This document shows positions 1 to 64,000 of a stretch of DNA of 64,000 bases, in pieces. The position numbers and the translations under genes were made by a program. Each line of letters opens with the position of its first letter. Positions within the stretch are counted from its first letter, which is position 1. The stretch lies in NCBI GenBank assembly GCA_026395685.1, contig JAPLYG010000009.1, positions 81,519 through 145,518 of the forward strand. The letters run 5' to 3'. The stretch is from Candidatus Parcubacteria bacterium (GTDB lineage Bacteria > Patescibacteriota > Patescibacteriia > CAIXNZ01). Below the pieces are notes generated by a model that was given only the letters and a program-made list of their open reading frames with translations, made no database searches and was not told where the DNA came from.

Positions 1-1194
1 TGTCCCTTCCCAATCTTTTTCATTTGCCTGATACTCAAAACTGCTGGCTGGCAAGGTAATCACGTTGTTCTGGCCATCCTGTCCACTTTCAGTGATGCCA
101 GAAATTACAGAGCGCTCTCCATTATCGCCTTCGCCATAGGTAAGGCTGTATTTTTTAACCCAAGTGCCGCTTACCTTGGCTTTTATTTCATATATACGGT
201 AACTGGTGGTAATTTCAAAGCCTGCATTATAAATCGGACTGATATCAGTTCTGCTTTCCCTTAAAAATTCTATTTCGAAAATACCATTATCAGTGTCATA
301 ACCTGTGTATTTAATTTTATCGGGATAAATTTGCCCACCGTCTTTGTAATATTCAAACTTAATAAAATTGCCGTTAGTATCAATAATTTTTTCAATCTGC
401 CATTTGTATATTTTAGTACTATCGTCAGGGTCATCCTGCCTGGAATTAGTAGTCAAGCCAAATTTATATTGCGTGCCAGTCTTATCGGTAACCAGCCAGG
501 AATCGTCATCCGAAAATTCATATTTGAGAAATTCTCCGTTATCTGTTTTTGAGCCGTATTCGCCGTAATCTCCGCTGATTAAATCAACCGGCATTAATTC
601 CCCGCTTAAAGACGAAGTGAAATAACTTTCCGTGTACAGATTATCTACACCTATTTTATTAACGCGCTTAATAAAAGGGATTGAGAGAGACCAGCCAAAC
701 CCTAGAATACTTTCATTTTCACTATTTTGGCTGTTATAAACCAATTTCAAGTCCGGCTGCATATTATTCCTTCCCGGCGGAACAACAAGCGGCAAGGTAT
801 AACTTAGAGCTCCTGTGCTGGGATCGGTATCAACATTTAATTTTTCAGCTCCGGGATTTTTAGGATCCATTAAATTCAAAGGGACTTCTTCTTCCGAAGT
901 TAAAGTCTCCATGGGCGGGTTCTCGGATTCGTCTTCCTGTTTGGCCTGATCGATTTCGCTTGAATTATCAGCAGGCTGAACAGTAGTATCTTCTGCGATT
1001 TGGGCTTCGGCTGCAGGCGCTGATATATCAGGCTCTGCTGATTCAGCGGAATCAGTCGGGGCTGAATCAACACTGACAGCTTCTTCTGCGGCCAAGACAA
1101 GTCCTGGCTGGGAAGTGAAAATAAACAAAAAAACCAGCAAAATCAATGCCAGCTTTGAAAAAAAACCACGCCTATTAAATTTGGTCCGGGTCAT
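1..1194 (-). CDS. Secreted Tc-toxin TcB/SpvB-domain protein (RHS/YD-repeat toxin family). Only the N-terminal part is in the window; the gene continues past coordinate 1.
   Basis: The reverse strand from ATG at 1194 translates to MTRTKFNRRGFFSKLALILLVFLF..., a signal peptide. It is followed by PSTGALSYTLPLVVPPGRNNMQPDLKLVYNSQ...GFGWSLSIPFIKR, which matches the SpvB/TcB N-terminal consensus (P.G..G..P.L.L.Y.S...FG.GW.L.IP.I.R). There is no stop before the window edge. The ORF track omits it because it is partial. Confidence 0.65.
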   Translation of the reverse strand, partial: MTRTKFNRRGFFSKLALILLVFLFIFTSQPGLVLAAEEAVSVDSAPTDSAESAEPDISAPAAEAQIAEDTTVQPADNSSEIDQAKQEDESENPPMETLTSEEEVPLNLMDPKNPGAEKLNVDTDPSTGALSYTLPLVVPPGRNNMQPDLKLVYNSQNSENESILGFGWSLSIPFIKRVNKIGVDNLYTESYFTSSLSGELMPVDLISGDYGEYGSKTDNGEFLKYEFSDDDSWLVTDKTGTQYKFGLTTNSRQDDPDDSTKIYKWQIEKIIDTNGNFIKFEYYKDGGQIYPDKIKYTGYDTDNGIFEIEFLRESRTDISPIYNAGFEITTSYRIYEIKAKVSGTWVKKYSLTYGEGDNGERSVISGITESGQDGQNNVITLPASSFEYQANEKDWEGT

Positions 1195-1609
1195 TTCTTA
1201 AAAAATGAATGATTAATTTACTGATTTAAGTATACCCTAACCTTCAGGCATCGTAAAGGCTTTAAAAAAAGGCTAAAGGCTAAAGACTAAAGGCTAAAGT
1301 ATGGTAATTATCAATCTTCCTAAATTTAGACCTTAGCCTTTATAATTTAGACTTAATAAAAAAACACCCGACGCCTTGCCGAGCATTTTTATATATAGAA
1401 ATTATAGATAAAAAAACTATGCTTCCAGATGCAAATGTTCCAATACTTTTTTCATTGAGGCTTCCAAATGATCATGCTTGGAGCGCAAAGATGTAATCTC
1501 AATATCCAATTTCTGATGCAAACCAATAAAAGTATCAATATGGTTCATTAATTCATTCTTGGTCTCGCTTAACTTTTCTTCAAAATATTCCTTAGTTATC
1601 GCGTTTTCT

Positions 1610-2239
1610 TCAAAATATTGCCCAAACTATCAAAACCTTCAGTTTAGGCATAGTCTTAATAATCCTTTCTAAAATAATTTCAAGGTACGGAAATTGCTTA
1701 ACCTTTTCCAATTCCTTAAATATTTTCCTATCACTCTCAGGTATTTCGTTAAGAGTTTTATATAAAGTAAGTTCGCCACTAACAGTATTAACTTTTCTAT
1801 ATATAGGGATTTCGTCGTAAGAATTATATATTACCTCTTGCTCCTGACCATTAACCTTGAAATACTCATAATATTTCTTATTATTACACTCACCCTCTTT
1901 ATTACCAGAACAACTAAAATTCATAGTTCCCTCGCTGTAATATACAACATACAAATCATCTCCTATGAATTTATAAAGTTTTCTATTGTTAACCACAGCC
2001 ACTCCACCGGCATATTTATCACTTATATAATATTTACCATCTAGATATGAAACGCTAACAACCCCTTTACAATCTATAAACTGGTATTCGTAATCAGCAG
2101 ATTGAGCATTTTTAATATCATTTTTTATTTCTGGACATTCACTTAATTTTTTCTCATCAATATATTCCGCTATTAGATATAACGATACAGGAATCATAAA
2201 TAATACCAGAATAACCTTAAAAGGGGTGTGTTTAGACAT
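1610..2239 (-). CDS. Hypothetical membrane-anchored protein (209 aa)
   Basis: ORF with an N-terminal hydrophobic anchor (VILVLFMIPVSLYLIA). It lies in a very AT-rich segment. No recognisable domain. Confidence 0.45.
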   Translation of the reverse strand: MSKHTPFKVILVLFMIPVSLYLIAEYIDEKKLSECPEIKNDIKNAQSADYEYQFIDCKGVVSVSYLDGKYYISDKYAGGVAVVNNRKLYKFIGDDLYVVYYSEGTMNFSCSGNKEGECNNKKYYEYFKVNGQEQEVIYNSYDEIPIYRKVNTVSGELTLYKTLNEIPESDRKIFKELEKVKQFPYLEIILERIIKTMPKLKVLIVWAIF

Positions 2240-2295
2240 AAATTTAAAATAAAAAAATACCCATCTTTAACATTGCGTATTCAAATTCAAGGCAA

Positions 2296-2790
2296 TTATT
2301 TTAACAATTTACTTTTAATATTTTTCCTTAAAATCATTTCTTTCAATTCCTTCAAATCCTTACTGTCCATTTGGGGCTTAAAAAGAATATTAGCTACTAT
2401 TTTATCATGATAAATTATGAGCCAATCTTTTAATTCTTCAATTTTAAAAATATTATCCCATTTATAATTAGAATTAAAAGTTTCTCCGGATACAGATACC
2501 TGATCTTCAGTAAATTCATATCTAATTTGCTCCTGCAAGAACTTGTTGATTTTAAAAGTATTTTTAGATTGCCTTAAAACCGAGTAAGGGATAAGCACCA
2601 CAACTAACAACCCAAACATAATATTAAAAATGGGAAAATCGGAATAATTACCCAGAAAATATGGGACAGCGAAAATCAAATTTAGAATCGCTATCACCAT
2701 AATAAAAATCATCGCCGGTTTGCGAAAGACCTGAATAAACAATAATTTTCTATAATCCTCCAATCTTATTTTGATTATGAATTGAAGCAT
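2296..2790 (-). CDS. Hypothetical membrane protein (164 aa)
   Basis: Two predicted TM helices (IMVIAILNLIFAVPYFLG; MFGLLVVVLIPYSVL) followed by a soluble C-terminal domain. Its stop is 14 nt from the mreB start, so it is probably co-transcribed. Confidence 0.5.
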   Translation of the reverse strand: MLQFIIKIRLEDYRKLLFIQVFRKPAMIFIMVIAILNLIFAVPYFLGNYSDFPIFNIMFGLLVVVLIPYSVLRQSKNTFKINKFLQEQIRYEFTEDQVSVSGETFNSNYKWDNIFKIEELKDWLIIYHDKIVANILFKPQMDSKDLKELKEMILRKNIKSKLLK

Positions 2791-2803
2791 AATTTTATTA
2801 AAA

Positions 2804-3811
2804 CTAATTTGAGCTCAAAATTGAACGTTTATACGCTTCCAAATTTTCCAAGGCAATGCCTGTTCCCTTGGCCACGCAAAAAAGCGCGTCATCGGCAATA
2901 TAGGCCGGAACTCCGGTTGACTTGGAAATCAGCTGGTCAATATTGCGCAGTAAAGAAGTGCCGCCGCTCATAATAATACCCTTATCAATGACATCAGCTG
3001 CCAATTCAGGCGGAGTGTTATGTAAAACTTCCTTGATTGCGTCAACCATGCCTTCCAAAGAATTTTTAACCGCTTCCACCACATCATTGGTGTTCATCGT
3101 AATCGTGCGGGGCAATCCGGTAATCATATCCCGCCCCCTCACTTCCATGGTCAAAGGATCTTTCATGGGCAAAGCTGACCCGATATTAATCTTAATATCT
3201 TCCGCAGTCCTTTCACCAATCGCCAAATTATAATTTCGCCTGGTATATTCTAAAATTGACTGATCAAGCTTATTGCCGCCAATGCGAACAGATGCGCTGG
3301 CAACAATACCGCCCAGAGAAATAACAGCCACTTCTGTTGTGCCGCCGCCGCTGTCAATAATCATATTGCCTGAAGGACTGCCAATCGGCACCCCGGCGCC
3401 GATTGCCGCAACAATCGGTTCTTTGATAATATAGGCGGCTTTAGCGCCGGCAGCCATTGTAGCGTCTACCACAGCGCGCCTTTCCGTAGATGTAATTCCT
3501 GCAGGGACAGCCACCATTACTTCCGGCCTTAAAATTCTTAATCCGCCCAAAGATTTATTGATAAAATAACGCAGCATTGCTTCTGTTGTTTTATAATCGG
3601 CAATCACTCCGTCTTTCATAGGCCGGCGCGCAATAATAGTATCCGGAGTCTTGCCCAGCATTTCTTTGGCTTCAATGCCGACTGCCAGAATTTTTTTATC
3701 AGTTGTGGAAATTGCCACAACAGAAGGCTCGTTGATGACAACGCCTTTCTTGGGCAAATAAACCAAAATGTTGGTGGTGCCTAAATCAATTCCGATCTTT
3801 TTTCTAAACAT
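2804..3811 (-). CDS. mreB: Rod shape-determining protein MreB (actin-like ATPase)
   Basis: MFRKKIGIDLGTTN...MIIDSGGGTTEVAVISLGG...IMSGGTSLLRNIDQLI. These are the canonical MreB/actin phosphate-1, phosphate-2 and adenosine motifs. Length is 335 aa. Confidence 0.95.
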   Translation of the reverse strand: MFRKKIGIDLGTTNILVYLPKKGVVINEPSVVAISTTDKKILAVGIEAKEMLGKTPDTIIARRPMKDGVIADYKTTEAMLRYFINKSLGGLRILRPEVMVAVPAGITSTERRAVVDATMAAGAKAAYIIKEPIVAAIGAGVPIGSPSGNMIIDSGGGTTEVAVISLGGIVASASVRIGGNKLDQSILEYTRRNYNLAIGERTAEDIKINIGSALPMKDPLTMEVRGRDMITGLPRTITMNTNDVVEAVKNSLEGMVDAIKEVLHNTPPELAADVIDKGIIMSGGTSLLRNIDQLISKSTGVPAYIADDALFCVAKGTGIALENLEAYKRSILSSN

Positions 3812-3935
3812 ATGCTAAAAGGATTAATAGGAAGAAAAGGAAAAAATGAACAAATGATTATAGGATTAAATGATAAAAGGAAAACTTCTCCTCTTATCCT
3901 ATTCTTCCTATTCTTCTTCTATTTCAATATCCTAT

Positions 3936-5996
3936 TTAAAATTTAACTTCAAAAACCTTATCGCCATCCAGAACAATTTCATTATTATAATTGGTGTTAA
4001 ACCACTCATTTTCCGGCTCTGCAGGCACTGCTGATTTAATATTTTTACCAAATTTTAGGTCCAAAGTCAAATCAGGCAAAACACCCGGCTGCTTCTGAAC
4101 CAGCAGATTATAGGTGTTGGCGCGTATTTGTTCTTTAATCCTGGCAGGCAGCTTATATTCAAAGGTCAAAGTGCCTGTTTCATGCGGTTCAATGGAAATA
4201 AAAGCGCCAAAAAAAGCTTTATTAAATTCACTACCCGCTTCCACCTGGCCAGCCTGGCCCAAAGGATCTTTGATTTTGTCATTTTCCATCGCACCGCTTG
4301 AACTGACCAATTCACTGCCTGAGGGCACATAAACTCTGGTATATGTTCTTAACCTTGTAGACTTCCAGGTAAAATCCGCATTATTCTGATAAACAATTTC
4401 AGCTTTTGCGATTAAATCGCCATTGCGCTGAGCCAAAGAATATTTTATCGTGCGTTTAACAAACTGATCTGTTTTCAAGGCTGCCATATTACTGTCAACG
4501 ACAAATAAGTAGTCGCCTTCAGTCTGTTTAACATCCCCTGCCCAACCGCGAGCTAAAACCATTTTTTGAATTTCAGGATCTTTCACATAAATTAAAATCT
4601 GCTTTTGATTCATGAATTCAAAGGCCACATCCAGCAAATCCGGCACCTGGCTCATGGGCACAGTCATAAGCTTAACTTTAATCTGGTCAGCCAGTTCTTT
4701 GATAATCCCTTTTCTTTGAGAAATCGGAATATCTAATTCCTGATAAAGCTTGCCGACCATTAATTCCAGCTGTTCCTGGTAATTGCTGTCAGTAAAGACC
4801 ATATTGCCGGCAACAACCGGACCTGTTATTTTTAAAAGTCCGCCTAAAATCTCCGGGGTCATGGCAATGACGCCTGATAAATTTTCCTCATAGGGTAAAA
4901 CATCCTTTATTTCCACGCCCTTTTCACCGATAATTTTTTTGCCCTGTTTTTTCAGCTCAATAATCAGCTTATTTTCCTTATCATACATTTCCAGAGATTT
5001 TAAAGCAGTGGTCGGAAAATCAGGCGCCCAATTTATATCGCGCATAGACCAGTCTTTTTGTTCCAAATATTTGGCGATCTGCCAGGGAGTCGGCTCTTTG
5101 AGTATGGCCTGAGTTGAACGGTCAAGGTTATAGATATTATCAGTATCAAAACTGATTAAATCGCCGTCCTTTAACTTTAAAATGCCGTAAGTGCCGATGA
5201 ATCCGCCGGTCGGCCTTAACTCGGAATTATTCTGAAGTAAAAATAAATATGATTTTGTTTCGTCAAAGCCGGCAATTTTGGGAATTATTCGCAATAAAGG
5301 CAAAGCATTGTCAATCATCATTTTTGCTTTTGGCAAATTATCTCTTATGGGCTCGAATTTTTCCCGCAAAGGGCCCACCAGCTTATCTGACGGAATTTCA
5401 GCAATGGCCTTATCCGCCTCATCAATTCGGTCCTGCAGCTCATACAACATATCTTCCGAAGCAACTATTTTTTCTAAAATCTGACGTTTTTGCTGGGCGG
5501 AAAGATTTTCATAAGTGATGGATTCATTTTTCAATGGTGCCGTAATATCCTCAATCAGCAAAACAACCTTTTCACCGCTATCAGTCAAATTTATTCCTGC
5601 GATTAATAATTCATCAACGGCCTTAAATTGAATTTCAAAATACGGCAGATTCTTTATTATTTTAACTTTATCCAATAAACCCCGGGCGTCCGCCAATTTG
5701 CCATGAGCAGTATTAATTAATTTGGCGCCGGATTTAAAATCACGGTTAATAATCACGTGCAAAGACTGCTCCAGATCATCTTTGGCGGATAAAGACAAAT
5801 TATATGCCTGTTTAATATTGTTATAATAGACTAATCCTAAAACGCCCAAACCGATTATTGCCAAAATAATCAACACAATCAAAATCTTAAGGCCAAAAAA
5901 TAAAGCCTTTTTGTATTTTGAATTTTTAGGAGTTTCCTTAATCTGGGTAAAATCAGGAGAATTTAAACCTACTAAATTGTTGTTTGAGTCTGACAT
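3936..5996 (-). CDS. DUF4012-like membrane-anchored protein (686 aa)
   Basis: N-terminal TM anchor (ALFFGLKILIVLIILAIIGLGVLGLVYY) followed by a large extracytoplasmic domain. Its size, architecture and position next to glycosyltransferases resemble the DUF4012 proteins common in CPR cell-envelope clusters. The family assignment is an inference. Confidence 0.5.
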   Translation of the reverse strand: MSDSNNNLVGLNSPDFTQIKETPKNSKYKKALFFGLKILIVLIILAIIGLGVLGLVYYNNIKQAYNLSLSAKDDLEQSLHVIINRDFKSGAKLINTAHGKLADARGLLDKVKIIKNLPYFEIQFKAVDELLIAGINLTDSGEKVVLLIEDITAPLKNESITYENLSAQQKRQILEKIVASEDMLYELQDRIDEADKAIAEIPSDKLVGPLREKFEPIRDNLPKAKMMIDNALPLLRIIPKIAGFDETKSYLFLLQNNSELRPTGGFIGTYGILKLKDGDLISFDTDNIYNLDRSTQAILKEPTPWQIAKYLEQKDWSMRDINWAPDFPTTALKSLEMYDKENKLIIELKKQGKKIIGEKGVEIKDVLPYEENLSGVIAMTPEILGGLLKITGPVVAGNMVFTDSNYQEQLELMVGKLYQELDIPISQRKGIIKELADQIKVKLMTVPMSQVPDLLDVAFEFMNQKQILIYVKDPEIQKMVLARGWAGDVKQTEGDYLFVVDSNMAALKTDQFVKRTIKYSLAQRNGDLIAKAEIVYQNNADFTWKSTRLRTYTRVYVPSGSELVSSSGAMENDKIKDPLGQAGQVEAGSEFNKAFFGAFISIEPHETGTLTFEYKLPARIKEQIRANTYNLLVQKQPGVLPDLTLDLKFGKNIKSAVPAEPENEWFNTNYNNEIVLDGDKVFEVKF

Positions 5997-6790
5997 GTTT
6001 TTGAGCTGCCTAAATATTTAAAAATATACTTTATCCAGGAAGCAATATGCCATCTGGTTGTTTTATCCAGTTTCCAAAAATTCCAAGATCCGTGATCCGA
6101 AGCTTTTTCCAGCAGATGAATCATTTCCGCTTCACCGAGAAAATAAACTTTGTACTTCGCGTCCCAAAATCTTCGGCACCAGTCAATATCTTCCACATAC
6201 ATAAAATAACGTTCGTCAAAAAGGCCTATTTTATCAACCGCTGATTTCCTGGCTAATAAACAAGCGCCGTGCAAGCAGTCCACCGCCCTATTTGATAAAC
6301 GGTCAAAATCCGCCATTAAATGCTTATCTAAAATGCTCTTGGCAAAAGAAAATTTACCTAAAGGAGTTCTTAACAAAATAATATGCCTGGTTTCAATAAA
6401 AGTACGGCAAGATATTTGAAATGTCCCGTTCGGGTTAATTAATCTTGGGCCCGCTAAACCGACGTCGGGATTTGCCTCCATAAACCTAACCATTTTTTCA
6501 ATTGCATTGCTTAACACTGTGATATCCGGATTTAAAATCATTATATACTTGCCTTGCGCCTGTTTGATTCCGGAGTTATTGCCGGCCGCAAAGCCTAAAT
6601 TCTTTCCTGACTGTATAAATTTAACATCGGGAAAATTTTCTGAAATCATTTGCTCACAGCCGTCACCGGAACCGTTGTCAACCACAATAATTTCATAATT
6701 CAAACCAGCAGTGTTTTCTTTAATATTTTTGATACACTGTTTAGTCAGCCCCCTGGTTTTGTAATTTAAAATTATTATTGATAAATCCAT
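5972..6790 (-). CDS. Family 2 glycosyltransferase
   Basis: MDLSIIILNYKTRGLTKQCIKNI...IIVVDNGSGDG...NLGFAAGNN...MILNPD is the GT-A/GT2 signature (DxD-like and the NPD region). Confidence 0.85.
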   Translation of the reverse strand: MDLSIIILNYKTRGLTKQCIKNIKENTAGLNYEIIVVDNGSGDGCEQMISENFPDVKFIQSGKNLGFAAGNNSGIKQAQGKYIMILNPDITVLSNAIEKMVRFMEANPDVGLAGPRLINPNGTFQISCRTFIETRHIILLRTPLGKFSFAKSILDKHLMADFDRLSNRAVDCLHGACLLARKSAVDKIGLFDERYFMYVEDIDWCRRFWDAKYKVYFLGEAEMIHLLEKASDHGSWNFWKLDKTTRWHIASWIKYIFKYLGSSKTCQTQTTI

Positions 6791-6882
6791 ATGTTACTAA
6801 TATACTAATCAAAGACTAATCAGCTAATTAGTTCAGAATATTACGAATTAGTAGATTAGTAACCAATTCGTAAATTAGTATC

Positions 6883-7911
6883 TTAATTAAACCATTTTCT
6901 CATTTCATCGTCTTTGATCAGCCGGCGCGACATAATCAGCTGATGCTTGATTTTCATACGTTTAAATTTTTTAAAAATTTCCTGCCAAGCCCTGAGAGTT
7001 GAAAATTCAAAAATTAATATATATAAAAATTTCTTAAGTTCATAAAATACAATGTAAATTCCATAGCGCCAGAAATTGCGAGGGCTTAAATTTTTCAGCA
7101 AAATAAAAATATGATTTTTATAGGAATGAAATTTAATAAATTTCGATTTATTTTTTCTCTGCTTAATCACATAAAGGTTGCCGCCCTGGTCAAGATTTTT
7201 TACGCCGCGCTCATGAAAAGCAATTGCTTCAGGCAAATAATAGCTTTTCCAGCCCCGCCACTGCAAACGATAAGCCAGGTCAATATCTTCCTTATAGCTG
7301 AAAAAATCATTATCAAAAAACTCATCTTCAAAGCGCACATCTTCCAAAGCTTTCCGGCAATAAAGAGGACAACTGGCGCAAGGTCCGAAAATTTCAGTAA
7401 CATTTTCCGATGAGGCATTATCATTCTCACCCGCCAGACGGTCAACTACCTTATGGCTTTTAAAAATTTTTATTCCTAATGAGTCAATAATATCAGATTT
7501 AAGGCTTTTTTCCCAGCCCTCATTCTGGTCAAATTGCCAGCGCAGAATCTTGCCGGAAATTGAACCGGCATTATGATGATCTTCTAAAAACCTTACTGCT
7601 TTTTCTAAAAAATTAGGCTCTAAAATGACATCCTGGTTTAAAACTAAAACATAATCAGAATCAGTCCATAAAATCGCCTGATTATGTGCAAAGGCAAATC
7701 CTAAATTATTCTTATTTTTTACCAATTTAATCTTCTGGCTAAAAGCCGGCAAAAACTGCTCTTCTATGATTTTAACTGTCTGATCAACTGAACCATTATC
7801 AATTATCAATAATAAATAATCGGAAAAGGTTTGTTTCAAAATAGCATTCAGACAGTTTTCAATAAATTTTTCGCCGTTCCAGGTGACTAAATTGATAGCG
7901 ACTTTAGGCAT
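6883..7911 (-). CDS. Family 2 glycosyltransferase (rhamnosyltransferase-like)
   Basis: VAINLVTWNGEKFIENCLNAILKQTFSDYLLLIIDNGSVDQT...NLGFAFAHNQA...VLNQD is the GT2 fold signature. Confidence 0.85.
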   Translation of the reverse strand: MPKVAINLVTWNGEKFIENCLNAILKQTFSDYLLLIIDNGSVDQTVKIIEEQFLPAFSQKIKLVKNKNNLGFAFAHNQAILWTDSDYVLVLNQDVILEPNFLEKAVRFLEDHHNAGSISGKILRWQFDQNEGWEKSLKSDIIDSLGIKIFKSHKVVDRLAGENDNASSENVTEIFGPCASCPLYCRKALEDVRFEDEFFDNDFFSYKEDIDLAYRLQWRGWKSYYLPEAIAFHERGVKNLDQGGNLYVIKQRKNKSKFIKFHSYKNHIFILLKNLSPRNFWRYGIYIVFYELKKFLYILIFEFSTLRAWQEIFKKFKRMKIKHQLIMSRRLIKDDEMRKWFN

Positions 7912-7948
7912 TTTCCAAAATTTAAAATTTTAAATTAAAAATTAAAAA

Positions 7949-9454
7949 TTATTTTCGGGCTTTGGGGGTGACAAAAAATCCCAAATATTTTCCCAGCATT
8001 AATCGTGTCTGCGCTTCAGCCGCAGGAATAGCGCCAAAAATAATAATATTGATAGGCAACAATGCCCATTGCAAAAGCATAACCAGCCATTTATATTTCG
8101 GCTGATGAACCGGTCTTGCCGGTAAAAGACGAATGCTTAAAATAGCTGAAACTATTATTCCGACCATGCCGATACTCATGATCCATTCTAAAACAAAAGG
8201 CGCGTTTTGAGCCAAGACAGTAGCTTTAACCTGCGGACCGGCAACGTATAAAGGTAAACGCCCTAAAATAAAAAGCAGAATCGGAGCGGTCGCCCAGGAA
8301 TACATGCCTTCAGACAAATTCCAAATATATTTTATTCTTACCTTAAACGGTATCAAATCCTTTTTTTTGCCAAAATGATAAAGCATATACGGCAAATGTT
8401 CTACTCCCCAACCCCAACGGCGTTGCTGCTTATACAAACTTATAAAGCCGTTCCACATCGACGTATCAGCAATTACCGTATCCATAGAAACCGGAATATA
8501 CATAGGCGTCACTTCATAATCGCCGTTATAATGGATAAAACATTGCAAGAAAATGCGCGAGTCATCAGTCACAATATCCTTTTCCCAAAAACCGACATCC
8601 ACTAAGGCTTTGAAACTCATGGCATGCGAGGAAAAAGTATAAAGACGATCCGGCCGCATTAATTCTGCGAGCAACCAAAAAACCGTAGAAAAAGCTGTAA
8701 TTCTCATCGGCGCCGGCGCATCCCAAATATTATTATTATATAAAACAGCAGGCTGGAATGATGAACGGGTGGGATTGGGATGAGTAATATAAAGATAAGT
8801 CAGATAATCCAAATATTTCTTATGTACATAAGTATCACAATCAAAATAAGAGACAATTACTTTTTCATAAGGAATGCCCAGCTGGTCAATCAATTCCTTA
8901 CATTTCCAGCCAACCCAATTAGCATTCGCGGCCTTGGCTTTTATCTCCCCTTCCATGCCGTCGGGATGAACTGTCGTAAGCAATTTAAAAAACTTGCCCT
9001 CAAAATTCTTCCTGATTTTTGGTTCAACTTCATCATAGACATCTTTTTTGCGTTCTTCCCAGGTAATAGCCACAATTACTTTTTCCGAGGGGTAACCGCA
9101 CTCTAAAATTCCTTTCAAGGATGTTTCTAAAACTTCATATGGCTCAGAATAGGTCGGTAAAATAAAAAGATGAAAATATTCCTGCCAATTGGGCAATGCT
9201 TCCCTTTTGGATTTCCATTCTACTTTAATTGCCTTATTAAAAACATAGGCTGAATAAATTGAATAGAAAATAAAATAGAAGATCCTCAAAACCCAGTATA
9301 ATGAGAAAAGAATAATAAAATAGATAACCCACATCGGCTGAATAAAAGACAAACTAATCGAAATAATAAAAGTAGCCCAGATCATTAAACCCGGAATATA
9401 TTCTAAACGTCTGTATTTTTTTCGTTCCTCTGGGGAAAATTTATCTAAATGCAT
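7949..9454 (-). CDS. Polytopic membrane glycosyltransferase, processive GT2-like (cellulose/chitin-synthase-like)
   Basis: N- and C-terminal TM bundles flank a cytoplasmic domain with DCDTY (DxD-like), TDDSRIF and a QQRRWGWG (QxxRW) motif. QxxRW is diagnostic of processive GT2 synthases. Confidence 0.6.
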   Translation of the reverse strand: MHLDKFSPEERKKYRRLEYIPGLMIWATFIISISLSFIQPMWVIYFIILFSLYWVLRIFYFIFYSIYSAYVFNKAIKVEWKSKREALPNWQEYFHLFILPTYSEPYEVLETSLKGILECGYPSEKVIVAITWEERKKDVYDEVEPKIRKNFEGKFFKLLTTVHPDGMEGEIKAKAANANWVGWKCKELIDQLGIPYEKVIVSYFDCDTYVHKKYLDYLTYLYITHPNPTRSSFQPAVLYNNNIWDAPAPMRITAFSTVFWLLAELMRPDRLYTFSSHAMSFKALVDVGFWEKDIVTDDSRIFLQCFIHYNGDYEVTPMYIPVSMDTVIADTSMWNGFISLYKQQRRWGWGVEHLPYMLYHFGKKKDLIPFKVRIKYIWNLSEGMYSWATAPILLFILGRLPLYVAGPQVKATVLAQNAPFVLEWIMSIGMVGIIVSAILSIRLLPARPVHQPKYKWLVMLLQWALLPINIIIFGAIPAAEAQTRLMLGKYLGFFVTPKARK

Positions 9455-9714
9455 GTTGTTACTAATTTACTAATCAGCTACTAATATAAAAATCAGACAC
9501 CTATTTACACATTAGTAGCCCTAATGAAAAAACGCCCGATGATTGGCCGTTAATTTTTAATAAAATCCTGGCTTTTTCGCTCAAAATTATTGGAATAATA
9601 CTGTATTCAAAATACCATTTTGAGGATAATAAATCAAGCCAAGATAGCTTTTTTTTTGCTAATCTTAAACTTTCTTGCTACAATTTAAGCAAATAAAAAA
9701 TAATCCCCCACACT

Positions 9715-10371
9715 ATGAACAATATAAATGAAATTAAAATTGAACAAACAGAGGAAATTAAGATTGATATTCAGGATAAATTTGAGATGATCGCCGGCAT
9801 TATCCTTGCGATCTTTACCGCCATTTTAGCTATTGCGGGTTTAGCAGGAGACTCTTATAGCCAAAGCATCTTACTTGCCAACACTGAAAAGGCTGATGCT
9901 TATGACTGGTATAATACCAAGGGTATTAAACAAACAGTGACTGAAGGACAAAAAGATGTACTAGACAGCTTAATTGCCACCGGGGTGGTCAAAGCCGAAT
10001 CGAAAAAAGAAGTGGAAGCATATTTAAATAAGCTGCAGGATAAAATTAACAAATATTCTGCGGAAAAAAATGAAATTCTAATCGGTTCTAATGCCCTGGA
10101 CAAAACTCAATGGGTGCAGGATGTTGATGGAGAACTTGGAAAAGTAACGGGCGCCAAAGAATTAGAAGCAGAAATTGCCGGTCAGGAAGCTGCCGGCGCT
10201 AAAATGGATTTGGCAAATTTATTTCTGCAAATCTGTCTGGTCATGGGCGCAATCAGCCTGGTCATGCAACAGCCAAAATCAAAATGGATATTTTTAAGCC
10301 TGGCAATACTAATTGGTTTAATCGGGACAATGTTTACCATCTGGGGACTGCTCCTTGTCTGGCCGTTTTGA
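9715..10371 (+). CDS. Hypothetical membrane protein with central coiled-coil (218 aa)
   Basis: TM helices at both ends (IAGIILAIFTAILAIAGLAG; IFLSLAILIGLIGTMFTIWGLLLV) with a K/E-rich middle. No confident family. Confidence 0.5.
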   Translation: MNNINEIKIEQTEEIKIDIQDKFEMIAGIILAIFTAILAIAGLAGDSYSQSILLANTEKADAYDWYNTKGIKQTVTEGQKDVLDSLIATGVVKAESKKEVEAYLNKLQDKINKYSAEKNEILIGSNALDKTQWVQDVDGELGKVTGAKELEAEIAGQEAAGAKMDLANLFLQICLVMGAISLVMQQPKSKWIFLSLAILIGLIGTMFTIWGLLLVWPF

Positions 10372-10443
10372 TGGGGTGATTTAATAGGAATGCTCTGAGC
10401 CACAGATTATTTTCACAGATAATACTGATTCTAAAAAATAAAA

Positions 10444-10470
10444 ATAAAAATCCCCCGCGACGCGTGGGGA
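10444..10470. terminator. Bidirectional intrinsic terminator between convergent genes
   Basis: The sequence aaaaataaaaATCCCCcgcgacgcgtGGGGATttttgttt forms a GC stem (ATCCCC/GGGGAT). It has an A-run upstream and a T-run downstream. Confidence 0.55.
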
Positions 10471-10484
10471 TTTTTGTTTACCAT

Positions 10485-10757
10485 TTATTTTTCTTCCTCC
10501 GGTAAAAGAATATATAGTGTGATGTAAAGAAAAACCGTAGCAAGAGAGACTCCAAAACTGATCAGTAAAAAAGAAAGTACAAATGCCAGCCGCAGCCAGA
10601 ATGGCTGGATGCCCATGGTTTTGGCTATGCCGGAACAGACGCCGCCAAACATATCGTCTTTATTATCGAGTTTAAAATTCTTCTTCCTCAATAAAAGACC
10701 GAGGCCGACGCAAAACCCAAAAATAATTAGCATGTAAATCAACTCTTGCATTTTCAA
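10485..10757 (-). CDS. PspC-domain membrane protein
   Basis: GGVCSGIAKTMGIQPFWLRLAFVLSFLL matches the PspC domain consensus (GVCAGLA.YFGIDP..VRL.FVL). Two TM helices. Confidence 0.7.
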   Translation of the reverse strand: MKMQELIYMLIIFGFCVGLGLLLRKKNFKLDNKDDMFGGVCSGIAKTMGIQPFWLRLAFVLSFLLISFGVSLATVFLYITLYILLPEEEK

Positions 10758-10765
10758 ATCTCCTT

Positions 10766-11059
10766 TTACTTCTTTTGCCGAAAAATTACGAAATAACCAA
10801 TATCCCTTCCGTAGCAGCCTGTTGCGTCACCAGAGATTATTACCGGCTCTAATTCCGGATAGTCCTTAATAAAAGCGGCTAAAGCTTTGGCAAAAGACGA
10901 ACTCTGATATGGGAAGTAATAAACGCCACTGCCGTGATCCACTATCGCAGAATACGCCTTTTCTTTAACACTTTGGGAATTACTTGCGGAATTACAGCCA
11001 GCCAGCAGCCCTAATGCCAGTACCAACGCAATGATAATGAACAACCTTTGCTTTTCCAT
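10766..11059 (-). CDS. Small lipoprotein (97 aa)
   Basis: The signal peptide carries the lipobox LLAGC (MEKQRLFIIIALVLALGLLAGCNS). Confidence 0.5.
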   Translation of the reverse strand: MEKQRLFIIIALVLALGLLAGCNSASNSQSVKEKAYSAIVDHGSGVYYFPYQSSSFAKALAAFIKDYPELEPVIISGDATGCYGRDIGYFVIFRQKK

Positions 11060-11261
11060 TTTGTCCTCCTCATTTAATTTTCAAACTTAAATCAAACTTA
11101 GGGGAAAATACCCTATTTGTCAATATGGAAAGTGGTTAATTAGGCTAGGGTTAAGATGCTAGTATGTGTTAAGGTAAAGGACTGATTTTTGTTAATTACC
11201 CCTACACTTAACCCAAACACCTACCAGCATCTTTACCAATTCACTATTCACAATTAAAAAA

Positions 11262-11292
11262 ACCCGCCGTTCGCGAACAGCGGGTTTCAGGG
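11262..11292 (-). terminator. Intrinsic terminator downstream of the beta-barrel gene
   Basis: In aaaaaaACCCGCcgttcgcgaacaGCGGGTtt, the stem AACCCGC/GCGGGTT encloses the palindromic loop gttcgcgaac. Read on the minus strand, the hairpin is followed by a T-run. Confidence 0.5.
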
Positions 11293-11325
11293 CGCAGGAT
11301 TTTCTCCTCGCCCTTAGTTGATAAC

Positions 11326-11936
11326 TTAGAAGTTGTAAATCAAAGTTGCCTTATACACATTAGAGTCCATGGCAGATTCGCCTTGTGGCTCAAATGCGTA
11401 GTAGTAGTTCAACTTCAGGGTCATCTTGTCATTGAACGGAATGGTCAGGCTCGGACCAACCTGGTACGAACGAGAGCCTTCATCAACCTGATCAAGGTAA
11501 TAATAATTGCGGTTATCCAGACCAACCCGCCCAAATCCGATCGGATAAGACAGGTTGTTGTAGATAAAGAGCGCGTCAAAGCCGGCATAGTAGTAAAGCC
11601 CGTTGGCAAATACCCACTTTCCGGATTTCAGCGCAGAATCAACCCCTAAAAACCATCCGCGGTCCAGCTCTTCAGCCTCAAAACCATAACCAGCATAACC
11701 AGCCAGGCTGTACTGGTCATTGAACTTGTAGCCCAAGCCCAATGAGGTATAAGGCGCAGAACTGGACATCAGGTTGATAAAACACATATTACCCAACAAA
11801 TCGACTCGCGCTCCGAGATTACGATTGGCATTGAGCGACACGCCCATCTGGGGCTTGTCCTCAACAGCCTGCGCTGAAAACGCGCTAAACATAATAACCA
11901 GAGCAACGAGCGCCGTAAAAAATCTTTTTTCCATCG
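11326..11936 (-). CDS. Outer-membrane-like beta-barrel protein (OmpW/MipA-like architecture), secreted
   Basis: Start placed at MEKRFFTALVALVIMFSAFSAQA (AGGAG 6 nt upstream). The signal peptide is followed by alternating hydrophobic beta-strand patterns. The protein ends in ...ATLIYNF with a terminal Phe, the classic OMP C-terminal signature. The gene is in the high-GC island. Confidence 0.5.
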
Positions 11937-12002
11937 GTTCTCCTTGCCTGCAAGCAGGCGCCGGGAGAACTTTGCTCCCGGATTGTTTTGCTGGTTTGTT
12001 GT

Positions 12003-13328
12003 TTAAAAACAACGCGCCGCAGCAAACAACCCGGAAAGAGGAACATGGTCAATGGAAGAAAAAACTTCCTTGGGTTTTCGCAGAATCAGATCAGCCAGCC
12101 TTACTAGTAATATCTGGAAAATGATCGGCAAAGACTGAGCAACTACTGCCAGATCATTGGCAGGCTGATTGTGCGATTGGTCTGAAAAATCAGTCCCGGC
12201 TCTGATCTGATTGCCTGAATCCTTTTGTTGTTCAAGTAATACTGTCTGACTATTGCCCAAGAAATGATCATCAACTTTATTGAAGTGGCTGGCTGCCAGC
12301 GAAATCGCCGGCTGAAACAGCACCCCGAAAATCAAAGACAAGTAGCCGATATAGACAGAACGCCTGACCAGAACTGGAAATTGGAACAGAGAAGCGATTG
12401 CTTTCTGAACATCTTTCACAGGCTTTCTGGATTGCGCAAGCAAAATCGCTTCTTCGCGCTTAGTCAGTTGATAACCAAGCGGTTTGTAGCGCAAAAACTC
12501 GGCTTTGAGCCGGTTAAAGCGCAGCATCTGCGCCGGACTTTCATAACGAGGATAGTTCCAACAATATTTTGGCCAGAGAATCATGCGCAGAGCAAACCGC
12601 CAGGGAGCTATCAGCATTTCGTCGTAAAACGAAAGCCGGCCTCCAAAAGGCTCTTCAACGTGAATAAATCTCCCCAGTTCAGAATGATGACGGGAAAAGC
12701 GGCGTAAGGCCTTGTTATGCTCTTCAAACCTGATGATATAGATCAGGCCCCAGAACAGCATCAGGATAATATACTTTTCAATCAGCCAGTATAGACAGGT
12801 TAAACCAACTTGTTTTGCCTTAAAGTCCGACATTTCTTCGTACAGGCCATCCCGTTGCTGCATCTTTTTCTGAATGCCGGCAATGTATTTCAACTCTTGA
12901 GAATTCGGCTCGTATCTATTCCAGCAACTTAGTGCATCACGCCGGCGAACCAGAGGTTCCAGCATATTGGGGCTGGTGAGATAAAAATTATATTTATCCT
13001 CCAGGGCAATCAGCTGATCAATATCCTGAAAATAATCAACCAGAGTATAATTAGTGCCTTTTGTCTCAGCACGGTCGAAAATTATTTTCAGTTCCCCGGA
13101 AACTGCATCTCTACGCTTTTTCCAGTCCTCATAATCTTCGCCTACGTAAGATTGGGGTCGATCCCAATCATTTAAGCCGTGATTGCGAGTCTGATAATTT
13201 GGCGCATTGGCATTTTCTCTGACAAAAGTAATGCAGTTCATACCACCCAAGCACACGAAAAATAAGGCAATCAGCCCAACTTTGAGCCATAGCCCATATT
13301 TTTTCAGCAGTTCTGACTTTTTGAACAT
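12003..13328 (-). CDS. Hypothetical membrane protein (441 aa)
   Basis: Long ORF with an N-terminal anchor (LWLKVGLIALFFVCLGG) and internal hydrophobic segments. GC is about 50%, versus about 35% in the flanking DNA. No recognisable domain. Confidence 0.45.
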   Translation of the reverse strand: MFKKSELLKKYGLWLKVGLIALFFVCLGGMNCITFVRENANAPNYQTRNHGLNDWDRPQSYVGEDYEDWKKRRDAVSGELKIIFDRAETKGTNYTLVDYFQDIDQLIALEDKYNFYLTSPNMLEPLVRRRDALSCWNRYEPNSQELKYIAGIQKKMQQRDGLYEEMSDFKAKQVGLTCLYWLIEKYIILMLFWGLIYIIRFEEHNKALRRFSRHHSELGRFIHVEEPFGGRLSFYDEMLIAPWRFALRMILWPKYCWNYPRYESPAQMLRFNRLKAEFLRYKPLGYQLTKREEAILLAQSRKPVKDVQKAIASLFQFPVLVRRSVYIGYLSLIFGVLFQPAISLAASHFNKVDDHFLGNSQTVLLEQQKDSGNQIRAGTDFSDQSHNQPANDLAVVAQSLPIIFQILLVRLADLILRKPKEVFSSIDHVPLSGLFAAARCF

Positions 13329-13444
13329 GGAAGTTCTCCTCTTATGTTAAAGTTGTCAAAGTTCTGTACTTTACAAAACGATTCTATATTTTAACAAAAA
13401 ACTATTCAATTGTCAAACACGGGCCTAAAGATTAACAATTTGAA

Positions 13445-13468
13445 AAGCCTCCACCGAAGTAGAGGCTT
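13445..13468 (-). terminator. Possible terminator hairpin downstream of the MBL hydrolase gene
   Basis: AAGCCTCcaccgaagtaGAGGCTT has a 7-bp stem. On the minus strand the T-tract that follows is weak. Confidence 0.3.
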
Positions 13469-13537
13469 TGATGATCGATTGGGGGAACCGATCATTTGGT
13501 TAGGGGGCTAGTTACCATCGAGCGTTAGGTTGATGGG

Positions 13538-14548
13538 TTAGAGTTGAACCTTCAGGTAGTCCTGGCAGACGAAGATTTTCTCCGGCGTCAGAACCACCAC
13601 CTCGGCTTTGGGATCCAGGCTTTTGACCTGCTCCCCGTAAGTCGCCTTTGCTTCTGCCAGAATGGCGTTAATTGCCGTATCCGTTGCCGGCGGGTCATGA
13701 TGGGTCAGACCCAGGCTTTTGGCGCCAACCTGCAAAGCAGTTTTGACACAGTACTGGGCAGTGCCGTGCCCAAACCCAGATGTCTGGGTCCTGTACTTAT
13801 TCTCAGGATACTGGCAATCCATGACCACCAGGTCTGCGTCTTTCAGCAGCGCCTTTAGGTCATTGGGCAGACCAGCCTGATTCTCGTGATCCGTGAGGAA
13901 CACGAAGACCTTGCCAGTAGGACCATCCTCAAAGCGGTAAGCAATAGTGCGTTCCGGATGGTTGCTGTACAACATCCTGATCACCAAGCACTCGCTTTTT
14001 GGATATTTCCTGCCATCCTTGCCAATCGACAAGGGCTTGCCGTCAGCCCGTTCAAATTGATCCACGGCCATCTGCTTGATGCCCCCTTCGGGGTGAATCA
14101 GCAGGACCTGGGTGTTGGGATGCTCGAGCTTATGGCAAGTAAAGTGGGAGGAAACCTGAGAAAAGTCGACCGGGAAGAACGGGTGCTTCATGATGTGCTC
14201 GAAAACCTCTCTCGGGCCCAGACCGCCATCCACAGGTCCCCAACAATTGATGGGGATATGTTTCATGTAAGTAAGAGCGCCAAGACCGATTCCCTGAGTA
14301 TGGTCATGATGGTAGTGGGTAAAGAGCTCGATAACCGCTTTCACTCCGCTTTTAAGGGCGTCACTGCAAAGAGGCACAAAGCCGCTACCCGCATCAATGA
14401 CCAGCCACCAGCCTTCAGGCAAACAGGGGCTGTTTACCCTCAGACAGGTTGTATTGCCACCAGTTTGCACGCTGTCCCTGTTGGCGATCGGCACTGACCC
14501 GCGCGTTCCGTAGAACGTCACTTCCAAACCGTTACGTTTTTTTTCCAT
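13538..14548 (-). CDS. MBL-fold metallo-hydrolase
   Basis: The HxHxDH motif is present (THYHHDHTQG) with downstream His/Asp ligands. Start placed at MEKKRNGLEVTFYGTRGS, which has an AGGAG RBS. The ORF track uses an upstream in-frame ATG at 14593. Confidence 0.75.
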   Translation of the reverse strand: MEKKRNGLEVTFYGTRGSVPIANRDSVQTGGNTTCLRVNSPCLPEGWWLVIDAGSGFVPLCSDALKSGVKAVIELFTHYHHDHTQGIGLGALTYMKHIPINCWGPVDGGLGPREVFEHIMKHPFFPVDFSQVSSHFTCHKLEHPNTQVLLIHPEGGIKQMAVDQFERADGKPLSIGKDGRKYPKSECLVIRMLYSNHPERTIAYRFEDGPTGKVFVFLTDHENQAGLPNDLKALLKDADLVVMDCQYPENKYRTQTSGFGHGTAQYCVKTALQVGAKSLGLTHHDPPATDTAINAILAEAKATYGEQVKSLDPKAEVVVLTPEKIFVCQDYLKVQL

Positions 14549-15014
14549 CGAGATTCTCCTTCTCCGACTTACCGATGGGCTAACTGATCCCAATTTAAAC
14601 GATCGATTCCCCCGTAACGCTTGTTATATCTCATAAGCACATATTTGTCAACAATAACGCAATAAAAAAACCGGAGAAAAGTCTCCGGGTGGTGGTTTTG
14701 GTCGGCAGCTTTTGCAGACCAAACTTAAAATGAATGTGTTTGAGTCTTCCTGTGTGCGCCCTCTCATGTGAAGGACGACTTTTGCCTGGTCTGGCCGGCC
14801 GCGAACCGCTGAGCAAAATCAAAGTGCAAAGCCCTGATAAAGCTGCCGAAAAACACGGCCTTGCTCCCCTTTTCTACCAGCGAGTACGTAGCCTTTGCCC
14901 GACCATCTGCGGCATTTACTTTTCCAAGATAGCACTATCAGATAAAATTGTCAAGATTGAAACCAAAAAAACCCCCGCAAAATAACAGGCGTTTTTATAT
15001 ACCTATAGAAATAG

Positions 15015-15308
15015 TTATTTTTTCTTTTTTTTATCTTTTTCGTCTTTTCTGTCCTTTAAAAACTCCACAATGTTACCGGCGCTTTCGACTAAAAGCTTCA
15101 TGTAGCTTGAAGTATGCTCAATCCTTTCCTTTAAAGCATTAATTACTGTTTCTACCAGTACGATCTTACGCCTCACGTCAAAGGTAATTTTTTTGAATTC
15201 GCGCAGAATCATGGTGAGATAATAAAGCGCCCAGCATAAAAAGATTGTCAAAAGCAGAACGACAAATGCAAGCACTAAAAATAAAATGTCTTTGGTTGTC
15301 TCAATCAT
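15015..15308 (-). CDS. Small membrane protein (97 aa) with K-rich C-terminus
   Basis: Single long TM (ILFLVLAFVVLLLTIFLCWALYYL) followed by a coiled segment and a KDEKDKKKKK tail. Confidence 0.4.
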   Translation of the reverse strand: MIETTKDILFLVLAFVVLLLTIFLCWALYYLTMILREFKKITFDVRRKIVLVETVINALKERIEHTSSYMKLLVESAGNIVEFLKDRKDEKDKKKKK

Positions 15309-15414
15309 AGTATTAAGGAAGGCTTAACCACAGATTTATTCTCACAGATTGCACAGATTTTTATCAATGTTATCTGTGAATTAAATCAGTGGTTCCGTTA
15401 TACATATTATACCA

Positions 15415-16803
15415 CTATTTCTTTTTTTTGGCCAAATGGCGGATTGCCCAAATAAAAATTACGGCAATAAAAGCTAAAACAATGGCGATAATATTAATCG
15501 GACTAAATAATTTATTATCTTCAGTCTGAGTATTTTCTTTGGTTGTTGAAATATAATCAACGATTCTGCTGACCTTATCCAGTTTTCCGTAGGCGCTTTC
15601 AGCCCTGACTTCAATTAAATTCGCGCCAGTCACCAAATTCAATTCAAATGAAAAACTGCCCTGTTCTGAATCCGGTTTGATATCAGAAGTAATTTCTTTG
15701 CCGTTTAGGCTGACATTGATCTGGGCATTGGGGTCGGATATTTTACCGGAAAAAGTATTGCTTTTGTCATTAGCGTAAATTTTTTGATTATCCGTAATAT
15801 AGACTTCCAGGCGCGGAACCAGACGATATTTCCCGCCTTCTTTGAGAATAAGGGATAATTGCGGCTTATCATTATAAATAAAGAAGTGGTAGCCTTCAAT
15901 CTTATCTTTAGTTATTAATTGATCATCATTCTTTAAAAGATCCGGTTCAAAGACAAAGGGCAGGTCATAAAAGGTCACTTCCAACGGAACTTTAAAATAA
16001 TCCAAAAATTCCTGCTTTATATCAATAACTAATTTTTCCAAAGTTAAATAATCGCTTAGCTTTTCAAAATATTTCACAGCTTCGGGAGTAGATAAATCAA
16101 CTATACCGTTAAAAGTAATCTTTTCCCTGCCTATTAAATCTAAAGTTAAATCCGAAACCTTAGTCGGATCTTTTATCTCGGAAAATTTAGTAGTTTTGGA
16201 ACCGGGTTGAAAAAATAATTCATTTAAATTGACCTGAGAAATTAAGGAAACAGTTTGCTCACCCTCATTTGTGGCTGTAGGCGGAAGTAAAGGCTCTTCT
16301 TCTAATACGCCTTCGGCAACCAGCGGTAATAATTTTTCCCCGCTGGAAAAAGCTAATGTTAATTGCGGATATTTAGAGCTAAAAACGCTGATATAATTTA
16401 TGCCTGAGTCCCCTGCCTTGCTGGAATTTTTTACTTTATTTAAAGTAAAGGTTATCTTTGTACCCTTTTTTACGCTAATCGGATTTGTATAATAATAACG
16501 GATATCATCACAATTAAAAACACAATTGGGATTGCTTTTCCCGACTATGGGATTACCCTGAGGAATGCCGCTGACAAAAAGCTCAGCCGAACCTAAATCA
16601 GGCTGATACCCGCCTAAAGAGATCAAAATGTGTCCAATTTTCGTATCCTGAGGAATGGTGAAAAAAATTGTCCAAGTCGCCAGCGAACCAGAAATTTGCG
16701 GATTAATGCTTAAACTCACCGCTGATAAGTCGGCAGCCTTAACATTCTGACCACAAAACAAGGACAGAATAATAATCGCTAAAATGATAAAAATTTTCTT
16801 CAT
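15415..16803 (-). CDS. Cell-surface protein (signal peptide plus C-terminal TM anchor), 462 aa
   Basis: N-terminal signal (MKKIFIILAIIILSLFCGQNVKA) and a C-terminal anchor (IIAIVLAFIAVIFIWAIRHLAKKKK). The central part is beta-rich. Confidence 0.55.
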   Translation of the reverse strand: MKKIFIILAIIILSLFCGQNVKAADLSAVSLSINPQISGSLATWTIFFTIPQDTKIGHILISLGGYQPDLGSAELFVSGIPQGNPIVGKSNPNCVFNCDDIRYYYTNPISVKKGTKITFTLNKVKNSSKAGDSGINYISVFSSKYPQLTLAFSSGEKLLPLVAEGVLEEEPLLPPTATNEGEQTVSLISQVNLNELFFQPGSKTTKFSEIKDPTKVSDLTLDLIGREKITFNGIVDLSTPEAVKYFEKLSDYLTLEKLVIDIKQEFLDYFKVPLEVTFYDLPFVFEPDLLKNDDQLITKDKIEGYHFFIYNDKPQLSLILKEGGKYRLVPRLEVYITDNQKIYANDKSNTFSGKISDPNAQINVSLNGKEITSDIKPDSEQGSFSFELNLVTGANLIEVRAESAYGKLDKVSRIVDYISTTKENTQTEDNKLFSPINIIAIVLAFIAVIFIWAIRHLAKKKK

Positions 16804-16831
16804 AATTACAAAAATCCCGATTTAATCGGGA

Positions 16832-17110
16832 TTAAGGTATATTTAACTGCACTTTAATTTTATTTATTTCCGCCCCATGAATCCCAACCTCGTCTTCAAT
16901 TCTGTCAATTCGCGAAATCGTAGAAAGACGTTCCTGATCCAAACGCTGAACCGTAGATGCAATCGGTTCTAACGTATCCATTATTTGACGCCCATCATCC
17001 TTTGTCATCATATTATCTAACTTTTCATCATGTTCAACCAACTTGGCAAACATCTTGTCAAATTTTTGATCCTGCTGTTCTAATTTTTGTAAAATTTTAT
17101 TCTCTTCCAT
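16832..17110 (-). CDS. Small coiled-coil protein (92 aa)
   Basis: ORF with a heptad-like charged pattern, placed between pheT and the surface-protein gene. Confidence 0.35.
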   Translation of the reverse strand: MEENKILQKLEQQDQKFDKMFAKLVEHDEKLDNMMTKDDGRQIMDTLEPIASTVQRLDQERLSTISRIDRIEDEVGIHGAEINKIKVQLNIP

Positions 17111-17162
17111 ATAAAAAATTTATACCATCATTATAAGCCAAAGCCCAAAACCTGTCAAAATA

Positions 17163-19598
17163 TTATTTTCTGATCTGCGCGCCGAATTTCGCTTCCAAAT
17201 GCTGTAAAACTTTCTGATGAATAATCTGAACTTCATCCATGGTTAAAGTTTTGTCATCAGAACGGTATTCAATTCTGAATGCAATTGATTTCTTAGCTTC
17301 AGGAATGCCCTGGCCTTCATATACATCAAAGAAAGTAATTTTGCGGATTAAATCCTTGTCCACATCTTTAACCGCCTGATAAATTTCCTCCCAGAGAATT
17401 TTTTTGGCTATAATCATGGAAATATCCAAATCAATGCTCGGGAATTTGGGAATCGGCTTGTATTTGATCACGTCCGTATATAATGATGCTAATTTAGTTA
17501 AATTAAATTCAAAAATTGAGACCTTGGATTTCAAACCCAGCTTATCATACAAATTATCAGCGGGTTCGGAAATATAACCAATGTCTTTAGCCTGAACTAA
17601 AATTTTTATTGCCCGATTCATTTTGGCAAAAGGTAACACATCAACAATTTTCTCCAGTTTATAATCAAAATGCAATTGGCTTAATAAACCGGCAATGACA
17701 TTTTTCGCAATATAAAACGGCTTATCATTTTTCTTTTCGCAAATAATGCCGGCAATTAATTTTTCCTGCAAGGGTAAGCTTTTATCTCCTTTATCAAAGA
17801 CTTTTTCGCCTTTGGCTTCCGGCCAGAAAATCGAACCAACTTCGAATAAACCGAAATCATCATAATTGCGACAGTTGCTGACTGCATTGCCTAACAAATT
17901 AGGAATTAACGAACGGCGCAATAGATTCCAGTCTTTGGACTGCGGGTTGGCAATGTGGATATGATCTTCTACTTTTAAACCCAAACTTTTCACCTGGTCC
18001 TCGCCCACAAAAGAATAATTATAAACTTCGTTTAAACCAAAACCATAAGCCAGAAGCTGTTTGATTTTTCGTTCCAAATCACGTTCAATATTGGCTTCGG
18101 GCTTAGAGATCTCGATCATGGGCAAGCTTGATTTCAAATTGCTATAGCCATAAATCCTAATTACTTCTTCAACTAAATCCTCAGGGATGGAAATATCCTT
18201 CGTGGCGCGCCAGGTTGGTATAGTCACGGTCAAATCCTTAACGCTTTTTTTAACCTCAAAACCCAAACTTGATAAAATCTTCACGACCTTATCTTTGGGA
18301 ATTTCCTGACCGACCTTCTTAGTTATGAAATCAAAACTTAGTTTGATCGGCCCCTGATTTAATTTAAATTTCTTAACATCTTCAATTTTGGAGACTAATT
18401 TTGCCTGAGGACAAAGCTGCAAGATCAATTCAATGGCGCGCTTAATCCCCCACTCGGACAAATTAGGATCCAAAGATTTTTCAAAACGGATTGAAGCTTC
18501 AGAACGTAAACCTAATTTAGATTCTGTCTGACGAATAGAAACATGGTCAAAATTTGCTGATTCAATAATGACTTTTTTGGTTTTATTATCAATTTCAGTA
18601 TTAGCTCCGCCCATAATGCCGGCAATGGCCACTGGTTTAACCGCATCAGCAATTACCAGCATACTTTCATCCAATTCCCTGGCTTGATCATCCAGAGTAT
18701 CTATTTTTTCACCTTTTTTCGCATTACGAACGACAATGCGGTGTTCTGCCAACTTATCATAATCAAAAGCATGAAGAGGCTGGCCGATTTCCATCATCAC
18801 ATAATTGGTAATATCAACAATATTATTAATAGAGCGCATACCCACGCTAGCTACTCGCTTTTTCAGCCAGTCTGGTGATTCTTCAATCTTAATGCCTTCC
18901 AAAACTACTCCGCAATATCGCGGGCATAATTTAAAATCCTCAATTTTAATATCCAACCGACTGTCACCCTGAGGCTCTCGAAGGGTGACTTTGAAATCCT
19001 TTAATTTTTCGCCTATCAAAACGGACACTTCCCGGGCAATGCCATAATGAGACCATAAATCGGGTCGATTACTTAATGATTTATTATCAATTTCATAAAT
19101 CGTATCATCCAAACCTAAAACTTTACTCAAAGGCTCGCCTACTTTAGTTTTACTGTCCAAAATTAAAATTCCAGTGTGATCTTTACCCAAACCAAGCTCA
19201 TCTTCAGCGCACAGCATACCGCTGGATTCCTCACCGCGCACTTTAGCTTTGCTAATTTCCATGCCATTGGGTAATTTGGTTCCGATTGTTGCGACCGGAA
19301 CTTTTTGACCCACAGCGATATTTGGCGCACCACAGACAATATTCAATTTTCCTTCGTTCGCCGAAGCTTTATGCGAAGGCGAATCAATATTAACCACACA
19401 TAACTGCAACTTATCAGCATTAGGATGTTTTTTAACTTCTAAAATTTCGCCGACAATCACGCCATTCAAACTTTGCGCCTGGTCAGTCATACCTTCCACT
19501 TCAGCCGTGGATATAGTCAATTTAAAACCCAGCTCTTTGGAAGATAAAGAGTTTGGTATTTTTACAAAATCGGAAAGCCAATTTTTTGAGATATACAT
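17163..19598 (-). CDS. pheT: Phenylalanine--tRNA ligase beta subunit
   Basis: 811 aa. It has the N-terminal tRNA-binding/OB region, B3/4 and B5 domains and the C-terminal FDX-ACB domain (…GIMGGANTEIDNKT…). It carries a 27-bp palindromic insert at 18963-18989. Confidence 0.95.
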   Translation of the reverse strand: MYISKNWLSDFVKIPNSLSSKELGFKLTISTAEVEGMTDQAQSLNGVIVGEILEVKKHPNADKLQLCVVNIDSPSHKASANEGKLNIVCGAPNIAVGQKVPVATIGTKLPNGMEISKAKVRGEESSGMLCAEDELGLGKDHTGILILDSKTKVGEPLSKVLGLDDTIYEIDNKSLSNRPDLWSHYGIAREVSVLIGEKLKDFKVTLREPQGDSRLDIKIEDFKLCPRYCGVVLEGIKIEESPDWLKKRVASVGMRSINNIVDITNYVMMEIGQPLHAFDYDKLAEHRIVVRNAKKGEKIDTLDDQARELDESMLVIADAVKPVAIAGIMGGANTEIDNKTKKVIIESANFDHVSIRQTESKLGLRSEASIRFEKSLDPNLSEWGIKRAIELILQLCPQAKLVSKIEDVKKFKLNQGPIKLSFDFITKKVGQEIPKDKVVKILSSLGFEVKKSVKDLTVTIPTWRATKDISIPEDLVEEVIRIYGYSNLKSSLPMIEISKPEANIERDLERKIKQLLAYGFGLNEVYNYSFVGEDQVKSLGLKVEDHIHIANPQSKDWNLLRRSLIPNLLGNAVSNCRNYDDFGLFEVGSIFWPEAKGEKVFDKGDKSLPLQEKLIAGIICEKKNDKPFYIAKNVIAGLLSQLHFDYKLEKIVDVLPFAKMNRAIKILVQAKDIGYISEPADNLYDKLGLKSKVSIFEFNLTKLASLYTDVIKYKPIPKFPSIDLDISMIIAKKILWEEIYQAVKDVDKDLIRKITFFDVYEGQGIPEAKKSIAFRIEYRSDDKTLTMDEVQIIHQKVLQHLEAKFGAQIRK
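18963..18989. repeat. 27-bp GC-rich palindromic element (copy 1), in frame inside pheT
   Basis: gtcaccctgaggctctcgaagggtgac is a perfect inverted repeat and encodes VTLREPQGD. A copy differing at only one base is present in murI at 23465-23491. Confidence 0.8.
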
Positions 19599-19609
19599 AT
19601 TGATTTTTA

Positions 19610-20230
19610 TTAATTTTCGCGATAATCGATTTGGAATATTGATTGGTCATTTAGTTCATAATTGCGGAGGGAACTGTATTTGTATTCGCTAAGATCTTTA
19701 ACTATACCGTGTTTATATGGGTTTTTGTGAATGTAATCTAACTTCTCCTGAAATTTTTTGTCAGAATAGACATTAAAATCGTAAAATTTTGATTGCCAAA
19801 GACGATATTGCAAATTTCTTTTGTGCGGTGTCTGGTCTCTCGGGATTGCGCGCAGCATCTGCTCTGTTAACCCCATCCCCCTTCGGGTGGAGCGGAGCAT
19901 CGGCTCTGCGCCTGGGTCAGCTTGAGACAAGAGCAGATGCTCTTGTCTTCCCGAACTTGCGTATAAATCAATAATTCTGCGCGCAGCGGCTCCTTTAATC
20001 CCCTGCATAATTTTTGAAATGGTCAATTTTTCATCCTCAAAATAAATCAAACAATGCACATGATCGGGTAAAATTACATAACCATAAATTTTCAAACCAT
20101 ATTTCTGACGATAAAAATCAAATTCCTCCAATAAAATTTTACAGCAATCTTCATCCTTAAATATCGGCCGTCTTATATTCGTCACAAACGTCACGAAATG
20201 AATATCACCCGGTTGATTAATCCTAATCAT
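19610..20230 (-). CDS. Y1 (HUH) transposase family protein, IS200/RAYT-like
   Basis: HUH motif in LPDHVHCLI. The C-terminal WQSKFYDFNVYSD...YIHKNPYKHGIV...YKYSS matches the IS200-like/RAYT catalytic-Tyr region. A GC-rich in-frame insert lies at about 19825-19965. The gene sits between pheS and pheT. Confidence 0.75.
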   Translation of the reverse strand: MIRINQPGDIHFVTFVTNIRRPIFKDEDCCKILLEEFDFYRQKYGLKIYGYVILPDHVHCLIYFEDEKLTISKIMQGIKGAAARRIIDLYASSGRQEHLLLSQADPGAEPMLRSTRRGMGLTEQMLRAIPRDQTPHKRNLQYRLWQSKFYDFNVYSDKKFQEKLDYIHKNPYKHGIVKDLSEYKYSSLRNYELNDQSIFQIDYREN

Positions 20231-20239
20231 TCTAATTGT

Positions 20240-21280
20240 TTAAAATTGGTTAAGAAATCTGAGATCCCCACTCTGCAATAACCTAATATCGTCAATATTA
20301 TACTTAAGCATCACCAACCTGGTTAAACCAAACCCAAAAGCAAAACCCTGGTATTTATCGGGATCAACATTGCCGGCTTTCAGGACATTGGGGTGGACCA
20401 TGCCGGCGCCGACAATTTCCAGCCAGCCGCTATTTTTGCATAATTTACAGCCTTTGCCGTGACACAAAAAGCAAGTTACTTCTCCGTTGACGCCCGGCTC
20501 CACAAAAGGATAATATTTGGGACGCAATCGTATTTTAGTGTCTTCGCCGTATAACTTTTGAGCCACGGTTTCCAAAAACCCGCACATATCAGTGAAAGAA
20601 ATATTTTTATCAATCATTAGGCCTTCCAGCTGATAAAATGTATGCTCGTGGCGCACGTCAGTAGCTTCATTGCGAAAACAACGGCCCGGAATCACTACTC
20701 GCAAAGGCGCGCCGTGTTTTTGCATGGCTCGAACCTGCACAGAGGAAGTCTGAGTCCTCATCACTAAATTTTCCGTTCCGTTCACAGTCTTGGGATCAAT
20801 ATAAAAAGTATCCTGCATATCGCGCGCCGGGTGCCAGGTCGGAATATTTAAACCTTCAAAATTATAATAATCAGATTCCAATTCAGGACCGTCTAATACC
20901 ATAAAGCCCATTGACTTAAAAATATCTTCCAATTCCGTTTGTACCTGAGTTACGGGATGCAAATGACCAAGCTTGTATTTCTCAATTTCCAAAGTAACAT
21001 CAATAAAATCACGCTCTAAATCCTCATCAATATCTAAATTCAAATCTTGTTTTTTTTGCTCCAAAGCTTTGCTAATTTCATTTTTGATCTCATTGGCCAC
21101 TGCACCAATTTTAGGACGCAAATCATCAGATACTTCTTTAATATCCTTCAAAAGCTTGGCCAGTTCCCCACTTTTGCGGGAAAAATACTTATTCTCAATA
21201 TTCTGCCATTCTTCTGAATTGCGGATATTCTCAATTTCCTTAAGCGCCTGCTCTTTTAAATCTTTTAATTTAATTTCCAT
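20240..21280 (-). CDS. pheS: Phenylalanine--tRNA ligase alpha subunit
   Basis: Class II aaRS motifs (…FRNEATDVRHEHTFYQLEGL…, GAGMVHPNVL, GFAFGFGLTRL). Length is 346 aa. Confidence 0.95.
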   Translation of the reverse strand: MEIKLKDLKEQALKEIENIRNSEEWQNIENKYFSRKSGELAKLLKDIKEVSDDLRPKIGAVANEIKNEISKALEQKKQDLNLDIDEDLERDFIDVTLEIEKYKLGHLHPVTQVQTELEDIFKSMGFMVLDGPELESDYYNFEGLNIPTWHPARDMQDTFYIDPKTVNGTENLVMRTQTSSVQVRAMQKHGAPLRVVIPGRCFRNEATDVRHEHTFYQLEGLMIDKNISFTDMCGFLETVAQKLYGEDTKIRLRPKYYPFVEPGVNGEVTCFLCHGKGCKLCKNSGWLEIVGAGMVHPNVLKAGNVDPDKYQGFAFGFGLTRLVMLKYNIDDIRLLQSGDLRFLNQF

Positions 21281-21343
21281 ATATTTATAAATTAAATAAA
21301 TCCCCGCTTACCCTTCTTACCCGTTTTTCCCTTCTTTTCCCTT

Positions 21344-22450
21344 CTAAATAAGATTACTAAAAAAATTACTAAAAGAAGGACTGTATCTTAAAATATCCTG
21401 AAAGGTAATAACAATAATCAAAATCATCAGGATAGAAAAGCCGATAGTATGAATGATGCCTTCAATTTTTTTATTAACCGGCTTGCGCCTGATTTTTTCA
21501 ATAATAATGAAAAGTAAATGGCCGCCGTCAAAAGCCGGGAATGGCACAAAATTTATGATGGCCAGATTTAAGGATAAAAGAGCTGCAAACTGTAATAAAT
21601 AAATAAGACCGAGCTTTGCCACCTGGCCGGTCAAAACTGCAATTCCTACCGGTCCGGCCACCTGGACTCCGATTGGCTGGCCAATCACTAAATTTTTAAT
21701 AATATTGCCAAAAGCAAAAATAAATTCTTTAGTTAACGCAAATGTTAATTTAATGCCGTGCCAGATAGCCAAATGCGGAGGATAAGAAACTATCCCTGTT
21801 TCCACCAGTCCTACCCCAATACCGCCCTTTCCTTTTTCCAATTCAACAATTTCTACTTCCGTTGTTATCTCCTCCTTATTGCGAATAATAGTAAAATTAA
21901 CCTTCTGACCTATTTTTTCACCGGCAAACTGTATTAATGTTTTAATACTTTTTATTTCCTGACCATCAACTGACTTCAAGACATCTCCGACTTCAATCCC
22001 AGCTGCTTTAGCCGGCTTATCATCCAAAACATTCATTACTTGAATTTTGTATTCGCTTACTTTACCACTGGCTAAAACATCCTGATCAACTGATTGCGGC
22101 AAGCCAAACATAAACCCAACTGACAGCAGAACAATACATAATAAATAATTCATGGCCACACCGGCGGAAATCACCAAAGCTCTTTGCCAAGGCTTTTTAT
22201 TGATATAACTATTTGGATCTTCAGATCCTTCTTCATTTTCGCGTAAATTCACAAAGCCTCCTAAAGGAATTGCATTAATGGAATAAATAATACCGTCTTT
22301 GCCCTTTTTGCTCCAAATTTTTGGCGGAAAACCAATGCCAAACTCATAAATTTTCATACCCATCTTTTTGGCAGCATAAAAATGGCCAAGTTCATGAACC
22401 AGGACTAAAATGCCTAAAACAATAAGAAAAATTAATACAGTGGTGATCAT
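21344..22450 (-). CDS. rseP: Site-2 protease RseP (M50 zinc metalloprotease with PDZ domain)
   Basis: HELGHF (HExxH) sits in the first TM. A PDZ domain is present (GIEVGDVLKSVDGQEI). The C-terminal region carries the LDGG motif (FDGGHLLF). Confidence 0.85.
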   Translation of the reverse strand: MITTVLIFLIVLGILVLVHELGHFYAAKKMGMKIYEFGIGFPPKIWSKKGKDGIIYSINAIPLGGFVNLRENEEGSEDPNSYINKKPWQRALVISAGVAMNYLLCIVLLSVGFMFGLPQSVDQDVLASGKVSEYKIQVMNVLDDKPAKAAGIEVGDVLKSVDGQEIKSIKTLIQFAGEKIGQKVNFTIIRNKEEITTEVEIVELEKGKGGIGVGLVETGIVSYPPHLAIWHGIKLTFALTKEFIFAFGNIIKNLVIGQPIGVQVAGPVGIAVLTGQVAKLGLIYLLQFAALLSLNLAIINFVPFPAFDGGHLLFIIIEKIRRKPVNKKIEGIIHTIGFSILMILIIVITFQDILRYSPSFSNFFSNLI

Positions 22451-22634
22451 TGTATAGAAAGATTATTATTAAGTTTATAACATAATTTTAACTTAAATAT
22501 AAATAAAAAGCAAACCCCTTTATCCCCCTAAAAACCTAACAATTCATTGACATAAACCAATAAATAAGCTAAGGTAAATTATCGCTAGACATTTTGTATA
22601 TCTTGTCATAAAAGCGCAACTGGAGGTTTTTAAT

Positions 22635-23234
22635 GTGAAAAGGACCAAAAAAAAGCAACAGCAGCTGAACCAAGTTCTTTATTTCGCGATTATGGAACAC
22701 CATGAAAATGTATCTGCGTTTTGCCGGGATTTTCATCTGCATCCGGTCGAAGTCGGCTTGCTTTTAAATCTCAAGTCATCACCTTGCAGAGTCAATGGCA
22801 AATGGCGAAAAATTTCGCTGGATTTGGCTGAAATATTAGGCATTGACACGCATATTCTTTTTTCGGCAGAACTTTACGGCTTAGTGCAGACTGAAACTAT
22901 GGCGGAAATTCCCCTTTCTAATTTGCCACCCAATGCTCGCCTCTGCATTCCCTCAGTTCTAAACGATTATGAAATCCAAATTCTGAGACAGACGGTCAAA
23001 GATGAAATCGACCTGGCTCTGGCCAGGTTCAGTCCCAAAGAAGAAATGATCCTCAGGATGAAATTTGGTTTTGGCGCAGAACGGGAATTTACGCAGAAAG
23101 AAATCGGCCAAGCCTTTTTCATCAGCCATTCCCGCGTCGATCAAATTACCACAAAAACATTGAGGATTCTCAGTATGAGAAATCCACAGCTAAAAAATCT
23201 TATCAAAGACATTGCCGATCTGGATTTTGACTAA
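22635..23234 (+). CDS. Sigma-70 region-4 (HTH) domain protein, too short to be a full sigma factor
   Basis: The C-terminal LSPKEEMILRMKFGFGAEREFTQKEIGQAFFISHSRVDQITTKTLRILS matches sigma-70 region 4. Translation starts at GTG, with GGAGG 8 nt upstream. No region 2 is visible. Confidence 0.5.
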   Translation: MKRTKKKQQQLNQVLYFAIMEHHENVSAFCRDFHLHPVEVGLLLNLKSSPCRVNGKWRKISLDLAEILGIDTHILFSAELYGLVQTETMAEIPLSNLPPNARLCIPSVLNDYEIQILRQTVKDEIDLALARFSPKEEMILRMKFGFGAEREFTQKEIGQAFFISHSRVDQITTKTLRILSMRNPQLKNLIKDIADLDFD

Positions 23235-23239
23235 AAATA

Positions 23240-23275
23240 AACCCCGACCCTAACCGGCCGGGTTTTTTTATATGT
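23240..23275 (+). terminator. Intrinsic terminator after the sigma-like gene
   Basis: aaaCCCCGaccctaaCCGGCCGGGttttttt is a GC hairpin followed by a 7-nt T-run. Confidence 0.5.
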
Positions 23276-23362
23276 GATGGCTTAACCACGAAAATCATAT
23301 CACTAAAAAACACGAAATATATATTTCGTGTAATTTCGTGCAACATTTCGTGGTTCCGATAT

Positions 23363-24235
23363 CTACTTCAGCTCAATCTTTTCAAACTTAATTCCGCTAC
23401 CAAACCACTCCTCCCCCAACTTCTGGTAATGCGGCGACAAATCAGTCACCTGAAACTTAATATTGTCACCCTGAGGTTCTCGAAGGGTGACATCGTCGGC
23501 GTCATGCTTCGAGATCCTCAGCATGACATTCTCGTTTTTATCCAATTTTGTTTCAATCTCCGGATGCCGTGTCAAATAATCAGCCAAAGAATCAGCCACA
23601 ATTTCACCTGAATGCAAAACTTTTGTTCTTGAACTCATAATCCCCTGAATTTCCTTAAACAGAATCGGATAATGCGTACAGCCTAAAATCAAAGTATCAA
23701 CTTTTGCCAGTTTCAACGGCTGTAAATAAACTCGCAAAATCCTCTTGGCCACATCTGTTTTTTGCCAGCCTTCTTCCACCAAAGGCACCAAAAGCGGACA
23801 CGCCTGCTGTAAAACTTCCAGCTTATTATTAATTTTTCCTATTTCGATTTCATAAGCTTTGGAATTAACAGTACCTTTGGTGCCAATAACACCGATTTTC
23901 TTTTTGGCTACTTTCACTGCTTCTTCAACTACCGGCCTGATCACGCCTAATACTCGCCTATCAGCAAAATGCTGAGGCAACCAGTTTTGCTGTATCTTAG
24001 GCAAAGCTTCAGCTGACGCAGTATTACAGGCAATAATTACCAACTGGCAATCCTGCTTAAATAAAAAATCAACTGCCTGTTCCGTAAAATTATAGATTAC
24101 CTCCCGGGAGCGGTTGCCATATGGCGTCCGCGCATTGTCTCCCAGGTAAATGTAATCGTATTGAGGCAGTTTTTTGATGATTTCTTTAAGAATAATTAAG
24201 CCTCCGAGTCCGGAGTCAAAAATTCCGATCTTCAT
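23363..24235 (-). CDS. murI: Glutamate racemase
   Basis: MKIGIFDSGLGGL...IACNTAS...LGCTHYP motifs. The start is taken at MKIGIF; the ORF track starts 8 codons upstream. The C-terminus is extended and contains the in-frame palindromic element (…DVTLREPQGDNIKF…). Confidence 0.85.
   Translation of the reverse strand: MKIGIFDSGLGGLIILKEIIKKLPQYDYIYLGDNARTPYGNRSREVIYNFTEQAVDFLFKQDCQLVIIACNTASAEALPKIQQNWLPQHFADRRVLGVIRPVVEEAVKVAKKKIGVIGTKGTVNSKAYEIEIGKINNKLEVLQQACPLLVPLVEEGWQKTDVAKRILRVYLQPLKLAKVDTLILGCTHYPILFKEIQGIMSSRTKVLHSGEIVADSLADYLTRHPEIETKLDKNENVMLRISKHDADDVTLREPQGDNIKFQVTDLSPHYQKLGEEWFGSGIKFEKIELK
23465..23491. repeat. 27-bp GC-rich palindromic element (copy 2), in frame inside the murI 3' region
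   Basis: gtcaccctgaggttctcgaagggtgac differs from the pheT copy at one base and encodes the same VTLREPQGD. Confidence 0.8.
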
Positions 24236-24244
24236 AATATTCAA

Positions 24245-24332
24245 GGCGAAAACGCCCAATTTCGGACTGACAGGCTTTAGCCTGTTATATTAACACACTG
24301 AAGTGTGTCAGTCCGTTCCTTAGCGTTTTCGC
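24245..24332 (-). ncRNA. Nested multi-stem structured element immediately upstream of the murI start (candidate regulatory leader or REP-like element)
   Basis: The outer stem is ggcgaaaacgcc/ggcgttttcgc. An inner stem (ggactgaca/tgtcagtcc) encloses two hairpins (caggctttagcctg and acacactgaagtgtgt). On the murI mRNA strand the structure ends 9 nt before the AUG. Confidence 0.3.
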
Positions 24333-24374
24333 AATTCCAAGAACCAATGGCTCAATAGATTAATGGCAAATGGC

Positions 24375-25507
24375 TTTATTTAATTAATCCCAATAATTCC
24401 TTCACCTTCTCGTCCACCAGCGCCTGCGACTTGGCCTCCACATTCAACCGAATCAAGGGTTCCGTATTTGACTTGCGCAAATTAAAGCGCCAGTCAGCGT
24501 ATTCAACGGAAACGCCATCAATATGTTCGACCTTGCCGTCTGAATATTTCTCTTCAGCATTCTTTAAAACAACATCGGGGTCATTTACCGCCCGGCTTAT
24601 TGATCAAAGCTTGGCCTTTAAATTTTTTGACAGTATCTTCCACCGCCCAGGTTAAACGGGGGTCATAAATAATTTTCTTAGATTCTTTGCCGAATTTTTC
24701 CAGCATTATCTGGGCTAAAATCGCAGTCAGATAATAGCCGTCAACAAAATCTCCGTTTTCATCAAAAATAAAACAGCGGTCAGCATCAGCATCCCAGGCC
24801 ACACCCAAATCAGCCTTTTCTGATTTGACTAATGCCTCAGTTTCTATACGTCTTTCAAGAATCATGGGGTCAGGCCGTCCTTTGGGAAAATTTCCATTGG
24901 GCTCAAAATCCAAAGGCACGATTTCAATCGGTAAGAATTCTAAAATCTTATTTACTGCCACCCCTGCCATGCCAAAATTGGCATTGGCCACAATTTTCAT
25001 GGGCTTGATTGCCTTGGGATCAATAAAACTCAGACAATGCTTGACATAATCAGCTAAAATTTCTTTTTTAGTTACTTCCCCCTTTTCCGGTTCAATTATT
25101 TGTTCCTCTTTCAAAGCCTGATCACGCATTTCCATAATGCCGGTATCACCGGAAATAGCAATCGCCTTTTCCCTGACAAATTTTATTCCGTTGTATTCTT
25201 TGGGATTGTGAGAAGCGGAAATGGTCATACCCCCGCTGTAACCGTATTTTGCCACACTGAAATAAAGCATGTCCGTAGAAATTGTGCCGATATCAATAAC
25301 ATCAATTCCAGCATCTGTCAGCCCCTTGGCTGCTGATTGCCATAAACTGGGCGAAGACAAACGTACGTCTTTACCTAAGGCAATCGGACCTTTAGGTTTT
25401 ACAAATTTGACGTATGCCTGAGCGATTTTATAAACCGCATCTTCATCAATATCTGTCGGATAAATACCGCGCACGTCATAAGCCTTGAATATTGAAGGGT
25501 TGATCAT
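24375..25507 (-). pseudogene. Phosphoglucomutase/phosphomannomutase (alpha-D-phosphohexomutase) with a broken frame. It is either a pseudogene or an assembly frameshift.
   Basis: The 308-aa ORF (24581-25507) carries the active-site TISASHNPKEYNGIKF and metal-binding WDADADRCFIF and ends ...QALINKPGGK*. A different frame (24375-24595) encodes VNDPDVVLKNAEEKYSDGKVEHIDGVSVEYADWRFNLRKSNTEPLIRLNVEA..., the typical PMM/PGM C-terminal domain 4. The GEMSGH-type sugar-binding loop is not seen. Confidence 0.6.
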
Positions 25508-25606
25508 ATTTTTTAAGTCTAAAGTATAAAGTATAAAGTCTAAAGTTAGGACTTCAGACTTTCCCGCGGAGCGGGAAGCCGCTTCGCGGCTCGGGCTTCA
25601 ATTTAA

Positions 25607-26788
25607 TTAATTTTCAAGTTTTAATTCTTTTTTTAAAACCGACAGCAAAGTCCCCAATCCCCACAAAACAATAGCCAGTTTAACAAACCAGCCTAAAAGA
25701 GGAATTGAACATATCAAATAGATAATTAATAAACCAATTATCATTGACCAGACTGCAGCCGGAGCATTTTGTCGGAAGATTTTCTTTAACACTTTTTCAC
25801 CGATATAAACGCCGATAAAAATACGGCACAGATAAATGGCTGTCAGATATAAGCCGCCTAAAATCATACTAAGCGGAAAACCGATAAATGTCACGGCTAA
25901 AATCATTAATGCAATCGGAATAACGATTAGATAAACAAAACCTTTTAAGATATTCAAAATAATATTTTTCTCTAATTCCATTTTTATCTTGCCGACAAAA
26001 TTCTTAAAAATAAATACCATTACCAAGCCGACAACAATTGCACCCAATAAACCCGCCAGCCAGAAAATTAATCTCAGCATATAGTTCGGTGCAGCCGGCT
26101 GAGGTGTTTCAATTTTTAATTGCGTGAATTTTTCTTCGCCTTTAATCTGTGCCCCGGCCTGTATTTCAGCCTGAAAAGGCGCGGTATATTCAAAATTACC
26201 GTTAATAATCGCGCTTGGCAGTAAAGTCAGAGAGCCTTCAGCGTCAATTCCAATATAGGCACTGCCTGTAATTTCATTGTTAATTAACAGATTACCTGCG
26301 GCGCAATATAAATTTTTCTTAATTTTACCGAATTCATCTACATTGCCGCCTAAGATAATGGCGCTTTTACCGATTTCAGCATCCTTATTTATAGTAATAG
26401 TTCCACCCAAGGCTGTCAGGTTACCTTCAATTTTGCCGTTAATTGTGACTGTCGCACCGGCTACTCTTAAATCCCCCTTAATTACTGAATTAATAACCAC
26501 GCTCGAACCAGCGACCATTAAATCCCCGTCAATCGGACCGGAAACAACCACATTGGCACCCGCCAAATAGACATCGTCTTTCATCTGGCTATTAAGATTG
26601 ATGTTTTGTCCGCTAGCCCAATATACATTTTCAAACACCTGGTCTGTTGATAAAAACAAGTTAATATTCTGGGGCTGATCAGCGCCTTTTCCCTGACAAT
26701 TTGTACTGGGCGCCATTAATATTAACACCGAAACAATCAAGAGCACTAAAATATTGAGTTTTTTACCTAATTTTTGCCTAAATTTCAT
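25607..26788 (-). CDS. Bactofilin-like beta-helix repeat protein fused to a polytopic membrane domain
   Basis: Repetitive V.G.I.GDL.VAG..V.ING turns (VSGPIDGDLMVAGSSVVINSVIKGDLRVAGATVTINGKIEGNL...) resemble bactofilin (DUF583). There is an N-terminal signal/TM and a C-terminal block of four or more TM helices. Start placed at MKFRQKLGKK, which has a GGAG upstream. Confidence 0.55.
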   Translation of the reverse strand: MKFRQKLGKKLNILVLLIVSVLILMAPSTNCQGKGADQPQNINLFLSTDQVFENVYWASGQNINLNSQMKDDVYLAGANVVVSGPIDGDLMVAGSSVVINSVIKGDLRVAGATVTINGKIEGNLTALGGTITINKDAEIGKSAIILGGNVDEFGKIKKNLYCAAGNLLINNEITGSAYIGIDAEGSLTLLPSAIINGNFEYTAPFQAEIQAGAQIKGEEKFTQLKIETPQPAAPNYMLRLIFWLAGLLGAIVVGLVMVFIFKNFVGKIKMELEKNIILNILKGFVYLIVIPIALMILAVTFIGFPLSMILGGLYLTAIYLCRIFIGVYIGEKVLKKIFRQNAPAAVWSMIIGLLIIYLICSIPLLGWFVKLAIVLWGLGTLLSVLKKELKLEN

Positions 26789-26846
26789 AATAGGCTTCTC
26801 CTTTTTTAGCACTCCTATGACTAGGGGTGGATATTAGATTGAATAA

Positions 26847-26876
26847 AATTAAAATTTCTTTTGACATTAGGCCGTT
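26847..26876 (+). promoter_or_regulatory. Sigma-70-like promoter upstream of lemA
   Basis: TTGACA-18 nt-TATAAT (ttgacattaggccgttttctatacTATAAT), about 120 nt upstream of the lemA ATG. Confidence 0.4.
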
Positions 26877-26996
26877 TTCTATACTATAATTAGTACAGAT
26901 ATTCAGCTAGCCGTATGCTGAATTTCGTAGCGTATTAAAATAAGCCTAATTTATAACTTAAGTATATTAAATTTAATTAATTTAAGCAAAAAAACT

Positions 26997-27548
26997 ATGG
27001 AAATTTTGGGGATAGTACTCATTGTAGTTGCCATATTAATTGTCTGGTTAATTGCCGTCTACAATGATTTAATCAAAAGCCGAAACCGCGTGGATGAAGC
27101 TTGGTCAGATATTGATGTACAATTAAAGCGCCGCTATGACCTGATTCCAAATTTAGTGGAAACTGTTAAAGGTTATGCCGGGCATGAAAATCAGGTATTT
27201 ACCAAAGTAACAGAAGCCCGTTCTCAGGCTATGCAGGCAAAATCAATTGATGAAAAAGGCAAAGCTGAAGGCATGTTATCACAAACTTTAAAATCATTAT
27301 TTGCCGTAGCTGAATCATATCCTGAATTAAAAGCCTCAACTAATTTTTTACAGTTACAGGATGAATTAAGCGACACAGAAAATAAAATCCAGGCCTCTCG
27401 CCGTTTCTACAATGGCAATGTCCGTGATTTCAATACTAAAATTCAAGTTTTCCCCAATACTTTAGTCGCCAGTTTGTTAGGTTTTAAAAAATACGATTTT
27501 TTCCAGGCTGAAGAAGGTGAAAAAGCAGCCCCTCAAGTCAAATTCTAA
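26997..27548 (+). CDS. lemA: LemA family protein
   Basis: N-terminal TM followed by LIKSRNRVDEAWSDIDVQLKRRYDLIPNLVETVKGYAGHE, the LemA signature. Confidence 0.85.
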   Translation: MEILGIVLIVVAILIVWLIAVYNDLIKSRNRVDEAWSDIDVQLKRRYDLIPNLVETVKGYAGHENQVFTKVTEARSQAMQAKSIDEKGKAEGMLSQTLKSLFAVAESYPELKASTNFLQLQDELSDTENKIQASRRFYNGNVRDFNTKIQVFPNTLVASLLGFKKYDFFQAEEGEKAAPQVKF

Positions 27549-27641
27549 AATTACTAATTGCTAATTAGCTACTAATCTATAATTATCAATATTCATAGAT
27601 TAGTAGAATATTCGCATATTAGCCTGCCTGACGCCTGCCTG

Positions 27642-28553
27642 ATGGTAGGCAGGGCAGACAGGTATCCTATGTACCAACAAATCGATTCCAATAAGAGAAA
27701 GACCGCCATACTAATGGTATTGTTTATTATTTTTGTATTAGGGTTGGGCTGGCTTTTCAGCTATTTAAGTGAGATGGGCTCTGGGGGCATTTTTTTAGCG
27801 GCAATTATTTCTCTGGCCATGGCAGCAACCAGCTATTATGCTGGCGACAAGATCGCCTTAACAACTGCCGGCGCCAAAGAAATAGCCAAAGAGGATAATC
27901 CCTATGTTTATCGTTTGGTGGAAAATTTATGCATCACTGCCGGGTTGCCAATACCCAAGGTATATATTATTTATGATCCCAATATTAATGCCTTTGCTAC
28001 TGGCCGCGATCCGCAGCATGCTTCGCTTGCCGTTACCCAGGGCGCAATTAATAAATTAGAAAATTTAGAATTGGAAGGCGTTATTGCCCATGAATTAGCG
28101 CATATTAAAAATTATGACATCCGCTTCATGATGGTAATAATCGTCCTGGTCGGCATTATTGCCCTGCTCGCAGACTGGCTAATGCACGGCTTTTTATGGA
28201 ATAGAAGCAACCGGGATAAAGGGAATCTGGGCATAATATTTTTAATCGCCGGCATCGCGCTGGCCATCCTTTCCCCGCTAATCGCTAAAATTATTCAATT
28301 AGCAATTTCACGCCGACGGGAATATTTAGCTGATGCCACAGGATCGCTTTTAACCCGTTACCCTCAGGGCTTAGCTAATGCTTTGGAAAAAATCGGGCAG
28401 GAAAATATTAACCCGCTAATCCGCGCTAATAATGCAACCGCTCATCTATATATAGCCAACCCCTTTGGCCAGACAAGAAAACTATTTTCCAATTTATTTT
28501 CTACTCATCCCCCGCTGGAGGATCGTATCGCCCAGTTGAGATCCATGGCTTAA
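27642..28553 (+). CDS. htpX: Zn-dependent protease HtpX (M48 family)
   Basis: HELAHIKNYD (HExxH), downstream Glu, and four TM helices. The true start may be the MYQQID Met at 27669. Confidence 0.85.
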   Translation: MVGRADRYPMYQQIDSNKRKTAILMVLFIIFVLGLGWLFSYLSEMGSGGIFLAAIISLAMAATSYYAGDKIALTTAGAKEIAKEDNPYVYRLVENLCITAGLPIPKVYIIYDPNINAFATGRDPQHASLAVTQGAINKLENLELEGVIAHELAHIKNYDIRFMMVIIVLVGIIALLADWLMHGFLWNRSNRDKGNLGIIFLIAGIALAILSPLIAKIIQLAISRRREYLADATGSLLTRYPQGLANALEKIGQENINPLIRANNATAHLYIANPFGQTRKLFSNLFSTHPPLEDRIAQLRSMA

Positions 28554-28599
28554 AAATTATAAATTGAATATTATAAACTAAAAATTTATTTCAATTCCC

Positions 28600-29355
28600 A
28601 TGCCCCAAAAAACATCTCTTCTCAAATTCTTTAAAGATTTTAAAGAAAACACAAAAAAACACTCCCCTAATTTGGTTTTTGCCACGCTATTTACGGCTAT
28701 TTTTGCCGCAATCATTTTGACGATCTTTTTCGGCCTCTACTATTTTATTATGTCCAAGTCATCACTAAGCACATTTTTGGCCGTGCGCTTTACTTTTCTG
28801 GTTATTAATTACCTTTTAGTGCTGATTTTATCTTCCATTGTGCAAATAATAGTAATTAAGGTGTTCTTCGAGCCGGAGCTCAAACTTGCAAATCTAGTCG
28901 GCCATGTAAAAGATTACTTCTGGAAATTCTTAGGATTAAGCATAGTAATTAACATCTTGTTTTTACTTTTTTGCCTGCCCATCTATGCCGCGCTGCTATT
29001 ATTTGCCATTGAAAACTTTATTCTCGCCATAGTATCTCTAATTACCGGTATCTTACTGATATTATTTTTTACCGCGTATGTTATGTTCAGCCCTTTTATT
29101 TTGATTGAAAAAAAGGAAAAAGTTTACCATGCGCTCAAACAATCAATGGATATGGCTTCAGGCAACCTTTGGGGCATTCTTAGCAAATTGCTTATTTTAA
29201 TCGTTATTCTGATTGCCTTAAACTACATTGCCACCTTATTTATAAATATTCCCTGGGTCGGCCAAGTCTTTGAATTAGCCGGTATTTTCCTTCTTTTTTT
29301 AGTAACTTTCATCTACGTTTTTACTCTTTACGAAAATATTAAAATTAAAAATTAA
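28600..29355 (+). CDS. Polytopic membrane protein (251 aa), hypothetical
   Basis: Five to six hydrophobic helices. No recognisable domain. Confidence 0.5.
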   Translation: MPQKTSLLKFFKDFKENTKKHSPNLVFATLFTAIFAAIILTIFFGLYYFIMSKSSLSTFLAVRFTFLVINYLLVLILSSIVQIIVIKVFFEPELKLANLVGHVKDYFWKFLGLSIVINILFLLFCLPIYAALLLFAIENFILAIVSLITGILLILFFTAYVMFSPFILIEKKEKVYHALKQSMDMASGNLWGILSKLLILIVILIALNYIATLFINIPWVGQVFELAGIFLLFLVTFIYVFTLYENIKIKN

Positions 29356-29365
29356 TTTCTAACTT

Positions 29366-30643
29366 TTGGCAATGGCGGCTCTAAACACCCAACCGATAAT
29401 ACCCAATGACTTAGCTGGCCAAGTAGCCAGAGAGCTTAAGTTAAAAAAAGATTCGGTTAAAAACAAAAAATATAACCGCCAGGTCGCTAATCTGCAAAAA
29501 AAGCTATCGTCTATTGCCCAAGATTTAAATTCAGAATCTGAAAATGGAAAAAAGGCGGGTGCAAGACAGCTTCGGGAAGAAAACGCCACTACCTCTGCTG
29601 AAGATACAGAAGCAGAAACACCGCAACCACAGGCGCAACAGGCACCCGGTGCAAAAAATAAGAAAAAAAATATTCCCCCAAAAGATGCCCGGCAAGCTGC
29701 CGGACAAGCAAAAAAATCAGCGCCCGGTAACCAAGCTCAAGCACCTGAAGGCTCTAAAACTACGCCCGCAAATCAAAATAACAACATACCGGCTGAAACT
29801 TTATTGGGCCAAAAACAGCCACAGCAGCCAGAAAACCTAGAAGCTGATACTTTACAAAAAGCCCCTCAACCTGAGGAAGCTGAAGAAAATGCAGCAGCAG
29901 AACCCGAGACAGAACCAGAAGAAGAAGAAAACGAAGAGAATACAGCTCCTTATCAACCATTAACTCAAGATGAAGAAGGAGCAGAAGGCGAAACAAAAAA
30001 AGAAGAAAAGGAGAAGCAAGATGAGGAACCTGAAACACCAGAACAAGCCCCGATGCAAAAAGAAACACCAGCAGAAGGACAACCAGCGCCAACGGAAAGG
30101 CAAGGTGCAGCAGAGGAAATAACTGAAAAGATAGAATCAGAAGAAGAAGAAAAAGAAGCAGAAAGAGATTTATCAAGAGAGCAGCGTTTGGCTGCTATAG
30201 CGGAAAAAAAAGAGGAAGAAAAAGAAGGCAAAGGCGAAGAAAGTCAGGGCGCAGAAGCAGCGAAAAGTCCTCTGGATATTGGCTGGCAACTGGCATCGGC
30301 TAAAGCGTTAATTTGGTCTTGGACTACTTTCTACTATGTGTTACCCCTTCTTTATACAAATTTCCATTTTATCGGAAAATATATTGCTTACAGCAACTGG
30401 TTTTGTAAATTTGGCGAGGAGGTAACTATTACCAAAAAAGCAACGAGCCAAATGGCTGCACAAGTACTTGGTGAGAAGAACGAAAATAATCCCATGGCAG
30501 GAATCCTTGCAGCCGGATCCGAATGGTTAGAAATAATAGCGCTGTTTACTCTTGATTTAATTATTAGTCTGATAATAGGCGGATTTATCTATCTAGTTTA
30601 TTATGTATTGGAACATTATAGCTGGATAACGCATATCCTATAA
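29366..30643 (+). CDS. Acidic, low-complexity (E/K/Q/P-rich) disordered protein with a C-terminal membrane domain
   Basis: 425 aa. Residues about 60-300 are highly charged and disordered (PEEAEENAAAEPETEPEEEENEEN...). The C-terminal 120 aa contains TM helices (IIALFTLDLIISLIIGGFIYLVYYV). Confidence 0.5.
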   Translation: MAMAALNTQPIIPNDLAGQVARELKLKKDSVKNKKYNRQVANLQKKLSSIAQDLNSESENGKKAGARQLREENATTSAEDTEAETPQPQAQQAPGAKNKKKNIPPKDARQAAGQAKKSAPGNQAQAPEGSKTTPANQNNNIPAETLLGQKQPQQPENLEADTLQKAPQPEEAEENAAAEPETEPEEEENEENTAPYQPLTQDEEGAEGETKKEEKEKQDEEPETPEQAPMQKETPAEGQPAPTERQGAAEEITEKIESEEEEKEAERDLSREQRLAAIAEKKEEEKEGKGEESQGAEAAKSPLDIGWQLASAKALIWSWTTFYYVLPLLYTNFHFIGKYIAYSNWFCKFGEEVTITKKATSQMAAQVLGEKNENNPMAGILAAGSEWLEIIALFTLDLIISLIIGGFIYLVYYVLEHYSWITHIL

Positions 30644-30701
30644 TTTTCGCCTAATGTTATATGAAATCTTAAATAATAAAAATATATTAATTATTTAAAT
30701 T

Positions 30702-31964
30702 ATGTCTGACAAATTAAAAAAGTATTTATTAATCATCGGCTTTGTCTTATTAGTTTTATTCCTGGGCTTTTTAATTTATTGGCTTTTTTTCCGGGAAATT
30801 ATTCCCCTGCCCTTCCAAAATATTGTAACCCCTGTCAATAATGCCAATTTTCCCAATGCTAATGAAAAGCCGCCAATAACAAATTTAAACGGGAATGAAA
30901 ATGTAGCGCCTATTAACGAGCAAATATTGCCGGCACTGCCGCCGGTAACCGGCGAAGTGGGTCCCACCATCTCCCCGTTTGCGAATGGCGGATTGACTGA
31001 TTACACTACCCTGGAAACAAGATTTGTTTCTTCCCCGACCTTAGCTGCCAATGGCCGTGATTTGGTTTATTATGACAAAACAGACGGATTCATTTATAAA
31101 CTTATAACAGAAACAGGCGCTAAGGAAAAATTTAACGAAAACCAGTTCAATAATGTTGAAAAAGCCACCTGGTCAAATAATATGGCTAAAGCAGTCTTTG
31201 AATATCCTGACGGCGGTAATGTGGTTTTTGATTTTAATACCAATCTATCAGTGACTTTACCCAGCCAATGGAAAGATTTCTCTTTTTCTCCTGATGGCAA
31301 TAAGCTTGCTTTTAAAAATATAATGCTTGATCCGGAAGAACGCTATATATCCATAGCCAATAGCAATGGCAGTGATTTTACCGAAATCCAGGCCATTGGT
31401 GAAAAAGACAGCGATTTGTATGTTGATTGGAGCCCGAATAATAAATACGTAGCTTTATATCGCGAGGGCATGGATGCCAGCCGTTCAGAAATTTACCCTA
31501 TCGGCTTTAATGATGAAAATTTTGCCAGCATCAGAGTCGAAGGACGTAACCCAAGCTTTCTTTACTCGCCTAGCGGCAATCTTTTACTTTATAGCGTATT
31601 TAATTCCCGTTCTGACTTTAAACCTCTTTTATGGTTTGTCATAAGTGATACTGCCAGCCTGGGCGCCGGACGACGTGATTTGGGACTGAATACCTGGGCC
31701 TCCAAATGCACATTTGCCACGGAAACAATTGTTTATTGCGCAGTGCCACGGACAATGGAAATGGGCACCGGTTATATTCCTTCACTGGCAGATAATACTC
31801 CGGATGACTTTTTCCGCATTAATTTAACAACTACTAATAAGACGATGATTGCCCGCCCGATTTTCAATACCACCGTGGAAAAACTCTTTGTCTCAAGCGA
31901 CCAGAGCAAATTATATTGGTATGAAAAAGGCACAGGCAACATCAAAGAAATTAAATTAAAGTAA
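30702..31964 (+). CDS. Membrane-anchored PD40/TolB-like beta-propeller repeat protein
   Basis: N-terminal TM followed by repeated FSPDGNKLAF / WSPNNKYVAL / YSPSGNLLLY blades. Confidence 0.55.
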   Translation: MSDKLKKYLLIIGFVLLVLFLGFLIYWLFFREIIPLPFQNIVTPVNNANFPNANEKPPITNLNGNENVAPINEQILPALPPVTGEVGPTISPFANGGLTDYTTLETRFVSSPTLAANGRDLVYYDKTDGFIYKLITETGAKEKFNENQFNNVEKATWSNNMAKAVFEYPDGGNVVFDFNTNLSVTLPSQWKDFSFSPDGNKLAFKNIMLDPEERYISIANSNGSDFTEIQAIGEKDSDLYVDWSPNNKYVALYREGMDASRSEIYPIGFNDENFASIRVEGRNPSFLYSPSGNLLLYSVFNSRSDFKPLLWFVISDTASLGAGRRDLGLNTWASKCTFATETIVYCAVPRTMEMGTGYIPSLADNTPDDFFRINLTTTNKTMIARPIFNTTVEKLFVSSDQSKLYWYEKGTGNIKEIKLK

Positions 31965-31968
31965 CTTT

Positions 31969-32145
31969 ATGGCAAAATTCTCCTTACCACGATCACCGAA
32001 GATGGATTTTTTCTATTTTATAGTTTTTTCCCTTGTTGTTATAATCATTTTTACTGTCATTATAATCGGCACTTTTTATGACTACTGGCAAAGAGGCCAC
32101 AAAATAGAGCAATATTATAAAAGTCCTGTTTCCAGCGCTCTCTAA
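31969..32145 (+). CDS. Small single-TM membrane protein (58 aa), translationally coupled to radA
   Basis: MAKFSLPRSPKMDFFYFIVFSLVVIIIFTVIIIGTFYDYWQRGHKIEQYYKSPVSSAL. Its stop lies 3 nt before the radA ATG. It is below the 60-aa cutoff of the ORF track. Confidence 0.3.
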   Translation: MAKFSLPRSPKMDFFYFIVFSLVVIIIFTVIIIGTFYDYWQRGHKIEQYYKSPVSSAL

Positions 32146-32148
32146 ATT

Positions 32149-33486
32149 ATGTCTAAACAACCTCAAACAATTTTCAGCTGCACAAAATGCGGCGCCCAGC
32201 ATCCAAAATGGACTGGGCGTTGTTTGACTTGCGGCGCCTGGGGCACAATATCAGAAGAAACGGAAAATGAAAAAATCCAAATGACTCATATCAAAGTGGA
32301 TACCTCGCAATTAGTTGACTTTAATATAGCGCAAACTACAAAATTTGAACGGCTAATTACCGGCTTTGACGAATTCGATCGGGTACTGGGCGGAGGGATT
32401 GTCAGCGGCAGCTTGCTTTTACTCGGAGGCGAGCCGGGAATCGGCAAATCAACCATTGTCCTGCAAATCTGCCAACAGCTCAAAGCCCATATTCTATATG
32501 TTTCCGGAGAAGAATCAGCCAGCCAAATTAAGATGCGGGTGGACAGGCTTAATCTTAATTTCGCCAATTTAAAATTTTTAGCGGAAAACAATATAGAAAA
32601 AATAGTAGGCTTTGCCCTTGAAGAAAAACCGAACCTGATTATCATTGACTCGATTCAAACTTTATATTCCACCGAATTGCCGTCTGAAGCCGGCTCAATT
32701 AATCAGGTACGCATTTGTACTGTCAAACTTTTAGAAATCGCCAAAAAGTATAATATCTCAATTTTATTAATCGGTCATGTTACTAAAGACGGCCAAGTCG
32801 CAGGACCCAAATCTTTAGAACATTTAGTTGATGCCGTCTTATATTTAGAAGCGTCGACCGGCAATGACTTTAGACTTTTACGCTGCGCAAAAAACCGCTT
32901 TGGCTCAACTCAGGAAATAGGTATTTTCAGCATGACCAATAACGGGCTGGAAGAAGTAAAAAATCCCTCCGAATTATTTTTACCGCAGAATCAGGAACCA
33001 GCATCAGGCTCAGCCTTAACCTGTGTAATGGAAGGCAGCCGGCCGTTTTTGATTGAAGTCCAAGCGCTGGTAACCAAAACCATGTTTGGCTATCCGCAAA
33101 GAAAAAGTGCGGGTTATGATTTAAACCGCCTGCAAATGCTGATCGCGGTTTTGATTAAACGCACTCAAGTACCGCTTTTAAATCAAGATGTCTTTTTGAA
33201 TATCACCGGCGGCTTGAAAATAACTGAAACCGGCGCAGATTTAGCAGTTTGCCTGGCAATTGTTTCTTCCCTAAAAAATATAATTATTCCGGACAGAACT
33301 TCAATCATTGGTGAAGTCGGTCTGGGCGGTGAAATCAGGCCAGTATATCAGCTGGAAAAAAGAGTCGAAGAATCCCTGAAAATGAATTTTAAAAAGATTT
33401 TGATTCCGAACAGCAAAATCAAGCTGGAACGTAAAGAACTGATTGTAGTAAAAAATCTTGAAGAGGCGATTAAAGCTATTAACTAA
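32149..33486 (+). CDS. radA: DNA repair protein RadA/Sms
   Basis: C4 zinc finger CTKCGAQHPKWTGRCLTCGAW. Walker A GGEPGIGKST. KNRFG motif. Lon-like C-terminal domain. Confidence 0.95.
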   Translation: MSKQPQTIFSCTKCGAQHPKWTGRCLTCGAWGTISEETENEKIQMTHIKVDTSQLVDFNIAQTTKFERLITGFDEFDRVLGGGIVSGSLLLLGGEPGIGKSTIVLQICQQLKAHILYVSGEESASQIKMRVDRLNLNFANLKFLAENNIEKIVGFALEEKPNLIIIDSIQTLYSTELPSEAGSINQVRICTVKLLEIAKKYNISILLIGHVTKDGQVAGPKSLEHLVDAVLYLEASTGNDFRLLRCAKNRFGSTQEIGIFSMTNNGLEEVKNPSELFLPQNQEPASGSALTCVMEGSRPFLIEVQALVTKTMFGYPQRKSAGYDLNRLQMLIAVLIKRTQVPLLNQDVFLNITGGLKITETGADLAVCLAIVSSLKNIIIPDRTSIIGEVGLGGEIRPVYQLEKRVEESLKMNFKKILIPNSKIKLERKELIVVKNLEEAIKAIN

Positions 33487-33586
33487 GAAACAAACTGCAT
33501 GTTAGCGCTGACAATAAATTATATTAACTCCCGAATTTAATACTTAATTATACCCCTTAGCGCGGGGTCTTTTTATTTAGTATGCT

Positions 33587-34228
33587 ATGCCGGCTTATCG
33601 AAGATTAAATCCTAAATTTTATCAGCAAAATACTTTTGAGTTTGCCCGGGATTTGCTGGGTAAGTATTTGATGCGTAAGCAGGGCAAATACACCTTAATT
33701 GGCAAGATCGTTGAAACAGAGGCCTATTTTGGCCCAAATGACCTAGCTTCACACGCCTCCCGCGGTAAAACAGCCCGAACACAGATGATGTTTGAGCATG
33801 CCGGATTGGCTTATATTTATCTGATTTATGGAATGTATTATTGCTTCAATATTGTTACGGAAGCCAAGGATTTCCCTGCCGCCATCCTAATCCGCGCCGT
33901 CGAACCCATCTCGGGAATTTCTCAAATGCAAAAAAACCGTCATCTAAATAAAAAACTTATAGTCCCAATGCCTAATGCCCAATGCCCAATCCCTAATCTA
34001 ACCAACGGTCCCGCCAAACTCTGCCAAGCCTTTAAGATTGATAAAAAGCTAAACGGCCATAATCTAATCACCAGCAAACTTCTCTACTTGGCTGAAAATC
34101 CTAAAGAAAAAATCAAGCCCTCTCAAATCCAAAGCGCCAAACGCGTCAACATTGACTATGCCGGGCATTATAAGCATAAGCTTTGGCGCTACTATATCAA
34201 AAACAATACTTTTGTGTCAATGAAATAA
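33587..34228 (+). CDS. mpg: DNA-3-methyladenine glycosylase (Mpg/AAG family)
   Basis: FARDLLGKYLMRK...IVETEAYFGPNDLASHASRGKTARTQMMFEHAGLAYIYLIYGMYYCFNIV matches PF02245. A low-complexity insertion (MPNAQCPIPNL) lies in the C-terminal part. Confidence 0.8.
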   Translation: MPAYRRLNPKFYQQNTFEFARDLLGKYLMRKQGKYTLIGKIVETEAYFGPNDLASHASRGKTARTQMMFEHAGLAYIYLIYGMYYCFNIVTEAKDFPAAILIRAVEPISGISQMQKNRHLNKKLIVPMPNAQCPIPNLTNGPAKLCQAFKIDKKLNGHNLITSKLLYLAENPKEKIKPSQIQSAKRVNIDYAGHYKHKLWRYYIKNNTFVSMK

Positions 34229-34239
34229 TACAAAGAACA

Positions 34240-34270
34240 AAAAAAGAACCCCGCAGGGTTCTTTTTTTAT
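34240..34270. terminator. Bidirectional intrinsic terminator between mpg (+) and the peptidase gene (-)
   Basis: acaaaaaaaGAACCCcgcaGGGTTCttttttt has a 6-bp GC stem flanked by A- and T-runs. Confidence 0.7.
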
Positions 34271-34289
34271 CTTATCCGATACTTCCAAA

Positions 34290-37200
34290 TTATCTAAAAG
34301 TTAAATTGCCTATTAAGTATTCTCCCGTATAACCCCGGTTTTCCTGTCCATTAGACGCTCCCCAGCTGTATATATAGGTTCTCAAAGTTCTAGCGCAACA
34401 TGGGCTTAGGAAATCTGTATCCCTTACATCTGCGACAACTAATATATTTAACGGAGAGCCAACAGTTAATCCGTTATTTGCCGTTAAGTTAATATAGGAA
34501 AAATCACTGCCTCCGTAAGTAACATTAGGGAAATATCCGGTACCCATTAAATTTTCAGGAGCCACTGAATCTTTATAAATTTTAACCTCTACAGTATTGT
34601 CTCCGATTTGACCAGGCTCACTGCCAATTAATGTACCGTTTAACTTTAAAGCTAACTGCGTTAAAACAGTATTTTGATTACAATCGGCAACTATTTGCGC
34701 GGCAGTCCTACCGATGATAATAGAGGAGCTATCTTTGGATCTAATTAGACGGTTCCCCGTTTCACTGATAGCGGGATTAAGTGTTACTGCTGTTGCTGTT
34801 CGAGAACATTGGCATTGCCCTGATACTGTATTCATTCCATAGCCTGGCGCGCATAAAAAGTTGCATGTGCCCATACTTAAATTATAATTTTTTACATATA
34901 CAGGCTGCCATTTCGTGCCGGACCAGGCTTGAGTATAAGAACTTTCGCCGTTCCATTGCTGACCGGTATTCAAAGCGCCGCAGGAGATTGTCCTGGTCAG
35001 AGCCTCACACTTTTTTGCAGAGGCATTGTACTCATAGTTCATCTTGCATTTAAAATTGCAGGAGCCCGCGGTTGTAGCATTATAATTTTTTACATATACA
35101 GGCAGCCATTCCGAACCGTTCCAGGTTTGTGTGTATGAGCTGTCGCCATTCCATTCCTCACCGTCATATAAATCCCCGCAGGAAGCTCCCTGGGTCTGGG
35201 AGCATTTATGCGTACTCACATCACTGCATTCTCTGCATATTTGCCCCATTGAATCTATTGATGTTTCCGCGCACTTTTTTGATTGGCAGATGCTCTGGGT
35301 GATTGTTCTGGTATATTCCCTCATGTTTCCTTCCGGGTCTAATTTACAGATTAACTGATCTCCTATCGGCCTGCAGTCCGCATTGCTCTTGCAGTCATTC
35401 AGCCACACCGCCCTGCCAAGTTCGCATATGCCCAAATCAGGCGCTGTCTTGTTTATTATTTTATCAGATTTCGTTGCTATGCCCAGCAAAAGTCCGACAT
35501 GATCCCTGAAAAAGTCACAATTATTCTCATCTAAGCATTTACTTTGGATGAGTTCGGATCTTAGGGGTGTATCCGCCTTGTATGCGGTTTGGAGTGATAT
35601 CATGAGCCTTATGATTTGGCCGATATTAGCTTTATTAAGGAGTGATGATCCTAAAGCGCCTTCCGTAAGTATGTTGCCAATGCAAGAATCTGTCTGATCC
35701 ATTTTTCCGCACCCGTCCACTGCCATATTTAATGTTCCCCGGTGATTACTTACAGCTCCTCCGTCAGAATCTGTCGGAACATTCACCGTAAGGGGGTCAT
35801 TTTCCAAAATGCCTGCCGCTACTACCTGATATTCTCTGCCGTCATTGCCTGTGAGTTTTAAATCAGCGCTTTGGTAGCATATTGCCGGGCATCCGCACAG
35901 ACCTCCAGGTACACCGTCGCAGTTAGAATCCCCGCACTTAAGGTCGCCCTGACTAAAATAAGGATAACCATTATTAATAGAATCACGAATATCCCAAATA
36001 TTTTCATTGGCGTTGTCATCGTACGGATTAGAAACAAAATCCCAAGGCGTTGTCAGGCCAGCTGTCGCAAGAGAAGTGAATGTTTCTATACTTTTCATCT
36101 CCGCAGTTGTCTTGCCCGTGGTGCCGGAAGGGCATATGTCCCTTGATATGCCGGATATTTCAGTGTCCCAGAAGCTATTTTGGCAACTTTCAGGTAGGCC
36201 ACCAGCTACGACTCCCGCTACATTAAACCAATCAGGAGTGGCTTCTATTTTTCCGGCGACATAGGAATTGGAAATTAAACCGAAATTCATTCCTGCTAAA
36301 CCTCCTATCGTAGGAGTCAAGGATGTTGACTTAACAAAAACTCTGGAGTAAGAATTTGAAATTTGTCCCTCATATTGATTTTCTCCCAATAATCCACCGC
36401 AATATTGATTACAATTAACATCCCCTGTCGCATAAGAATTTGATATATCAGCATCATTTTTGCCTACTATTCCCCCCGCATATGTGTCACCTGTAATATC
36501 TACATCTTCCAAGCCGACATTTTTTATAATAACCCTTCCGCCTAATCCGTAAGCGGATGTCTTACCAAATAAACCAATGGGCTTTTTAAAATTAGAATCC
36601 GGCCTGTTTACATATAATCCTTTGATAATATGATTTTGTCCGTCAAATGTTCCTGAAAACGGCGTTCCTTCGGTTCCAATCGGTTCAAACCCCGCGCCGT
36701 TGTTCCAATTTACTGTATCAGAACAGTCAATATCATTGGTTAATACATAATTATTATGGATGGGGAAATTATTAATGGCTTGCAATTCCTCGCAGTCAGA
36801 TATTGATATGGTTTGTGGAGTAATTGATTTTGATTTCATTACAACAATCGCGCCAAATTCCATACCGCAGCTGCCATAATCAATTTTTAAATAACCGTTA
36901 TCATGACTACCAGCATCTGCGCCCCAACTGTTCTTTAATATCCAATAGCCTTTTTCGTCATTATACCCTACTAGGACTACAGCATGGTTTGCCATGGGGG
37001 GATCAAATGAACATCTAAATATGCCATTAGAATCAAAAGTGCCGTTAAGATCCCAAGAAAAAGTTACGCTAAGAGGCCCGTAGTTAATAAGATATTGTTT
37101 AATAATTGCAGAATCAGGAGGCAAAGATAACCACTGATTTATTTTTACTACCCTGCTTTGCCAGTTAGCGCAACGGTCACTACAAGTAGCATCACTGCAT

Positions 37201-38372
37201 GAATTATTAGCTCTATAATTGCAAGTGGTGCTGTCAGGCTTACATGAATTGCCGCACATGCACCCAGATCCATCTATATAAGGCATGCAAGCTTCATCAG
37301 GTATCCCGAAGTCCTTAATAAATGTCAGAGCACCCCCAGACCATCCTCCGCAACAATTTCCGGCATTAGAACAATCAGAAACCAGATATTCTTCTGAAAG
37401 ATCCAAATCAAGGTCAGGATTATTGGCATCAATATTGGCAACTGCCTCCGTAGCACCCACAGTTCCAAATGCCCAGCAACTGCCACAACTCCCCTGATTT
37501 TTTACAGAAGTCATCCAATTGGCACCATTGTAATCTCTCCAGTCAAAGGATGTGGGAAGTGATCCTGAATCGCCTAAAGTGGTCATTTCCACAGTTTGTG
37601 CTTGTGCGGTGTGAGATAACAAAGCAGCCTGTATCTGCTTATCTATAGATTCTGTTTGCATAGACACTGATGGTTCTGTTTTAGATATATTGTTTACCTC
37701 CCCGCACGGTCCGCAATAGCCTCCCTGGTCAAGAAGAGCTTTGACTGCTTCTTCAGCGACACACAAAGTTTTTTCAGCGGCACTTCCAGGCTTGCTGCAG
37801 ACAAACGCCTTGCCTTTGCCGCAAGGAAATTTGCTGCAAGTCTTGTCCAAATTGCAGCTGGTCGCGGACTTTTTATATAAATCCATTAAATCAACGACTG
37901 ATCCGACTTCCTGACCTTTTTTATCCACGCAAACCGCGTATTCCCGGGAAAAAGGATTTTTGCCGTCAGTTTTTATTTTCAAGTCATAGCCTTTTTGGGC
38001 GCAGTATGAATGCTCTTTGCCGCAATATCCCTGGAGAAATTTCCATTCCTCGCATTCCACTTTGTCCGGAAAAATACAGACGCCATATTGGCCATTTTCA
38101 TTTTCCCTGATTTCATAGGAATAACCCAGTTCTTTGCAATGGACTGCCGCGGGATTGGCAAAGCCCCTGCCGATTCCATCAGCAGGAATTTCAGCAGGTT
38201 GAGTTGCGACCGGTTGAGGCTTGGTTGCGGTTTCAACTGTCTTTTTAGGCTTTTGCATTGCCGGAATAATAGCAAAAGCCAAAGCGCTTACTCCGAGCAA
38301 AACAGCTGTCGCAATTGCCAGCTGAATATCAATGCTTGATGTTGTTTTGGTATAAGTTTTCATAGAGATCAA
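34290..38372 (-). CDS. Giant secreted papain-like cysteine peptidase (C1A) with DUF333 domain(s) and Cys-rich repeats (1360 aa)
   Basis: Signal/TM at the N-terminus. DUF333: GFANPAAVHCKELGYSYEIRENENGQYGVCIFPDKVECEEWKFLQGYCG. C1 catalytic Cys box: NQGSCGSCWAFGTVGATEA. His/Asn region: ANHAVVLVGYNDEKGYWILKNSWG. Two tandem ~70-aa Cys/Trp repeats lie near the C-terminus. Confidence 0.8.
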   Translation of the reverse strand: MISMKTYTKTTSSIDIQLAIATAVLLGVSALAFAIIPAMQKPKKTVETATKPQPVATQPAEIPADGIGRGFANPAAVHCKELGYSYEIRENENGQYGVCIFPDKVECEEWKFLQGYCGKEHSYCAQKGYDLKIKTDGKNPFSREYAVCVDKKGQEVGSVVDLMDLYKKSATSCNLDKTCSKFPCGKGKAFVCSKPGSAAEKTLCVAEEAVKALLDQGGYCGPCGEVNNISKTEPSVSMQTESIDKQIQAALLSHTAQAQTVEMTTLGDSGSLPTSFDWRDYNGANWMTSVKNQGSCGSCWAFGTVGATEAVANIDANNPDLDLDLSEEYLVSDCSNAGNCCGGWSGGALTFIKDFGIPDEACMPYIDGSGCMCGNSCKPDSTTCNYRANNSCSDATCSDRCANWQSRVVKINQWLSLPPDSAIIKQYLINYGPLSVTFSWDLNGTFDSNGIFRCSFDPPMANHAVVLVGYNDEKGYWILKNSWGADAGSHDNGYLKIDYGSCGMEFGAIVVMKSKSITPQTISISDCEELQAINNFPIHNNYVLTNDIDCSDTVNWNNGAGFEPIGTEGTPFSGTFDGQNHIIKGLYVNRPDSNFKKPIGLFGKTSAYGLGGRVIIKNVGLEDVDITGDTYAGGIVGKNDADISNSYATGDVNCNQYCGGLLGENQYEGQISNSYSRVFVKSTSLTPTIGGLAGMNFGLISNSYVAGKIEATPDWFNVAGVVAGGLPESCQNSFWDTEISGISRDICPSGTTGKTTAEMKSIETFTSLATAGLTTPWDFVSNPYDDNANENIWDIRDSINNGYPYFSQGDLKCGDSNCDGVPGGLCGCPAICYQSADLKLTGNDGREYQVVAAGILENDPLTVNVPTDSDGGAVSNHRGTLNMAVDGCGKMDQTDSCIGNILTEGALGSSLLNKANIGQIIRLMISLQTAYKADTPLRSELIQSKCLDENNCDFFRDHVGLLLGIATKSDKIINKTAPDLGICELGRAVWLNDCKSNADCRPIGDQLICKLDPEGNMREYTRTITQSICQSKKCAETSIDSMGQICRECSDVSTHKCSQTQGASCGDLYDGEEWNGDSSYTQTWNGSEWLPVYVKNYNATTAGSCNFKCKMNYEYNASAKKCEALTRTISCGALNTGQQWNGESSYTQAWSGTKWQPVYVKNYNLSMGTCNFLCAPGYGMNTVSGQCQCSRTATAVTLNPAISETGNRLIRSKDSSSIIIGRTAAQIVADCNQNTVLTQLALKLNGTLIGSEPGQIGDNTVEVKIYKDSVAPENLMGTGYFPNVTYGGSDFSYINLTANNGLTVGSPLNILVVADVRDTDFLSPCCARTLRTYIYSWGASNGQENRGYTGEYLIGNLTFR

Positions 38373-38438
38373 TTATATTGTTATTGGTTTAATTATAGCA
38401 CAAAAGGCGACCTTATACCTCACTTCGGGGGGGACAAG

Positions 38439-38476
38439 ACGGGGCTCCGCTCCGAAGCTTCGGTGCGGAGCCCCGT
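38439..38476. repeat. 38-nt near-perfect GC-rich palindrome (REP-like hairpin) in the intergenic region
   Basis: acggggctccgcTccgaagcttcggTgcggagccccgt has only two central mismatches. It shares the GCGGAGC/GCTCCGC core with the hairpins at 25561-25597 and 19880-19900. Confidence 0.6.
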
Positions 38477-38711
38477 TCCCACCACTATATTAAAAAAATC
38501 CCTTTATTTCGACGGAATAACACCCAATCAACAATTATCAATCATCAAACAATAACTAAATTATAATACCGAATCATATAAACAAATTAGAATTTAGCAT
38601 TTTGATATTTGAATTTGTTTGATGATTGTAGTTTGATTATTGATTATTTAAAAAATAAAATTACACAACCTCATACAACTTCATAAAACATCATATAACC
38701 TCATACAACTT

Positions 38712-38750
38712 TTCAAATAAAAAAGGCGGACAAAACTAGTTTGTCCGTCC
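38712..38750 (-). terminator. Intrinsic terminator of the DksA/TraR-like gene
   Basis: On the minus strand: GGACAAActagtTTTGTCCgccTTTTTTATTT. Confidence 0.6.
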
Positions 38751-38773
38751 GACCCCTCCTGTTAAGGTATCCC

Positions 38774-39232
38774 CTAGTCAAACATTCTGGCCACGGGTTT
38801 TTTCTTTTCTCTGCTTTTTCTACGTTCCTGAAGTTCAGCCAGACAATGATTGCATAGCTGACCTATCGCGCTGGCCTCGAGTTGATTGATCCCGACTCGG
38901 CCGTCACAATCTTCATTATCCAAATGAAACTCATCCGGACCAATACATTGATTAAAGGTTCCTTCTATGATGCGACTAATAGCCGCATTGACCTTGCCAA
39001 GCTCTCTGCCATTCCAATTGCGGGTACGTACCTCCTCCTCCAAAAACCTGTTGCTATCGGCCTGATCGCAAAGTTCACTATGGCATCCGGCACTTTGCAT
39101 TGGCGCTGACAAAGAGGCTTCCAACTTTTCTTTTTTCTCCTTTAAAATCCGCCAGAACTTCTCAACTTCACGTTTTCTTAGACCGTTTTGAGCTTTAACG
39201 CAAATACCGCCTGTCTTTCCAGCTTCAGCCAT
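38774..39232 (-). CDS. DksA/TraR-family C4 zinc-finger protein (putative)
   Basis: The C-terminal cysteines (NQCIGPD...EDCDG...LCNHC) are preceded by a coiled-coil region, as in DksA/TraR/YteA proteins. The gene is noticeably GC-richer than its neighbours. Confidence 0.45.
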   Translation of the reverse strand: MAEAGKTGGICVKAQNGLRKREVEKFWRILKEKKEKLEASLSAPMQSAGCHSELCDQADSNRFLEEEVRTRNWNGRELGKVNAAISRIIEGTFNQCIGPDEFHLDNEDCDGRVGINQLEASAIGQLCNHCLAELQERRKSREKKKPVARMFD

Positions 39233-39316
39233 GATCTTCCTCCCTTGTCTTGATTAAAAAAAATGGAATCACCTTTTTATGCTATACGAAAACCTAATAA
39301 ATGTCAATGGTCTTTT

Positions 39317-41383
39317 TTATTCCAGATGATTGATCATTTTGCTTTGTTCAATTTTATTTTTTAATAGAGGAAAATCAGCAAGGCTATAATGCTCAAAGAA
39401 ATTATGCGCTTCAGCTTTAGCCAGATTTATAAGCTCCAAATCATTAAAACTGGCAATGTTTAATTCCGGCAAACCCGACTGTCTGGTGCCAAAAACCTCG
39501 CCTGGACCGCGGAATTTCAGGTCATATTCAGCTAAGGCAAAGCCGTCGCTTGATTTTACCAGGGCGCTTAATCTTTCTCTCGTTTTTTGACTAAAATTTT
39601 CAGAAAATAAAAAACAATATGACTGATACTCTCCCCTGCCTACCCGGCCGCGAAACTGATGGAGCTGGGCTAAACCAAAACGGTCGGCTCCTTCAATCAT
39701 CATTATACTGGCATTAGGCACATCAATACCGACTTCCACCACTGAAGTTGAAACCAAAATATTAATTTCATTATTTTTAAAATCATTCATTACCTTTTCC
39801 TTCTCGGCTGATTTTAATTTGCCGTGCAATAAGCCGATCCTAAAATCTGGGAAAACATGTTCCGCAAGTTTTTTGAATTCAGCCGTAACTGATTTGACGC
39901 CTAATTTGTCAGATTCATCAATCAGAGGACAAATAACAAAAACCTGACGGCCTTGATTTATTTCCTGCCTGATAAACTGATATGCCTGCTGACGATTGGC
40001 TTCTTCAATTAATTTAGTAATAATTCTTTTACGGCCCTTGGGCATTTCTTTGATCAGAGACAAATCCAAATCCCCATATAAAACTAAAGCCAAAGAACGC
40101 GGAATTGGCGTAGCTGTCATGGAAATAAAATGCGGCGTTAAACCGTTTCTATTTTTATCTTTCAGCTTTTTCCTTTGTTCCACGCCAAAGCGATGCTGTT
40201 CATCCACGATTACCAGCCCCAAATTTTGGTAATCCACCTCATCCTGAATTAAGGCATGGGTGCCAATAATGATATTGATTTCCCCTGTTTTTATTAATTT
40301 TAATACATCCTGCTTCTTCATTTTATCCTGTCCAAAAATGTTTTTTTCATTGCCGGTCAAAAGAGCAATTTTAAAGCCAAAAGGTTTTAGGAAAGAAGAT
40401 ATTGATTTAAAATGCTGGACAGCCAAAATTTCAGTCGGCGCCATTAATACGCCCTGATAATTATTTAGCGCCGTATTTAATAACGCAATTAAGGCGACCA
40501 TGGTTTTACCAGAGCCGACATCTCCTTCAATCAGCCTGTTGGCCGGAGAAGATTTCTCCAGGTCCAAAAGTATTTGCCAGCTGGCTTTTTTTTGATCATT
40601 GGTCAGAGTAAACGGCAAAGAGCTGACAAAACTTTTAATTTCTTTCTCTTTAAATTGAATCTGGGGAGCTTTTGCCTGAGCTAAAAATTGGCGTAAAATC
40701 TGACTGCTAACTTGAATCAAAAAAAGTTCGTCAAATTTTAAACGCCTGCGGGCTAAAGCCATCTGTTCTTGATTATTGGGAAAATGTATCTGGCTTAAAG
40801 CCTGGGGCAAGGGCATTAAATTATTTTTTTCCCTTATTTCAGGAGGCATCCAATCTTCCACTAAATTAACTGAGCGTAAAGCCTGACTCAGCAAAAAACG
40901 GATTTGCTTTTGCGTCAAATTTGCAGTCAGCGAATAAATCGGCACGATTTTGGCAGTATTAAGGCTGTCAAATTGCGTCGACCGTTCATAAGCAGGCGAA
41001 ACAAACTGTAAAGTGAGTCGCTCAATTTCAGGAGTACCGGAAATAAAAATATCATCACCCGGCTTCAAATTTTTAGTTAAAAAAGGCTGGTTAAACCAAA
41101 TTACCTTAATTGAGCCGGTATCATCTTCGATTAGCGCTTCGGTAATTGTCATGCGGCGGCGATGAGCGCGACGATTTTCAATCAAAACAATTTTCCCTTT
41201 AATCGTCACTGCCTCTCCAGGCTTTAAATCCCTGATATTTACTATTTTGCTATAATCTTCATAGCGGAATGGGAAATTATAGAGCAAATCAAAAACAGTT
41301 GCGATCCCCAGATTTTTAAGGCGCGATGCAGTTGTCTTGCCCACTCGGGTCAAAAGTTCAATCGGTGTATTTAATGAAAACAT
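39317..41383 (-). CDS. recG: ATP-dependent DNA helicase RecG
   Basis: N-terminal wedge/OB domain. Helicase motifs GDVGSGKT and DEQHRFGV, plus motif VI QLHQFRGRVGRG. Length is 688 aa. Confidence 0.9.
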   Translation of the reverse strand: MFSLNTPIELLTRVGKTTASRLKNLGIATVFDLLYNFPFRYEDYSKIVNIRDLKPGEAVTIKGKIVLIENRRAHRRRMTITEALIEDDTGSIKVIWFNQPFLTKNLKPGDDIFISGTPEIERLTLQFVSPAYERSTQFDSLNTAKIVPIYSLTANLTQKQIRFLLSQALRSVNLVEDWMPPEIREKNNLMPLPQALSQIHFPNNQEQMALARRRLKFDELFLIQVSSQILRQFLAQAKAPQIQFKEKEIKSFVSSLPFTLTNDQKKASWQILLDLEKSSPANRLIEGDVGSGKTMVALIALLNTALNNYQGVLMAPTEILAVQHFKSISSFLKPFGFKIALLTGNEKNIFGQDKMKKQDVLKLIKTGEINIIIGTHALIQDEVDYQNLGLVIVDEQHRFGVEQRKKLKDKNRNGLTPHFISMTATPIPRSLALVLYGDLDLSLIKEMPKGRKRIITKLIEEANRQQAYQFIRQEINQGRQVFVICPLIDESDKLGVKSVTAEFKKLAEHVFPDFRIGLLHGKLKSAEKEKVMNDFKNNEINILVSTSVVEVGIDVPNASIMMIEGADRFGLAQLHQFRGRVGRGEYQSYCFLFSENFSQKTRERLSALVKSSDGFALAEYDLKFRGPGEVFGTRQSGLPELNIASFNDLELINLAKAEAHNFFEHYSLADFPLLKNKIEQSKMINHLE

Positions 41384-41531
41384 TATGATAAATTATTGAT
41401 TTTATTGATAATATGTATTAATAATAGCCTATTAACCCAAACTTTTCAACAAAATAAAAAGACAGAAATCCCTAAATTTCCGTCTTTCTCACATAACTTT
41501 AAACTTTGCACTTTAAACTTTACACTTCAAG

Positions 41532-41603
41532 TGCCCCCGCTAGGAATCGAACCTAGATCACAAGATCCGCAATCTTGTGTTCTATCCATTGAACTACGAG
41601 GAC
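41532..41603 (-). tRNA. tRNA-Arg (anticodon GCG)
   Basis: The reverse strand reads GUCCUCGUAGUUCAAUGGAUAGAACACAAGAUUGCGGAUCUUGUGAUCUAGGUUCGAUUCCUAGCGGGGGCA. It folds into a cloverleaf with a 7-bp acceptor stem (two G·U pairs), D stem GUUC/GAAC, anticodon stem CAAGA/UCUUG with loop UUGCGGA, and T arm CUAGG-UUCGAUU-CCUAG. No CCA is encoded. Confidence 0.7.
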
Positions 41604-41858
41604 TTATTTAATTTGTGTGTACTCCATTGCCCGCCAGGGGCGGGCAGGCTGCCTTTGGCGGAAACTACGAGGACCTACTAAGTTGAAAATTCAAAGTGCA
41701 AAGTTTAAAGTTACAGTTAGTAGTTTAAATTTTTGGAATATATTTTTATTTTACGATACCCAATTAGCGTAACGAATATCCAGACCGAATAACGAAAAAC
41801 TATTTTAAAAGGGAGACAAAAATATCTCCCTCTCAAGTATAGAATATTTCTAAAAATT

Positions 41859-42365
41859 TTACAACTTTAATAAGGTCTCCAAAATATCACTTATTGTCTG
41901 GTGTTGTTTATTTAAATCCTCATCCAAATATTCCAATAATTTTTCTCTGATCGGTAAAGGATTATTATTATCTAACGGGATGGACAAATCATCGGGAGAT
42001 AGTCCTTTTAATTTAAAATATATCTTTTTAACGGGCGGGCTGTAAAGAATATAAAAACCGGAAAATTTATCATACTCAAAGAACTGGCCGCCAAGCACGA
42101 TCCCATCCTCGGTAATCTGGAAAATGATATCTTTGGGCGGCTCGTATTTCCTTAAAAAAACAATAAACGTAGCCAAAATAACTATCAGCGCAAAGAAATA
42201 ATTCGTAATCACAATACAGTAAACAACAACGATCACGGCTAAAATAATCATAATTAAGTACCAAAGATTGCTCCTTTGATGCTCGGTAAATTCAGGAATT
42301 TTCCAGCGGAAAAAGACTTTCCCGTAATTATTTTCTTGATTTTGATTTTCTGAGTTTGTTGCCAT
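41859..42365 (-). CDS. Hypothetical membrane protein (168 aa)
   Basis: Two TM helices (LWYLIMIILAVIVVVYCIVITNYFFALIVILATFIVFL) followed by a soluble domain. Confidence 0.45.
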   Translation of the reverse strand: MATNSENQNQENNYGKVFFRWKIPEFTEHQRSNLWYLIMIILAVIVVVYCIVITNYFFALIVILATFIVFLRKYEPPKDIIFQITEDGIVLGGQFFEYDKFSGFYILYSPPVKKIYFKLKGLSPDDLSIPLDNNNPLPIREKLLEYLDEDLNKQHQTISDILETLLKL

Positions 42366-42469
42366 ATATAAGCATTATACAATTATTTCATTAGATAAAC
42401 AAACAAATGTCCCTAAAGTTTGACTAATTGCAGAAAATAAGCTAAAATACTATACATAATAGGGCTTTT

Positions 42470-42562
42470 GGAGAGGTACCCAAGAGGCTGAAGGGGCGGG
42501 TTTGCTAAACCTGTAGGTCGGAGTTTTTTCCGGCGCGGGAGTTCGAATCTCCCCCTCTCCGC
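42470..42562 (+). tRNA. tRNA-Ser (anticodon GCU)
   Basis: GGAGAGG...CGGGU-UUGCUAA-ACCUG with a long variable arm (UAGGUCGGAGUUUUUUCCGGC), T arm GGGAG-UUCGAAU-CUCCC and acceptor 3' strand CCUCUCC. This is a class II tRNA. Confidence 0.8.
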
Positions 42563-42714
42563 CCAGATACAAGTTTATGAGGCAATGTGTTTGAACGGTG
42601 GAAGTTGCATCAATCTATTTTAACCGTTAATTGGTTCTATTTCATAAACTTGTATCTGGGCTCCGTTTGTCCCCCTGTTTTATACAACTAAACGAAAACG
42701 AATAACGACATTCA

Positions 42715-42801
42715 GGAAGGGTGGCAGAGCGGTTGAATGTACCGGTCTTGAAAACCGGAGTCCCGTTTACGGGACCGTGGGTTCAAATCCCACCCCTTCC
42801 G
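42715..42801 (+). tRNA. tRNA-Ser (anticodon UGA)
   Basis: GGAAGGG...CCGGU-CUUGAAA-ACCGG with a long variable arm (AGUCCCGUUUACGGGACC), T arm GUGGG-UUCAAAU-CCCAC and acceptor 3' strand CCCUUCC. Confidence 0.8.
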
Positions 42802-42809
42802 CACATTAA

Positions 42810-43547
42810 TCAATCTTCACGCTGGGCAATAACTAAACCATAAATCTCGGTAAAACCCGCCTGATACAATGCTTGAGCGCACTCCTTCAATGTACTGCCG
42901 GTAGTAATGACGTCATCTATTAAGATGGCTTTTTTAGTATTATCAAAATTCGATTTTAGGCAAAAAGCTTCCTTAACATTCTGCTGTCTTTCGCTTCTTT
43001 TCAAATTTATCTGGGTCTGAGTGTTCTTTATTCTTTCAATTATATTGGAAACTTCAATTCCGGTAGCTTCTTTTAGCTGAAGGGCAATCAATTCACTCTG
43101 ATTAAATCCCCGGAGTAACAAACGTTTTTTATGAAGCGGAACCGGGATAAAAATTGCCTTAGTTTTTTCTAAAGAAAACTCGGTCAATATGTTATTTAAA
43201 TTTAAATATTTAAGTAGAATTTCCCTTAAGATGGCGCTAATTTCTTCGATATAACCGTATTTTAGCTGATGTATCAGCTCCTGGATAACCTTTTGATTAT
43301 AATCAGTTGCCACCCAGATAGCTGCGATTTTTGTTTCAGCTGCACAACTTTCACAAATTTTTCCCCAAGGACTGGGCTTTTTGCAAAGTGCACAATAAAA
43401 TTCTTTGATCAGCTCTATTTGAGAAAGACACTGCTGACATAAATAATCCCCCTCTTTAGCGCAGCCGATACACTCTTTGGGAAAAATTAAATCCAACACA
43501 AATTCCTTAAACTTCTTTAACTCATTTTTAAAATTTTTCATGTACAA
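42810..43547 (-). CDS. comF: ComF family competence protein (phosphoribosyltransferase domain)
   Basis: N-terminal Cys cluster (CIGCAKEGDYLCQQC...CALCKK...CESC) and the PRTase motif AILIDDVITTGSTL near the C-terminus. Confidence 0.7.
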   Translation of the reverse strand: MYMKNFKNELKKFKEFVLDLIFPKECIGCAKEGDYLCQQCLSQIELIKEFYCALCKKPSPWGKICESCAAETKIAAIWVATDYNQKVIQELIHQLKYGYIEEISAILREILLKYLNLNNILTEFSLEKTKAIFIPVPLHKKRLLLRGFNQSELIALQLKEATGIEVSNIIERIKNTQTQINLKRSERQQNVKEAFCLKSNFDNTKKAILIDDVITTGSTLKECAQALYQAGFTEIYGLVIAQRED

Positions 43548-43565
43548 ATTACTAATAACTTTTTT

Positions 43566-44189
43566 CTATTGCCAATATGCTCCACTTACCTTCCAGACAT
43601 CGTTTTCTTTAACTAAATTCAAAAGTAATTCCTGAGTAAAGGTATTGGATGTCACACTGTCTTTTTTAAATTCCTCGCGCTGGGTAGAAACGCGGACTTC
43701 GGCTGTATTTTTTTCTTCATCAAAAGCCGAGATATTAATATTCAATACTTTTGTCTCAACAGCATAATATTCCGAGGTCGGATGCTTAGAGGAAATTTCA
43801 TTTGTATATGTTTCCAAAACCCACTCTTTCATTTTGGCTGTCATATAATCCTTTATATTGTCAAAATTAACAAAACCCAGCTGATTATTATAACTGCCGT
43901 AATTTTGGGCAAAAACATTTACCAAAGAGGTGATACTTTCCTTATCACCCTTTTTAACATTTTCAGCCTCGGGAATAATATTAGCTGTACCATTTGTAGG
44001 ACTGCCGTTATTATTATTTACTGAATTCCCGTTGGTATTGCCAGTTACCTGCTGATTTATAATATTGGCATTTTCATTTGTCACTAGAGGCTTTTTATTA
44101 ACCATCATCAGCGCCAAATAACCGCCAATAACCAAAATCATTATGATTAAAATGATAATTAGTAATAGAACAATTTTTTTACTCATCAT
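43566..44189 (-). CDS. Bitopic membrane protein (207 aa); possible VirB8-like T4SS component
   Basis: N-terminal TM (IVLLLIIILIIMILVIGGYLALMM), an N/T-rich linker and a ~130-aa C-terminal domain. Its size and topology, and its position immediately downstream of the VirB4-like gene, suggest VirB8. The assignment is inferred, not motif-based. Confidence 0.35.
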   Translation of the reverse strand: MMSKKIVLLLIIILIIMILVIGGYLALMMVNKKPLVTNENANIINQQVTGNTNGNSVNNNNGSPTNGTANIIPEAENVKKGDKESITSLVNVFAQNYGSYNNQLGFVNFDNIKDYMTAKMKEWVLETYTNEISSKHPTSEYYAVETKVLNINISAFDEEKNTAEVRVSTQREEFKKDSVTSNTFTQELLLNLVKENDVWKVSGAYWQ

Positions 44190-44212
44190 AAATTTATTTA
44201 AATATTATTTAA

Positions 44213-46144
44213 TTAAATAGGCAAATCTTCAACACCGGCTACCTTAGGAGTTACTTTACTTCCAGGAGCAACCTCCTTATTCCCCTGTAATTCAAATTCC
44301 CTTTTGGCAGCTTCAATCTCCAAAAGCTGACGGGGATCACTGGTAATAAGCTGGTCTTCAACATATGAGGCAACGACCTGAATAGCTGCGTGCTTGCGTC
44401 CGGCAAAGAAAATTCCTTCCCCTACCCCGCACTCCAAAAGCAGATATTTTTCACCTTCGGTAAGCACAAAAATTTGTTTAACCGTTTCAATCGAAGCGGG
44501 TGATTGTTTCAATAATAGCTGCATGGCTGAATTGGTTACAATTGCCTTGCCATAAGGATTGTTTAAAAAATCATTGACGTCCTGGGTAATAGTGGTGACT
44601 CCCAAATAATATTTGCGGCATCTTTTTACCAGGGCATAAATAAATTTTGCCGAATCTTCGCTTGTCATCAACCACCAAGCCTCGTCAATAACCATAATTC
44701 TTTTTTTTGTTATGGATCTGACAACATTCCAGATATAATTTACAATTGTATAAATTGCTATCGGCCTTAATTCGTCTTCCAAGTCTCGGACAGAAAACGC
44801 TACTAATTGATTGTTCATATCTACATTAGTCGGGGCATTAAACAAGCCGGAGAAAGTGCCGTCAGTATATTTTTTCAGACGGATACTCAATGATTCTGCC
44901 CCCAGCATACCAGATAAAATATTGTGCAAATCCTGCATGACCGGCACTTCTACTGTCGCTAAATCTGATTGCGGAGTAATATCTTTGCTGGCATAGGTCT
45001 CGATCAAAGCCCGATCCAGAATGGAATCTTCTTCCACGGTGAGCTTGCCCAGCATTAGGCGCAACAAGCCTTTTAAGGTAATAACCGCGCTGCGGATAAT
45101 ATCTTCGGTGGAGGCATCGCCGATTGATCTGGGCAAATCGAAAGGATTTATTTTATTTTTTGAAGACAAAGAAATATCGACAAAGGTGCCGCCGACTGCT
45201 TCAGTCAGGTGCAAATATTCTCTTTCCGGATCAATAATAATCACATCAGTTCCCAACATCAGGCTGCGTAAAACTTCTAATTTAACAGCGTAGCTTTTGC
45301 CGGCGCCTGAAGTGGCAAAAACCACAGCATTGGCATTTTGCATGGAAAAACGATCAAATAAAACCAAGCTGTTATTATGTCTGTTAATGCCGTATAAAAT
45401 ACCATCATCTGAGGTTAGCTCTGAAGAAATAAAGGGAAAAGAAGAAGCGCACGGTGACGTATTCATGTTAAAGGAAATCGTCAATTCATCATCGCAAAGC
45501 GGCAAAGTGGAATTGAAGCCCTGTTCTGACTGGTAAAAAACCTTGCGGCTATAAATCAGCTTACCGCCCAACATTGACTCGATTTCACTGGTTAGCTGAT
45601 CCATTTCTTCCTTGCTATTGGTATAAAACGTTATATAAAGGCCAAATTGAAAAAAATGCTCAATGCCCTGAGTCAGGTCATCCCTTAATTTTTCAATGTC
45701 TTTGATACCGGTTTCCAAAATCGGATCGCGGGGTGCGCCTTTTTCAACATCTGACATTAATTGCGCTTCCATATTGCCGACCCTCTTTTTTAGCTGCTTT
45801 AGGATAATATCAGCTTTGACAGGATAAAAATACATAGCCACATCCAAAGTCCTGCTCAAATTCACAATTGGCGTAAACCAGCCAACTGTTATATAGCGCG
45901 GATAATTAACCACAAATATGGTACGCACAAACTGATCTCCAAGCATTATCCAAAACGGCTTAACTTCAAAAGATGCCGGGGCAATCAAATCCTTCACTTC
46001 CACTAAGCCGCGGCGATAAATTTTCTCTTCCTGCAGAGTTACTGTTTCGGCCTTGCTTTTTACCGGCTCTTTTGGTCCTTTGCCTTTAAGCGGTACCGGC
46101 GACCGGGGGGCTGCTTGATTGAATTGACTGATATCAAGTGCCAT
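44213..46144 (-). CDS. VirB4/TrbE-family type IV secretion ATPase (ATPase core)
   Basis: Walker A (FATSGAGKSY) and Walker B (RIMVIDEAWW), plus conserved IYRRGLVEV...NYPRYITVGWF and TQDVNDF regions typical of VirB4/TraE/PrgJ. Confidence 0.75.
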   Translation of the reverse strand: MALDISQFNQAAPRSPVPLKGKGPKEPVKSKAETVTLQEEKIYRRGLVEVKDLIAPASFEVKPFWIMLGDQFVRTIFVVNYPRYITVGWFTPIVNLSRTLDVAMYFYPVKADIILKQLKKRVGNMEAQLMSDVEKGAPRDPILETGIKDIEKLRDDLTQGIEHFFQFGLYITFYTNSKEEMDQLTSEIESMLGGKLIYSRKVFYQSEQGFNSTLPLCDDELTISFNMNTSPCASSFPFISSELTSDDGILYGINRHNNSLVLFDRFSMQNANAVVFATSGAGKSYAVKLEVLRSLMLGTDVIIIDPEREYLHLTEAVGGTFVDISLSSKNKINPFDLPRSIGDASTEDIIRSAVITLKGLLRLMLGKLTVEEDSILDRALIETYASKDITPQSDLATVEVPVMQDLHNILSGMLGAESLSIRLKKYTDGTFSGLFNAPTNVDMNNQLVAFSVRDLEDELRPIAIYTIVNYIWNVVRSITKKRIMVIDEAWWLMTSEDSAKFIYALVKRCRKYYLGVTTITQDVNDFLNNPYGKAIVTNSAMQLLLKQSPASIETVKQIFVLTEGEKYLLLECGVGEGIFFAGRKHAAIQVVASYVEDQLITSDPRQLLEIEAAKREFELQGNKEVAPGSKVTPKVAGVEDLPI

Positions 46145-46147
46145 AAA

Positions 46148-46801
46148 TTATCTTTCTAAATTAAACTGAGTTAAATCCTTAATTTTTTGATTTTGGCTGG
46201 TCGTCGGATTATAGCAATTATAATACAGCTCAATCAATCCCTGAGTGTCCAGTGCAACGCTGTCAATGCCCATAGACTGCAGATTGGATCGTATATTATT
46301 AACCCTGAGCATTAATTCTTCCTTATATTTGGAAAAAACTTCCTTTCTTACTTTAATGATTTCTACCGGAAAAAGAGTTTCCTGAACTCTAGTAAAAAAA
46401 GATCTTTGTTTCTTTGAACCGGCCGGATGAAAGGGCACTACTACAAAAAACTTTTTGGTCATTATTTCATTCATTTCAATCAGCTGGCCGATATAATCAA
46501 TATAACCGGCTATTTGATTCCTCAAAAGCTCATTTTGCTGCAATTTTTCCGCTTCTTTTAAACGGCGGATATAACCCTCAATGTCTAATTTGCGCGACTG
46601 AATTACAATCTGTAAAGGATGGTCCAGGGAATTCAAAAACTGCATATATGATGAAATCAAAGCATTTTGTTCATCCTCGCCTTTCAAGGCGAAATTAACA
46701 CTGGAGCACATCAAAACAGCTCTTAAGGTGCCGTCGTGCATGATTACTATATCATCGCGGAATTCGGCCATTTGTAAATATTTTTGTACGGGAGCTGGCA
46801 T
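46148..46801 (-). CDS. VirB4 N-terminal (CagE/TrbE/VirB) domain, separated from the ATPase core by a single in-frame TAA
   Basis: DGTLRAVLMCSSVNFALKGEDEQNALISSYMQFLNSLDHPLQIVIQS resembles the N-terminal region of Gram-positive-type VirB4 homologues. It is in the same frame as 44213-46144: stop codon, one codon (TTT), then ATG. Confidence 0.55.
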   Translation of the reverse strand: MPAPVQKYLQMAEFRDDIVIMHDGTLRAVLMCSSVNFALKGEDEQNALISSYMQFLNSLDHPLQIVIQSRKLDIEGYIRRLKEAEKLQQNELLRNQIAGYIDYIGQLIEMNEIMTKKFFVVVPFHPAGSKKQRSFFTRVQETLFPVEIIKVRKEVFSKYKEELMLRVNNIRSNLQSMGIDSVALDTQGLIELYYNCYNPTTSQNQKIKDLTQFNLER

Positions 46802-46835
46802 ATTTTATATTATTATAAAAGTCAAAATTCAATAA

Positions 46836-47261
46836 TTATTCTTCTTCCTGATACGCACCGCCGGTATTAATGATCAAGCTTAAGGATGAAAGACGGGAGG
46901 TAACAAGCGGCGGTTTGATAATAAATTCTTTTTTCACTTCCATCTTCTCCGCTTTGACCACAGCCCGGGGCTCTACTTTTTTCCAAATTCGCATCTTAGG
47001 CTTTTTCAGAGTCTGCAGCAAATTAAGAAAAAAATAATGCATCGGCATGCCATTTATTTTAAAAAAAGCGATTAATAAAAATATTAAGGTAATTATAAGA
47101 GCAGATACAATAAAATAAGTAAAATTCATCGTCTTATACAATATAAAATCAATCATGGCGCAGACCATCATAATTAAAAACTGCCTAGTGGTAACCGGGC
47201 CGATAATTTTTGTTTCAATATCAATAAATTGGGGGACCAAAAATGGTCCAAGCATTGACAT
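46836..47261 (-). CDS. Small two-TM membrane protein, VirB3/PrgI-like (putative)
   Basis: 141 aa with two TM helices (FLIMMVCAMIDFILY; FIVSALIITLIFLLIAFF), placed immediately upstream of the VirB4 N-domain as VirB3 usually is. Confidence 0.35.
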   Translation of the reverse strand: MSMLGPFLVPQFIDIETKIIGPVTTRQFLIMMVCAMIDFILYKTMNFTYFIVSALIITLIFLLIAFFKINGMPMHYFFLNLLQTLKKPKMRIWKKVEPRAVVKAEKMEVKKEFIIKPPLVTSRLSSLSLIINTGGAYQEEE

Positions 47262-47319
47262 AATTTATAAAGGCTAAAGGCTTAATTTTAAATTTAAAAT
47301 TAAAAATTTAAAATTATCA

Positions 47320-48540
47320 TCAATATTTAAGACTCTTATTCAGTTCCATGATTGCCTTGAATTCAACCAAAGTCAAATCCCCCCGTTCCTTGATAACCTG
47401 TTCAAAAGACTTGCCCTCCAAAAGGGATTTATTCATGATCTCCGCATAAACCTTGTATAAAGGGCTGGATTTCAGAGCTAAAACTCCCTGAGAGCGCTTA
47501 ACCACTGATTCGCCTTCTAATATTTCCAGCTTATCGGCAATTTTCTGAACTGCTTGAATCGGATCTTTGGACAAACGGCGAAAATCAGTCAAAGTCAAAG
47601 CTGCTAATTCATCAACGGGACCATACAATTTCGGCTCAAACTTGACGTCTGAAAACTGGGGCCTGCTTTTGGGTTCATTTCTCTTAACCATCGGCTGATT
47701 CACGGGCATAACTGGCTGTATTGGCTCAGGAGCTCTGGTTATGGCGGGAGAAGCCAGCGGCGCTTGAGTATTTGCCTGCGGCGCCGGCAATTCTTTTTGA
47801 CTTTGTAGAAAATCTTCTTCTTCCATGATTTCTTCGACCAGGTCAGGCTGTGCTTGCCGAAGAGGAGCCGCTGTTTTTCCCAAAGACAGTCCTCTTTCTT
47901 TAAGTAAATCTTCAATATTAGTTTCTTGTTTTGGCGCTATCTGTTCCAAAAGATCAAAAGACTTTTTCGGCTTGGCCGCCACATCAATTTCCTGTTCACT
48001 GACATTGCTAACCGGCTGGACTGTCTGCTGTTTTAAATCAATTCCTCTTTTTTGCCAGTCTGCTTTTTTGATACGCAGAATTTGCAGCAGCTTTTCAACA
48101 GCTTCCAGGCCAAGTCCGACACCGCCGATTTTTTCAGATTTCAAAAGTGAATCTTTAAATTCAATTTCATCGCGGATATCCTGCAGATATGAAAGGATCA
48201 GCTTAACCAGGCGATCAGTCATTATTTCATCCGGGTAAATATCGGACTGAGCTATCAATGCCTTTATTTCCGTCTGCAAATCAAAATTCATTGCCTGCTG
48301 GCTTTTTAATTCTTCCAGCAAAGAGGCCTTATCCTTTTCCGGCAGAAGATTCATTTCCACTGACAAATCAATGGCAGCATCAATATCCATATTCAAAACC
48401 TTATGCAGGCTATAGCCGACTTTTTTTGCTTCGACTTCGCCTGAAAGAGCCGTCTGTGCCAGCTGGCTAAAAGTCCCCACATCCTGAATATTATATTTTT
48501 TTACTAATTCTGAAAAAATGTTTGAATTCATAATCTGCAT
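47320..48540 (-). CDS. Hypothetical acidic coiled-coil protein (406 aa) in the T4SS-like cluster
   Basis: Long ORF with a Pro/Gln-rich middle (PAPQANTQAPLASPAITRAPEPIQP). No known domain. Confidence 0.4.
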   Translation of the reverse strand: MQIMNSNIFSELVKKYNIQDVGTFSQLAQTALSGEVEAKKVGYSLHKVLNMDIDAAIDLSVEMNLLPEKDKASLLEELKSQQAMNFDLQTEIKALIAQSDIYPDEIMTDRLVKLILSYLQDIRDEIEFKDSLLKSEKIGGVGLGLEAVEKLLQILRIKKADWQKRGIDLKQQTVQPVSNVSEQEIDVAAKPKKSFDLLEQIAPKQETNIEDLLKERGLSLGKTAAPLRQAQPDLVEEIMEEEDFLQSQKELPAPQANTQAPLASPAITRAPEPIQPVMPVNQPMVKRNEPKSRPQFSDVKFEPKLYGPVDELAALTLTDFRRLSKDPIQAVQKIADKLEILEGESVVKRSQGVLALKSSPLYKVYAEIMNKSLLEGKSFEQVIKERGDLTLVEFKAIMELNKSLKY

Positions 48541-48565
48541 TAATTTAAAGAGGAAATTAAATGGG

Positions 48566-51500
48566 CTAAGTTTTTTCCAAAGACTTTACATTAGAGGCAA
48601 TATCAGTCAAAGAGCGCCTGACTCTGTCCTTGTCCTGTATCGCCAGCGGATTAGTCTGGATCTCCCGGACTAAATTGGTCATGGAATCTCGCAGTTTATT
48701 AGCCACTGACTGGTCAAATCTCGCACCCAAGCTTTCCTCCATCTTTTTGAGTCCGCTATCAAGATTTTCCTGCATTCTTTTCACTCCCCTCAAAAGCAAA
48801 TCATTGGTAGCAGCACCATCAACGGCCGTAGTACCGGCCTTTATAAAATTATTATAATAATTAGAAACATTTACTGTCGTGGTAGTAGAACTAGGTGCTG
48901 CCTCCGGTCTTGGAGCTGGAGCAGGAGCTGGAGCTGGCGCAGGTGCTGGTTCAGCAGTTCCTGCTGGCGCAGGTGCTGCGGGTTTTGGCTTAGGTGCTGG
49001 AGGAGGAGTTCCTGCTGGCGGAGGAGTCCCTGCTGGCGGTGGTGTAACTGGTGGCTCTTCCTCTTCCTCAGGTTCCTCTTCAGCTGATATATCTACATCT
49101 TTATCTCCTCTTTTTCTGGGAATAGCAAACTTATAGAAGCCAATACCTTGGGCTCGGCTCAAAATACCATACATTTGTCCGCGCTGTCCCTTTAGGTCTT
49201 TACCCTTCAACTCTTCTAATTCTCCAATTAATTCCTCAAGCTTATCAATCTCCATAAATTCAGGAGAATAACCGGCAGTTTCAACTTCTTCCCTGATAGA
49301 ATATGCCAACGCCTCTAACCCTGCCTGAGCACTGGTAATTTTATCAGGAGTAGCTTGACCACTATTAACCTTGGCCAAAAGTCTTTTCAATCTGTCAGAA
49401 ACTTTGCTTTCAGAAGTATTCTTAATCTCACGCTGGTTAATGACATCTCCGCCATGCTCAACATAATCCGCATTGATTTCATCAAAATTTTCTATCTGTC
49501 CGACTTCTGTTGTAGCCATTTTCTTCATACTGCGGGAAACTATTTCTTGTGCCTGTTGCGGAGGTACACCTTTAACTGATTCTAATAAATCCGGCATTTC
49601 TTTTTCCATTTTACTAATAACTTCAGCTGCATTTCGTTCTTGCGGAGTAACTGCTTTGCCCTCACGCATCTTATCCTTAATGCCTCTATAATCATAAAGC
49701 GAGTATTCTTCGCCTTTAATCTTAAATTTCTTTCTTTGTCCGCTTTGATTAAAGAAGATAACTTCAGCCATTTCCTTGCTGGTTTCTCCAGTGACAATAT
49801 CATGGCCAGTACCCTGGACATATTTACCGCCACTAGTCTTATAGCCTTCCTGCAAAGCCTGCATATTTTCCGTGGAATACAACTCTTTATGCATCAAATC
49901 CATCTGCTCTACTTTGCCTTTAATAAACTTATCTCTTGCCTCACCGGTTAAACCTTTTTTGCCTGCTTCTTCTTCAGCATATTTCCTTCTGCCTGCTTCA
50001 TCCTTAGAAGCTGTAATATAGTGCAGCTGCATATCTTCTTCCTTATCCTTAATGAATTTCTTTTTTTCTTCCGGAGTAGTTATTCTGCCTTCTTTTTCCT
50101 CTTTATCTGCTAAATCTGCTACGAGCTTCTTCCTCTCAGCGTCTGTTCCTGTTATCACTTTAATCAGATCACCGGTTGCTTTCTTGCCATTTTTCAGACC
50201 CTGTTCGCCAGACTGCTTCATGCGACCGGCATTTTTTGACAGACCCATCCACAACGCCATTTTTTGCGCAATATTTCCTTCAGCCAGACTTCCTGCCTGC
50301 TTATTATTCATCGCCTTAGTTACCTTTGAAGTATCAGCTGCAGCCGCACTCTTCATCGTGTCTTTAGCTTTTTGGATTTCACCTGCCGTACCAGCCTGCA
50401 CCAGTTGAAATTCATTGGTTTCAGGATTTCTGACTACAGCTGAAACAGATATGCGGTAACCGGTTTTTTCCTCATGTTTATCCTCCCATTTTTTTGATAA
50501 TGCTTCCATATTGGCAACACCTCCTTTAGCTGATTTTTCCAGATCAATTACTTTCTTGCCGGTGGTTTCATCTGTTTTTGTTTTAATACCATAATGTTCA
50601 AAAACACCCAAGTCTAAAGCTTTCTGCATATCATTATCATCAATTAAACCCTGCTCACCTTTGAGATTTAAAAGCGCCAGAAAACGATCGCCGGTAGCAG
50701 TTTTCATCCGCTCGTTAAGTATTTTCGGATCTTTATCTGAACCAACCAGGCGTTCTTGTTTTTCATAATTCTCAATTTCTTTTTGTCTTTGTTCCACCAA
50801 AGCGCCCGGCTTGCCGCCGATCCATTTTTCTACTTGGGCAGTCGAACGCTCTCCCAGAGTTTCACGTCCTTTTTTGGTGGCTACCAGACGAATACCTTTG
50901 GAAATAGCGCCAGAGATGCCACCGCCACGTTCTACTCTTTCTAATCCTTCCTTAGCTGTTAAGCCGGCATATTGTCCGACTTTTCCGGCTGACCATTTGG
51001 CTGTGCGCTCCATTCTGCCCAAAGTCGCATCCTGGATCTTGCCTGCTGCTTTGCCTGCATAGCTGGCGCCCAAAACTTTCATTTCAGAAGTAAATTTCAA
51101 ACCGGCGACCAGCATAATAATGCCCAGCATGTACTTGATAACATAATCCAGACGCCCGGCTTTGGAATTCGCCACTGCATCATCCAGATTTGCCTGTCCC
51201 AGTCCGCCTTCACTGACCTTGGCCAGTTCCGTGGCATACATTACCGTATAATTATTGTTCAGTGTCAGAATTGAAATCCATAAAAAGAAAGCTAAAAGCG
51301 GCCCAACCAGGCAGTATTCTATAAAACTGTTTAACCAACGGCTGCCATAACCTCCGATTCTGCCGCTGACTCCGGTAAAAGCCATAGAAGCAAAGGCAAG
51401 CGGTGAAAAAACAACCAAAACCCAAAGGACAATTATTCTAAAAATTAAAATAATCAGAAAGATCGCGACCACAATCAAGGCGACGACCACATACATGAGC

Positions 51501-52606
51501 CCCAGTAATTTGGAAGAAATCAGCTGGAAGCTGGTTAAGCCTTCATTATTGGTAATCGGATCCCAGATATCGCGCATGCCTAACCCTTTAAATAAGTTCT
51601 CCCCGAGGATATCTTTATAAGCATTAACAAAAGTAAACATCACAACCTGAGACAGGTCGATGATCAGCCCGCAAATTGTACGGGAAAAATTAACCACCAC
51701 GGCCATGATCAGCAGTTTCGGCAAAAGCTTCTGCCACTGGTATCTTTCAATTTTCAGCACCGTAACAAAAGCCACAAAAAGCAAAGCCAGCACGAAAAAC
51801 ATATTGACCAGATCGCGCAAAACAATCCACCCCTGAATAACATAATATGAATTGATAAAATGATTAAATTTACTGACATTAACCACAAGCTCAAAAAATG
51901 CCACTAAAAGTTTGCCCAAAAGGCCGATAACTATATTTATAATAAAAGCCAGCACCTGGATTACAGCATTTGCCTCCTTGTTCCCCTCCTGGGATGTTTG
52001 CCCGTCACCGGTGCCTGTTGATGCAGGCGCAGGCGTCTCAGTCGCTGGGCTAACTTTAGGCTTACAGCAAATTGGCGCAGCCGCCTCACTACAATCCATT
52101 ACCGGAATCTCATCTTCAGTAGTCGTATCACAGCTAGGGCCGGGGCTACAATTGCCTCCTGCTGCAGCACATGCTGTTCCCGGAGCTGTCGGCGCTAAAG
52201 GCGCTGCCGTAGGTTTACAACAAACAGGAGTAGCCCCACTACATTCTGAGCCAGGAGCAAGAGTATCAGGACCAAGACAACCGCCATTAATTACACACGT
52301 GCCATTTTCAGTTGCTGTGCCTGTAGGTGTCTTGCCAGTACAGGGGGTAGCTGCCGGAGCTGCGCAACAAAAAGTCTCAGTGGCTGCACAAGCAGTCATG
52401 CCGGCAGGTACTGTGGTAATAGTCAAATTACTGGGAGTACACACACTTGCAGAACAAGTACCATTTTTCGGTATACCAGCCAAAGTACCATTGCAACTTG
52501 CAGCCAGCACCGGGCTTGCTACAAACAGAAGCAAACCCAGCCCCAGTGTCAGACCAGTCAGGAAAAGGAATGTTAATTTGTTTTTAAGAAAAGATAACAT
52601 CACCAT
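48566..52606 (-). CDS. Polytopic VirB6/TrbL-like membrane protein with Cys/Thr-rich N-terminal ectodomain and a long disordered, Pro-rich C-terminal tail (1346 aa)
   Basis: Signal peptide, Cys-rich region, then six or more TM helices in residues about 210-450, consistent with VirB6-like topology. This is followed by ~800 aa of K/E-rich coiled sequence and PPVTPPPAGTPPPAGTPPPAPKPKPAAPAPA...PAPAPAPAPAP. Confidence 0.45.
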   Translation of the reverse strand: MVMLSFLKNKLTFLFLTGLTLGLGLLLFVASPVLAASCNGTLAGIPKNGTCSASVCTPSNLTITTVPAGMTACAATETFCCAAPAATPCTGKTPTGTATENGTCVINGGCLGPDTLAPGSECSGATPVCCKPTAAPLAPTAPGTACAAAGGNCSPGPSCDTTTEDEIPVMDCSEAAAPICCKPKVSPATETPAPASTGTGDGQTSQEGNKEANAVIQVLAFIINIVIGLLGKLLVAFFELVVNVSKFNHFINSYYVIQGWIVLRDLVNMFFVLALLFVAFVTVLKIERYQWQKLLPKLLIMAVVVNFSRTICGLIIDLSQVVMFTFVNAYKDILGENLFKGLGMRDIWDPITNNEGLTSFQLISSKLLGLMYVVVALIVVAIFLIILIFRIIVLWVLVVFSPLAFASMAFTGVSGRIGGYGSRWLNSFIEYCLVGPLLAFFLWISILTLNNNYTVMYATELAKVSEGGLGQANLDDAVANSKAGRLDYVIKYMLGIIMLVAGLKFTSEMKVLGASYAGKAAGKIQDATLGRMERTAKWSAGKVGQYAGLTAKEGLERVERGGGISGAISKGIRLVATKKGRETLGERSTAQVEKWIGGKPGALVEQRQKEIENYEKQERLVGSDKDPKILNERMKTATGDRFLALLNLKGEQGLIDDNDMQKALDLGVFEHYGIKTKTDETTGKKVIDLEKSAKGGVANMEALSKKWEDKHEEKTGYRISVSAVVRNPETNEFQLVQAGTAGEIQKAKDTMKSAAAADTSKVTKAMNNKQAGSLAEGNIAQKMALWMGLSKNAGRMKQSGEQGLKNGKKATGDLIKVITGTDAERKKLVADLADKEEKEGRITTPEEKKKFIKDKEEDMQLHYITASKDEAGRRKYAEEEAGKKGLTGEARDKFIKGKVEQMDLMHKELYSTENMQALQEGYKTSGGKYVQGTGHDIVTGETSKEMAEVIFFNQSGQRKKFKIKGEEYSLYDYRGIKDKMREGKAVTPQERNAAEVISKMEKEMPDLLESVKGVPPQQAQEIVSRSMKKMATTEVGQIENFDEINADYVEHGGDVINQREIKNTSESKVSDRLKRLLAKVNSGQATPDKITSAQAGLEALAYSIREEVETAGYSPEFMEIDKLEELIGELEELKGKDLKGQRGQMYGILSRAQGIGFYKFAIPRKRGDKDVDISAEEEPEEEEEPPVTPPPAGTPPPAGTPPPAPKPKPAAPAPAGTAEPAPAPAPAPAPAPRPEAAPSSTTTTVNVSNYYNNFIKAGTTAVDGAATNDLLLRGVKRMQENLDSGLKKMEESLGARFDQSVANKLRDSMTNLVREIQTNPLAIQDKDRVRRSLTDIASNVKSLEKT
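48879..49060. repeat. Tandem GC-rich microsatellite-like repeats encoding the PAPAPA/PPAGTPPP tract
   Basis: (gctgga)n/(gcaggt)n and two-and-a-half copies of ggaggagtYcctgctggcgg lie inside the 1346-aa gene. Confidence 0.6.
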
Positions 52607-52612
52607 AATTTA

Positions 52613-55600
52613 TTAATTGCACATAGAACCCTCGCAGCGGGAACCTGGGTTTAATGGATTCGGAATATTACACATATGGCAGTCAGGATTAAACTGTGTC
52701 GGCATACAGAAAGGCAACCAGGTATTACTATAAGTATAAGCAACCATTTTACACTTGGAATCTGCCACACAAGGAGCAGCCTCATCATATTCTTCACAGC
52801 CCAAAGTATCCTCTTTTATAATACAACCCATTGCATAAGTGCCAGCTGCCCAATGCTTACCCCAAAAACACTTAGGATCACGGGAACAAAGGAATCTGGT
52901 AGTCCATTTAGCACAGCCTGAAGAATCAAATCTGTCAACGCAAATACCGGTGGTCCAAGAGCAAAGGCCTAAAGTAGCATCACAATCTGCTTGAGATGTA
53001 TTCACGGAGCAATCTGTCCTACTGACACATGCAGGAGCCTTGGGCTCACAGCCAAATTGGTTTAGGCAACCAAACCATTGCTGATCAAGATTAATTTTAT
53101 AATCGCAGGTTGTTTTTGGCTCACAAAAATCTCCAAGAGTTGCTGCTGGAGTTGCTGTTGGAGCCTTCCAGTTACAAGCATCATTAGCTTGACAGGCACT
53201 CTTAAGCTGAATCGTTGTACAAAGATTCACGCATTGCTGATTGGGAAAATCCCAATAACAGCCATCATTGCCTGCTTCATTGCAGGTATCCTCGCTATAT
53301 TTTGTTTCACACGCAGAGGTGCAGAGATAATCTTCTCCGACCTCGCAGGTTGAACTATTTTTACATGCATTACTGGTTAATGGGGTTATATCTGATTTAC
53401 AGCAGACGCTGCCATAAGCAGTACATTGGATTCCCGGAGATAAAATATCTGTTTCCGCACAACTGCCAGAAGCCTGGCACTGGCCATTTATATAGGTATA
53501 ACCCGGATCGCCGACAGCTACTCCTGAACATAGCTGTGCAGTTACCAGCCCGGTAGTAGACATTTCTATACATTTATTTTCACATTTTAAATCTTGCTCA
53601 TTCCAGGAACAGTTTGTATTGCAACCAGCTGGATCTAAAATCAAATTGCAGGTATCACGGCAAACATCAGGCCGCCACTGACAAAATTTATCATCATTAC
53701 AAACTTTGGCATTAGGATTTGGAAGACAGCATATTGGAAAGTTATTATTCGGACATTTATTATCTACTGGAAACTCGTTAGATCCGCACTTACCCAGATT
53801 TTTTCTGCAGATACCGCCTGCATCTTTACAGGTTCCTACCGGAAGACTTTGTACTGCTGCCGGATATTTCTTATCGCACTGTAAATTACAGCTCCACCTC
53901 CAGCGATCTTTATCTGCCCAATAAGCATTCCAGGAGCAGTAATCTGCTTTTTGAGTCATACAAATCTCGCCTCTGGGGCCATGAGAATCAATATTTGTCG
54001 TACCCAAACCGCTATATCTATAAGTACAAATATCTTCCATGCAATAATGATTGAAATAGCTGCAATAAGTGGCAAGCGACTCACAGTCTTTTTGCTTTGT
54101 AGCTTCAGTGGCATTAATATTTGGCGTCGTAAGACTGCAAATATTGAAAAGGCAGGTAGCTGTGGCCTCATCCCAGGTACACATATCCTGGCCTGACTCA
54201 GTTACATCTTTTTCGCAATCTGTCTTATTCTTATGATAATCACACACATTTTTTATACATTGGCCGTTGTTCCACGCACAATAAGGCAGAAGTTCACACT
54301 TAGTTTTATTTTTCAGCAAGCCGCATTCGTCAATTTTAAAAGGAAAGTAAGTTAAACAAGCATTGGCGCCTTCACGATAAATTCCCCCATACAAGGGATT
54401 CAATAAATCATATTCCAGGCAACGGCCCTGAAAACCTAAATTTGTTTTAATGGTTTCAACAGCGCTGCATTGTCCGATGATTTTTTCATCAGTATTTTCC
54501 TCACTCAAAGGAATAACGCATTGGGGATTATTTTTTGTAACCCCCTGGCATAAGCGTCCCTCAACTGCTTTGTTGCCGGTACAAATTTGAGGCTTATTGT
54601 TTGATTCGCTTATAATTTTATTTAAAAATCCATAAGGAAAATAAGTAATGGTTCCTGTTGCTTCAGCCTTGTCATAATTACACCCGTCGGCAATATTTTT
54701 TAGGGTTAAAGTAGGACTAAAAAGATTAACCACCTTGCTATACTTGCTCAGCCGGGAAATATCATAAGGCAAAGGAGAATCTTCTTCCGGAAATATTTTG
54801 CAGACCGGGCTGATAAATCTTTGATCTGGTTCGGCAATGGGATCAACACTGGTATATTCCACGGGATACTTGGCAAACAAATATCCGTCATTAATTTCCA
54901 CTTCAACCGGATAGCGGTCAGGAATAGTATAACCGGAGTAATCTCCCAACTCCCAGCGTTTAATCGCATCATCCATGCCGGTTCCGCTTCCTGCAAATCT
55001 GGTAACATATGTGGCGCGGGTAATTTTTAATGGAGCCGAAGGTGTGGCTTTTGTATACCTGACTCCGTCAAAATTTGAGTGAATTAGAGGATCAGTATTA
55101 CCGGTATTTATTGTCTTGCTTATTTCCGTTGTCCCTTCAGAATTATAGGTAATAACCTGAGTCTGTCTGCAATTGCCTAGTCTGTCAGTTTCTGAACAGA
55201 TCACCCATTCTCCGCAGTCACGATCTTTGCTGACTTTTATAGTCTCAATATTATTATTACTGGTCTGATTTTTAAAAGCGACACAGCCTTTATTCCAATC
55301 AACGCTGGAACATGATGAACGGTCAATATTATTGCCGTTGTCAATTACATGATAAATCTGGCCGGAAGATTGATCCTGATTGATTGTCTGGAAACTGGAA
55401 CACCCGCTATATGCGCTCTGGCACTCACCGGTATAATTTATATACCCAGTATCAGTAACCTTAAGAATGCCAAAAGGATTGGCCACGCAAAGCCCTGCTC
55501 CTGAAGAAAGCCAGATGCCATGCTGATTTTCGCAATCAGCCTGACCTGTAGCTGACATGCCCTTACCGCACTGTTTCAAATCACCCACCCAGATACCGCC

Positions 55601-58600
55601 GCAATAGCTGCATGGTGTAGAACCAGTACTGCAGTCGGGCTGATTTCTCATGGTATTACATCCAATTTCTGTACCGGCCACAAACCAACCGCTTATAGTC
55701 TGCTGCTCGATCGGCTTATTAGCCTGGTACTGGCAAATTTTGGTCGGATCAATCTTGTAATATTCCGGCGAGCCGTTTTCATTGATCAGTTCCACGCAGC
55801 CTTCAGCATCCTGATTGCATAAAATTGCGCGCGCGCCTTCATAATTATCAGGATTATTTTTCAGATAAGCAACATCATAAACCACACCTGAACCCTGAGT
55901 CAAAACCGGCTCTTCAAATTTCTGACAGCCTTTATTCTCATACGTGCACTTGAATTTTTGGTTAACCACATAGGCTGTAAGTACATCTGACGGCACTGCA
56001 ATGTTCAGACTGGTCTTTGTATTCGGCGCTAAAGAATTCTGGGTATCAATCAGGTATTGGCAGCCAACTTTGTCAGCAGCGCATAATTTGCTGAATGATT
56101 TAAGATAAAACATCTGGCTGTTTGGCCCGCGATAAGCCGCGCAATTATAATCTACATAGGTGCAATTGGGCTGTGACCAGCTGTTTTTTATCAGATAATA
56201 ATTGTCTTTTTGCTGGATCAGGCTGATATTATCAAGGTTAAGCACATCAGTGCCGGAAACATTATTAAAGGTAATTGAGTCAAATGAAGAATTCAAATAG
56301 ATTGGCCCCAATTGGTACATATTCCAGGTATTCAATAATTCGGTTTCGCCAAAATTAGTTATGCGCAAAGTGCCGTTACCTTTGGCTGTAAATTGTAGAA
56401 TATAATAGTTGCCTTTGGAAAGAGTTGCTTGCCTGACAGCCGAGCCATAAGCCGCGATTTCCAGGGAATGACCGCCGGCATCCTGGCTGGCGGAACTTAA
56501 GCTGATGCCAGGACCGCTATACTGGGTCGGTAAATTGACGCTGTCTTCAAAAGTATCGTTAAATGAATGATAGGTATTATAAATGCCGGCACCATAATAA
56601 TGATAACATCCTGCCTGGGCTGCCGGACATTTCATGCTTAAAGAAGAAATGCCATCGTAAACGCAGTACTTATTGGTTTCATCCCACTTGCCATTAGTGA
56701 CACCGCAGGTTTCTTGAGTCGCAATGGTTTTTCTGTAAGGATGGCAATCTGCTGAGGCAATAATGGTTTTTCTGACATCCCGAAAATAAGTATTTCCGGC
56801 TGAATCGTAAAACTTCAGGCAATAACCGGTTGACAAAACATTGCTCCTGCAATCCTCTGAATTATCAAAAGTTTTGGGAGAACCGTCACCATTTGCCTGT
56901 AAAACATGCTTGACCACTTGTTGCGGTCCATCAGAAATACTTTCCCAGGTATAAAAAGTCTGTTCCCCCAAGCCAGAACCGGGCTTAATGCACTGCCTGA
57001 GCATTGTATAGTATTCAATGCCCTCGCCTCCCTTGGCTACTTCATCTAAATTAGTAAATTGGGAACAGCCGACATTAGCTGCCTGACAGGTTGTAGCAGT
57101 CTTTGGTACAAAGTCGGCTAATTCGCGAATCGGCTCAAAAGCAGTAGGCTGTTGAATATATTGATTATAACCGACGCATTCTGCCGGACACTGATCATCT
57201 TCCTGAATTACAGCCGTAACATCAGGATCACCATTTACCGGCTGGTACAAAGCGCAACCAACATCATCAGAGGAACATTTCATCATAAAATTATTGCAAT
57301 CATTGCGGGTGGGGCTGCTAGAATCGCAATTGGCGCTGGTTTTGTAATATACTCTGGTTGCCAAAACATCCTGATCATAACTGGCCGGCAAAACAAAACC
57401 CGTTGCCTGAAAATCGCTGATAGTCGTAGGATTTGCGATATATTCATGGCAGCCGTCATTCTTTTCCTCGCATGTTTCGATATTGCGATTGAAATAAAAT
57501 TTATCTAAGTTGTAGGTTTTATCAATTGATTTATAGCCTTTGCAATTAACTGTATCGGGCCCGCAATTGGAGGGGTCTAAAGTATTTTTGAGATACGCCA
57601 AATCAGCTTCACGGCCATTGGATTGAATCTGAGTATAGGTACGACAGCTGGAAAAATAGTCCGGGCAGGCTTTAGCGCTAAAACGCCAGACATTCTTTTC
57701 CTTAACACAAACCTGATAATTGCTGCTGCCGCAGGATTTAGGCTGATCATCTTTGACACAACTCACAAAATCAGCGCAACGCGAATAGCGGCGTCCTGAT
57801 TGATTATCCGTCAGAAGTTCGCCAAATGATTCAACCTGCAATGTCCTGGCGTCAGTCGGCAGATAACACTTGGTAGCCGGAATTTTTAAAACCCAATATG
57901 GATCAACCAGATTGCAAAATGGTGATTCTGCAGTGTCATAATTGCCGCAAATACCGTCCTGGCCGCGCTTATCAAAAGCAGTAACAATCTCCCCAAAAGT
58001 AGCATTGACAACCTGATTATACATTAATTTATTAACTTCTATATCAGTCCCAAATTTACAATTGTCAATCCTTTGTTTCGCATAGGGGGAAATAGGAAGT
58101 GTGGTCATTGATAAATCAATAAACTGTCCGAAATCATTACCCGTTGAAGCTGTATAAGCGCAATTAGCCGTACCCGGTACACAGGAAACACAACTGGCAT
58201 TATCAGCAGACCAAGAACACAAATTAGTAATGGATAGACAACTAGACAGTCCCAGGCTCTGGCAGGGATTATAATATTTACGGAAGTTACAATCTCTTAC
58301 CAGTTCAGCTGCCAGCTCCATGCCCAAAGGCACAACACGCGCTTTTCTCAGTTTTCTTATATTGGATAAATTGTAGGTATTATCTTCAATCTCTTCACCC
58401 CAGGAAAATGTGGCACCGGACTTTAATTTGCCCTGGCTAAGCGCCTGATCAATGGTCAGCCTGTTTTGAATAGCCATGGCAAAACTTTGATCAATGACCT
58501 GATTATAAATATTGGGATTAGCATTTTTACCCTGCAGATTGAGCTGGAATTCCTGCAATAAATCCAGATCGGAAAATTCATTATTGGTGCCCGGCTCAAA

Positions 58601-60205
58601 ACTGGTGAAATAAAGGGATACTCCGGACTCGGTAATAATACTTTGATTCTCTTTGACGAAAATACTGCCTTTATTTTCCTTCTGTTTTCTGGGATTTGAC
58701 AGAGCCATCATAAGCTCATTGATATACAAATTATATAATTCCTGTAAAAAGACGCCCAAAGAATCAGCCACAATACTCTTTGTATATTCAGTCATGCTGT
58801 CAGATGGAGTGAGAGACTGAATTGATTTCGCTTTCAAAATATCAGCCGGAGTTTTAATATAGCCTGTTACTTTATCCACCATGCCTTTCCAGCCGCCACT
58901 GGTACTGACTTCTGTTTTTTTGCGTTCTTCTGCTTCAGTCTGGGCTTTGCCTGTGCCTTCTTGCACCTGCGTTTTAGTGGTATTGGCCGGATCTGCCTGT
59001 GGTTCAAACTGAGTTTTTGCTTTTTGATAAGTATAAAGTCCGGCTCCGCGGAACATCTTGGCCTGGATGCGGTTATTAACAAATTTTTGCAGCTGCTCGT
59101 AGCCATTACTGATAGAATTATAAAGATTAGCGGCATCCTGCAGTTTAGCCTGGGCTTCGCGCTGAAAAATACCTGCCGCCTGAGAACCAGGTGCCACTTC
59201 AGCTGCAGTCGGGATCGTAGTATAACCGACATTCATTAAGGCTTGCTTGCATTGATTAATTAAGCCAGTGGCGTCTTTTTTCATGCAGGCTTGGTAGGTG
59301 GCGCGGCTGGTATTAACCGGACGCTGGGCATCATTAATTTTTTTATTCCAGGCACTTTTAATATCAGGTATATATTCTTCAGAAACATAATAATTGCTGC
59401 CCACAGTCAGGGTAACCGGCTGGTTTGTTCCCCTGCCGGCTATTAATTTATCAACGTCAGCATCTAATTGCTGTCTGGTAAGGTCTAAGGCTGCTGCTTT
59501 GGCTGTTAAATCTGATTTAGCCGAGGTACCTGCTAAAAGACTGTCACTGGTAATATCACGATTGATTTGGCTTACTGTCTGCTGAAAATTCGGACCAATA
59601 TCAGTTGTTTTAATTTTAATGAAATCCTGCCATTCCTTGCCTTCGAAATTAAATTGTTCCTTTAATTCCAAAAAGCTGCAACCTTTGGGAACTGCGCCAA
59701 AAATGCTTTTTTGCGCTAAAGTGTCGGGCTTATTCGGCAAAGTCAGGGCAATATTCAAGGTCAGAGTAGGATCAAAATGGCAGAGATCAAGGCCGATTCC
59801 CTGGCTTACTGCTCCCGTCAACCAGTCTTCAAAAGCAGCCTGGCCCTGGTCTTTTATCGCACCATAAGGGTCTGTTTCCCAAATCGGCTTTTGGCCTTTG
59901 CCCATTAAAACAATCGAGGAAGCGGTTTTTTTGGCAAATTCTCTGCCCAGATTGGCAACTACGTTTTTGAAAAAAGTCGCTTTCAGATCGTCCAATACTT
60001 CGTCTTTAGTAAATTTTGCAAATTCCAATCCCTTCCAACCCGTCTGGATGGATGATAAAAGAGAATCAATTACCATCTGGACCTGGGCATTAGCCGGATT
60101 AATATCAACAAAAAGAAAAAAATAAAAATTGCTTAGCACAAAAAAGAAAACCAAAAAGGAAAGAATCGCCTTATTGATTTTCTTTTTATTTTCATTTCCC
60201 CGCAT
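52613..60205 (-). CDS. Giant Cys-rich secreted protein (2530 aa), last-but-one gene of the T4SS-like block
   Basis: N-terminal signal/TM (ILSFLVFFFVLSNFYFFLFV...ANA), about 150 Cys throughout, and no internal stops. No confidently recognisable catalytic domain. Confidence 0.6.
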   Translation of the reverse strand: MRGNENKKKINKAILSFLVFFFVLSNFYFFLFVDINPANAQVQMVIDSLLSSIQTGWKGLEFAKFTKDEVLDDLKATFFKNVVANLGREFAKKTASSIVLMGKGQKPIWETDPYGAIKDQGQAAFEDWLTGAVSQGIGLDLCHFDPTLTLNIALTLPNKPDTLAQKSIFGAVPKGCSFLELKEQFNFEGKEWQDFIKIKTTDIGPNFQQTVSQINRDITSDSLLAGTSAKSDLTAKAAALDLTRQQLDADVDKLIAGRGTNQPVTLTVGSNYYVSEEYIPDIKSAWNKKINDAQRPVNTSRATYQACMKKDATGLINQCKQALMNVGYTTIPTAAEVAPGSQAAGIFQREAQAKLQDAANLYNSISNGYEQLQKFVNNRIQAKMFRGAGLYTYQKAKTQFEPQADPANTTKTQVQEGTGKAQTEAEERKKTEVSTSGGWKGMVDKVTGYIKTPADILKAKSIQSLTPSDSMTEYTKSIVADSLGVFLQELYNLYINELMMALSNPRKQKENKGSIFVKENQSIITESGVSLYFTSFEPGTNNEFSDLDLLQEFQLNLQGKNANPNIYNQVIDQSFAMAIQNRLTIDQALSQGKLKSGATFSWGEEIEDNTYNLSNIRKLRKARVVPLGMELAAELVRDCNFRKYYNPCQSLGLSSCLSITNLCSWSADNASCVSCVPGTANCAYTASTGNDFGQFIDLSMTTLPISPYAKQRIDNCKFGTDIEVNKLMYNQVVNATFGEIVTAFDKRGQDGICGNYDTAESPFCNLVDPYWVLKIPATKCYLPTDARTLQVESFGELLTDNQSGRRYSRCADFVSCVKDDQPKSCGSSNYQVCVKEKNVWRFSAKACPDYFSSCRTYTQIQSNGREADLAYLKNTLDPSNCGPDTVNCKGYKSIDKTYNLDKFYFNRNIETCEEKNDGCHEYIANPTTISDFQATGFVLPASYDQDVLATRVYYKTSANCDSSSPTRNDCNNFMMKCSSDDVGCALYQPVNGDPDVTAVIQEDDQCPAECVGYNQYIQQPTAFEPIRELADFVPKTATTCQAANVGCSQFTNLDEVAKGGEGIEYYTMLRQCIKPGSGLGEQTFYTWESISDGPQQVVKHVLQANGDGSPKTFDNSEDCRSNVLSTGYCLKFYDSAGNTYFRDVRKTIIASADCHPYRKTIATQETCGVTNGKWDETNKYCVYDGISSLSMKCPAAQAGCYHYYGAGIYNTYHSFNDTFEDSVNLPTQYSGPGISLSSASQDAGGHSLEIAAYGSAVRQATLSKGNYYILQFTAKGNGTLRITNFGETELLNTWNMYQLGPIYLNSSFDSITFNNVSGTDVLNLDNISLIQQKDNYYLIKNSWSQPNCTYVDYNCAAYRGPNSQMFYLKSFSKLCAADKVGCQYLIDTQNSLAPNTKTSLNIAVPSDVLTAYVVNQKFKCTYENKGCQKFEEPVLTQGSGVVYDVAYLKNNPDNYEGARAILCNQDAEGCVELINENGSPEYYKIDPTKICQYQANKPIEQQTISGWFVAGTEIGCNTMRNQPDCSTGSTPCSYCGGIWVGDLKQCGKGMSATGQADCENQHGIWLSSGAGLCVANPFGILKVTDTGYINYTGECQSAYSGCSSFQTINQDQSSGQIYHVIDNGNNIDRSSCSSVDWNKGCVAFKNQTSNNNIETIKVSKDRDCGEWVICSETDRLGNCRQTQVITYNSEGTTEISKTINTGNTDPLIHSNFDGVRYTKATPSAPLKITRATYVTRFAGSGTGMDDAIKRWELGDYSGYTIPDRYPVEVEINDGYLFAKYPVEYTSVDPIAEPDQRFISPVCKIFPEEDSPLPYDISRLSKYSKVVNLFSPTLTLKNIADGCNYDKAEATGTITYFPYGFLNKIISESNNKPQICTGNKAVEGRLCQGVTKNNPQCVIPLSEENTDEKIIGQCSAVETIKTNLGFQGRCLEYDLLNPLYGGIYREGANACLTYFPFKIDECGLLKNKTKCELLPYCAWNNGQCIKNVCDYHKNKTDCEKDVTESGQDMCTWDEATATCLFNICSLTTPNINATEATKQKDCESLATYCSYFNHYCMEDICTYRYSGLGTTNIDSHGPRGEICMTQKADYCSWNAYWADKDRWRWSCNLQCDKKYPAAVQSLPVGTCKDAGGICRKNLGKCGSNEFPVDNKCPNNNFPICCLPNPNAKVCNDDKFCQWRPDVCRDTCNLILDPAGCNTNCSWNEQDLKCENKCIEMSTTGLVTAQLCSGVAVGDPGYTYINGQCQASGSCAETDILSPGIQCTAYGSVCCKSDITPLTSNACKNSSTCEVGEDYLCTSACETKYSEDTCNEAGNDGCYWDFPNQQCVNLCTTIQLKSACQANDACNWKAPTATPAATLGDFCEPKTTCDYKINLDQQWFGCLNQFGCEPKAPACVSRTDCSVNTSQADCDATLGLCSWTTGICVDRFDSSGCAKWTTRFLCSRDPKCFWGKHWAAGTYAMGCIIKEDTLGCEEYDEAAPCVADSKCKMVAYTYSNTWLPFCMPTQFNPDCHMCNIPNPLNPGSRCEGSMCN

Positions 60206-60245
60206 ATATATAAAAATTTATGAGTTAATATTTTTAAAAAATTAT

Positions 60246-61067
60246 TTACTCATACTTATTAATAATCTGATCAAAAATCTGCTTTAATGTCTCATCATCT
60301 AGCTGGTCAACCGTAGCCTTATCCATGCCTCTGATGATCAGTTCTTCACGCAGCTGCGCCGGGGTCATATTTTTCAAATTATCAAGAGCCTGCTTTTTTT
60401 CTTCATCGGTCGCAACACCTTCCTGGCTTACAGCTCCGACATTCTTCATTTCATCAAACATTTTCTGAAGTTCCGGATTATCAATGCCAATATCCTTTAA
60501 AGTTTTGGTGCCGGCAATTAATTCCTGCTGATACTGCATGAGCTTGTCCATATCGCCTTCTTTCAGCGTATTCAATACTTCGCTTGGAGAATAAGTGCTT
60601 TCCGGCAAAGCAGCGGTTTCATTAATATTTAAAGCTCCGCAAACCTGGCCCTGCGGGCAATTGGGATCTTCGCCCTTGAGCAGTTCGTCCTTATCGCTGA
60701 TTTTATCACTATCAGTATCGGATAAATATGGGCTGGTGCCGTAAATATTCAGTTCGCTCCAATCATCCAAACCGTCCAAATCGCTGTCTTGATTTTTCAA
60801 TTGGGCAATCACTTCTTCCTCACTAGTCTGGAATAATTTGTTATACTCATCAATCAGCTGGCCGCGCTTATGCTCGAGTAATGAGGGGTAAAGCGGACCC
60901 TGAATATTTTTAATAAACTGCAGATAGCCAAGACCGACCGCAGAAATTGTAATCAATATTAAAAAAAACACGAAAAACTTTTCCATCGGAGTTTTTTCGA
61001 TTTTAGATACAATTTTTTCGGCTTTTGGCTCTAAGTAATTTTTGATTTTCTCATCAATTGGCGACAT
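60246..61067 (-). CDS. Membrane-anchored protein with Asp-rich Ca-binding-like (TSP3/dockerin-type) repeats (273 aa)
   Basis: TM (FFVFFLILITISAVGLGYLQF) and DSDLDGLDDWSE...DTDSDKISDKDE loops. Confidence 0.4.
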   Translation of the reverse strand: MSPIDEKIKNYLEPKAEKIVSKIEKTPMEKFFVFFLILITISAVGLGYLQFIKNIQGPLYPSLLEHKRGQLIDEYNKLFQTSEEEVIAQLKNQDSDLDGLDDWSELNIYGTSPYLSDTDSDKISDKDELLKGEDPNCPQGQVCGALNINETAALPESTYSPSEVLNTLKEGDMDKLMQYQQELIAGTKTLKDIGIDNPELQKMFDEMKNVGAVSQEGVATDEEKKQALDNLKNMTPAQLREELIIRGMDKATVDQLDDETLKQIFDQIINKYE

Positions 61068-61126
61068 TTCTAGAGCTAATTTTATTTAAAATATATACTG
61101 AACTTATTATACCATAAAAATAACAG

Positions 61127-61996
61127 TTAAACCACAAACTGTTGATAAAGTCCGGCCCAATCTTTCAGGCTCAAATTCTGAGCGCGGCAGTCAGCCCTTA
61201 AACCGATCTTTACCAGTCTATCTTTTGCTTCCAAATTGTCCAATTTATATCCGCTGGCCAGATTATTATGCAGTTGCTTCCGGGGCGAGCTAAAACCGAT
61301 TTTAACCAGCTGCCAAAAGCGTTTTTCTTGAAAATCTTGCCTTTCTTTTTCGCTCAATACTTGGCTAATTTCAGCGGGTAAAGTATCTCTATTGACAGTT
61401 ATTTTTAAAATCGCGCTATCAACCTTGGGAATGGGGAAAAAACTTTGTTTTAAGATAAGATTGGCAATCTCAGGCTGGCCATAAAACTGCACCGACAAAC
61501 TCAACAGACTCATCTCTCCGGGCTTGGCTATTATTTTCTCCGCGACTTCCTTTTGTACTAAAATGGTCAGCGATTTTGGCCGCGGCTCATAGCTTAAAAA
61601 CTTCCTGATTATCGGCTTGGTTATCGCATAGGGCAAATTAGCCACCAGCTTATATTCCCCTCCTCCCAAGCGGACGGCCAATTCTTGATTCTTTATTTTT
61701 AAAATATCTGCCTGTAAAATTTCCAGATTGCCTGCTTGTTTAAATTTTTTGTGTAAATAAAAAACAAGGCGCTTATCCAGCTCCACGCACAATACTTTAC
61801 GGCAATTGGAAATTAATTTTTCCGTTAACACCCCAAAACCCGGGCCAATCTCAATAACTAAATCCGTTTTTTTCAGTTCACCTGCTGAAACTATTTTTGC
61901 CAAGGCCTGCTCGTCAATCAAAAAATTCTGGCCCATAGCCTTGCTGGGCCTGATGCCGAGTTGCTGACAGAGATTTTTTATTTCAATGATAGTCAT
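61127..61996 (-). CDS. rsmA: 16S rRNA (adenine1518/1519-N6)-dimethyltransferase RsmA/KsgA
   Basis: GQNFLIDEQALAKIV...VIEIGPGFGVLTEKL is the SAM-binding motif I. Start placed at MTIIEIK; the ORF track begins 16 codons upstream. Confidence 0.85.
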   Translation of the reverse strand: MTIIEIKNLCQQLGIRPSKAMGQNFLIDEQALAKIVSAGELKKTDLVIEIGPGFGVLTEKLISNCRKVLCVELDKRLVFYLHKKFKQAGNLEILQADILKIKNQELAVRLGGGEYKLVANLPYAITKPIIRKFLSYEPRPKSLTILVQKEVAEKIIAKPGEMSLLSLSVQFYGQPEIANLILKQSFFPIPKVDSAILKITVNRDTLPAEISQVLSEKERQDFQEKRFWQLVKIGFSSPRKQLHNNLASGYKLDNLEAKDRLVKIGLRADCRAQNLSLKDWAGLYQQFVV

Positions 61997-62112
61997 AAAA
62001 TTGAATTTAAAATTCAAAATGCAAAGTGCAAAATTACAAATCAAAAATTAAAATTTTGGTATTCTTTTATTTTAATAAAACATTCCAGAATTTTAAACTA
62101 ACAACTGCAACT

Positions 62113-62457
62113 TTAAACTTTGAACTTTGAACTTTCAACTTCATCCTCCAGGGCCTCCTTCCGCACCACCTTCGTCACATCCTTTTCCACTTTATCCAAT
62201 TTAACCAAAGCCCGAAACATTAAATAAAACAGAATCAAAATAGAAATATATATCACCAGATCAACGCCGCGACCGACGCCGACCATATTAGCGGCATAGG
62301 AAGTAACATCGGGAAATAAGACTAAAAATGCTACTGCAAACCAAAAAATCGTCCACAAAATTAGTTCCTGCAGGGAAATATTCTTGTCCTTGTAGCGCAT
62401 GGCGACTTTGATTACGGCGAACAGGATGAAAAGGATTAGAATAATTTTAATTAACAT
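62113..62457 (-). CDS. DUF2304-like small membrane protein (GT2 partner)
   Basis: 114 aa with three TM helices and a charged C-terminal tail. Proteins of this type normally sit directly beside DPM1-like GT2 genes. Confidence 0.55.
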   Translation of the reverse strand: MLIKIILILFILFAVIKVAMRYKDKNISLQELILWTIFWFAVAFLVLFPDVTSYAANMVGVGRGVDLVIYISILILFYLMFRALVKLDKVEKDVTKVVRKEALEDEVESSKFKV

Positions 62458-62634
62458 ACTTAAAAAATTAATTGCTTAGTTATACGTTTATCGGTTTCCT
62501 GCCTTCGCCCGTATGAGACGGGCTACGGCAGACAAGCGTTTTTCGTTACGTCAATAGTTTAACGAAAAACGTAACGATCATCGATACCGAATAACGATAA
62601 ACCGATTTTATTTTCTAATTATTTTTGCCATCAA

Positions 62635-63240
62635 TTATATTTCATCAATTAATCCGGGATACTTTGTATAAATATATTGATAATTTGCCGCATCAAAAAT
62701 GTTATGCTTTGCGGGATTATTATAAAGATATCGCATATGTTGATTAAAATCATCATAATTGCGAATATAATGATCGTGAAGTGATTTTTGCCAATGAAAT
62801 TTTACATACAAAGTTTGATTTAATCCATATTTTGCCACAAATTGACGGCGCGTTGTAATCAAATATTCATAATGCTTTTCGATTATCTCTTCATAAATTT
62901 TATATTCCTCCCCCAATTGAAGGAGCGATTTGCAAATCGCTCCTTCGTCGACATAACCTAAGATAAAATTTATATTCCTGGTATAGTGTCTTTTGATAAA
63001 TTGCATTATTTTCGATAAATCCATCGCTTCATACGGCAAAAACATTAAATGAAAATGATCCAATAATATTACAAACGAATATAAATCAAATTTGTGCCTT
63101 TTTTTCGCCAATTTTAAAATTTCAATAAACAACTCGCAAAAAATCGACTCCTTAAAATATTCAACCCGGTTATCGGCAACACCTGTCACAAAATAAGTCG
63201 CCCCTTCAAAATATATCCGTTTTTGCGCTCCTTTATGCAT
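62635..63240 (-). CDS. Y1 (HUH) transposase family protein, IS200/RAYT-like (second copy)
   Basis: HUH motif in LLDHFHLMF. The C-terminal WQKSLHDHYIRNYDDFNQHMRYLYNNPAKHNI...YQYI is conserved with the 19610-20230 protein. A perfect 28-bp palindrome lies at 62919-62946 in frame. Confidence 0.75.
   Translation of the reverse strand: MHKGAQKRIYFEGATYFVTGVADNRVEYFKESIFCELFIEILKLAKKRHKFDLYSFVILLDHFHLMFLPYEAMDLSKIMQFIKRHYTRNINFILGYVDEGAICKSLLQLGEEYKIYEEIIEKHYEYLITTRRQFVAKYGLNQTLYVKFHWQKSLHDHYIRNYDDFNQHMRYLYNNPAKHNIFDAANYQYIYTKYPGLIDEI
62919..62946. repeat. Perfect 28-bp palindrome inside the second Y1 transposase gene
   Basis: gaaggagcgatttgcaaatcgctccttc equals its own reverse complement and encodes EGAICKSLL in frame. 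Confidence 0.8.
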
Positions 63241-63915
63241 TTACTTACCTATTATTTTTGAAAATAAAAGATCCCGAATAATCCTCAATCCGCTGCCAAA
63301 ACGCTGGCCATAATTATGATATAAAATTTCTACCGGAATTTCCTGATATTTTAAATTATTCAGCCGAACTTGCTCCAAAATTTCCGTAGCATGAGCCATG
63401 CCATCCTGATTAATAGTAATTTTTTCTGCAGCATTTTTTGATACAGCTCGAAAGCCGCAATGCGCGTCAGTTAGCCTTATACCTGTAAACAGCCAGTTGA
63501 AAATTATTGCCGGATAGTGAATAAAATATTTTTTTGACCAGGGCGTCTGGGACTTTTTATCCAGAGATCTGGAACCAAAAACAATATCAGCCTGACCGGC
63601 TATAATCGGGGCAATTATCTGGGCGATATCTTTGACCTGCATCTGGCCGTCACCGTCAAAATGCACGATTATTTCCGCACCCTGATTCAGGGCAAATTCA
63701 GTTCCGGTCTGCAAAGCCGCGCCCTGTCCCCTATTTATAAAATGCTTTAACAATTTAACATTTAACCCTTTAACAATTTCCGCCGTATTATCAGTTGAGC
63801 AATCGTCAACAACTACAATATTAGGCGTAATCTCTTTTAATTGAGAAAGAACGCCGCTGATATTTTTTTCTTCATTGTAAGCTGGAATCACGATCCAGAC
63901 CTTTTGATCTAACAT
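63241..63915 (-). CDS. Polyprenyl-phosphate glycosyltransferase, GT2 (DPM1/GtrB-like)
   Basis: VWIVIPAYNEEKNI...VVVDDCSTDNT...NRGQGAALQTG...HFDGDGQ. Its stop directly abuts the transposase start codon. Confidence 0.85.
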   Translation of the reverse strand: MLDQKVWIVIPAYNEEKNISGVLSQLKEITPNIVVVDDCSTDNTAEIVKGLNVKLLKHFINRGQGAALQTGTEFALNQGAEIIVHFDGDGQMQVKDIAQIIAPIIAGQADIVFGSRSLDKKSQTPWSKKYFIHYPAIIFNWLFTGIRLTDAHCGFRAVSKNAAEKITINQDGMAHATEILEQVRLNNLKYQEIPVEILYHNYGQRFGSGLRIIRDLLFSKIIGK

Positions 63916-64000
63916 AAAAGAGTTTAAAGTTCAAAGTTTAAAATGCAAAGTTACAGTGTAAAATTCAAAATTTTGGAATATATATTATTTAAAAAAACTT

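Follow-up and report, generated by a model that had tools for sequence, protein, structure and literature searches.

A block of eight genes in this Candidatus Parcubacteria genome places type IV secretion system (T4SS) genes beside a gene for a very large exported protein, raising the question of whether such a machine would serve conjugation, DNA uptake or contact with another cell. We addressed this question in a 64-kb stretch of DNA, here called the window, of a 164.6-kb contig from an incomplete MAG. With a probability of roughly 0.75, we read the block as a vertically inherited chromosomal T4SS of a Patescibacteria-specific lineage that derives from monoderm MPF-FATA conjugation machinery, has the layout of the class ABY1 and is put to episymbiotic use.

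The block encodes a minimal cytoplasmic-membrane translocon

An ORF check of the window confirmed the eight co-directional genes, all on the minus strand, at the coordinates given in an earlier, sequence-only reading of this DNA. The spacers, which that reading had put at 3-45 nt, are 40, 6, 25, 58, 34, 3 and 23 nt from the 273-aa gene to the VirB8-like gene, so the range is 3-58 nt. The genes and their two immediate neighbours (the latter for context only) are as follows.

61127..62044, minus strand: ksgA/rsmA rRNA dimethyltransferase (Pfam RrnaAD, 1.8e-44), conserved upstream neighbour
60246..61067, minus strand: bitopic acidic protein of 273 aa; TM residues 26-53, then a predicted extracellular D-rich stretch of DxDxDG type (hydropathy, composition)
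52613..60205, minus strand: giant exported protein of 2530 aa, Cys-rich (140 Cys, 5.5%), with a hydrophobic signal sequence at its N-terminus
48566..52606, minus strand: VirB6-like protein of 1346 aa; signal peptide, Cys-rich ectodomain, polytopic TM domain, long charged tail
47320..48540, minus strand: soluble, mildly acidic protein of 406 aa; N-terminal helical part, Pro-rich linker, conserved C-terminal domain of ~110 aa
46836..47261, minus strand: PrgI/VirB3-like small membrane protein of 141 aa with 2 TM (Pfam PrgI, 33.6 bits, cutoff 27)
46148..46801, minus strand: TrsD/TraC-like protein of 217 aa, a separately encoded VirB4 N-terminal domain (NCBIfam TrsD, 4.5e-10)
44213..46144, minus strand: VirB4 ATPase of 643 aa (Walker A ATSGAGKS, Walker B IMVIDEA)
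43566..44189, minus strand: VirB8-like bitopic protein of 207 aa; TM helix 4-30, low-complexity linker, NTF2-like alpha/beta cone 82-206 (AF2 and Foldseek)
42810..43547, minus strand: comF, for a phosphoribosyltransferase of ComFC type that has a double zinc ribbon (Pfam DZR_2 and Pribosyltran), conserved downstream neighbour

In the comparison set for it in advance, the 643-aa protein proved to be a VirB4: it scored 355.7 bits against the VirB4-like NCBIfam family conju_CD1110 (cutoff 325), matched Pfam P-loop_TraG at 6.8e-27 and the VirB4 structure 4ag5 at 2.1e-44, and is 72-82% identical to its counterparts in relatives. The CD1110 model is split over two genes, the 217-aa protein covering positions 11-139 and the 643-aa protein positions 170-729, and this split is kept in loci L001, L003, L004 and L005.

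The membrane proteins likewise belong to T4SS families, as had been proposed, and not to unrelated ones. The 141-aa protein, assigned by Pfam, is 47-70% identical in relatives and is named “PrgI family protein” at NCBI (MCX6740112.1). The 1346-aa protein, with its signal-like N-terminus and about 6-7 TM segments within residues 211-510, is VirB6-like by fold and by the TrbL/TrbL_3 matches of family members: many of its 155 homologues (750-1360 aa) have a precomputed match to PF19590 (TrbL_3), and the member P0041 reached 25.2 bits against TrbL/VirB6 (cutoff 25.9). Relatives of this protein are encoded in at least 583 species genomes. Sequence-level searches with the 207-aa protein, whose family comprises 1305 representative clusters, gave no match, and its likeness to VirB8 is one of fold; its AF2 model (pLDDT 85.6 overall, >94 within the NTF2-like domain) found the VirB8 domain of PrgL as the best Foldseek match (7aed, E 2.3e-5), other top matches being CagV (TM 0.74), TraE, TrwG, Agrobacterium tumefaciens VirB8 (2cc3) and TcpC (3ub1). 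The gene in this position is also VirB8 in Table S3 of PMC12102498.

The locus thus encodes a minimal cytoplasmic-membrane translocon, consisting of VirB4 with its separate TrsD-like N-domain, a PrgI/VirB3 anchor, a polytopic VirB6-like protein and a bitopic VirB8-like protein of NTF2 fold. If the R388 structure is a guide, hexamers of VirB4 would sit beneath a VirB6 platform, with a ring of VirB8 around it.

The VirB6-like tail and the exported proteins

The VirB6-like protein is divided as follows.

51977..52501, minus strand: extracellular N-terminal ectodomain, residues 36-210, with 18 Cys and the pattern C..C..C....C...CC-P ~3 times
50912..52051, minus strand: transmembrane domain, residues 186-565
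48569..50911, minus strand: tail, residues 566-1346, Cys-free, K/E-rich and coiled-coil-like

The tail had been described as an ~800-aa Pro-rich extension in an unusual fusion with a channel protein, and neither point held. The composition of its 816 residues (Pro 4.7%, K+E 22%, Cys 0) is that of a charged, coiled-coil-like protein, with a single 48-residue Pro/Ala run at residues 1185-1232 (48911-49054); tandem DNA repeats lie at 48887-49042 within its coding region. Apart from coiled-coil proteins, among them SMC and dynactin, nothing matches the family profile of the tail. Because long tails are usual in the VirB6-like family (median 512 aa), that of the 1346-aa protein is no peculiar fusion. 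Judged solely from its Cys content and charge, the tail would be cytoplasmic. The Cys-rich ectodomain is lineage specific, being found in the closest relatives only, and across the family the N-terminal extension has a median length of 27 aa.

The giant, rightly noted earlier as Cys-rich and secreted, is made up of the following parts.

60086..60205, minus strand: signal peptide, residues 1-40, ending ...PANA before Q (alignment of giants)
58256..60085, minus strand: conserved Cys-poor N-terminal domain, residues 41-650 (alignment A4)
54236..57928, minus strand: central conserved Cys-rich region, residues 760-1990, where C-x6-C pairs are invariant and the C-x5-G-C motif occurs eight times (alignments A2/A5)
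56201..56554, minus strand: divergent CBM_4_9-like segment (carbohydrate-binding jelly-roll), residues about 1218-1335, mapped from a match in the L007 giant
52616..54235, minus strand: variable Cys-rich C-terminal region, residues 1991-2530, not conserved beyond the closest relatives

All 26 aligned giants begin with a basic-hydrophobic N-terminus, which in nearly all ends in an A-x-A site before Q. Homologues are 2381-3351 aa long, are encoded immediately before the VirB6-like gene or a short way upstream of it, and are only about 23-40% identical between species, with residues 1-1990 conserved across the family. The window giant contains 25 C-x6-C pairs, compared with 9.6 +/- 2.8 in shuffles. 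CBM_4_9 is present in 15 of 18 giants (best E 4e-13), and the match in the L007 giant (40.6 bits, cutoff 25.9) maps to residues 1218-1298 of the window giant, whose own CBM-like segment lies below Pfam thresholds and which gave no PDB or Pfam match. At the mature N-terminus, many family members carry a VirB5-like “hydrophobic-(P/V)-V-x-D” motif, which we compared with real VirB5 N-termini. Weak Pfam DUF4141 matches fell on this stretch in six of ten giant N-termini, all below cutoff, and profile tests of the N-termini against VirB5 were not significant (E 0.14-0.46).

Its great size, its place in the operon and a C-terminus with no recognisable membrane anchor or sortase motif would suit an effector or cargo that the T4SS secretes, as the sequence-only reading had entertained. 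We consider this improbable, since a protein with a classical Sec signal peptide needs no T4SS for export from a monoderm cell, which, unlike the case of pertussis toxin, has no outer membrane to cross. Moreover, the dense disulfide-type Cys pattern implies extracytoplasmic folding, and family-wide conservation of residues 1-1990 is unlike typical fast-evolving effectors. A role as a surface or structural component is favoured by these sequence features.

The D-rich stretch of the 273-aa protein (“hypothetical” at NCBI, MCX6740116.1) is putatively Ca-binding and thrombospondin-type-3-like; its homologues in L001 and L003 have weak precomputed matches to Pfam TSP3_bac. It is 45-56% identical to the same-position gene product in relatives, and in 18 loci its homologue precedes the giant. 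The 406-aa protein has no TM segment or signal peptide, has a homologue in the same position at 53 of 80 loci and is a candidate cytoplasmic accessory or adaptor protein.

We propose that the lineage-specific Sec-exported proteins encoded just upstream of the translocon would form its extracellular part, replacing an outer-membrane core. In this part, the disulfide-rich giant, with its CBM_4_9-bearing relatives, and the TSP3-like acidic protein may span the wall and bind the host cell surface, while the Cys-free coiled-coil VirB6 tail and the soluble 406-aa protein might serve on the cytoplasmic side as a scaffold, or as an adaptor for substrates, instead of a coupling protein of VirD4 type.

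Gene order in relatives and the function of the locus

A search for the same gene order in relatives found ksgA-273-giant-VirB6-406-PrgI-TrsD-VirB4-VirB8-comF-168-recG kept where the VirB6-like proteins are only 36-40% identical; homologues of all eight genes in the same order at this distance put the block far beyond chance. Among species loci informative for the giant (at least 8 kb of upstream DNA), 45 of 52 had a co-directional giant homologue no more than 10 kb upstream of the VirB6-like gene, and seven had no giant within 10 kb. Of 49 loci informative for virB4, 39 have it downstream of the VirB6-like gene, and the other 10 have no virB4 within about 7-8.6 kb. ksgA/rsmA is upstream of the 273-aa homologue in L001, L003, L089, the P0126 contig and 12 scanned loci.

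It is by synteny alone that the giant, 273-aa and 406-aa proteins are putatively tied to the T4SS. They might instead be no part of it, the giant being an independent adhesin or S-layer-like surface protein in a conserved neighbourhood. The giant matches no T4SS family, nor did the 406-aa family alignment (A6) find a significant match in Pfam or PDB; on the P0126 contig the giant is directly followed by unrelated genes and not by a VirB6-like gene, and these small genomes tend to keep their gene order, also for ksgA and recG. This explanation is nevertheless unlikely, as linkage holds in 45 of 52 loci despite the divergence of the giants, and in L006 the giant, the VirB6-like gene and the next, ~460-aa gene stay together though virB4 is not adjacent. 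The genes are also co-directional with tight spacers (6 and 25 nt), and a 6-Cys “CC-P” module is common to the C-terminal region of the giant and the VirB6-like ectodomain (match to the VirB6-like N-terminus, E 6e-9; regex matches).

As had been noted, comF and a tRNA cluster (three genes, 41531-42802) adjoin the block on one flank; recG lies ~2 kb beyond comF and radA ~10 kb off, and in 33 of 35 loci that have a VirB8-like gene, the first recognisable gene to follow it is comF (10) or radA (23). This co-localisation with comF, recG and radA has been noted for ABY1 T4SSs, with functional coordination suggested (PMC12102498), and would fit a competence-type system like Helicobacter pylori ComB or archaeal Ced, importing environmental or host DNA as single strands for ComF, RadA and RecG. 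ComB likewise lacks a coupling protein (T4CP) and a relaxase, and VirB4 weakly matches NCBIfam CedB (3e-13). However, the CedB match is far under the VirB4 matches and reflects common ATPase ancestry, the neighbours may be an ancestral gene order beside housekeeping genes (ksgA, tRNAs), and a Sec-exported giant with sugar-binding relatives suits cell contact better than uptake of free DNA. In Southlakia epibionticum, furthermore, comEC can be deleted whereas the T4SS is essential, so what makes the T4SS indispensable there is something other than natural transformation. We therefore doubt that DNA uptake is the function of the locus.

A decayed or integrated conjugative element (ICE), its relaxase, T4CP and integrase lost or outside the window, is very improbable. 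In its favour, the family closest to this VirB4, CD1110, belongs to conjugative elements, ICEs classically insert at tRNA genes, positions 62635-63240 hold a gene for a Y1/IS200-like transposase, and AT-rich direct repeats occur at about 41.5-41.8 kb and 62.0-62.6 kb. We rejected these repeats as att sites because copies also lie elsewhere in the window, upstream of unrelated genes. The same locus stands between the same housekeeping genes in distant relatives, there is no GC discontinuity, and relaxases are rare in Patescibacteria, with 109 homologues in 103 of 3,035 genomes against VirB4 in 2,417 in a published survey. In line with the earlier reading, a scan of the block and of 39 window ORFs, all those of at least 250 aa included, turned up no relaxase, VirD4-type T4CP or integrase. 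Kept gene order, occurrence in at least 583 species genomes and even GC content support chromosomal, vertical inheritance.

A homologous T4SS, also without coupling and relaxase proteins, is essential for epibiotic growth of S. epibionticum (PMC10633639, PMC12857230). By analogy, the most likely task of the machine is not conjugation but episymbiotic contact with a host bacterium and the exchange of macromolecules with it, the function in ABY1 being extrapolated from Saccharimonadia. The non-conjugative, host-interaction role proposed from the sequence agrees with the same inference in the literature (PMC12102498, PMC10633639).

Comparison with known systems

Among Gram-positive MPF-FATA systems (pCF10; the CD1110 family of Clostridioides difficile CTn; TrsD of pGO1), the likeness lies in the best VirB4 family (CD1110), a PrgI match above cutoff, a TrsD-like protein and, for pCF10, the PrgL VirB8 domain as the best structural match of the 207-aa protein. 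The window order VirB6-VirB3-VirB4-VirB8 parallels the pCF10 order, prgH-I-J-(K)-L. In contrast to these systems, the locus is chromosomal and vertically inherited, has no relaxase, T4CP, PrgK-type hydrolase or LPXTG adhesin (PrgB), and encodes a VirB6-like protein with an 816-aa tail and a Cys-rich ectodomain.

The F-type TraG/TraN pair also combines a polytopic VirB6-like protein bearing a long extra domain with a Cys-rich exported protein that touches the partner cell. The resemblance to the VirB6-like/giant pair is an analogy only, between diderm and monoderm envelopes, and no match to Pfam TraN or TraG_N was obtained at E<=0.1. Compared with the VirB5-VirB6 stalk of the R388/VirB T4SS (Mace et al. 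2022, PMC9259494), the giant is ~10 times the size of VirB5, with no significant profile match, and it has beside it no VirB2 pilus partner or outer-membrane complex. Extended VirB6 paralogues of Rickettsiales (PMC7648143) fuse a VirB6 core to very long hydrophilic C-terminal extensions; they belong to another lineage and MPF class, whereas the Patescibacterial tail is Cys-free, K/E-rich, coiled-coil-like and the family norm.

The closest system is the locus's own: it is the chromosomal, relaxase-free Patescibacteria T4SS already published in 2023-2025, in the class-ABY1 layout, a kind carried by most ultra-small Patescibacteria. The published systems (Quinonero-Coronel et al. 2025, PMC12102498; S. 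epibionticum SEML1_0006-0019, Wang et al. 2023, PMC10633639) also have VirB4 with adjacent TrsD, PrgI/VirB3, VirB6 and VirB8, are chromosomal and lack a nearby relaxase or T4CP, and the ABY1-specific neighbours of PMC12102498 (comF, recG, radA) plus ksgA are all found at the window locus. They differ in their VirB2-like pilin array and VirB1-like hydrolase, neither of which was seen in the 64-kb window; as this is only part of the contig, these genes and a T4CP may be elsewhere. The published survey reported no adhesin, left unmatched genes grey and did not discuss the giant, 273-aa and 406-aa genes, conserved here over dozens of species. In the searchable literature, we found no account of the giant-VirB6 linkage, of CBM_4_9 in giants or of their VirB5-like N-terminal motif. 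The giant is one undescribed part of this T4SS, a conserved Cys-rich exported protein of 2,530 residues encoded beside the channel gene, with relatives that carry sugar-binding domains.

Layout of the block and its neighbourhood

The eight co-directional genes that the sequence-only reading had described at 43566-61067 are all present exactly there on the minus strand, encoding proteins of 273, 2530 (here called the giant), 1346, 406, 141, 217, 643, and 207 aa separated by spacers of 40, 6, 25, 58, 34, 3, and 23 nt. Genes for the core of a type IV secretion system (T4SS) are packed here, in a tight, operon-like manner, with genes for exported surface proteins. Scanning the block for promoters and terminators told us little, the terminator count being equal to the shuffle expectation. 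On one side the block is followed by comF (42810-43547), two tRNA-Ser genes, the gene for a 168-aa membrane protein, a tRNA-Arg gene, and recG, and on the other by ksgA/rsmA and the genes for a DUF2304 protein, a Y1/IS200-like transposase homologue, and a GT2 glycosyltransferase. The GC content of the block (0.39-0.45) is continuous with that of its flanks. Two genes near the block lie as follows:

32149-33486, radA, in the neighbourhood of the block
39317-41383, minus strand, recG, a neighbour of the block

The NCBI record of this MAG is labelled "Candidatus Parcubacteria bacterium" (locus tags NTZ49_026xx-027xx) and names three products of the block, a PrgI family protein, a TraC family protein, and a DUF87 domain-containing protein, the rest being "hypothetical." Exact translations of the VirB6-like 1346-aa gene (48566-52606) and the 406-aa gene (47320-48540) are missing from the public proteins, those of their neighbours being present, probably because the deposited annotation uses other start codons. 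The tRNA-Ser(GCT) gene (42469-42565, plus strand) is an ARAGORN call that falls below the Rfam gathering threshold, unlike the other two tRNAs. The 168-aa membrane protein (41859-42365, minus strand) has no family match; its gene is kept between comF and recG in three related loci (L001, L003, and L004; 50-62% identity) and therefore travels with the locus.

Two further regions of the window drew our attention. Between radA and recG lies the gene for a 1360-aa protein (34290-38372, minus strand) with a papain-family C1 peptidase domain (1.6e-39), a DUF333 domain, and a GLUG motif, which could be a protease, surface-bound or secreted, of use in life as an episymbiont. The stretch at 10001-16000 has a GC content of 0.42-0.46, compared with about 0.37, and contains several ORFs with no family match; it may be foreign DNA. 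Within it, a 228-aa ORF (11326-12012, minus strand) gave a weak, below-cutoff match to OMP_b-brl (9.6e-5), which is odd for a presumed monoderm.

A complete inner-membrane T4SS core with a split VirB4

The 643-aa protein scored 355.7 bits against the NCBIfam model conju_CD1110 (cutoff 325) and also matched TIGR00929 VirB4_CagE (1.1e-34), Pfam P-loop_TraG (6.8e-27), and the PDB VirB4 structure 4ag5 (2.1e-44). Its best family is the CD1110 type of MPF-FATA, it is 72-82% identical to the copies in Buchananbacteria and Uhrbacteria MAGs, and its Walker A (ATSGAGKS) and Walker B (IMVIDEA) motifs are both intact. Three nucleotides upstream of virB4 lies the 217-aa ORF, which matched NCBIfam TrsD (4.5e-10). 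The CD1110 model is shared out between these ORFs, positions 11-139 being matched by the 217-aa ORF and 170-729 by the 643-aa protein, and we therefore concluded that VirB4 is split into two polypeptides, an arrangement common to the block and its relatives. Separately, virB4 was called in three pieces (87, 110, and 374 aa) in the related locus L004 (ENA contig_23783, 16194-18129); the pieces jointly align to the window VirB4 and point to a pseudogene or else to frameshifts in the assembly.

The 141-aa protein is PrgI/VirB3 (Pfam PrgI, 33.6 bits against a cutoff of 27), with two transmembrane (TM) segments, and the 1346-aa protein is a VirB6/TrbL-type polytopic channel or platform subunit, as expected of a T4SS. 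The 207-aa protein belongs to a family of 1305 representative clusters and, both alone and as a family profile, gave no sequence-level match to Pfam or PDB sequences beyond TM or coiled-coil noise. Its AF2 model (pLDDT 85.6) consists of a TM helix, a linker, and an NTF2-like cone, and the best matches among solved structures were the VirB8 domain of PrgL (E 2.3e-5), CagV, TraE, TrwG, A. tumefaciens VirB8, and TcpC, the matches to VirB8-type proteins having E values of 2e-5 to 7e-4 at a probability of 1.0. Generic NTF2 enzymes match the model too, and the position of the gene beside virB4 therefore adds to the VirB8 call; the gene in that position, beside virB4 and opposite TrsD, is VirB8 in the supplementary table of a published survey (PMC12102498). 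The matches of the 643-aa protein to VirB4 HMMs, together with the PrgI and VirB8-type matches of the membrane proteins, uphold the T4SS identity proposed in the sequence-only reading, and these results show that the block encodes a complete monoderm inner-membrane T4SS core with a split VirB4 and intact ATPase motifs.

The VirB6-like protein continues for 816 residues past its last TM segment in a tail that had been described as Pro-rich. Proline accounts for 4.7% of it, with one 48-residue Pro/Ala run, and the tail is instead K/E charged (11.3% K, 10.7% E, and 0% C). The joining of a channel protein to such a tail had also been taken as non-standard, but long tails occur throughout the VirB6-like family (median 512 aa, minimum 364), and the "fusion" is therefore the norm here; a profile of the family's tails matched coiled-coil proteins only. 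The N-terminal ectodomain (residues 36-210, 51977-52501) contains 18 Cys and is a lineage-specific part of the protein, shared by the closest relatives alone. It holds about three repeats of a 6-Cys module (C..C..C....C...CC-P), for which Pfam gave no match and which appears again in the variable C terminus of the giant (53730-53840, residues ~2126-2162; blastp E 6e-9 between ectodomain and C-terminal module).

The giant and the other accessory proteins

Each of the 26 giants that we aligned (2200-3233 aa, 3.2-5.5% Cys) carries a basic-hydrophobic Sec signal peptide at its N terminus, and in nearly every case an A-x-A|Q-type site closes it. The giants are therefore exported by Sec, which counts against their being T4SS cargo, one of the two roles suggested in the sequence-only reading. 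Residues 1-1990 are conserved across the family, and the last 540 are variable. The central region contains dozens of invariant cysteines, mostly in C-x6-C pairs, which number 25 in the giant versus 9.6 +/- 2.8 in shuffles. The carbohydrate-binding Pfam domain CBM_4_9 (PF02018) was found in 15 of 18 giants (best 4e-13), and it exceeded the gathering cutoff of 25.9 in the relatives at L007 (40.6 bits) and L041 (48.3 bits). The window giant has no Pfam hit of its own at E<=0.1; its residues 1218-1298 align to the CBM_4_9 of L007, and residues ~1218-1335 form a putative equivalent of the domain, divergent and sub-threshold. Searches of Pfam, NCBIfam, and PDB sequences returned nothing significant for the giant or for the 406-, 273-, and 207-aa proteins, and the two T4SS papers (PMC12102498 and PMC10633639) were all that our literature search turned up on Patescibacteria for VirB5 or for T4SS-linked proteins that are giant or Cys rich.

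The 273-aa protein is bitopic and has a D-rich, thrombospondin-type-3-like stretch, its homologues giving weak matches to TSP3_bac; the gene accompanies ksgA and the giant. The soluble 406-aa protein has a conserved C-terminal domain of ~110 aa, and in 53 of 80 loci its gene separates the VirB6-like gene from that of PrgI. Its family profile, run against PDB sequences and Pfam, gave TM or coiled-coil noise only, with no relatives of known function detectable.

The giant gene lies directly upstream of the virB6-like gene, and virB5 likewise lies immediately upstream of virB6. Mature giant N termini read AQ|FVVTDIP, AQ|LVVTDP, AQ|MVVSDP, AT|IPVIDS, and AT|FPVVDV (AQ|VQMVID in the window), and the starts of 11 genuine plasmid VirB5s include AQ|FVVSDP (Ti VirB5), AQ|GIPVFD, AQ|IPVTD, and AG|IPVVD. 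A hydrophobic-(P/V)-V-x-D motif at the mature N terminus, noticed post hoc and offered as description, occurs in about half of the 26 giants and ~8 of the 11 real VirB5s; Ti-plasmid TrbJ lacks it. Weak, below-cutoff matches to Pfam DUF4141 (E 0.004-0.18) in 6 of 10 giants cover the end of the signal peptide and the first 20-30 mature residues, and apart from these, PDB sequences and Pfam yielded nothing but TM or coiled-coil noise when searched with the family profile of the N terminus. An HMM of the giants' N termini ranked VirB5 first among 826 Ti-plasmid ORFs, not significantly (E 0.26, 28 residues only), and a VirB5 N-terminal HMM run against 4432 ORFs gave E values of 0.14-0.19 for the best giants, with no enrichment beyond the length effect of the giants. 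With neither HMM search significant and DUF4141 below cutoff, we rejected assignment of the giant N terminus to the VirB5/TrbJ family by sequence, and a VirB5-like tip is therefore kept as a reading rather than a finding.

The R388 system has a pentamer of VirB5 mounted on one of VirB6, and the N-terminal part of VirB5 projects outward like a pore-former (PMC9259494), an arrangement that suggests a plausible role for the motif in the giants. We put at roughly one in four the probability that the giant combines a VirB5-like tip with a giant adhesin and is the missing extracellular half of the T4SS of the Patescibacteria class ABY1, the 273- and 406-aa proteins being further lineage-specific subunits. 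The conserved N-terminal domain of the Sec-exported giant would then dock on the VirB6-like platform, and its huge disulfide-stabilised body, CBM bearing in relatives, would stand in for a pilus and outer-membrane core, spanning the wall, gripping host-cell polysaccharide, and perhaps inserting into the host envelope. If true, this would be a previously unrecognised monoderm T4SS architecture.

Conservation, alternative explanations, and known systems

A very large part of bacterial diversity is patescibacterial, and most Patescibacteria seemingly live attached to other microbes; to our knowledge, theirs is the first T4SS shown to be essential to its owner's survival (in a saccharibacterium). 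The gene order seen in the window recurs in related genomes: the whole series of ksgA, the 273-aa gene, the giant, VirB6-like, 406-aa-like, PrgI, TrsD, VirB4, and 207-aa-like genes, comF, the 168-aa gene, and recG persists in three contigs, one each from a JGI metagenome, a Buchananbacteria MAG, and ENA, in which the VirB6-like protein shows 36-40% identity. VirB4 is the best conserved protein (72-82% identity), followed by TrsD, PrgI, and the VirB8-like and 273-aa proteins, and the least conserved are the VirB6-like protein and the giant (26-43%). When each species was represented by a single genome, at least 583 genomes proved to have a VirB6-like relative, and those with names are Buchanan-, Uhr-, Falkow-, and Komeilibacteria. 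Among the best 80 loci, virB4 lay downstream of the VirB6-like gene in 39 of the 49 with at least 7 kb of downstream sequence, a co-directional giant homologue lay within 10 kb upstream in 45 of the 52 with at least 8 kb available on that side, and the gene next after the VirB8-like gene was comF in 10 and radA in 23. We conclude that the locus is a regular part of the chromosome that is passed on vertically, and is not an island.

In one related locus, L006 (1-22790), the giant and VirB6-like genes form a unit with a 459-aa gene that comes after them, with no adjacent virB4, and ~10 kb downstream there is a gene resembling those for type IV coupling proteins (TrwB_AAD_bind, TraG-D_C); coupling proteins therefore exist in some relatives. 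Many of the species-representative MAGs that bear the locus, including those of L012, L014, L017, and L020, have the record title "uncultured Gammaproteobacteria bacterium," which on clearly patescibacterial loci looks like a placeholder or mislabel.

A scan for conjugation genes covered 39 ORFs in the 64 kb of the window, part of a 164.6-kb contig; among them were the eight block proteins, 29 others of 114-1360 aa, and every ORF >=250 aa. As had been claimed for the module, none of the scanned ORFs, inside or outside the block, encodes an integrase, a relaxase, or a VirD4/TcpA-type coupling protein. Nor did a hydropathy screen of the small window ORFs show an obvious VirB2-like pilin array, that is, an array of proteins with a signal peptide plus two TM segments. 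On the strength of the conjugation-gene scan of these 39 ORFs, which revealed no replication module either, of the conserved location, and of the lack of a GC shift, we rejected a conjugative element (ICE or plasmid). That the block is the remnant of an ICE is very unlikely as well, since it lies between the same housekeeping genes in distant relatives, shows no GC shift, and is flanked by AT-rich repeats that are copies of heptamer clusters found also upstream of unrelated window genes.

These tandem clusters (AAAGTTY x3-5) are intergenic, at 63919-63952, 62109-62142, 62009-62035, 41686-41712, 41495-41528, and 25521-25547, mostly just 5' of minus-strand gene starts (GT2, ksgA, recG, and the gene at 24581-25507), with 17 matches versus 0.46 expected. 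Longer repeat families (66, 35, and 33 nt) join 41.5-41.8 kb with 62.0-62.6 kb and 63.9 kb. The direct repeats beside the block were rejected as att sites because the same clusters precede unrelated genes elsewhere in the window, and clusters and repeats are probably promoter, regulatory, or REP-like elements. Adjoining them is the gene for a 201-aa protein (62635-63240, minus strand; Pfam Y1_Tnp, 3.5e-8, Y1/IS200-like), which may be a REP-associated (RAYT-like) domesticated transposase.

The conserved linkage of the T4SS locus with comF, radA, and recG speaks for the main rival explanation, namely, that the apparatus imports DNA in a process coupled to ComF, RadA, and RecG. These neighbours may, however, merely reflect ancestral gene order, and according to a 2025 review, deletion of comEC is viable and the T4SS is essential, its essential role in Saccharibacteria being independent of comEC (PMC12857230). 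On these two grounds we regard DNA import as improbable and prefer a host-contact apparatus. In such an apparatus, VirB4/TrsD hexamers would be anchored by PrgI beneath the VirB6-like platform, with the VirB8-like protein in a ring around it; the extracellular, host-binding part would consist of the giant and the TSP3-like 273-aa protein; and the VirB6 tail and the 406-aa protein would act in the cytoplasm, possibly replacing the coupling protein.

In the published survey of Patescibacteria (Quinonero-Coronel et al. 2025), VirB4 was present in 2,417 of 3,035 genomes, nearly all of it in one clade nested in MPF-FATA, and the T4SSs had TrsD (reported for 2,272 patescibacterial proteins, a feature to which the VirB4 split in the block corresponds), PrgI/VirB3, VirB6, and VirB2-like pilins and generally lacked relaxases (PMC12102498). 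A VirB2-like pilin gene or array lay near virB4 in 1135 assemblies and was not universal, VirB8 was rare and almost confined to ABY1, and no adhesins were detected in the T4SS loci (PMC12102498). The homologous cluster of Southlakia epibionticum, which has no coupling and relaxase proteins, is essential for epibiotic growth, as determined by Tn-seq (Wang et al. 2023, PMC10633639). The interpretation of the block as a non-conjugative secretion or host-contact apparatus is thus supported and coincides with the literature (PMC12102498, PMC10633639). The ABY1 locus typically includes comF, recG, and radA, with ksgA also common near virB4 (PMC12102498), and the window likewise has TrsD beside virB4 and comF, recG, radA, and ksgA near, with no relaxase or coupling protein found. 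The core system is already known, and the locus adds nothing to the core-gene catalogue; what is new is the set of conserved, undescribed accessory genes, above all the giant. The ABY1 VirB6-like gene is almost always partnered by a giant, exported, disulfide-rich protein, CBM bearing in most relatives, and by two further conserved proteins, and these accessory proteins, the giant foremost, make credible candidates for that part of the ABY1 T4SS which contacts the host.

Follow-up and report, generated by a model that had tools for sequence, protein, structure and literature searches.

The window, the whole 64,000-nucleotide stretch of DNA that was analyzed, is labeled as Candidatus Parcubacteria and does not derive from a Saccharibacterium. 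On its reverse strand lies a tightly spaced run of genes that begins with a 273-residue protein (p273), continues with a gene for a giant cysteine-rich protein, and ends with a ComF(C)-like gene (Table 1). The giant gene is one unbroken 7.6-kb reading frame with a signal peptide, just as the earlier note had described it, and its product is identical to the NCBI MAG protein NTZ49_02720 (Candidatus Parcubacteria bacterium). The frame also stayed intact on comparison, with 60 independent assemblies carrying intact homologues of 1,700-3,350 aa and with colinear full-length homologues (2381-2509 aa) at 41-43% identity. The start and the signal peptide are kept across the family, and the best 150 of its 1,251 cluster representatives are mostly 2,000-3,660 aa long. 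The idea that the ORF is chimeric, frameshift-merged, or a decaying pseudogene, for which no supporting point was found, is refuted by these intact homologues and has a negligible probability. A second concern, that the protein might belong to a well-known housekeeping family, was not borne out by searches with the whole protein, which matched no Pfam or NCBIfam family at E ≤ 0.1, nor by a PDB sequence-profile search with a four-member alignment, which returned nothing at E ≤ 1. DNA tandem repeats are absent from the giant gene, so the protein modules described below are old and diverged.

Table 1. Positions in the window of the genes of the run and of the segments of the giant protein
Feature	Position	Strand	Properties
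273-aa partner (p273)	60246..61067	(-)	One TM helix, CPxGxxC pair, conserved C-terminal helical motif
Giant gene	52613..60205	(-)	ATG start, 2530 aa, 140 Cys, single uninterrupted ORF
Signal peptide, aa 1-40	60086..60205	(-)	K-rich n-region, hydrophobic core aa 13-35, predicted signal peptidase I site ANA/Q
N-terminal Cys-poor all-alpha domain, aa 41-640	58286..60085	(-)	4 Cys; all-helical in AF2 model
Lineage-variable Cys-rich insert, aa 641-735	58001..58285	(-)	Defined from alignment
Core A, aa 736-1214	56564..58000	(-)	All-beta, hairpin repeats C-x5-6-G-C-xx-[YF]
Jelly-roll beta-sandwich, aa ~1215-1335	56201..56563	(-)	CBM4/9-like, putative glycan-binding
Core B/C, aa 1336-1960	54326..56200	(-)	Additional hairpin repeats; several conserved blocks
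C-terminal hypervariable region, aa 1961-2530	52616..54325	(-)	9-14 Cys per 100 aa
5-Cys mini-module (C-x6-C-x6-C..C-x7-CC-LP), aa ~2125-2162	53720..53833	(-)	Insertion in this giant only
Second 5-Cys mini-module (G-x-C-x5-C-x11-C-x6-CC-K), aa ~2241-2271	53393..53485	(-)	
1346-aa polytopic membrane protein	48566..52606	(-)	VirB6-like candidate
406-aa conserved operon member	47320..48540	(-)	No TM segment, no family match
PrgI/VirB3-like	46836..47261	(-)	PF12666, E = 6e-8
TrsD/TraC-N-like	46148..46801	(-)	Resembles VirB4 N-terminal part, as separate gene
VirB4-type ATPase	44213..46144	(-)	TraG P-loop, AAA_10
207-aa single-TM protein	43566..44189	(-)	Conserved operon member
ComF(C)-like	42810..43547	(-)	Double zinc ribbon and PRTase; last gene of tightly spaced run

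The composition of the giant protein is extreme, with cysteine making up 5.53% of its residues compared with a mean of 1.32% for the 43 remaining ORFs of the window. These cysteines are unevenly placed; there are none in the first 100 residues and four before residue 600, and the last 600 residues hold 9-14 per 100 aa. The signal peptide layout ending in AxA/Q is seen across the family, a hydrophobic N terminus is found in 56 of 60 relatives, and the giant has no TM segment other than this N-terminal one. An even number of cysteines occurs in 54 of the 60 relatives (p = 1e-10), and the cysteine columns of the core are invariant or nearly so across 28-50 aligned sequences. The Sec signal peptide, the single hydrophobic segment, the even counts, and the near-invariant columns together bear out the view that the protein is extracellular and disulfide-stabilized, and from the sequence its 140 cysteines probably form ∼70 disulfide bonds. 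Neither LPXTG (giant; last 60 residues of 60 relatives) nor the RTX motif GGxGxD (giant) is present, and the readings of the protein as sortase-anchored or as an RTX protein were rejected.

AF2 models of the giant, the first of them built from a 28-row alignment, are of moderate quality (mean pLDDT of 70 and 60, pTM of 0.40), and any elongated stalk shape is for that reason put forward as a proposal. The N-terminal domain is modeled with the highest confidence at residues ∼208-382 (pLDDT 90-98), and residues ∼400-640 are conserved throughout the family, including a near-invariant LRKARVxPxGxELAA motif. With the N-terminal model as query, a PDB fold search gave nothing better than generic helical bundles (E ≥ 0.28), and this domain is therefore left without an assigned fold. 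The insert that follows is present in two of the aligned sequences (P0001 and P0002) and largely missing from two others (P0003 and P0004). Core A, with its LVDPxWVLK and DxCPxECVGY motifs, is conserved more strongly across the family than any other part, and further conserved blocks (YYLIKxSW, KVxKDRDC..W..C, CKIFPEEDSP, and GRCLExD) mark Core B/C; the modeled core consists of all-beta hairpins. Conservation falls away toward the C terminus, where the hypervariable region is only 15-37% identical to close homologues and where 0-1% of the wider family aligns to residues 2000-2530, giving a gradient from a conserved putative base to a variable putative tip. More than 2,000 residues of the protein are without a fold assignment, and an enzymatic or pore-forming activity may conceivably lie in the N-terminal domain or the core.

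The pattern of the cysteines differs from the one that had been read from the sequence, namely CxxC, CxC, and CGxxxC motifs in the C-terminal 500 residues. That region contains one, zero, and zero of these, compared with means of 6.9, 6.7, and 0.5 in composition-preserving shuffles, and the whole protein contains three CxxC and no CxC or CGxxxC. This depletion of closely spaced cysteines, which extends to CC, leaves no sign of metal or redox CxxC sites, and a metal-binding or redox reading of the cysteines was ruled out on this ground. What is enriched is Cx[WY], with 10 copies where 3.9 are expected (P = 0.001), and two longer arrangements. A hairpin motif, C-x4-8-[GSN]-C-x1-3-[YFLW], whose short form is the repeat listed for Core A, occurs 12 times in the core compared with 1.4 times in shuffles, none of 2000 shuffles reaching 12, and members of the family carry a median of 11 copies. 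The C-terminal hypervariable region instead holds a 4-Cys module built around Cx[WY], C-x3-12-C-x-[WYF]-x3-14-C-x3-4-C, in seven strict or ∼10 loose copies between residues 1970 and 2470. The second of the two 5-Cys mini-modules in this region is of a type also found in the N terminus of the downstream 1346-residue protein.

The central stretch that had been thought to resemble a jelly-roll or lectin fold (the quoted peptide lies at residues ∼1249-1286) does fall inside a predicted beta-sandwich, which is modeled with pLDDT values of 81-92. Foldseek aligns this segment over ∼140 columns with CBM29, CBM16, CBM4, and CBM22 and with a porphyran CBM (TM 0.55-0.62, rmsd 3-4 Å), and the same sandwich occurs in phage tail-fiber proteins. 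The giant itself does not reach the CBM_4_9 gathering threshold in a whole-protein Pfam search (E ≤ 0.1), its copy being too diverged for the Pfam model. The homologous segment of one relative (L009, residues 1627-1737), however, matches CBM_4_9 (PF02018) with E = 1.2e-11 and maps to residues ∼1221-1331 of the giant, the segments of two more (L072 and L031) are likewise recognized above the gathering score, and additional CBM_4_9 domains are found in other relatives. By transitivity through these relatives, the jelly-roll can be regarded as homologous to CBM_4_9, and the modeled fold suggests that it may bind carbohydrate. The domain accounts for 5% of the protein and, in a departure from the CBM families, has no glycoside hydrolase attached.

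The family to which the giant belongs is large. A word-indexed search for homologues became saturated with a query of this length (7, 6, and 6 matches), and the family size was instead taken from a genome scan and an exhaustive HMM search with a core profile (aa ∼736-1215), which includes the two Core A motifs and the invariant cysteine columns. The HMM search gave at least 1,251 clusters at 50% identity (representatives at E ≤ 1e-3), with the giant as the top match of the core profile (E = 7.8e-222), and the genome scan gave 564 confirmed loci in at least 564 GTDB species, from lineages that include Falkowbacteria, Uhrbacteria, Magasanikbacteria, and Paceibacter. Because the family is not rare, the giant is no one-off oddity of this genome. 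It shows core homology and a Sec signal peptide, lacks further TM segments, and has an even cysteine count. As in other members, the gene directly before it encodes a single-TM protein whose acidic repeats are TSP3-like. As judged from the sequence searches, the family is unnamed and, the CBM apart, without a match in Pfam, NCBIfam, or PDB.

This preceding protein, p273, has two thrombospondin-type-3-like acidic calcium-binding repeats (DxDxDGLxDxxE), for which the precomputed TSP3_bac matches are weak or faint, and in 69 of 70 related loci it lies directly upstream of the giant on the same strand. We regard it as a candidate membrane anchor or dock for the giant. On the other side, the gene for the 1346-residue protein starts 6 nt past the stop codon of the giant gene, and a protein of this type lies downstream in 35 of the 39 loci with room for it. 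It comprises a signal or TM segment, three 5-Cys modules, ∼6-7 TM helices, and a long charged proline-rich tail. The protein itself has no Pfam match, only low-complexity matches of its tail in a PDB profile search, and nothing in tblastn against plasmids; one of 24 homologues matches Pfam TrbL/VirB6 (E = 3e-5), which hints at an identity with VirB6.

From p273 to ComF the spacers are 3-58 nt, and the order p273, giant, VirB6-like, 406-aa, PrgI, TrsD, VirB4, 207-aa, ComF recurs across classes; the role of TrsD has been described (PMC12102498). A promoter and terminator scan returned 21 terminator-like sites where 19 are expected. In all eight loci with at least 8 kb of sequence and in 14 of the 16 with at least 7 kb, the T4SS genes come after the giant with order and strand unchanged. 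The proposed link to adjacent T4SS-like genes is real, conserved in order in many species, and frequent, not universal. In ∼8 of 47 loci and on one further contig (P0006), p273 and the giant are kept with unrelated genes downstream; T4SS adjacency is thus typical and not defining, and the pair may work without an adjacent T4SS. The comparison with giants of other CPR T4SS loci that had been proposed accordingly yielded a large family with T4SS genes usually downstream. The comF gene and the recG and radA genes adjoin the T4SS genes of the window, an arrangement reported for the ABY1 class, whose T4SS loci commonly include all three. Upstream, ksgA is present in 47 of 60 loci; it is one of a set of housekeeping genes whose clustering around virB4 in these genomes is known.

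Since the giant usually heads the T4SS-like operon of the ultra-small CPR bacteria, it is a promising candidate for the component in contact with the host cell, and we propose, with a probability of about one-half, that it is a Sec-exported, disulfide-stapled stalk or adhesin for host contact, with a conserved base and a variable tip, that works with the T4SS-like machine. The protein would leave the cell by the Sec pathway with its signal peptide cut at ANA/Q, and outside the cell ∼70 disulfides would staple its many successive beta-hairpin repeats into a stalk that is mostly beta, rigid, and resistant to proteases. The conserved helical domain would form the cell-proximal base, which probably docks on p273 and/or on those parts of the VirB6-like protein that lie outside the cell. 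The CBM4/9-like jelly-roll would bind a glycan of the partner cell from the middle of the stalk, and the fast-evolving array of 4-Cys modules in the C-terminal ∼570 residues would be the distal, host-specific tip. Together with p273, the giant would constitute the host-contact component of a monoderm-type T4SS-like machine (VirB6-like, PrgI, TrsD, VirB4, ComF) and would fill the role that PrgB-type adhesins have in Gram-positive conjugation systems. The best reading does not make the giant a T4SS substrate; the suggestion that it is exported with the T4SS is unlikely, given the classical cleavable Sec signal peptides of the giant and its relatives. The fiber or adhesin of the earlier note is retained here as a proposal, and no known adhesin or pilus family was matched.

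A different account, which we consider rather unlikely, treats p273 and the giant as an autonomous surface module, such as an S-layer-like scaffold, a holdfast, or a general adhesin, that has no mechanistic tie to the T4SS and owes its position to inherited synteny in a conserved neighborhood near ksgA. The near-constant pairing of the two genes (69 of 70) in the face of a T4SS missing directly downstream in ∼8 of 47 loci and on the P0006 contig is consistent with it, as are the ksgA gene upstream in 47 of 60 loci, the clustering of housekeeping genes near virB4, and a Sec-dependent export that does not need the T4SS. Against such independence stand the T4SS genes found in the same order and on the same strand across several CPR lineages (8 of 8 and 14 of 16 loci), the 6-nt gap to the VirB6-like gene within a run that is tightly spaced throughout, and the 5-Cys mini-module that, in this lineage, the giant has in common with the extracellular N terminus of the VirB6-like protein.

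The remaining accounts give the giant another kind of work. It is improbable that it is an extracellular conduit, an oligomeric tube or needle that carries the T4SS channel on to the host cell in place of a VirB2 pilus, with DNA or nutrients passing through or along it. No VirB2-like pilin gene was seen between p273 and ComF, and according to a published survey other Patescibacteria classes commonly have such pilins close to virB4, but small pilin genes could sit elsewhere in the genome or be missed. The comF gene in the operon and recG and radA nearby could point to import, and a role in DNA or nucleotide uptake has been suggested in the literature for the CPR T4SS; the AF2 models, however, contain no channel or oligomerization interface, and it is in binding proteins, not in conduits, that a variable C-terminal tip and CBM domains are typically found. 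That the giant is itself a VirB2 pilin or a VirB5 tip protein was rejected on size (2530 residues compared with about 100-250) and for want of a Pfam match. We would give similarly poor odds to a secreted effector, a toxin or a polysaccharide or cell wall enzyme whose unrecognized catalytic or pore-forming domain the CBM would direct to the host envelope, comparable with VirB1 or with binary or Vip-type toxins, although chains of Vip3, Cry, iota-toxin, and glycosidases are among the Foldseek matches, the conserved N-terminal segment contains an invariant glutamate (..PxGxELAA), and in most Patescibacteria few VirB1 homologues lie close to virB4. The toxin and glycosidase matches are long, driven by the beta-sandwich, and have rmsd values of 19-40 Å, only isolated CBMs matching compactly, and the toxin reading was rejected on this match quality. 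Moreover, Pfam and NCBIfam searches, the PDB sequence profile, and the fold search with the N-terminal model yielded no catalytic family, and a repeat architecture with such extreme disulfide stapling is in keeping with a structural protein.

The role of the T4SS-like system of CPR/Patescibacteria has been described as completely unknown, and the system is essential in the one species tested. The giant offers a large, conserved, host-facing candidate component of it, with a partner protein, a domain of glycan-binding type, and a hypervariable tip, and so turns an "uncolored" hypothetical gene of published T4SS neighborhood maps into a candidate machine part that can be tested. It opens targets for cryo-ET labeling, for glycan assays, for the prediction of host range from the tips, and for the structure of the disulfide-stapled hairpin repeat. 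In a published survey, the T4SS loci of Patescibacteria yielded no adhesin of the PrgB type, and their unannotated neighbors were not discussed. A broader proposal, which we make tentatively and would not yet bet on, is that p273 and the giant are an unrecognized, widespread extracellular part of the Patescibacteria T4SS that substitutes for a pilus or a sortase-anchored adhesin and docks on host glycans through the CBM and the tip, and that in loci flanked by comF, recG, and radA the giant positions a T4SS that takes in host DNA or nucleotides instead of exporting substrates.

Among known systems, the giant T1SS-secreted adhesins of the RTX/Bap/LapA type in Gram-negative bacteria are likewise proteins of several thousand residues with a repeat stalk and a distal ligand-binding domain that is often lectin-like. 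They have a C-terminal T1SS signal, calcium-binding RTX repeats, and Ig-like tandem repeats, whereas the giant has an N-terminal Sec signal, no GGxGxD, and no Pfam match to Ig, cadherin, or Big domains, and would be stabilized by its putative disulfides and not by calcium. Large cysteine-rich exported proteins with a signal peptide, proposed to act in attachment and rigidity, have also been reported from CPR bacteria of the Peribacteria (Anantharaman et al. 2016, PMC4736985). [quoted passage not shown] Curated models of cysteine-rich repeats (e.g. Myxococcus, NCBIfam/TIGRFAM) gave no match to the giant in Pfam and NCBIfam at E ≤ 0.1.

The functional counterparts that we propose are PrgB (aggregation substance) of pCF10 and other surface proteins whose genes precede the channel genes in Gram-positive conjugative T4SS operons of the MPF-FATA class, a class to which, according to published reports, the T4SS of Patescibacteria is related. 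Like the giant, PrgB is a large Sec-exported surface protein encoded upstream of PrgI/VirB3, VirB4, and VirB6-type genes. The two share no sequence or domain similarity (Pfam and NCBIfam), including the polymer adhesin domain and the Ig-like stalk of PrgB, and with no LPXTG in the giant or its 60 relatives, a separate single-TM partner would take the place of sortase anchoring. The giant is also about twice the size of PrgB and adds ∼70 putative disulfides, Cys-stapled hairpins, and a CBM. The proposed task is one that the two would have in common, to hold the partner cell against the channel.

The giant protein is encoded by a single uninterrupted ORF of 2530 codons with an ATG start, in which no DNA tandem repeats were found, and the NCBI MAG protein NTZ49_02720 ('Candidatus Parcubacteria bacterium', 164-kb contig) is identical to it. 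Three full-length homologues (2381-2509 aa) are colinear with it at 41-43% BLASTP identity and keep most of its Cys columns. A scan of GTDB, covering one genome per GTDB species, gave more than 599 pattern matches and at least 564 confirmed relatives, and the 79 loci kept yielded 60 complete family ORFs of 1,717-3,350 aa (median 2,582). With the core profile, an exhaustive HMM search returned 1,251 representatives of clusters at 50% identity (1,131 at E≤1e-30), the best 150 of which are mostly 2,000-3,660 aa long. Given these relatives, the earlier note's claim of one gene holds against the idea of an ORF that breaks up into several, and the chance of an artefact is close to nil. A well-known housekeeping family, the other outcome that would have spoken against the note, is likewise dismissed because Pfam, NCBIfam and a PDB sequence profile were all without a match to the giant protein. 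The feature is real, and the family to which it belongs is large, unnamed and CPR-wide. Judged by the record titles, the family occurs in Falkow-, Buchanan-, Uhr-, Magasanik-, Kuenen- and Komeilibacteria, Paceibacter and Parcubacteria, all of them lineages of environmental CPR bacteria rather than Saccharibacteria. Many related contigs from TPA assemblies (L006, L008, L014 and others) are titled 'uncultured Gammaproteobacteria bacterium' yet carry the same CPR-type operon, and these titles seem to be placeholders or taxonomic mislabels.

The proposed signal peptide is borne out by a Lys-rich start, a hydrophobic segment at aa 13-35, the only strongly hydrophobic one in the protein, and ANA followed by Q. 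The family N-termini are classical signal peptides (AxA, then Q, T or A); an N-terminal hydrophobic segment is present in 56 of 60 relatives and a second in almost none. Cysteines number 140 (5.53%, versus a mean of 1.32% for the window's remaining 43 ORFs), with none in the first 100 aa, four before residue 600 and a density of 9-14 per 100 aa over the final 600. Their count is even in 54 of 60 relatives (binomial p=1e-10), and in alignments of 28 and 50 sequences they make up most of the invariant columns of the core. No LPXTG, RTX motif or C-terminal anchor was found in the giant protein, nor LPXTG in the last 60 aa of the 60 relatives. From the signal peptides, even counts, invariant columns and absence of an anchor, we infer that the protein is extracellular and disulfide-bonded.

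The motifs offered as examples for the C-terminal 500 aa did not survive comparison with composition-preserving shuffles: CxxC occurs once (shuffle mean 6.9; three copies in the whole protein), and CxC and CGxxxC not at all (means 6.7 and 0.5). Close Cys spacings are thus depleted, and nothing therefore argues for metal or redox sites. Three Cys patterns are non-random, namely Cx[WY] (10 copies versus 3.9 expected, P=0.001), a four-Cys module C..C-x-[WYF]..C-x3-4-C with 7-10 copies at aa 1970-2470, and a core hairpin motif C-x4-8-[GSN]-C-x1-3-[YFLW], usually C-x5-G-C-xx-[YF], with 12 copies versus 1.4 in shuffles (0 of 2000 shuffles reach 12). The giant protein carries two copies of a 5-Cys mini-module, G-x-C-x5-C-x11-12-C-x6-CC-K-P, as lineage-specific insertions at which the three close homologues are gapped, and three more copies lie at the extracellular N-terminus (aa ~50-182) of the neighboring 1346-aa protein. 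Among 36 homologues of the latter protein the module is found only in the closest relative (L001/L002; L001 17214-21299), in four copies.

Two AlphaFold2 jobs were run with alignments of 27-28 rows. The N-terminal tile (aa 38-735; mean pLDDT 59.7) is predicted to be all-alpha, with aa ~208-382 at pLDDT 90-98, and matched no PDB fold better than E=0.28. The core tile (aa 736-1700; mean pLDDT 69.9, pTM 0.40) is modeled as short beta-hairpins nearly throughout, in agreement with the hairpin motif, and contains a compact beta-sandwich at tile residues 480-600 (aa ~1215-1335; pLDDT 81-92). This sandwich, within which falls the peptide that had prompted the guess of a jelly-roll or lectin fold, resembles CBM29, CBM16, CBM4, CBM22 and a porphyran CBM (TM 0.55-0.62, rmsd 3-4 Å, ~140 columns) and shares its fold with phage tail-fibre proteins. 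No Pfam CBM matches the giant protein itself; the homologous segment of a relative (L009) matches CBM_4_9 at E=1.2e-11, as in L072 and L031, and some other relatives carry an extra CBM_4_9 at a position empty in the giant protein. The fold matches and these segments therefore support the guess. Likeness to Vip3, Cry and binary toxins was rejected, the long matches (rmsd 19-40 Å) resting on beta-sandwich domains only. Conservation is steeply graded along the protein: aa 400-1500 can be aligned in 75-100% of family members and aa 2000-2530 in 0-1%, and even with the three close homologues identity is 15-37% in the last 570 aa versus 39-67% over the greater part of the first 1,900 aa.

The giant gene is one of nine that follow each other on the minus strand, 3-58 nt apart, with the 1346-aa gene starting 6 nt past its stop. 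The same order is found on the contig of one close homologue (P0003) and across the GTDB loci, where a 273-aa homologue lies directly upstream in 69 of 70, ksgA upstream in 47 of 60 and a 1346-aa homologue downstream in 35 of 39. Of the loci that continue for ≥8 kb past the 1346-aa gene start, 8/8 have PrgI, TrsD and VirB4, as do 14/16 of those that continue for ≥7 kb. We call the 1346-aa protein VirB6-like from position and topology, because just one of 24 homologues matched Pfam TrbL/VirB6 (E=3e-5) and other searches were empty. VirB4 function is split between two genes 3 nt apart, as reported for most Patescibacteria.

Features of the window, with the nine-gene run in gene order
Feature	Position (strand)	Description
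273-aa protein		one TM helix; two thrombospondin-type-3-like acidic repeats; CPxGxxC pair; conserved C-terminal helical motif
Giant protein	52613-60205 (-)	2530 aa
5-Cys insertions in giant gene	53393-53485; 53720-53833	
1346-aa protein	48566-52606 (-)	signal/TM segment; three 5-Cys modules; ~6-7 TM helices; long charged Pro-rich tail
406-aa protein		
PrgI/VirB3		
TraC-N/TrsD-like	46148-46801 (-)	217 aa
VirB4 ATPase	44213-46144 (-)	643 aa; P-loop
207-aa protein		single TM
ComF	42810-43547 (-)	flanks T4SS-like genes
recG	39317-41383 (-)	flanks T4SS-like genes
152-aa ORF	38774-39232 (-)	7 Cys (4.6%); no family match
Cys-rich protease	34290-38372 (-)	1360 aa; 64 Cys (4.7%); papain-family C1 domain, DUF333, GLUG motif
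radA	32149-33486 (+)	flanks T4SS-like genes
IS200-like Y1 transposase	62635-63240 (-)	between GT2 and DUF2304 genes; absent at syntenic locus L001
IS200-like Y1 transposase	19610-20230 (-)	between pheS and pheT
G+C-rich stretch	~10000-16000	G+C 0.42-0.46 versus 0.35-0.40 in most neighboring blocks
Putative beta-barrel ORF	11326-12012	weak outer-membrane beta-barrel match (E=1e-4)

Elsewhere in the window, the 152-aa ORF lies between recG and the gene of the second large Cys-rich protein, and the two transposase ORFs look as if they had inserted into gene runs that are otherwise conserved. The G+C-rich stretch, which includes the ORF with the barrel match, may be acquired DNA; in an organism with no outer membrane, such a match would be surprising.

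The giant protein is most likely a stalk or adhesin outside the cell, exported by Sec and stapled by disulfides. The conserved helical base would lie on the cell side, docking probably on the 273-aa membrane partner, the VirB6-like protein or both, with the CBM-type, putative glycan-binding domain at mid-stalk and the fast-evolving Cys-module region at the tip. The protein would be the host-contact part of the monoderm-type T4SS-like machine in these CPR bacteria. Of the earlier picture of a surface fibre or adhesin tied to the adjacent T4SS-like genes, the extracellular location, the jelly-roll and the gene linkage are supported, and the stalk or adhesin role keeps the rank of most likely. 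In about 8 of 47 loci (L032, L034, L060, L073, L078, L027, L028, L037) and on a further contig (P0006), the 273-aa/giant pair is kept with unrelated genes downstream, e.g. a kinase and SerRS, or more Cys-rich secreted proteins. These ~17% of loci lend some weight to an autonomous surface module with T4SS adjacency as inherited synteny, which we consider unlikely, at perhaps one chance in several, beside the consistency of T4SS genes in the longer loci.

The combination of comF, recG and radA around T4SS genes, as seen in the window, is one that published work describes as typical for the ABY1 class, and it is a hint of DNA being taken up or processed, not exported by conjugation. Another reading takes the giant protein as the extracellular conduit itself in place of a pilus, possibly, given these three genes, for DNA or nutrient import; we regard this as improbable, and equally so a CBM-targeted enzyme or toxin with an as yet unrecognised active domain.

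We would place the stalk or adhesin among T4SS-associated surface adhesins, or large Cys-rich CPR surface proteins. Membership in the PrgB, pilin or RTX adhesin families was rejected (no family match, LPXTG or RTX motif), and our literature search found no published description of the giant family, its 273-aa partner, its repeats or the T4SS linkage; a T4SS survey shows genes without database matches in grey. Large Cys-rich exported proteins have been noted in another CPR lineage, Peribacteria, with a proposed role in attachment (PMC4736985). The T4SS of Patescibacteria is reported to derive from the MPF-FATA class, with no PrgB-type adhesin found in it. The position of the giant gene parallels the layout of Gram-positive MPF-FATA operons, in which the genes of PrgB and other surface adhesins precede those of the channel.

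What the first reader, a model, noticed from the sequence alone, without database searches (positions are those of the whole stretch)
62919..62946. Perfect 28-bp palindrome embedded in the second Y1 transposase ORF
gaaggagcgatttgcaaatcgctccttc is exactly self-complementary and is translated as EGAICKSLL. It lies between the HUH motif (LLDHFHLMF) and the Tyr motif, as in the first copy. HUH enzymes of the IS200/RAYT family recognise hairpin DNA. A hairpin inside the enzyme's own gene could be a target or self-regulatory site, or another in-frame palindrome insertion.
Basis: seen in the sequence. Interest (0 to 1): 0.6.

Follow-up and report, generated by a model that had tools for sequence, protein, structure and literature searches.

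The report
REP-type palindrome inside its transposase gene
The perfect 28-bp palindrome is real and is the type of DNA hairpin that this family of domesticated transposases (RAYTs) acts on, carried in frame inside the enzyme's own gene; this arrangement was described in 2018 for a related subgroup, so it is a new variant and not a new kind of system.

Summary
GAAGGAGCGATTTGCAAATCGCTCCTTC (62919-62946) is a perfect 14+14 palindrome inside a 201-aa REP-associated tyrosine transposase (RAYT) gene (62635-63240, minus strand). It encodes EGAICKSLL between the HUH motif and the catalytic Tyr.

It is not chance and not a protein motif. About 40 of 56 homologous genes, mostly Patescibacteria, carry a perfect or one-mismatch palindrome of 22-48 bp in the same loop and the same codon phase. 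The outer feet (GAAG...CTTC) are conserved. The inner stem varies freely, but always by paired changes. The encoded peptide is a low-confidence surface linker.

In some related loci the same palindrome also flanks the gene. In one Parcubacteria genome it also lies at the 3' ends of other genes. It therefore behaves as the family's own low-copy REP.

Quentin et al. 2018 (PMC6006769) already reported in-frame REP insertions inside tnpA_REP genes of subclass 2.4. This case differs in four ways: a different loop (alphaC:beta4), GAAG feet instead of GT[AG]G, symmetry through the centre, and no flanking copies in the window or in the closest relatives.

Self-regulation is untested. Verdict: a real feature and a new variant of a known kind, of moderate interest.

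The parts
62919..62946 (.). Perfect 28-bp palindrome: feet GAAG/CTTC, stem GAGCGATT/AATCGCTC, self-complementary centre TGCA. It encodes E99-L107 on the minus strand.
   Evidence: homologous palindromes
62635..63240 (-). RAYT / TnpA_REP gene, copy 2 (201 aa), intact. Its start codon directly follows the last base of the upstream glycosyltransferase ORF as listed (63241-63915).
63049..63057 (-). HUH motif codons H62-F63-H64.
   Evidence: aligned with PEHMHC of E. coli TnpA_REP, PDB 4ER8
62797..62958 (-). Family-specific insert (about residues 95-148) between helix alphaC and strand beta4. The palindrome encodes a linker at its start (block-mean pLDDT about 60 for residues 101-110), followed by an extra helix at residues 110-138.
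62761..62793 (-). W150-R160 (WQKSLHDHYIR). These match the residues that contact the GTAG foot of REP in E. coli TnpA_REP (W94, Q95, E100, H101, R104).
   Evidence: residue roles taken from PMC6006769
62728..62730 (-). Codon of the catalytic Tyr171 (YLYNNP).
62893..62903 (.). Outer inverted-repeat arm ATAAATTTTAT, complementary to 62963-62973. Weak feature, seen only in the three closest relatives; may be chance or a coding effect.
62963..62973 (.). Outer inverted-repeat arm ATAAAATTTAT, partner of 62893-62903.
19610..20230 (-). RAYT copy 1 (206 aa, 28% identical to copy 2), inserted between pheS and pheT.
19925..19948 (.). Intragenic hairpin of copy 1: 11-bp arms with an asymmetric 2-nt centre, encoding RQEHLLLS. 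Degenerate units lie at 19894-19907 and 19852-19865. The insert has GC 0.60 against 0.33 for the rest of the gene.

Best explanation
The palindrome is a REP-type palindrome, the kind of hairpin-forming DNA that REP-associated tyrosine transposases (RAYT/TnpA_REP) bind and cut. It is carried in frame inside the RAYT gene, in the surface loop between helix alphaC and strand beta4.

Shown:
1. It is homologous to palindromes at the same loop and codon phase in most genes of this mostly Patescibacteria RAYT clade.
2. The feet (GAAG...CTTC) and the adjacent G/C positions are conserved. The inner stem and centre vary freely, but always symmetrically.
3. The constraint is on duplex-type DNA symmetry. 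It is not on the peptide and not on an RNA fold.
4. In related loci or genomes, near-identical copies flank the gene or sit at the 3' ends of other genes. Whole units are gained or lost in frame.

Inferred:
1. On single-stranded DNA, during replication or transcription, it folds into a hairpin. Because the palindrome is perfect, the hairpin is identical on both strands. The encoded enzyme recognises foot plus stem.
2. Arm-to-arm copying, by template switching or by processing of the hairpin, keeps the two halves identical.
3. The copy persists because it is the substrate physically linked to its enzyme, and because the loop it encodes tolerates any sequence.

Whether it also regulates the gene is unknown.
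For: Enzyme identity:
- NCBIfam REP_Tyr_transpos and Pfam Y1_Tnp both score above their cut-offs.
- A profile of the family hits E. coli TnpA_REP, PDB 4ER8, at E = 1.8e-12. HUH, W-Q, D-H, R and Tyr all align.

Conservation of DNA symmetry:
- The best hairpin between HUH and WQK is a long zero-loop palindrome in about 40 of 56 homologous genes.
- 31 of 56 genes have perfect arms of at least 11 nt, and 34 of 56 exceed all 200 shuffles. The rest of each gene typically gives arms of 3-6 nt.
- All 40 palindrome centres lie in the same codon phase.
- On 39 distinct sequences and 18 pairs, 90% of cells are paired against 64% in shuffles. The covariation score is 0.66 against 0.18 (0 of 500 shuffles reach it), and slid controls give 0.06-0.12.
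- The central tetranucleotide is self-complementary in 38 of 39 sequences.
- Mismatches show no G-T excess: GT 4, AC 3, AG 3.
- Between the window and L143 the palindrome is 27/27 nt identical, against 73% for the rest of the gene. Third codon positions are 9/9 identical against 58%.

Peptide:
- The inner residues are hypervariable: AICKS, DIGQC, ANNYS, AVTSP, GQALV.
- The AlphaFold2 model has mean pLDDT 89.6, with its only internal dip (block mean about 60) at residues 101-110.

REP behaviour:
- Near-identical copies lie just outside the gene in L011, L016, L026, L029, L037, L039, L041, L042 and L044.
- One Parcubacteria MAG has one intragenic copy (L127) and three copies outside any RAYT-like ORF on other contigs, with the same stems (L088, L095, L112). 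Copies outside any RAYT-like ORF (in L091, L135 and L149 lying in gaps between ORFs) also occur in other Parcubacteria/Buchananbacteria MAGs.
- Nearly identical genes differ by a clean 51-nt in-frame unit bounded by the direct repeat GAARGCGACRTTGGC (L164 against L165 and L011).
- Half-arm tandem duplications occur in L012, L016, L019, L022, L031, L037 and L041.

Published precedent: in-frame REPs inside tnpA_REP genes of subclass 2.4 (PMC6006769).
Against: - No second copy exists in the 64-kb window. No flanking copy was found within about 3 kb in about a dozen of the closest relatives. For this genome the 'repetitive' part of REP is therefore not shown, and the rest of the genome could not be read.
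- The feet are GAAG/CTTC, not the canonical GT[AG]G/C[TC]AC.
- In a perfect palindrome the foot is base-paired, not single-stranded.
- The strict symmetry of the four central bases is not explained by hairpin recognition.
- Binding or cleavage by this enzyme has not been tested.
- Symmetry could be maintained by a mutational mechanism alone, without any function.
Confidence: 0.65

Rival explanations
1. Passive relic. A REP once inserted into a permissive loop of an ancestral RAYT gene and no longer interacts with the enzyme. Its perfect symmetry is kept only by a mutational bias: intrastrand template switching that copies one arm, and the centre, from the other.
For: - The peptide is dispensable. 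The linker has low pLDDT, and homologues without the unit exist (L164, L043, L051).
- Symmetry extends through the centre, which hairpin function does not require.
- There are no extragenic copies in the window or near the closest relatives.
Against: - Template switching preserves symmetry but not sequence. Yet the feet and flanking positions G5, A7, G9, G11, C26, C28, T30 and C32 are at least 90% conserved across genes that are 30-70% identical.
- Almost no decayed intermediates are seen: about 40 palindromes are perfect or have one mismatch, and few are worse.
- Where extragenic copies exist, they match the intragenic copy of the same locus. This implies ongoing exchange.
Confidence: 0.2
2. 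An mRNA hairpin that controls translation, stability or RNase III processing of the RAYT transcript. This would be self-regulation at the RNA level.
For: - The stem is strong on the sense strand: RNA fold about -26 kcal/mol for the 88-nt context.
- From my own knowledge, IS200 tnpA is controlled by an mRNA stem-loop.
Against: - The inner nine pairs (columns 10-18) contain no G-U pairs across 39 sequences. Across the inner 14 pairs, G-T mismatches (4) are no more common than A-C (3) or A-G (3).
- The central four bases, which are unpaired in RNA, are still self-complementary in 38 of 39 sequences.
- The same palindromes occur outside genes in either context.
Confidence: 0.07
3. A dyad-symmetric binding site for some dimeric duplex-DNA-binding protein, such as a regulator or a restriction-modification enzyme, unrelated to the RAYT.
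For: Perfect two-fold symmetry including the centre.
Against: - The inner 14 bp differ completely between genomes, with 13 different centre tetranucleotides, so no single recognition sequence exists.
- The feature tracks RAYT genes specifically, and it also tracks a second RAYT family that has an asymmetric centre.
Confidence: 0.04
4. Chance palindrome, or a by-product of a conserved peptide motif.
For: The residues E-G...L-L/R-L are recurrent in homologues.
Against: - Arms of 14 nt were never reached in 100 random windows.
- Symmetry is conserved at synonymous sites.
- Inner residues vary freely while the DNA stays symmetric.
Confidence: 0.01

Closest known systems
In-frame REP insertions inside tnpA_REP genes of TnpA_Y1 subclass 2.4 (= Bertels RAYT group 4); Quentin, Siguier, Chandler & Fichant 2018, BMC Genomics 19:475 (PMC6006769)
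   Same: - A REP-type palindrome sits inside the RAYT gene, in frame, between HuH and Tyr, in a peripheral variable region.
- 'Double foot' palindromes carry a foot and its complement at the two ends.
- Short repeats make the region vary in length.
- The REP families are low-copy.
- The protein is about 200 aa with WQ and Y[IL]xNNP motifs.
   Different: - Here the insert lies in the alphaC:beta4 loop, not beta3:alphaC.
- HuH reads DH[FV]H, not NH[IFV]H.
- The feet are mostly GAAG/CTTC (27 of 39), not GT[AG]G.
- The hosts are mostly Patescibacteria, which the paper's taxonomic summary (Table 1 and the subclass text read here) does not list.
- In the window and the closest relatives there are no flanking REPs, and the genes are packed 0-10 nt from at least one neighbour.
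- Position, codon phase and through-centre symmetry are conserved across the clade. The text of the paper read here does not report this.
Classical REPtron: E. coli TnpA_REP (YafM, PDB 4ER8) with flanking REP/BIME (Nunvar 2010; Ton-Hoang 2012; Messing 2012, as cited in PMC6006769)
   Same: - The same enzyme fold and catalytic residues, and matching residues for foot binding.
- The enzyme is paired with a GC-rich palindrome.
- The genes are single-copy and non-identical, as expected of domesticated genes.
   Different: - E. coli REPs are extragenic, imperfect (bulged), high-copy and flank the gene.
- Here the palindrome is perfect, intragenic and apparently single in 64 kb.
Intragenic REPs and Rickettsia palindromic elements (RPE) inserted in frame in unrelated genes (Di Nocera et al. 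2013, PMC3733652; Ogata et al. 2000 as cited there)
   Same: A small palindromic repeat is translated as part of a functional protein and tolerated in a loop.
   Different: Those insertions are scattered among housekeeping genes. Here the host gene is the palindrome's own cognate enzyme, and the site is conserved across a clade.
Rolling-circle initiator genes that contain their own origin: phiX174 gene A, and pT181 repC (own knowledge, not tested here)
   Same: The nicking enzyme's recognition site lies inside its own coding sequence. In pT181 that site is a hairpin.
   Different: Those are replication origins of autonomous replicons with a demonstrated nick site. Nothing suggests replication initiation here.
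IS200/IS605 TnpA with subterminal imperfect hairpins
   Same: A Y1 HUH enzyme that recognises DNA hairpins on single strands.
   Different: IS ends are two different imperfect hairpins outside the gene, and copies are multiple and identical. Here there is one perfect internal palindrome and divergent paralogues (28% identity).

Membership tests
RAYT / TnpA_REP (REP-associated tyrosine transposase) | Y1 HUH core: HuH motif, conserved W(Q), catalytic Tyr in Y-x-x-x-N-P | tested here: met
   DHFH (H62, H64), W150-Q151 and Y171 in YLYNNP. NCBIfam NF047646 scores 86.5 bits (cut-off 80), Pfam PF01797 scores 34 bits (cut-off 23), and PDB 4ER8 is hit at E = 1.8e-12.
RAYT / TnpA_REP (REP-associated tyrosine transposase) | Low copy number with divergent paralogues, not IS-like identical copies | tested here: met
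   The two copies in the window are 28% identical. Copy 1 has conserved synteny after pheS in two other genomes.
RAYT / TnpA_REP (REP-associated tyrosine transposase) | Gene flanked by its cognate REPs (REPtron) | tested here: not met
   No strong hairpin (perfect stem of at least 8 bp) within 400 nt of the gene other than the internal one, and no copy of the palindrome in 64 kb. A structured but bulged hairpin element does lie 62480-62610 downstream. The feature is met in more distant relatives: L011, L016, L029, L041 and L044.
RAYT / TnpA_REP (REP-associated tyrosine transposase) | Binds and cleaves REP single-stranded DNA | not testable with these tools
   This needs biochemistry.
REP (repetitive extragenic palindrome) | 20-40 bp GC-rich palindrome able to form a stable hairpin | tested here: met
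   28 bp, GC 0.50 in a gene of GC 0.31. DNA fold -13 kcal/mol, z = -5.6.
REP (repetitive extragenic palindrome) | Conserved GT[AG]G tetranucleotide at the foot | tested here: not met
   The foot is GAAG here and in 27 of 39 relatives. GTAG occurs in 2.
REP (repetitive extragenic palindrome) | Repeated and dispersed in extragenic space of the same genome | tested here: inconclusive
A related MAG has one intragenic copy plus three copies outside any RAYT-like ORF on other contigs. Other CPR MAGs have copies outside any RAYT-like ORF, several of them in gaps between ORFs.
TnpA_Y1 subclass 2.4 (Quentin et al. 2018) | Key motifs NH[IFV]H / WQ / YIxNNP, median length 194 aa | tested here: inconclusive
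   WQ is met, YLYNNP is close, and the length is 201 aa. HuH is DHFH, not NHxH. No reference sequences were available for a tree.
TnpA_Y1 subclass 2.4 (Quentin et al. 2018) | REP inserted in frame within the gene, between HuH and Y | tested here: met
TnpA_Y1 subclass 2.4 (Quentin et al. 2018) | Variable insertion located in the beta3:alphaC loop | tested here: not met
   The insert replaces E. coli residues 88-92, that is alphaC:beta4. Some distant relatives (L067, L068, L071-L073) and some copy-1 relatives (P0104, P0110-P0113) do have beta3:alphaC palindromes.

The most novel reading that the evidence does not exclude
In this Patescibacteria clade the REPtron is turned inside out. The gene-internal palindrome would be the enzyme's only, or master, cis site. 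The gene is packed against its neighbours with no room for flanking hairpins. The enzyme would therefore act on its own coding DNA. That action could be autoregulation, by binding or nicking the hairpin when the gene becomes single-stranded. Alternatively the internal copy could be the template from which the few extragenic copies are seeded and kept matched. The strict through-centre symmetry would be a footprint of that processing, for example snap-back copying after a nick.
Probability: 0.2. Interest if true: 0.7.

Novelty: new variant of a known kind. Interest (0 to 1): 0.4.

Why it matters
How RAYTs and their REPs stay matched, and what RAYTs do for the cell, are still open questions. A RAYT whose only nearby REP is built into its own reading frame, in a tiny streamlined genome, is a minimal natural pairing of enzyme and substrate. 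Enzyme and site cannot be separated by recombination. The site can be recoded synonymously, and natural variants already provide dozens of matched pairs. The through-centre symmetry and the absence of wobble pairs point to a DNA-level copying process, which could be tested. For annotation, it warns that the variable 'linker' peptides in these proteins are translated repeat DNA, not protein motifs.

Tried and rejected
- Rfam scan of the whole window: only two tRNAs, nothing at the palindrome or in the structured intergenic stretches.
- Extra copies in the window: the exact 28-mer at up to 3 mismatches, and a foot-only degenerate pattern, found no true second copy.
- Reaching the rest of the source contig through the exact protein: not on record.
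- Genome-collection scan with GGAGCGATTNNNNAATCGCTCC: 83 loci. By inspection of flanking sequence only, many hits look like terminator-type hairpins (A-run/T-run flanked) and several carry GTAG...CTAC feet, in unrelated phyla. Only nine CPR loci were informative.
- Outer inverted repeat around the palindrome (62893-62903 / 62963-62973): exceeds shuffles in the window, but is shared by only two close relatives. It lies in conserved codons (NINF / KIY), so it was not treated as part of the element.
- The 17-nt direct repeat flanking the palindrome as a target-site duplication: rejected. The two copies are 70 nt apart (one base out of frame), each lies in a conserved coding segment, and the sequence is itself quasi-palindromic (my own reading of the sequence).
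- Synteny of copy 2 with its window neighbours (GT2, DUF2304, KsgA) in homologous loci: none found.
- Literature search for RAYTs in Patescibacteria: no relevant paper.
- Downstream intergenic element 62480-62610 as a flanking REP: it has no similarity to the palindrome and no repeat in the window.

Full report
**1. The observation**

The sequence GAAGGAGCGATTTGCAAATCGCTCCTTC occupies window 62919-62946. It is a perfect 14+14 palindrome with no spacer. It lies in ORF 62635-63240 on the minus strand (201 aa) and is read as E99-GAICKSL-L107 plus the first base of Q108.

The ORF is a REP-associated tyrosine transposase (RAYT, also called TnpA_REP).
- NCBIfam REP_Tyr_transpos scores 86.5 bits (cut-off 80), and Pfam Y1_Tnp is above its cut-off.
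- A profile of the family hits E. coli TnpA_REP (PDB 4ER8) at E = 1.8e-12, with HUH, W-Q, D-H, R and the catalytic Tyr aligned.

The palindrome is the longest perfect palindrome in the window. In 100 first-order Markov random windows the longest arm never exceeded 12, with a median of 8. As single-stranded DNA it folds at -13 kcal/mol, z = -5.6. Its GC content is 0.50 in a gene of 0.31. It has no second copy in the 64 kb at up to three mismatches.

**2. What homologues show**

A protein search returned 83 relatives. The sources that name them mostly call them Parcubacteria, Buchananbacteria, Peregrinibacteria or 'Patescibacteria group'.

In the alignment the segment E-[GE]-[GA]-I-x-x-S-[LR]-L recurs. 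The variants are exactly those that can be back-translated into palindromes. I therefore fetched DNA for 80 homologous loci and looked for the best hairpin between the HUH and WQK motifs.
- In about 40 of 56 genes it is a zero-loop palindrome of 22-48 bp, perfect or with one mismatch, at the homologous place.
- 31 of 56 genes have perfect arms of at least 11 nt, and 34 of 56 exceed every one of 200 shuffles. The rest of each gene typically gives arms of 3-6 nt.
- In all 40 genes the centre falls after the second base of a codon.

On 39 distinct sequences aligned by their centre, the 18 symmetric pairs gave these figures:

| Measure | Observed | Shuffled | Partner slid by 1-3 columns |
|---|---|---|---|
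| Cells paired | 90% | 64% | 36-43% |
| Covariation score | 0.66 | 0.18 (0 of 500 shuffles reach the observed value) | 0.06-0.12 |

These sequences were chosen as the best palindrome of each gene, so the pairing percentage is partly circular. The informative results are the following.
- The feet and neighbouring positions are conserved, with consensus CCGAAGGCG...CGCCTTCGG.
- The inner 14 bp differ almost completely between genomes.
- The inner nine pairs contain no G-U pairs at all.
- The four central bases, which cannot pair in a hairpin, are self-complementary in 38 of 39 sequences.
- Mismatches show no bias toward G-T: GT 4, AC 3, AG 3.
- Between the window and its 70%-identical relative L143, the palindrome is 27/27 nt identical while the rest of the gene is 73% identical. 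Third codon positions are 9/9 identical against 58%.

The peptide inside the palindrome varies freely: AICKS, DIGQC, ANNYS, AVTSP, GQALV and others. An AlphaFold2 model with mean pLDDT 89.6 has its only internal confidence dip (block mean about 60) at residues 101-110. This lies between helix 74-94 (alphaC) and a family-specific extra helix at 110-138.

The conserved object is therefore a dyad-symmetric piece of DNA. It is neither a protein motif nor an RNA fold.

**3. It behaves as the family's REP**

In the more distant relatives L011, L016, L026, L029, L037, L039, L041, L042 and L044, near-identical copies of the intragenic palindrome lie just upstream or downstream of the gene. This is the classical REPtron layout.

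A pattern scan of one genome per species returned 83 loci; by inspection of flanking sequence, many look like terminator-type hairpins and several carry GTAG...CTAC feet, in unrelated phyla. The informative hits were nine CPR loci.
- Three are inside RAYT genes: L127, L143 and L154.
- Six lie outside any RAYT-like ORF: L088, L091, L095, L112, L135 and L149. In L091, L135 and L149 the palindrome sits in a gap between ORFs; in L095 it sits about 30 nt after a long ORF, at the edge of the next open frame; the L088 and L112 placements are less clear.
- One Parcubacteria MAG has the intragenic copy (L127) plus three such copies on other contigs with identical stems. Their centres differ but are all self-complementary: CATG, CGCG, CGCG and GGCC.

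A near-isogenic comparison is also informative. The genes in L165 and L011 differ from the otherwise almost identical gene in L164 by a clean 51-nt in-frame unit. This unit is one palindrome plus spacer, bounded by the direct repeat GAARGCGACRTTGGC. The flanking palindrome clusters also differ in unit number. Several genes show tandem duplications of half arms, for example L022 (EGAIGINPEGINPEGINP...) and also L012, L016, L019, L031, L037 and L041.

**4. The first copy**

The paralogue at 19610-20230 is 28% identical to copy 2. It has its own intragenic hairpin, AGACAAGAGCA-TC-TGCTCTTGTCT, at 19925-19948. Two degenerate units lie in the same alphaC:beta4 region, and that insert has GC 0.60 against 0.33 for the rest of the gene.

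Its relatives conserve the hairpin (GSQEHLLLA and similar). They often carry it twice in opposite orientation. In L169 there are also copies in the spacer upstream of the gene. Some relatives instead carry palindrome-encoded repeats (PNEFGAT...) in the beta3:alphaC loop. Each RAYT family therefore carries its own palindrome inside the gene.

**5. What is already known**

Quentin, Siguier, Chandler and Fichant (2018, PMC6006769) state that a unique feature of TnpA_REP subclass 2.4 is that REP sequences are found inserted within the tnpA_REP genes as well as flanking them. [quoted passage not shown] The paper also describes 'double foot' REPs that carry GT[AG]G and its complement at the two ends. 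Bertels et al. 2017 (PMC5581495) report that this group (their group 4) is associated with only low-copy flanking 16-mers. The kind of feature is therefore published.

The present case differs in several respects.
- The insert is in the alphaC:beta4 loop, replacing E. coli residues 88-92. It is not in beta3:alphaC.
- HuH reads DHFH.
- The feet are GAAG/CTTC in 27 of 39 sequences. Even so, the residues that bind GTAG in E. coli (W94, Q95, E100, H101, R104) are matched by W150, Q151, D156, H157 and R160.
- In the window and in about a dozen of the closest relatives, the internal palindrome is the only strong hairpin within 400 nt of the gene.
- The genes are packed 0-10 nt from neighbours on the same strand, in differing contexts. 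These are after recJ (L127, L154, L170), before tsaD (L143, L171), before a LigD_N gene (L172), and in the window between a GT2 glycosyltransferase and DUF2304.

I found no paper on RAYTs in Patescibacteria.

**6. Mechanism**

The best-supported reading has confidence about 0.65. The palindrome is the cognate REP-type site of this RAYT, inherited within the clade in a permissive loop.

Shown:
- homology of position and codon phase;
- constraint on DNA symmetry, with conserved feet;
- identity with extragenic copies where these exist;
- gain and loss of whole units in frame.

Inferred:
- The palindrome folds into a hairpin on single-stranded DNA. Because it is a perfect palindrome, the hairpin is identical on both strands.
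- The encoded enzyme recognises foot plus stem.
- The arms are kept identical by arm-to-arm copying.
- The copy persists through physical linkage to its enzyme.

The main rival, at about 0.2, is a passive relic kept symmetric by template switching alone. The conserved foot sequence, the scarcity of decayed intermediates, and the match between intragenic and extragenic copies of the same locus argue against it. An mRNA regulatory hairpin is unlikely, at about 0.07, given the absence of wobble pairs and the symmetric centre. A site for an unrelated dimeric protein, and chance, are essentially excluded.

**7. Unexplained**

Hairpin recognition does not account for the through-centre symmetry of the copy-2 family, which contrasts with the asymmetric TC/GA centre of the copy-1 family. 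It points to a copying process or to recognition as duplex DNA.

**8. Verdict**

The feature is real and non-random, and it is correctly located. It is a new variant of a known kind, namely an in-frame REP inside its own RAYT gene. Interest is moderate.

Noticed in passing
window 17163-21280: RAYT copy 1 (19610-20230) is wedged between pheS (20240-21280) and pheT (17163-19598) with about 10-nt spacers. Orthologues that are 64-79% identical are also directly downstream of pheS in two other assemblies (L167, L169), so this is a stable, vertically inherited position inside the pheST operon.
   Followed up: partly
window 23464-23528 (in ORF 23363-24259, minus strand): An Asp/Glu-racemase (MurI-like) ORF carries an in-frame pair of mutually inverted hairpins: GTCATGCT...AGCATGAC and GTCACCCT...AGGGTGAC, encoding NVMLRISKHDADDVTLREPQGDN. 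They lie beyond the Pfam domain. This looks like a REPIN-like doublet translated as part of the protein, and it is unrelated in sequence to either RAYT palindrome.
   Followed up: partly
window 24246-24332 and 62480-62610: Two intergenic elements share one design: a long outer stem enclosing two smaller GC-rich hairpins. One lies between a phosphoglucomutase-like gene and murI, the other just downstream of RAYT copy 2. Neither has an Rfam match or a repeat in the window.
   Followed up: partly
window 38439-38476 and 11260-11287: Two more long GC-rich palindromes (38 bp and 28 bp, one mismatch each), apparently in gaps between the listed ORFs. They may be terminators. They show no sequence relation to the RAYT palindromes.
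   Followed up: no
L164 1067-1657; L165 1501-2136: RAYT homologues P0056 and P0054 lie inside CRISPR-cas loci, between cas3 and cas1 or next to cas2 and cas4. They are surrounded by clusters of their own REP-like palindromes.
   Followed up: no
L127, L154, L170 (recJ); L143, L171 (tsaD): Relatives of RAYT copy 2 recur immediately after recJ (single-strand DNA exonuclease) or immediately before tsaD, with spacers of 3-8 nt where gene calls give the distance (L170, L171). There is no room for flanking hairpins there. The recJ adjacency spans relatives that are 46-67% identical to the window protein.
   Followed up: partly
L006 2973-2999; L015 2613-2641: The hairpin CAACATAGCGCCAATTTTGCGCTATGTTG overlaps the RAYT start codon in two relatives. 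It may sequester the start of translation.
   Followed up: no
window 34290-38372, 48566-52606, 52613-60205: Three very large ORFs on the minus strand (1360, 1346 and 2530 aa). The largest is extremely cysteine-rich and begins with a hydrophobic N-terminal stretch that looks like a signal or anchor sequence. None was analysed.
   Followed up: no
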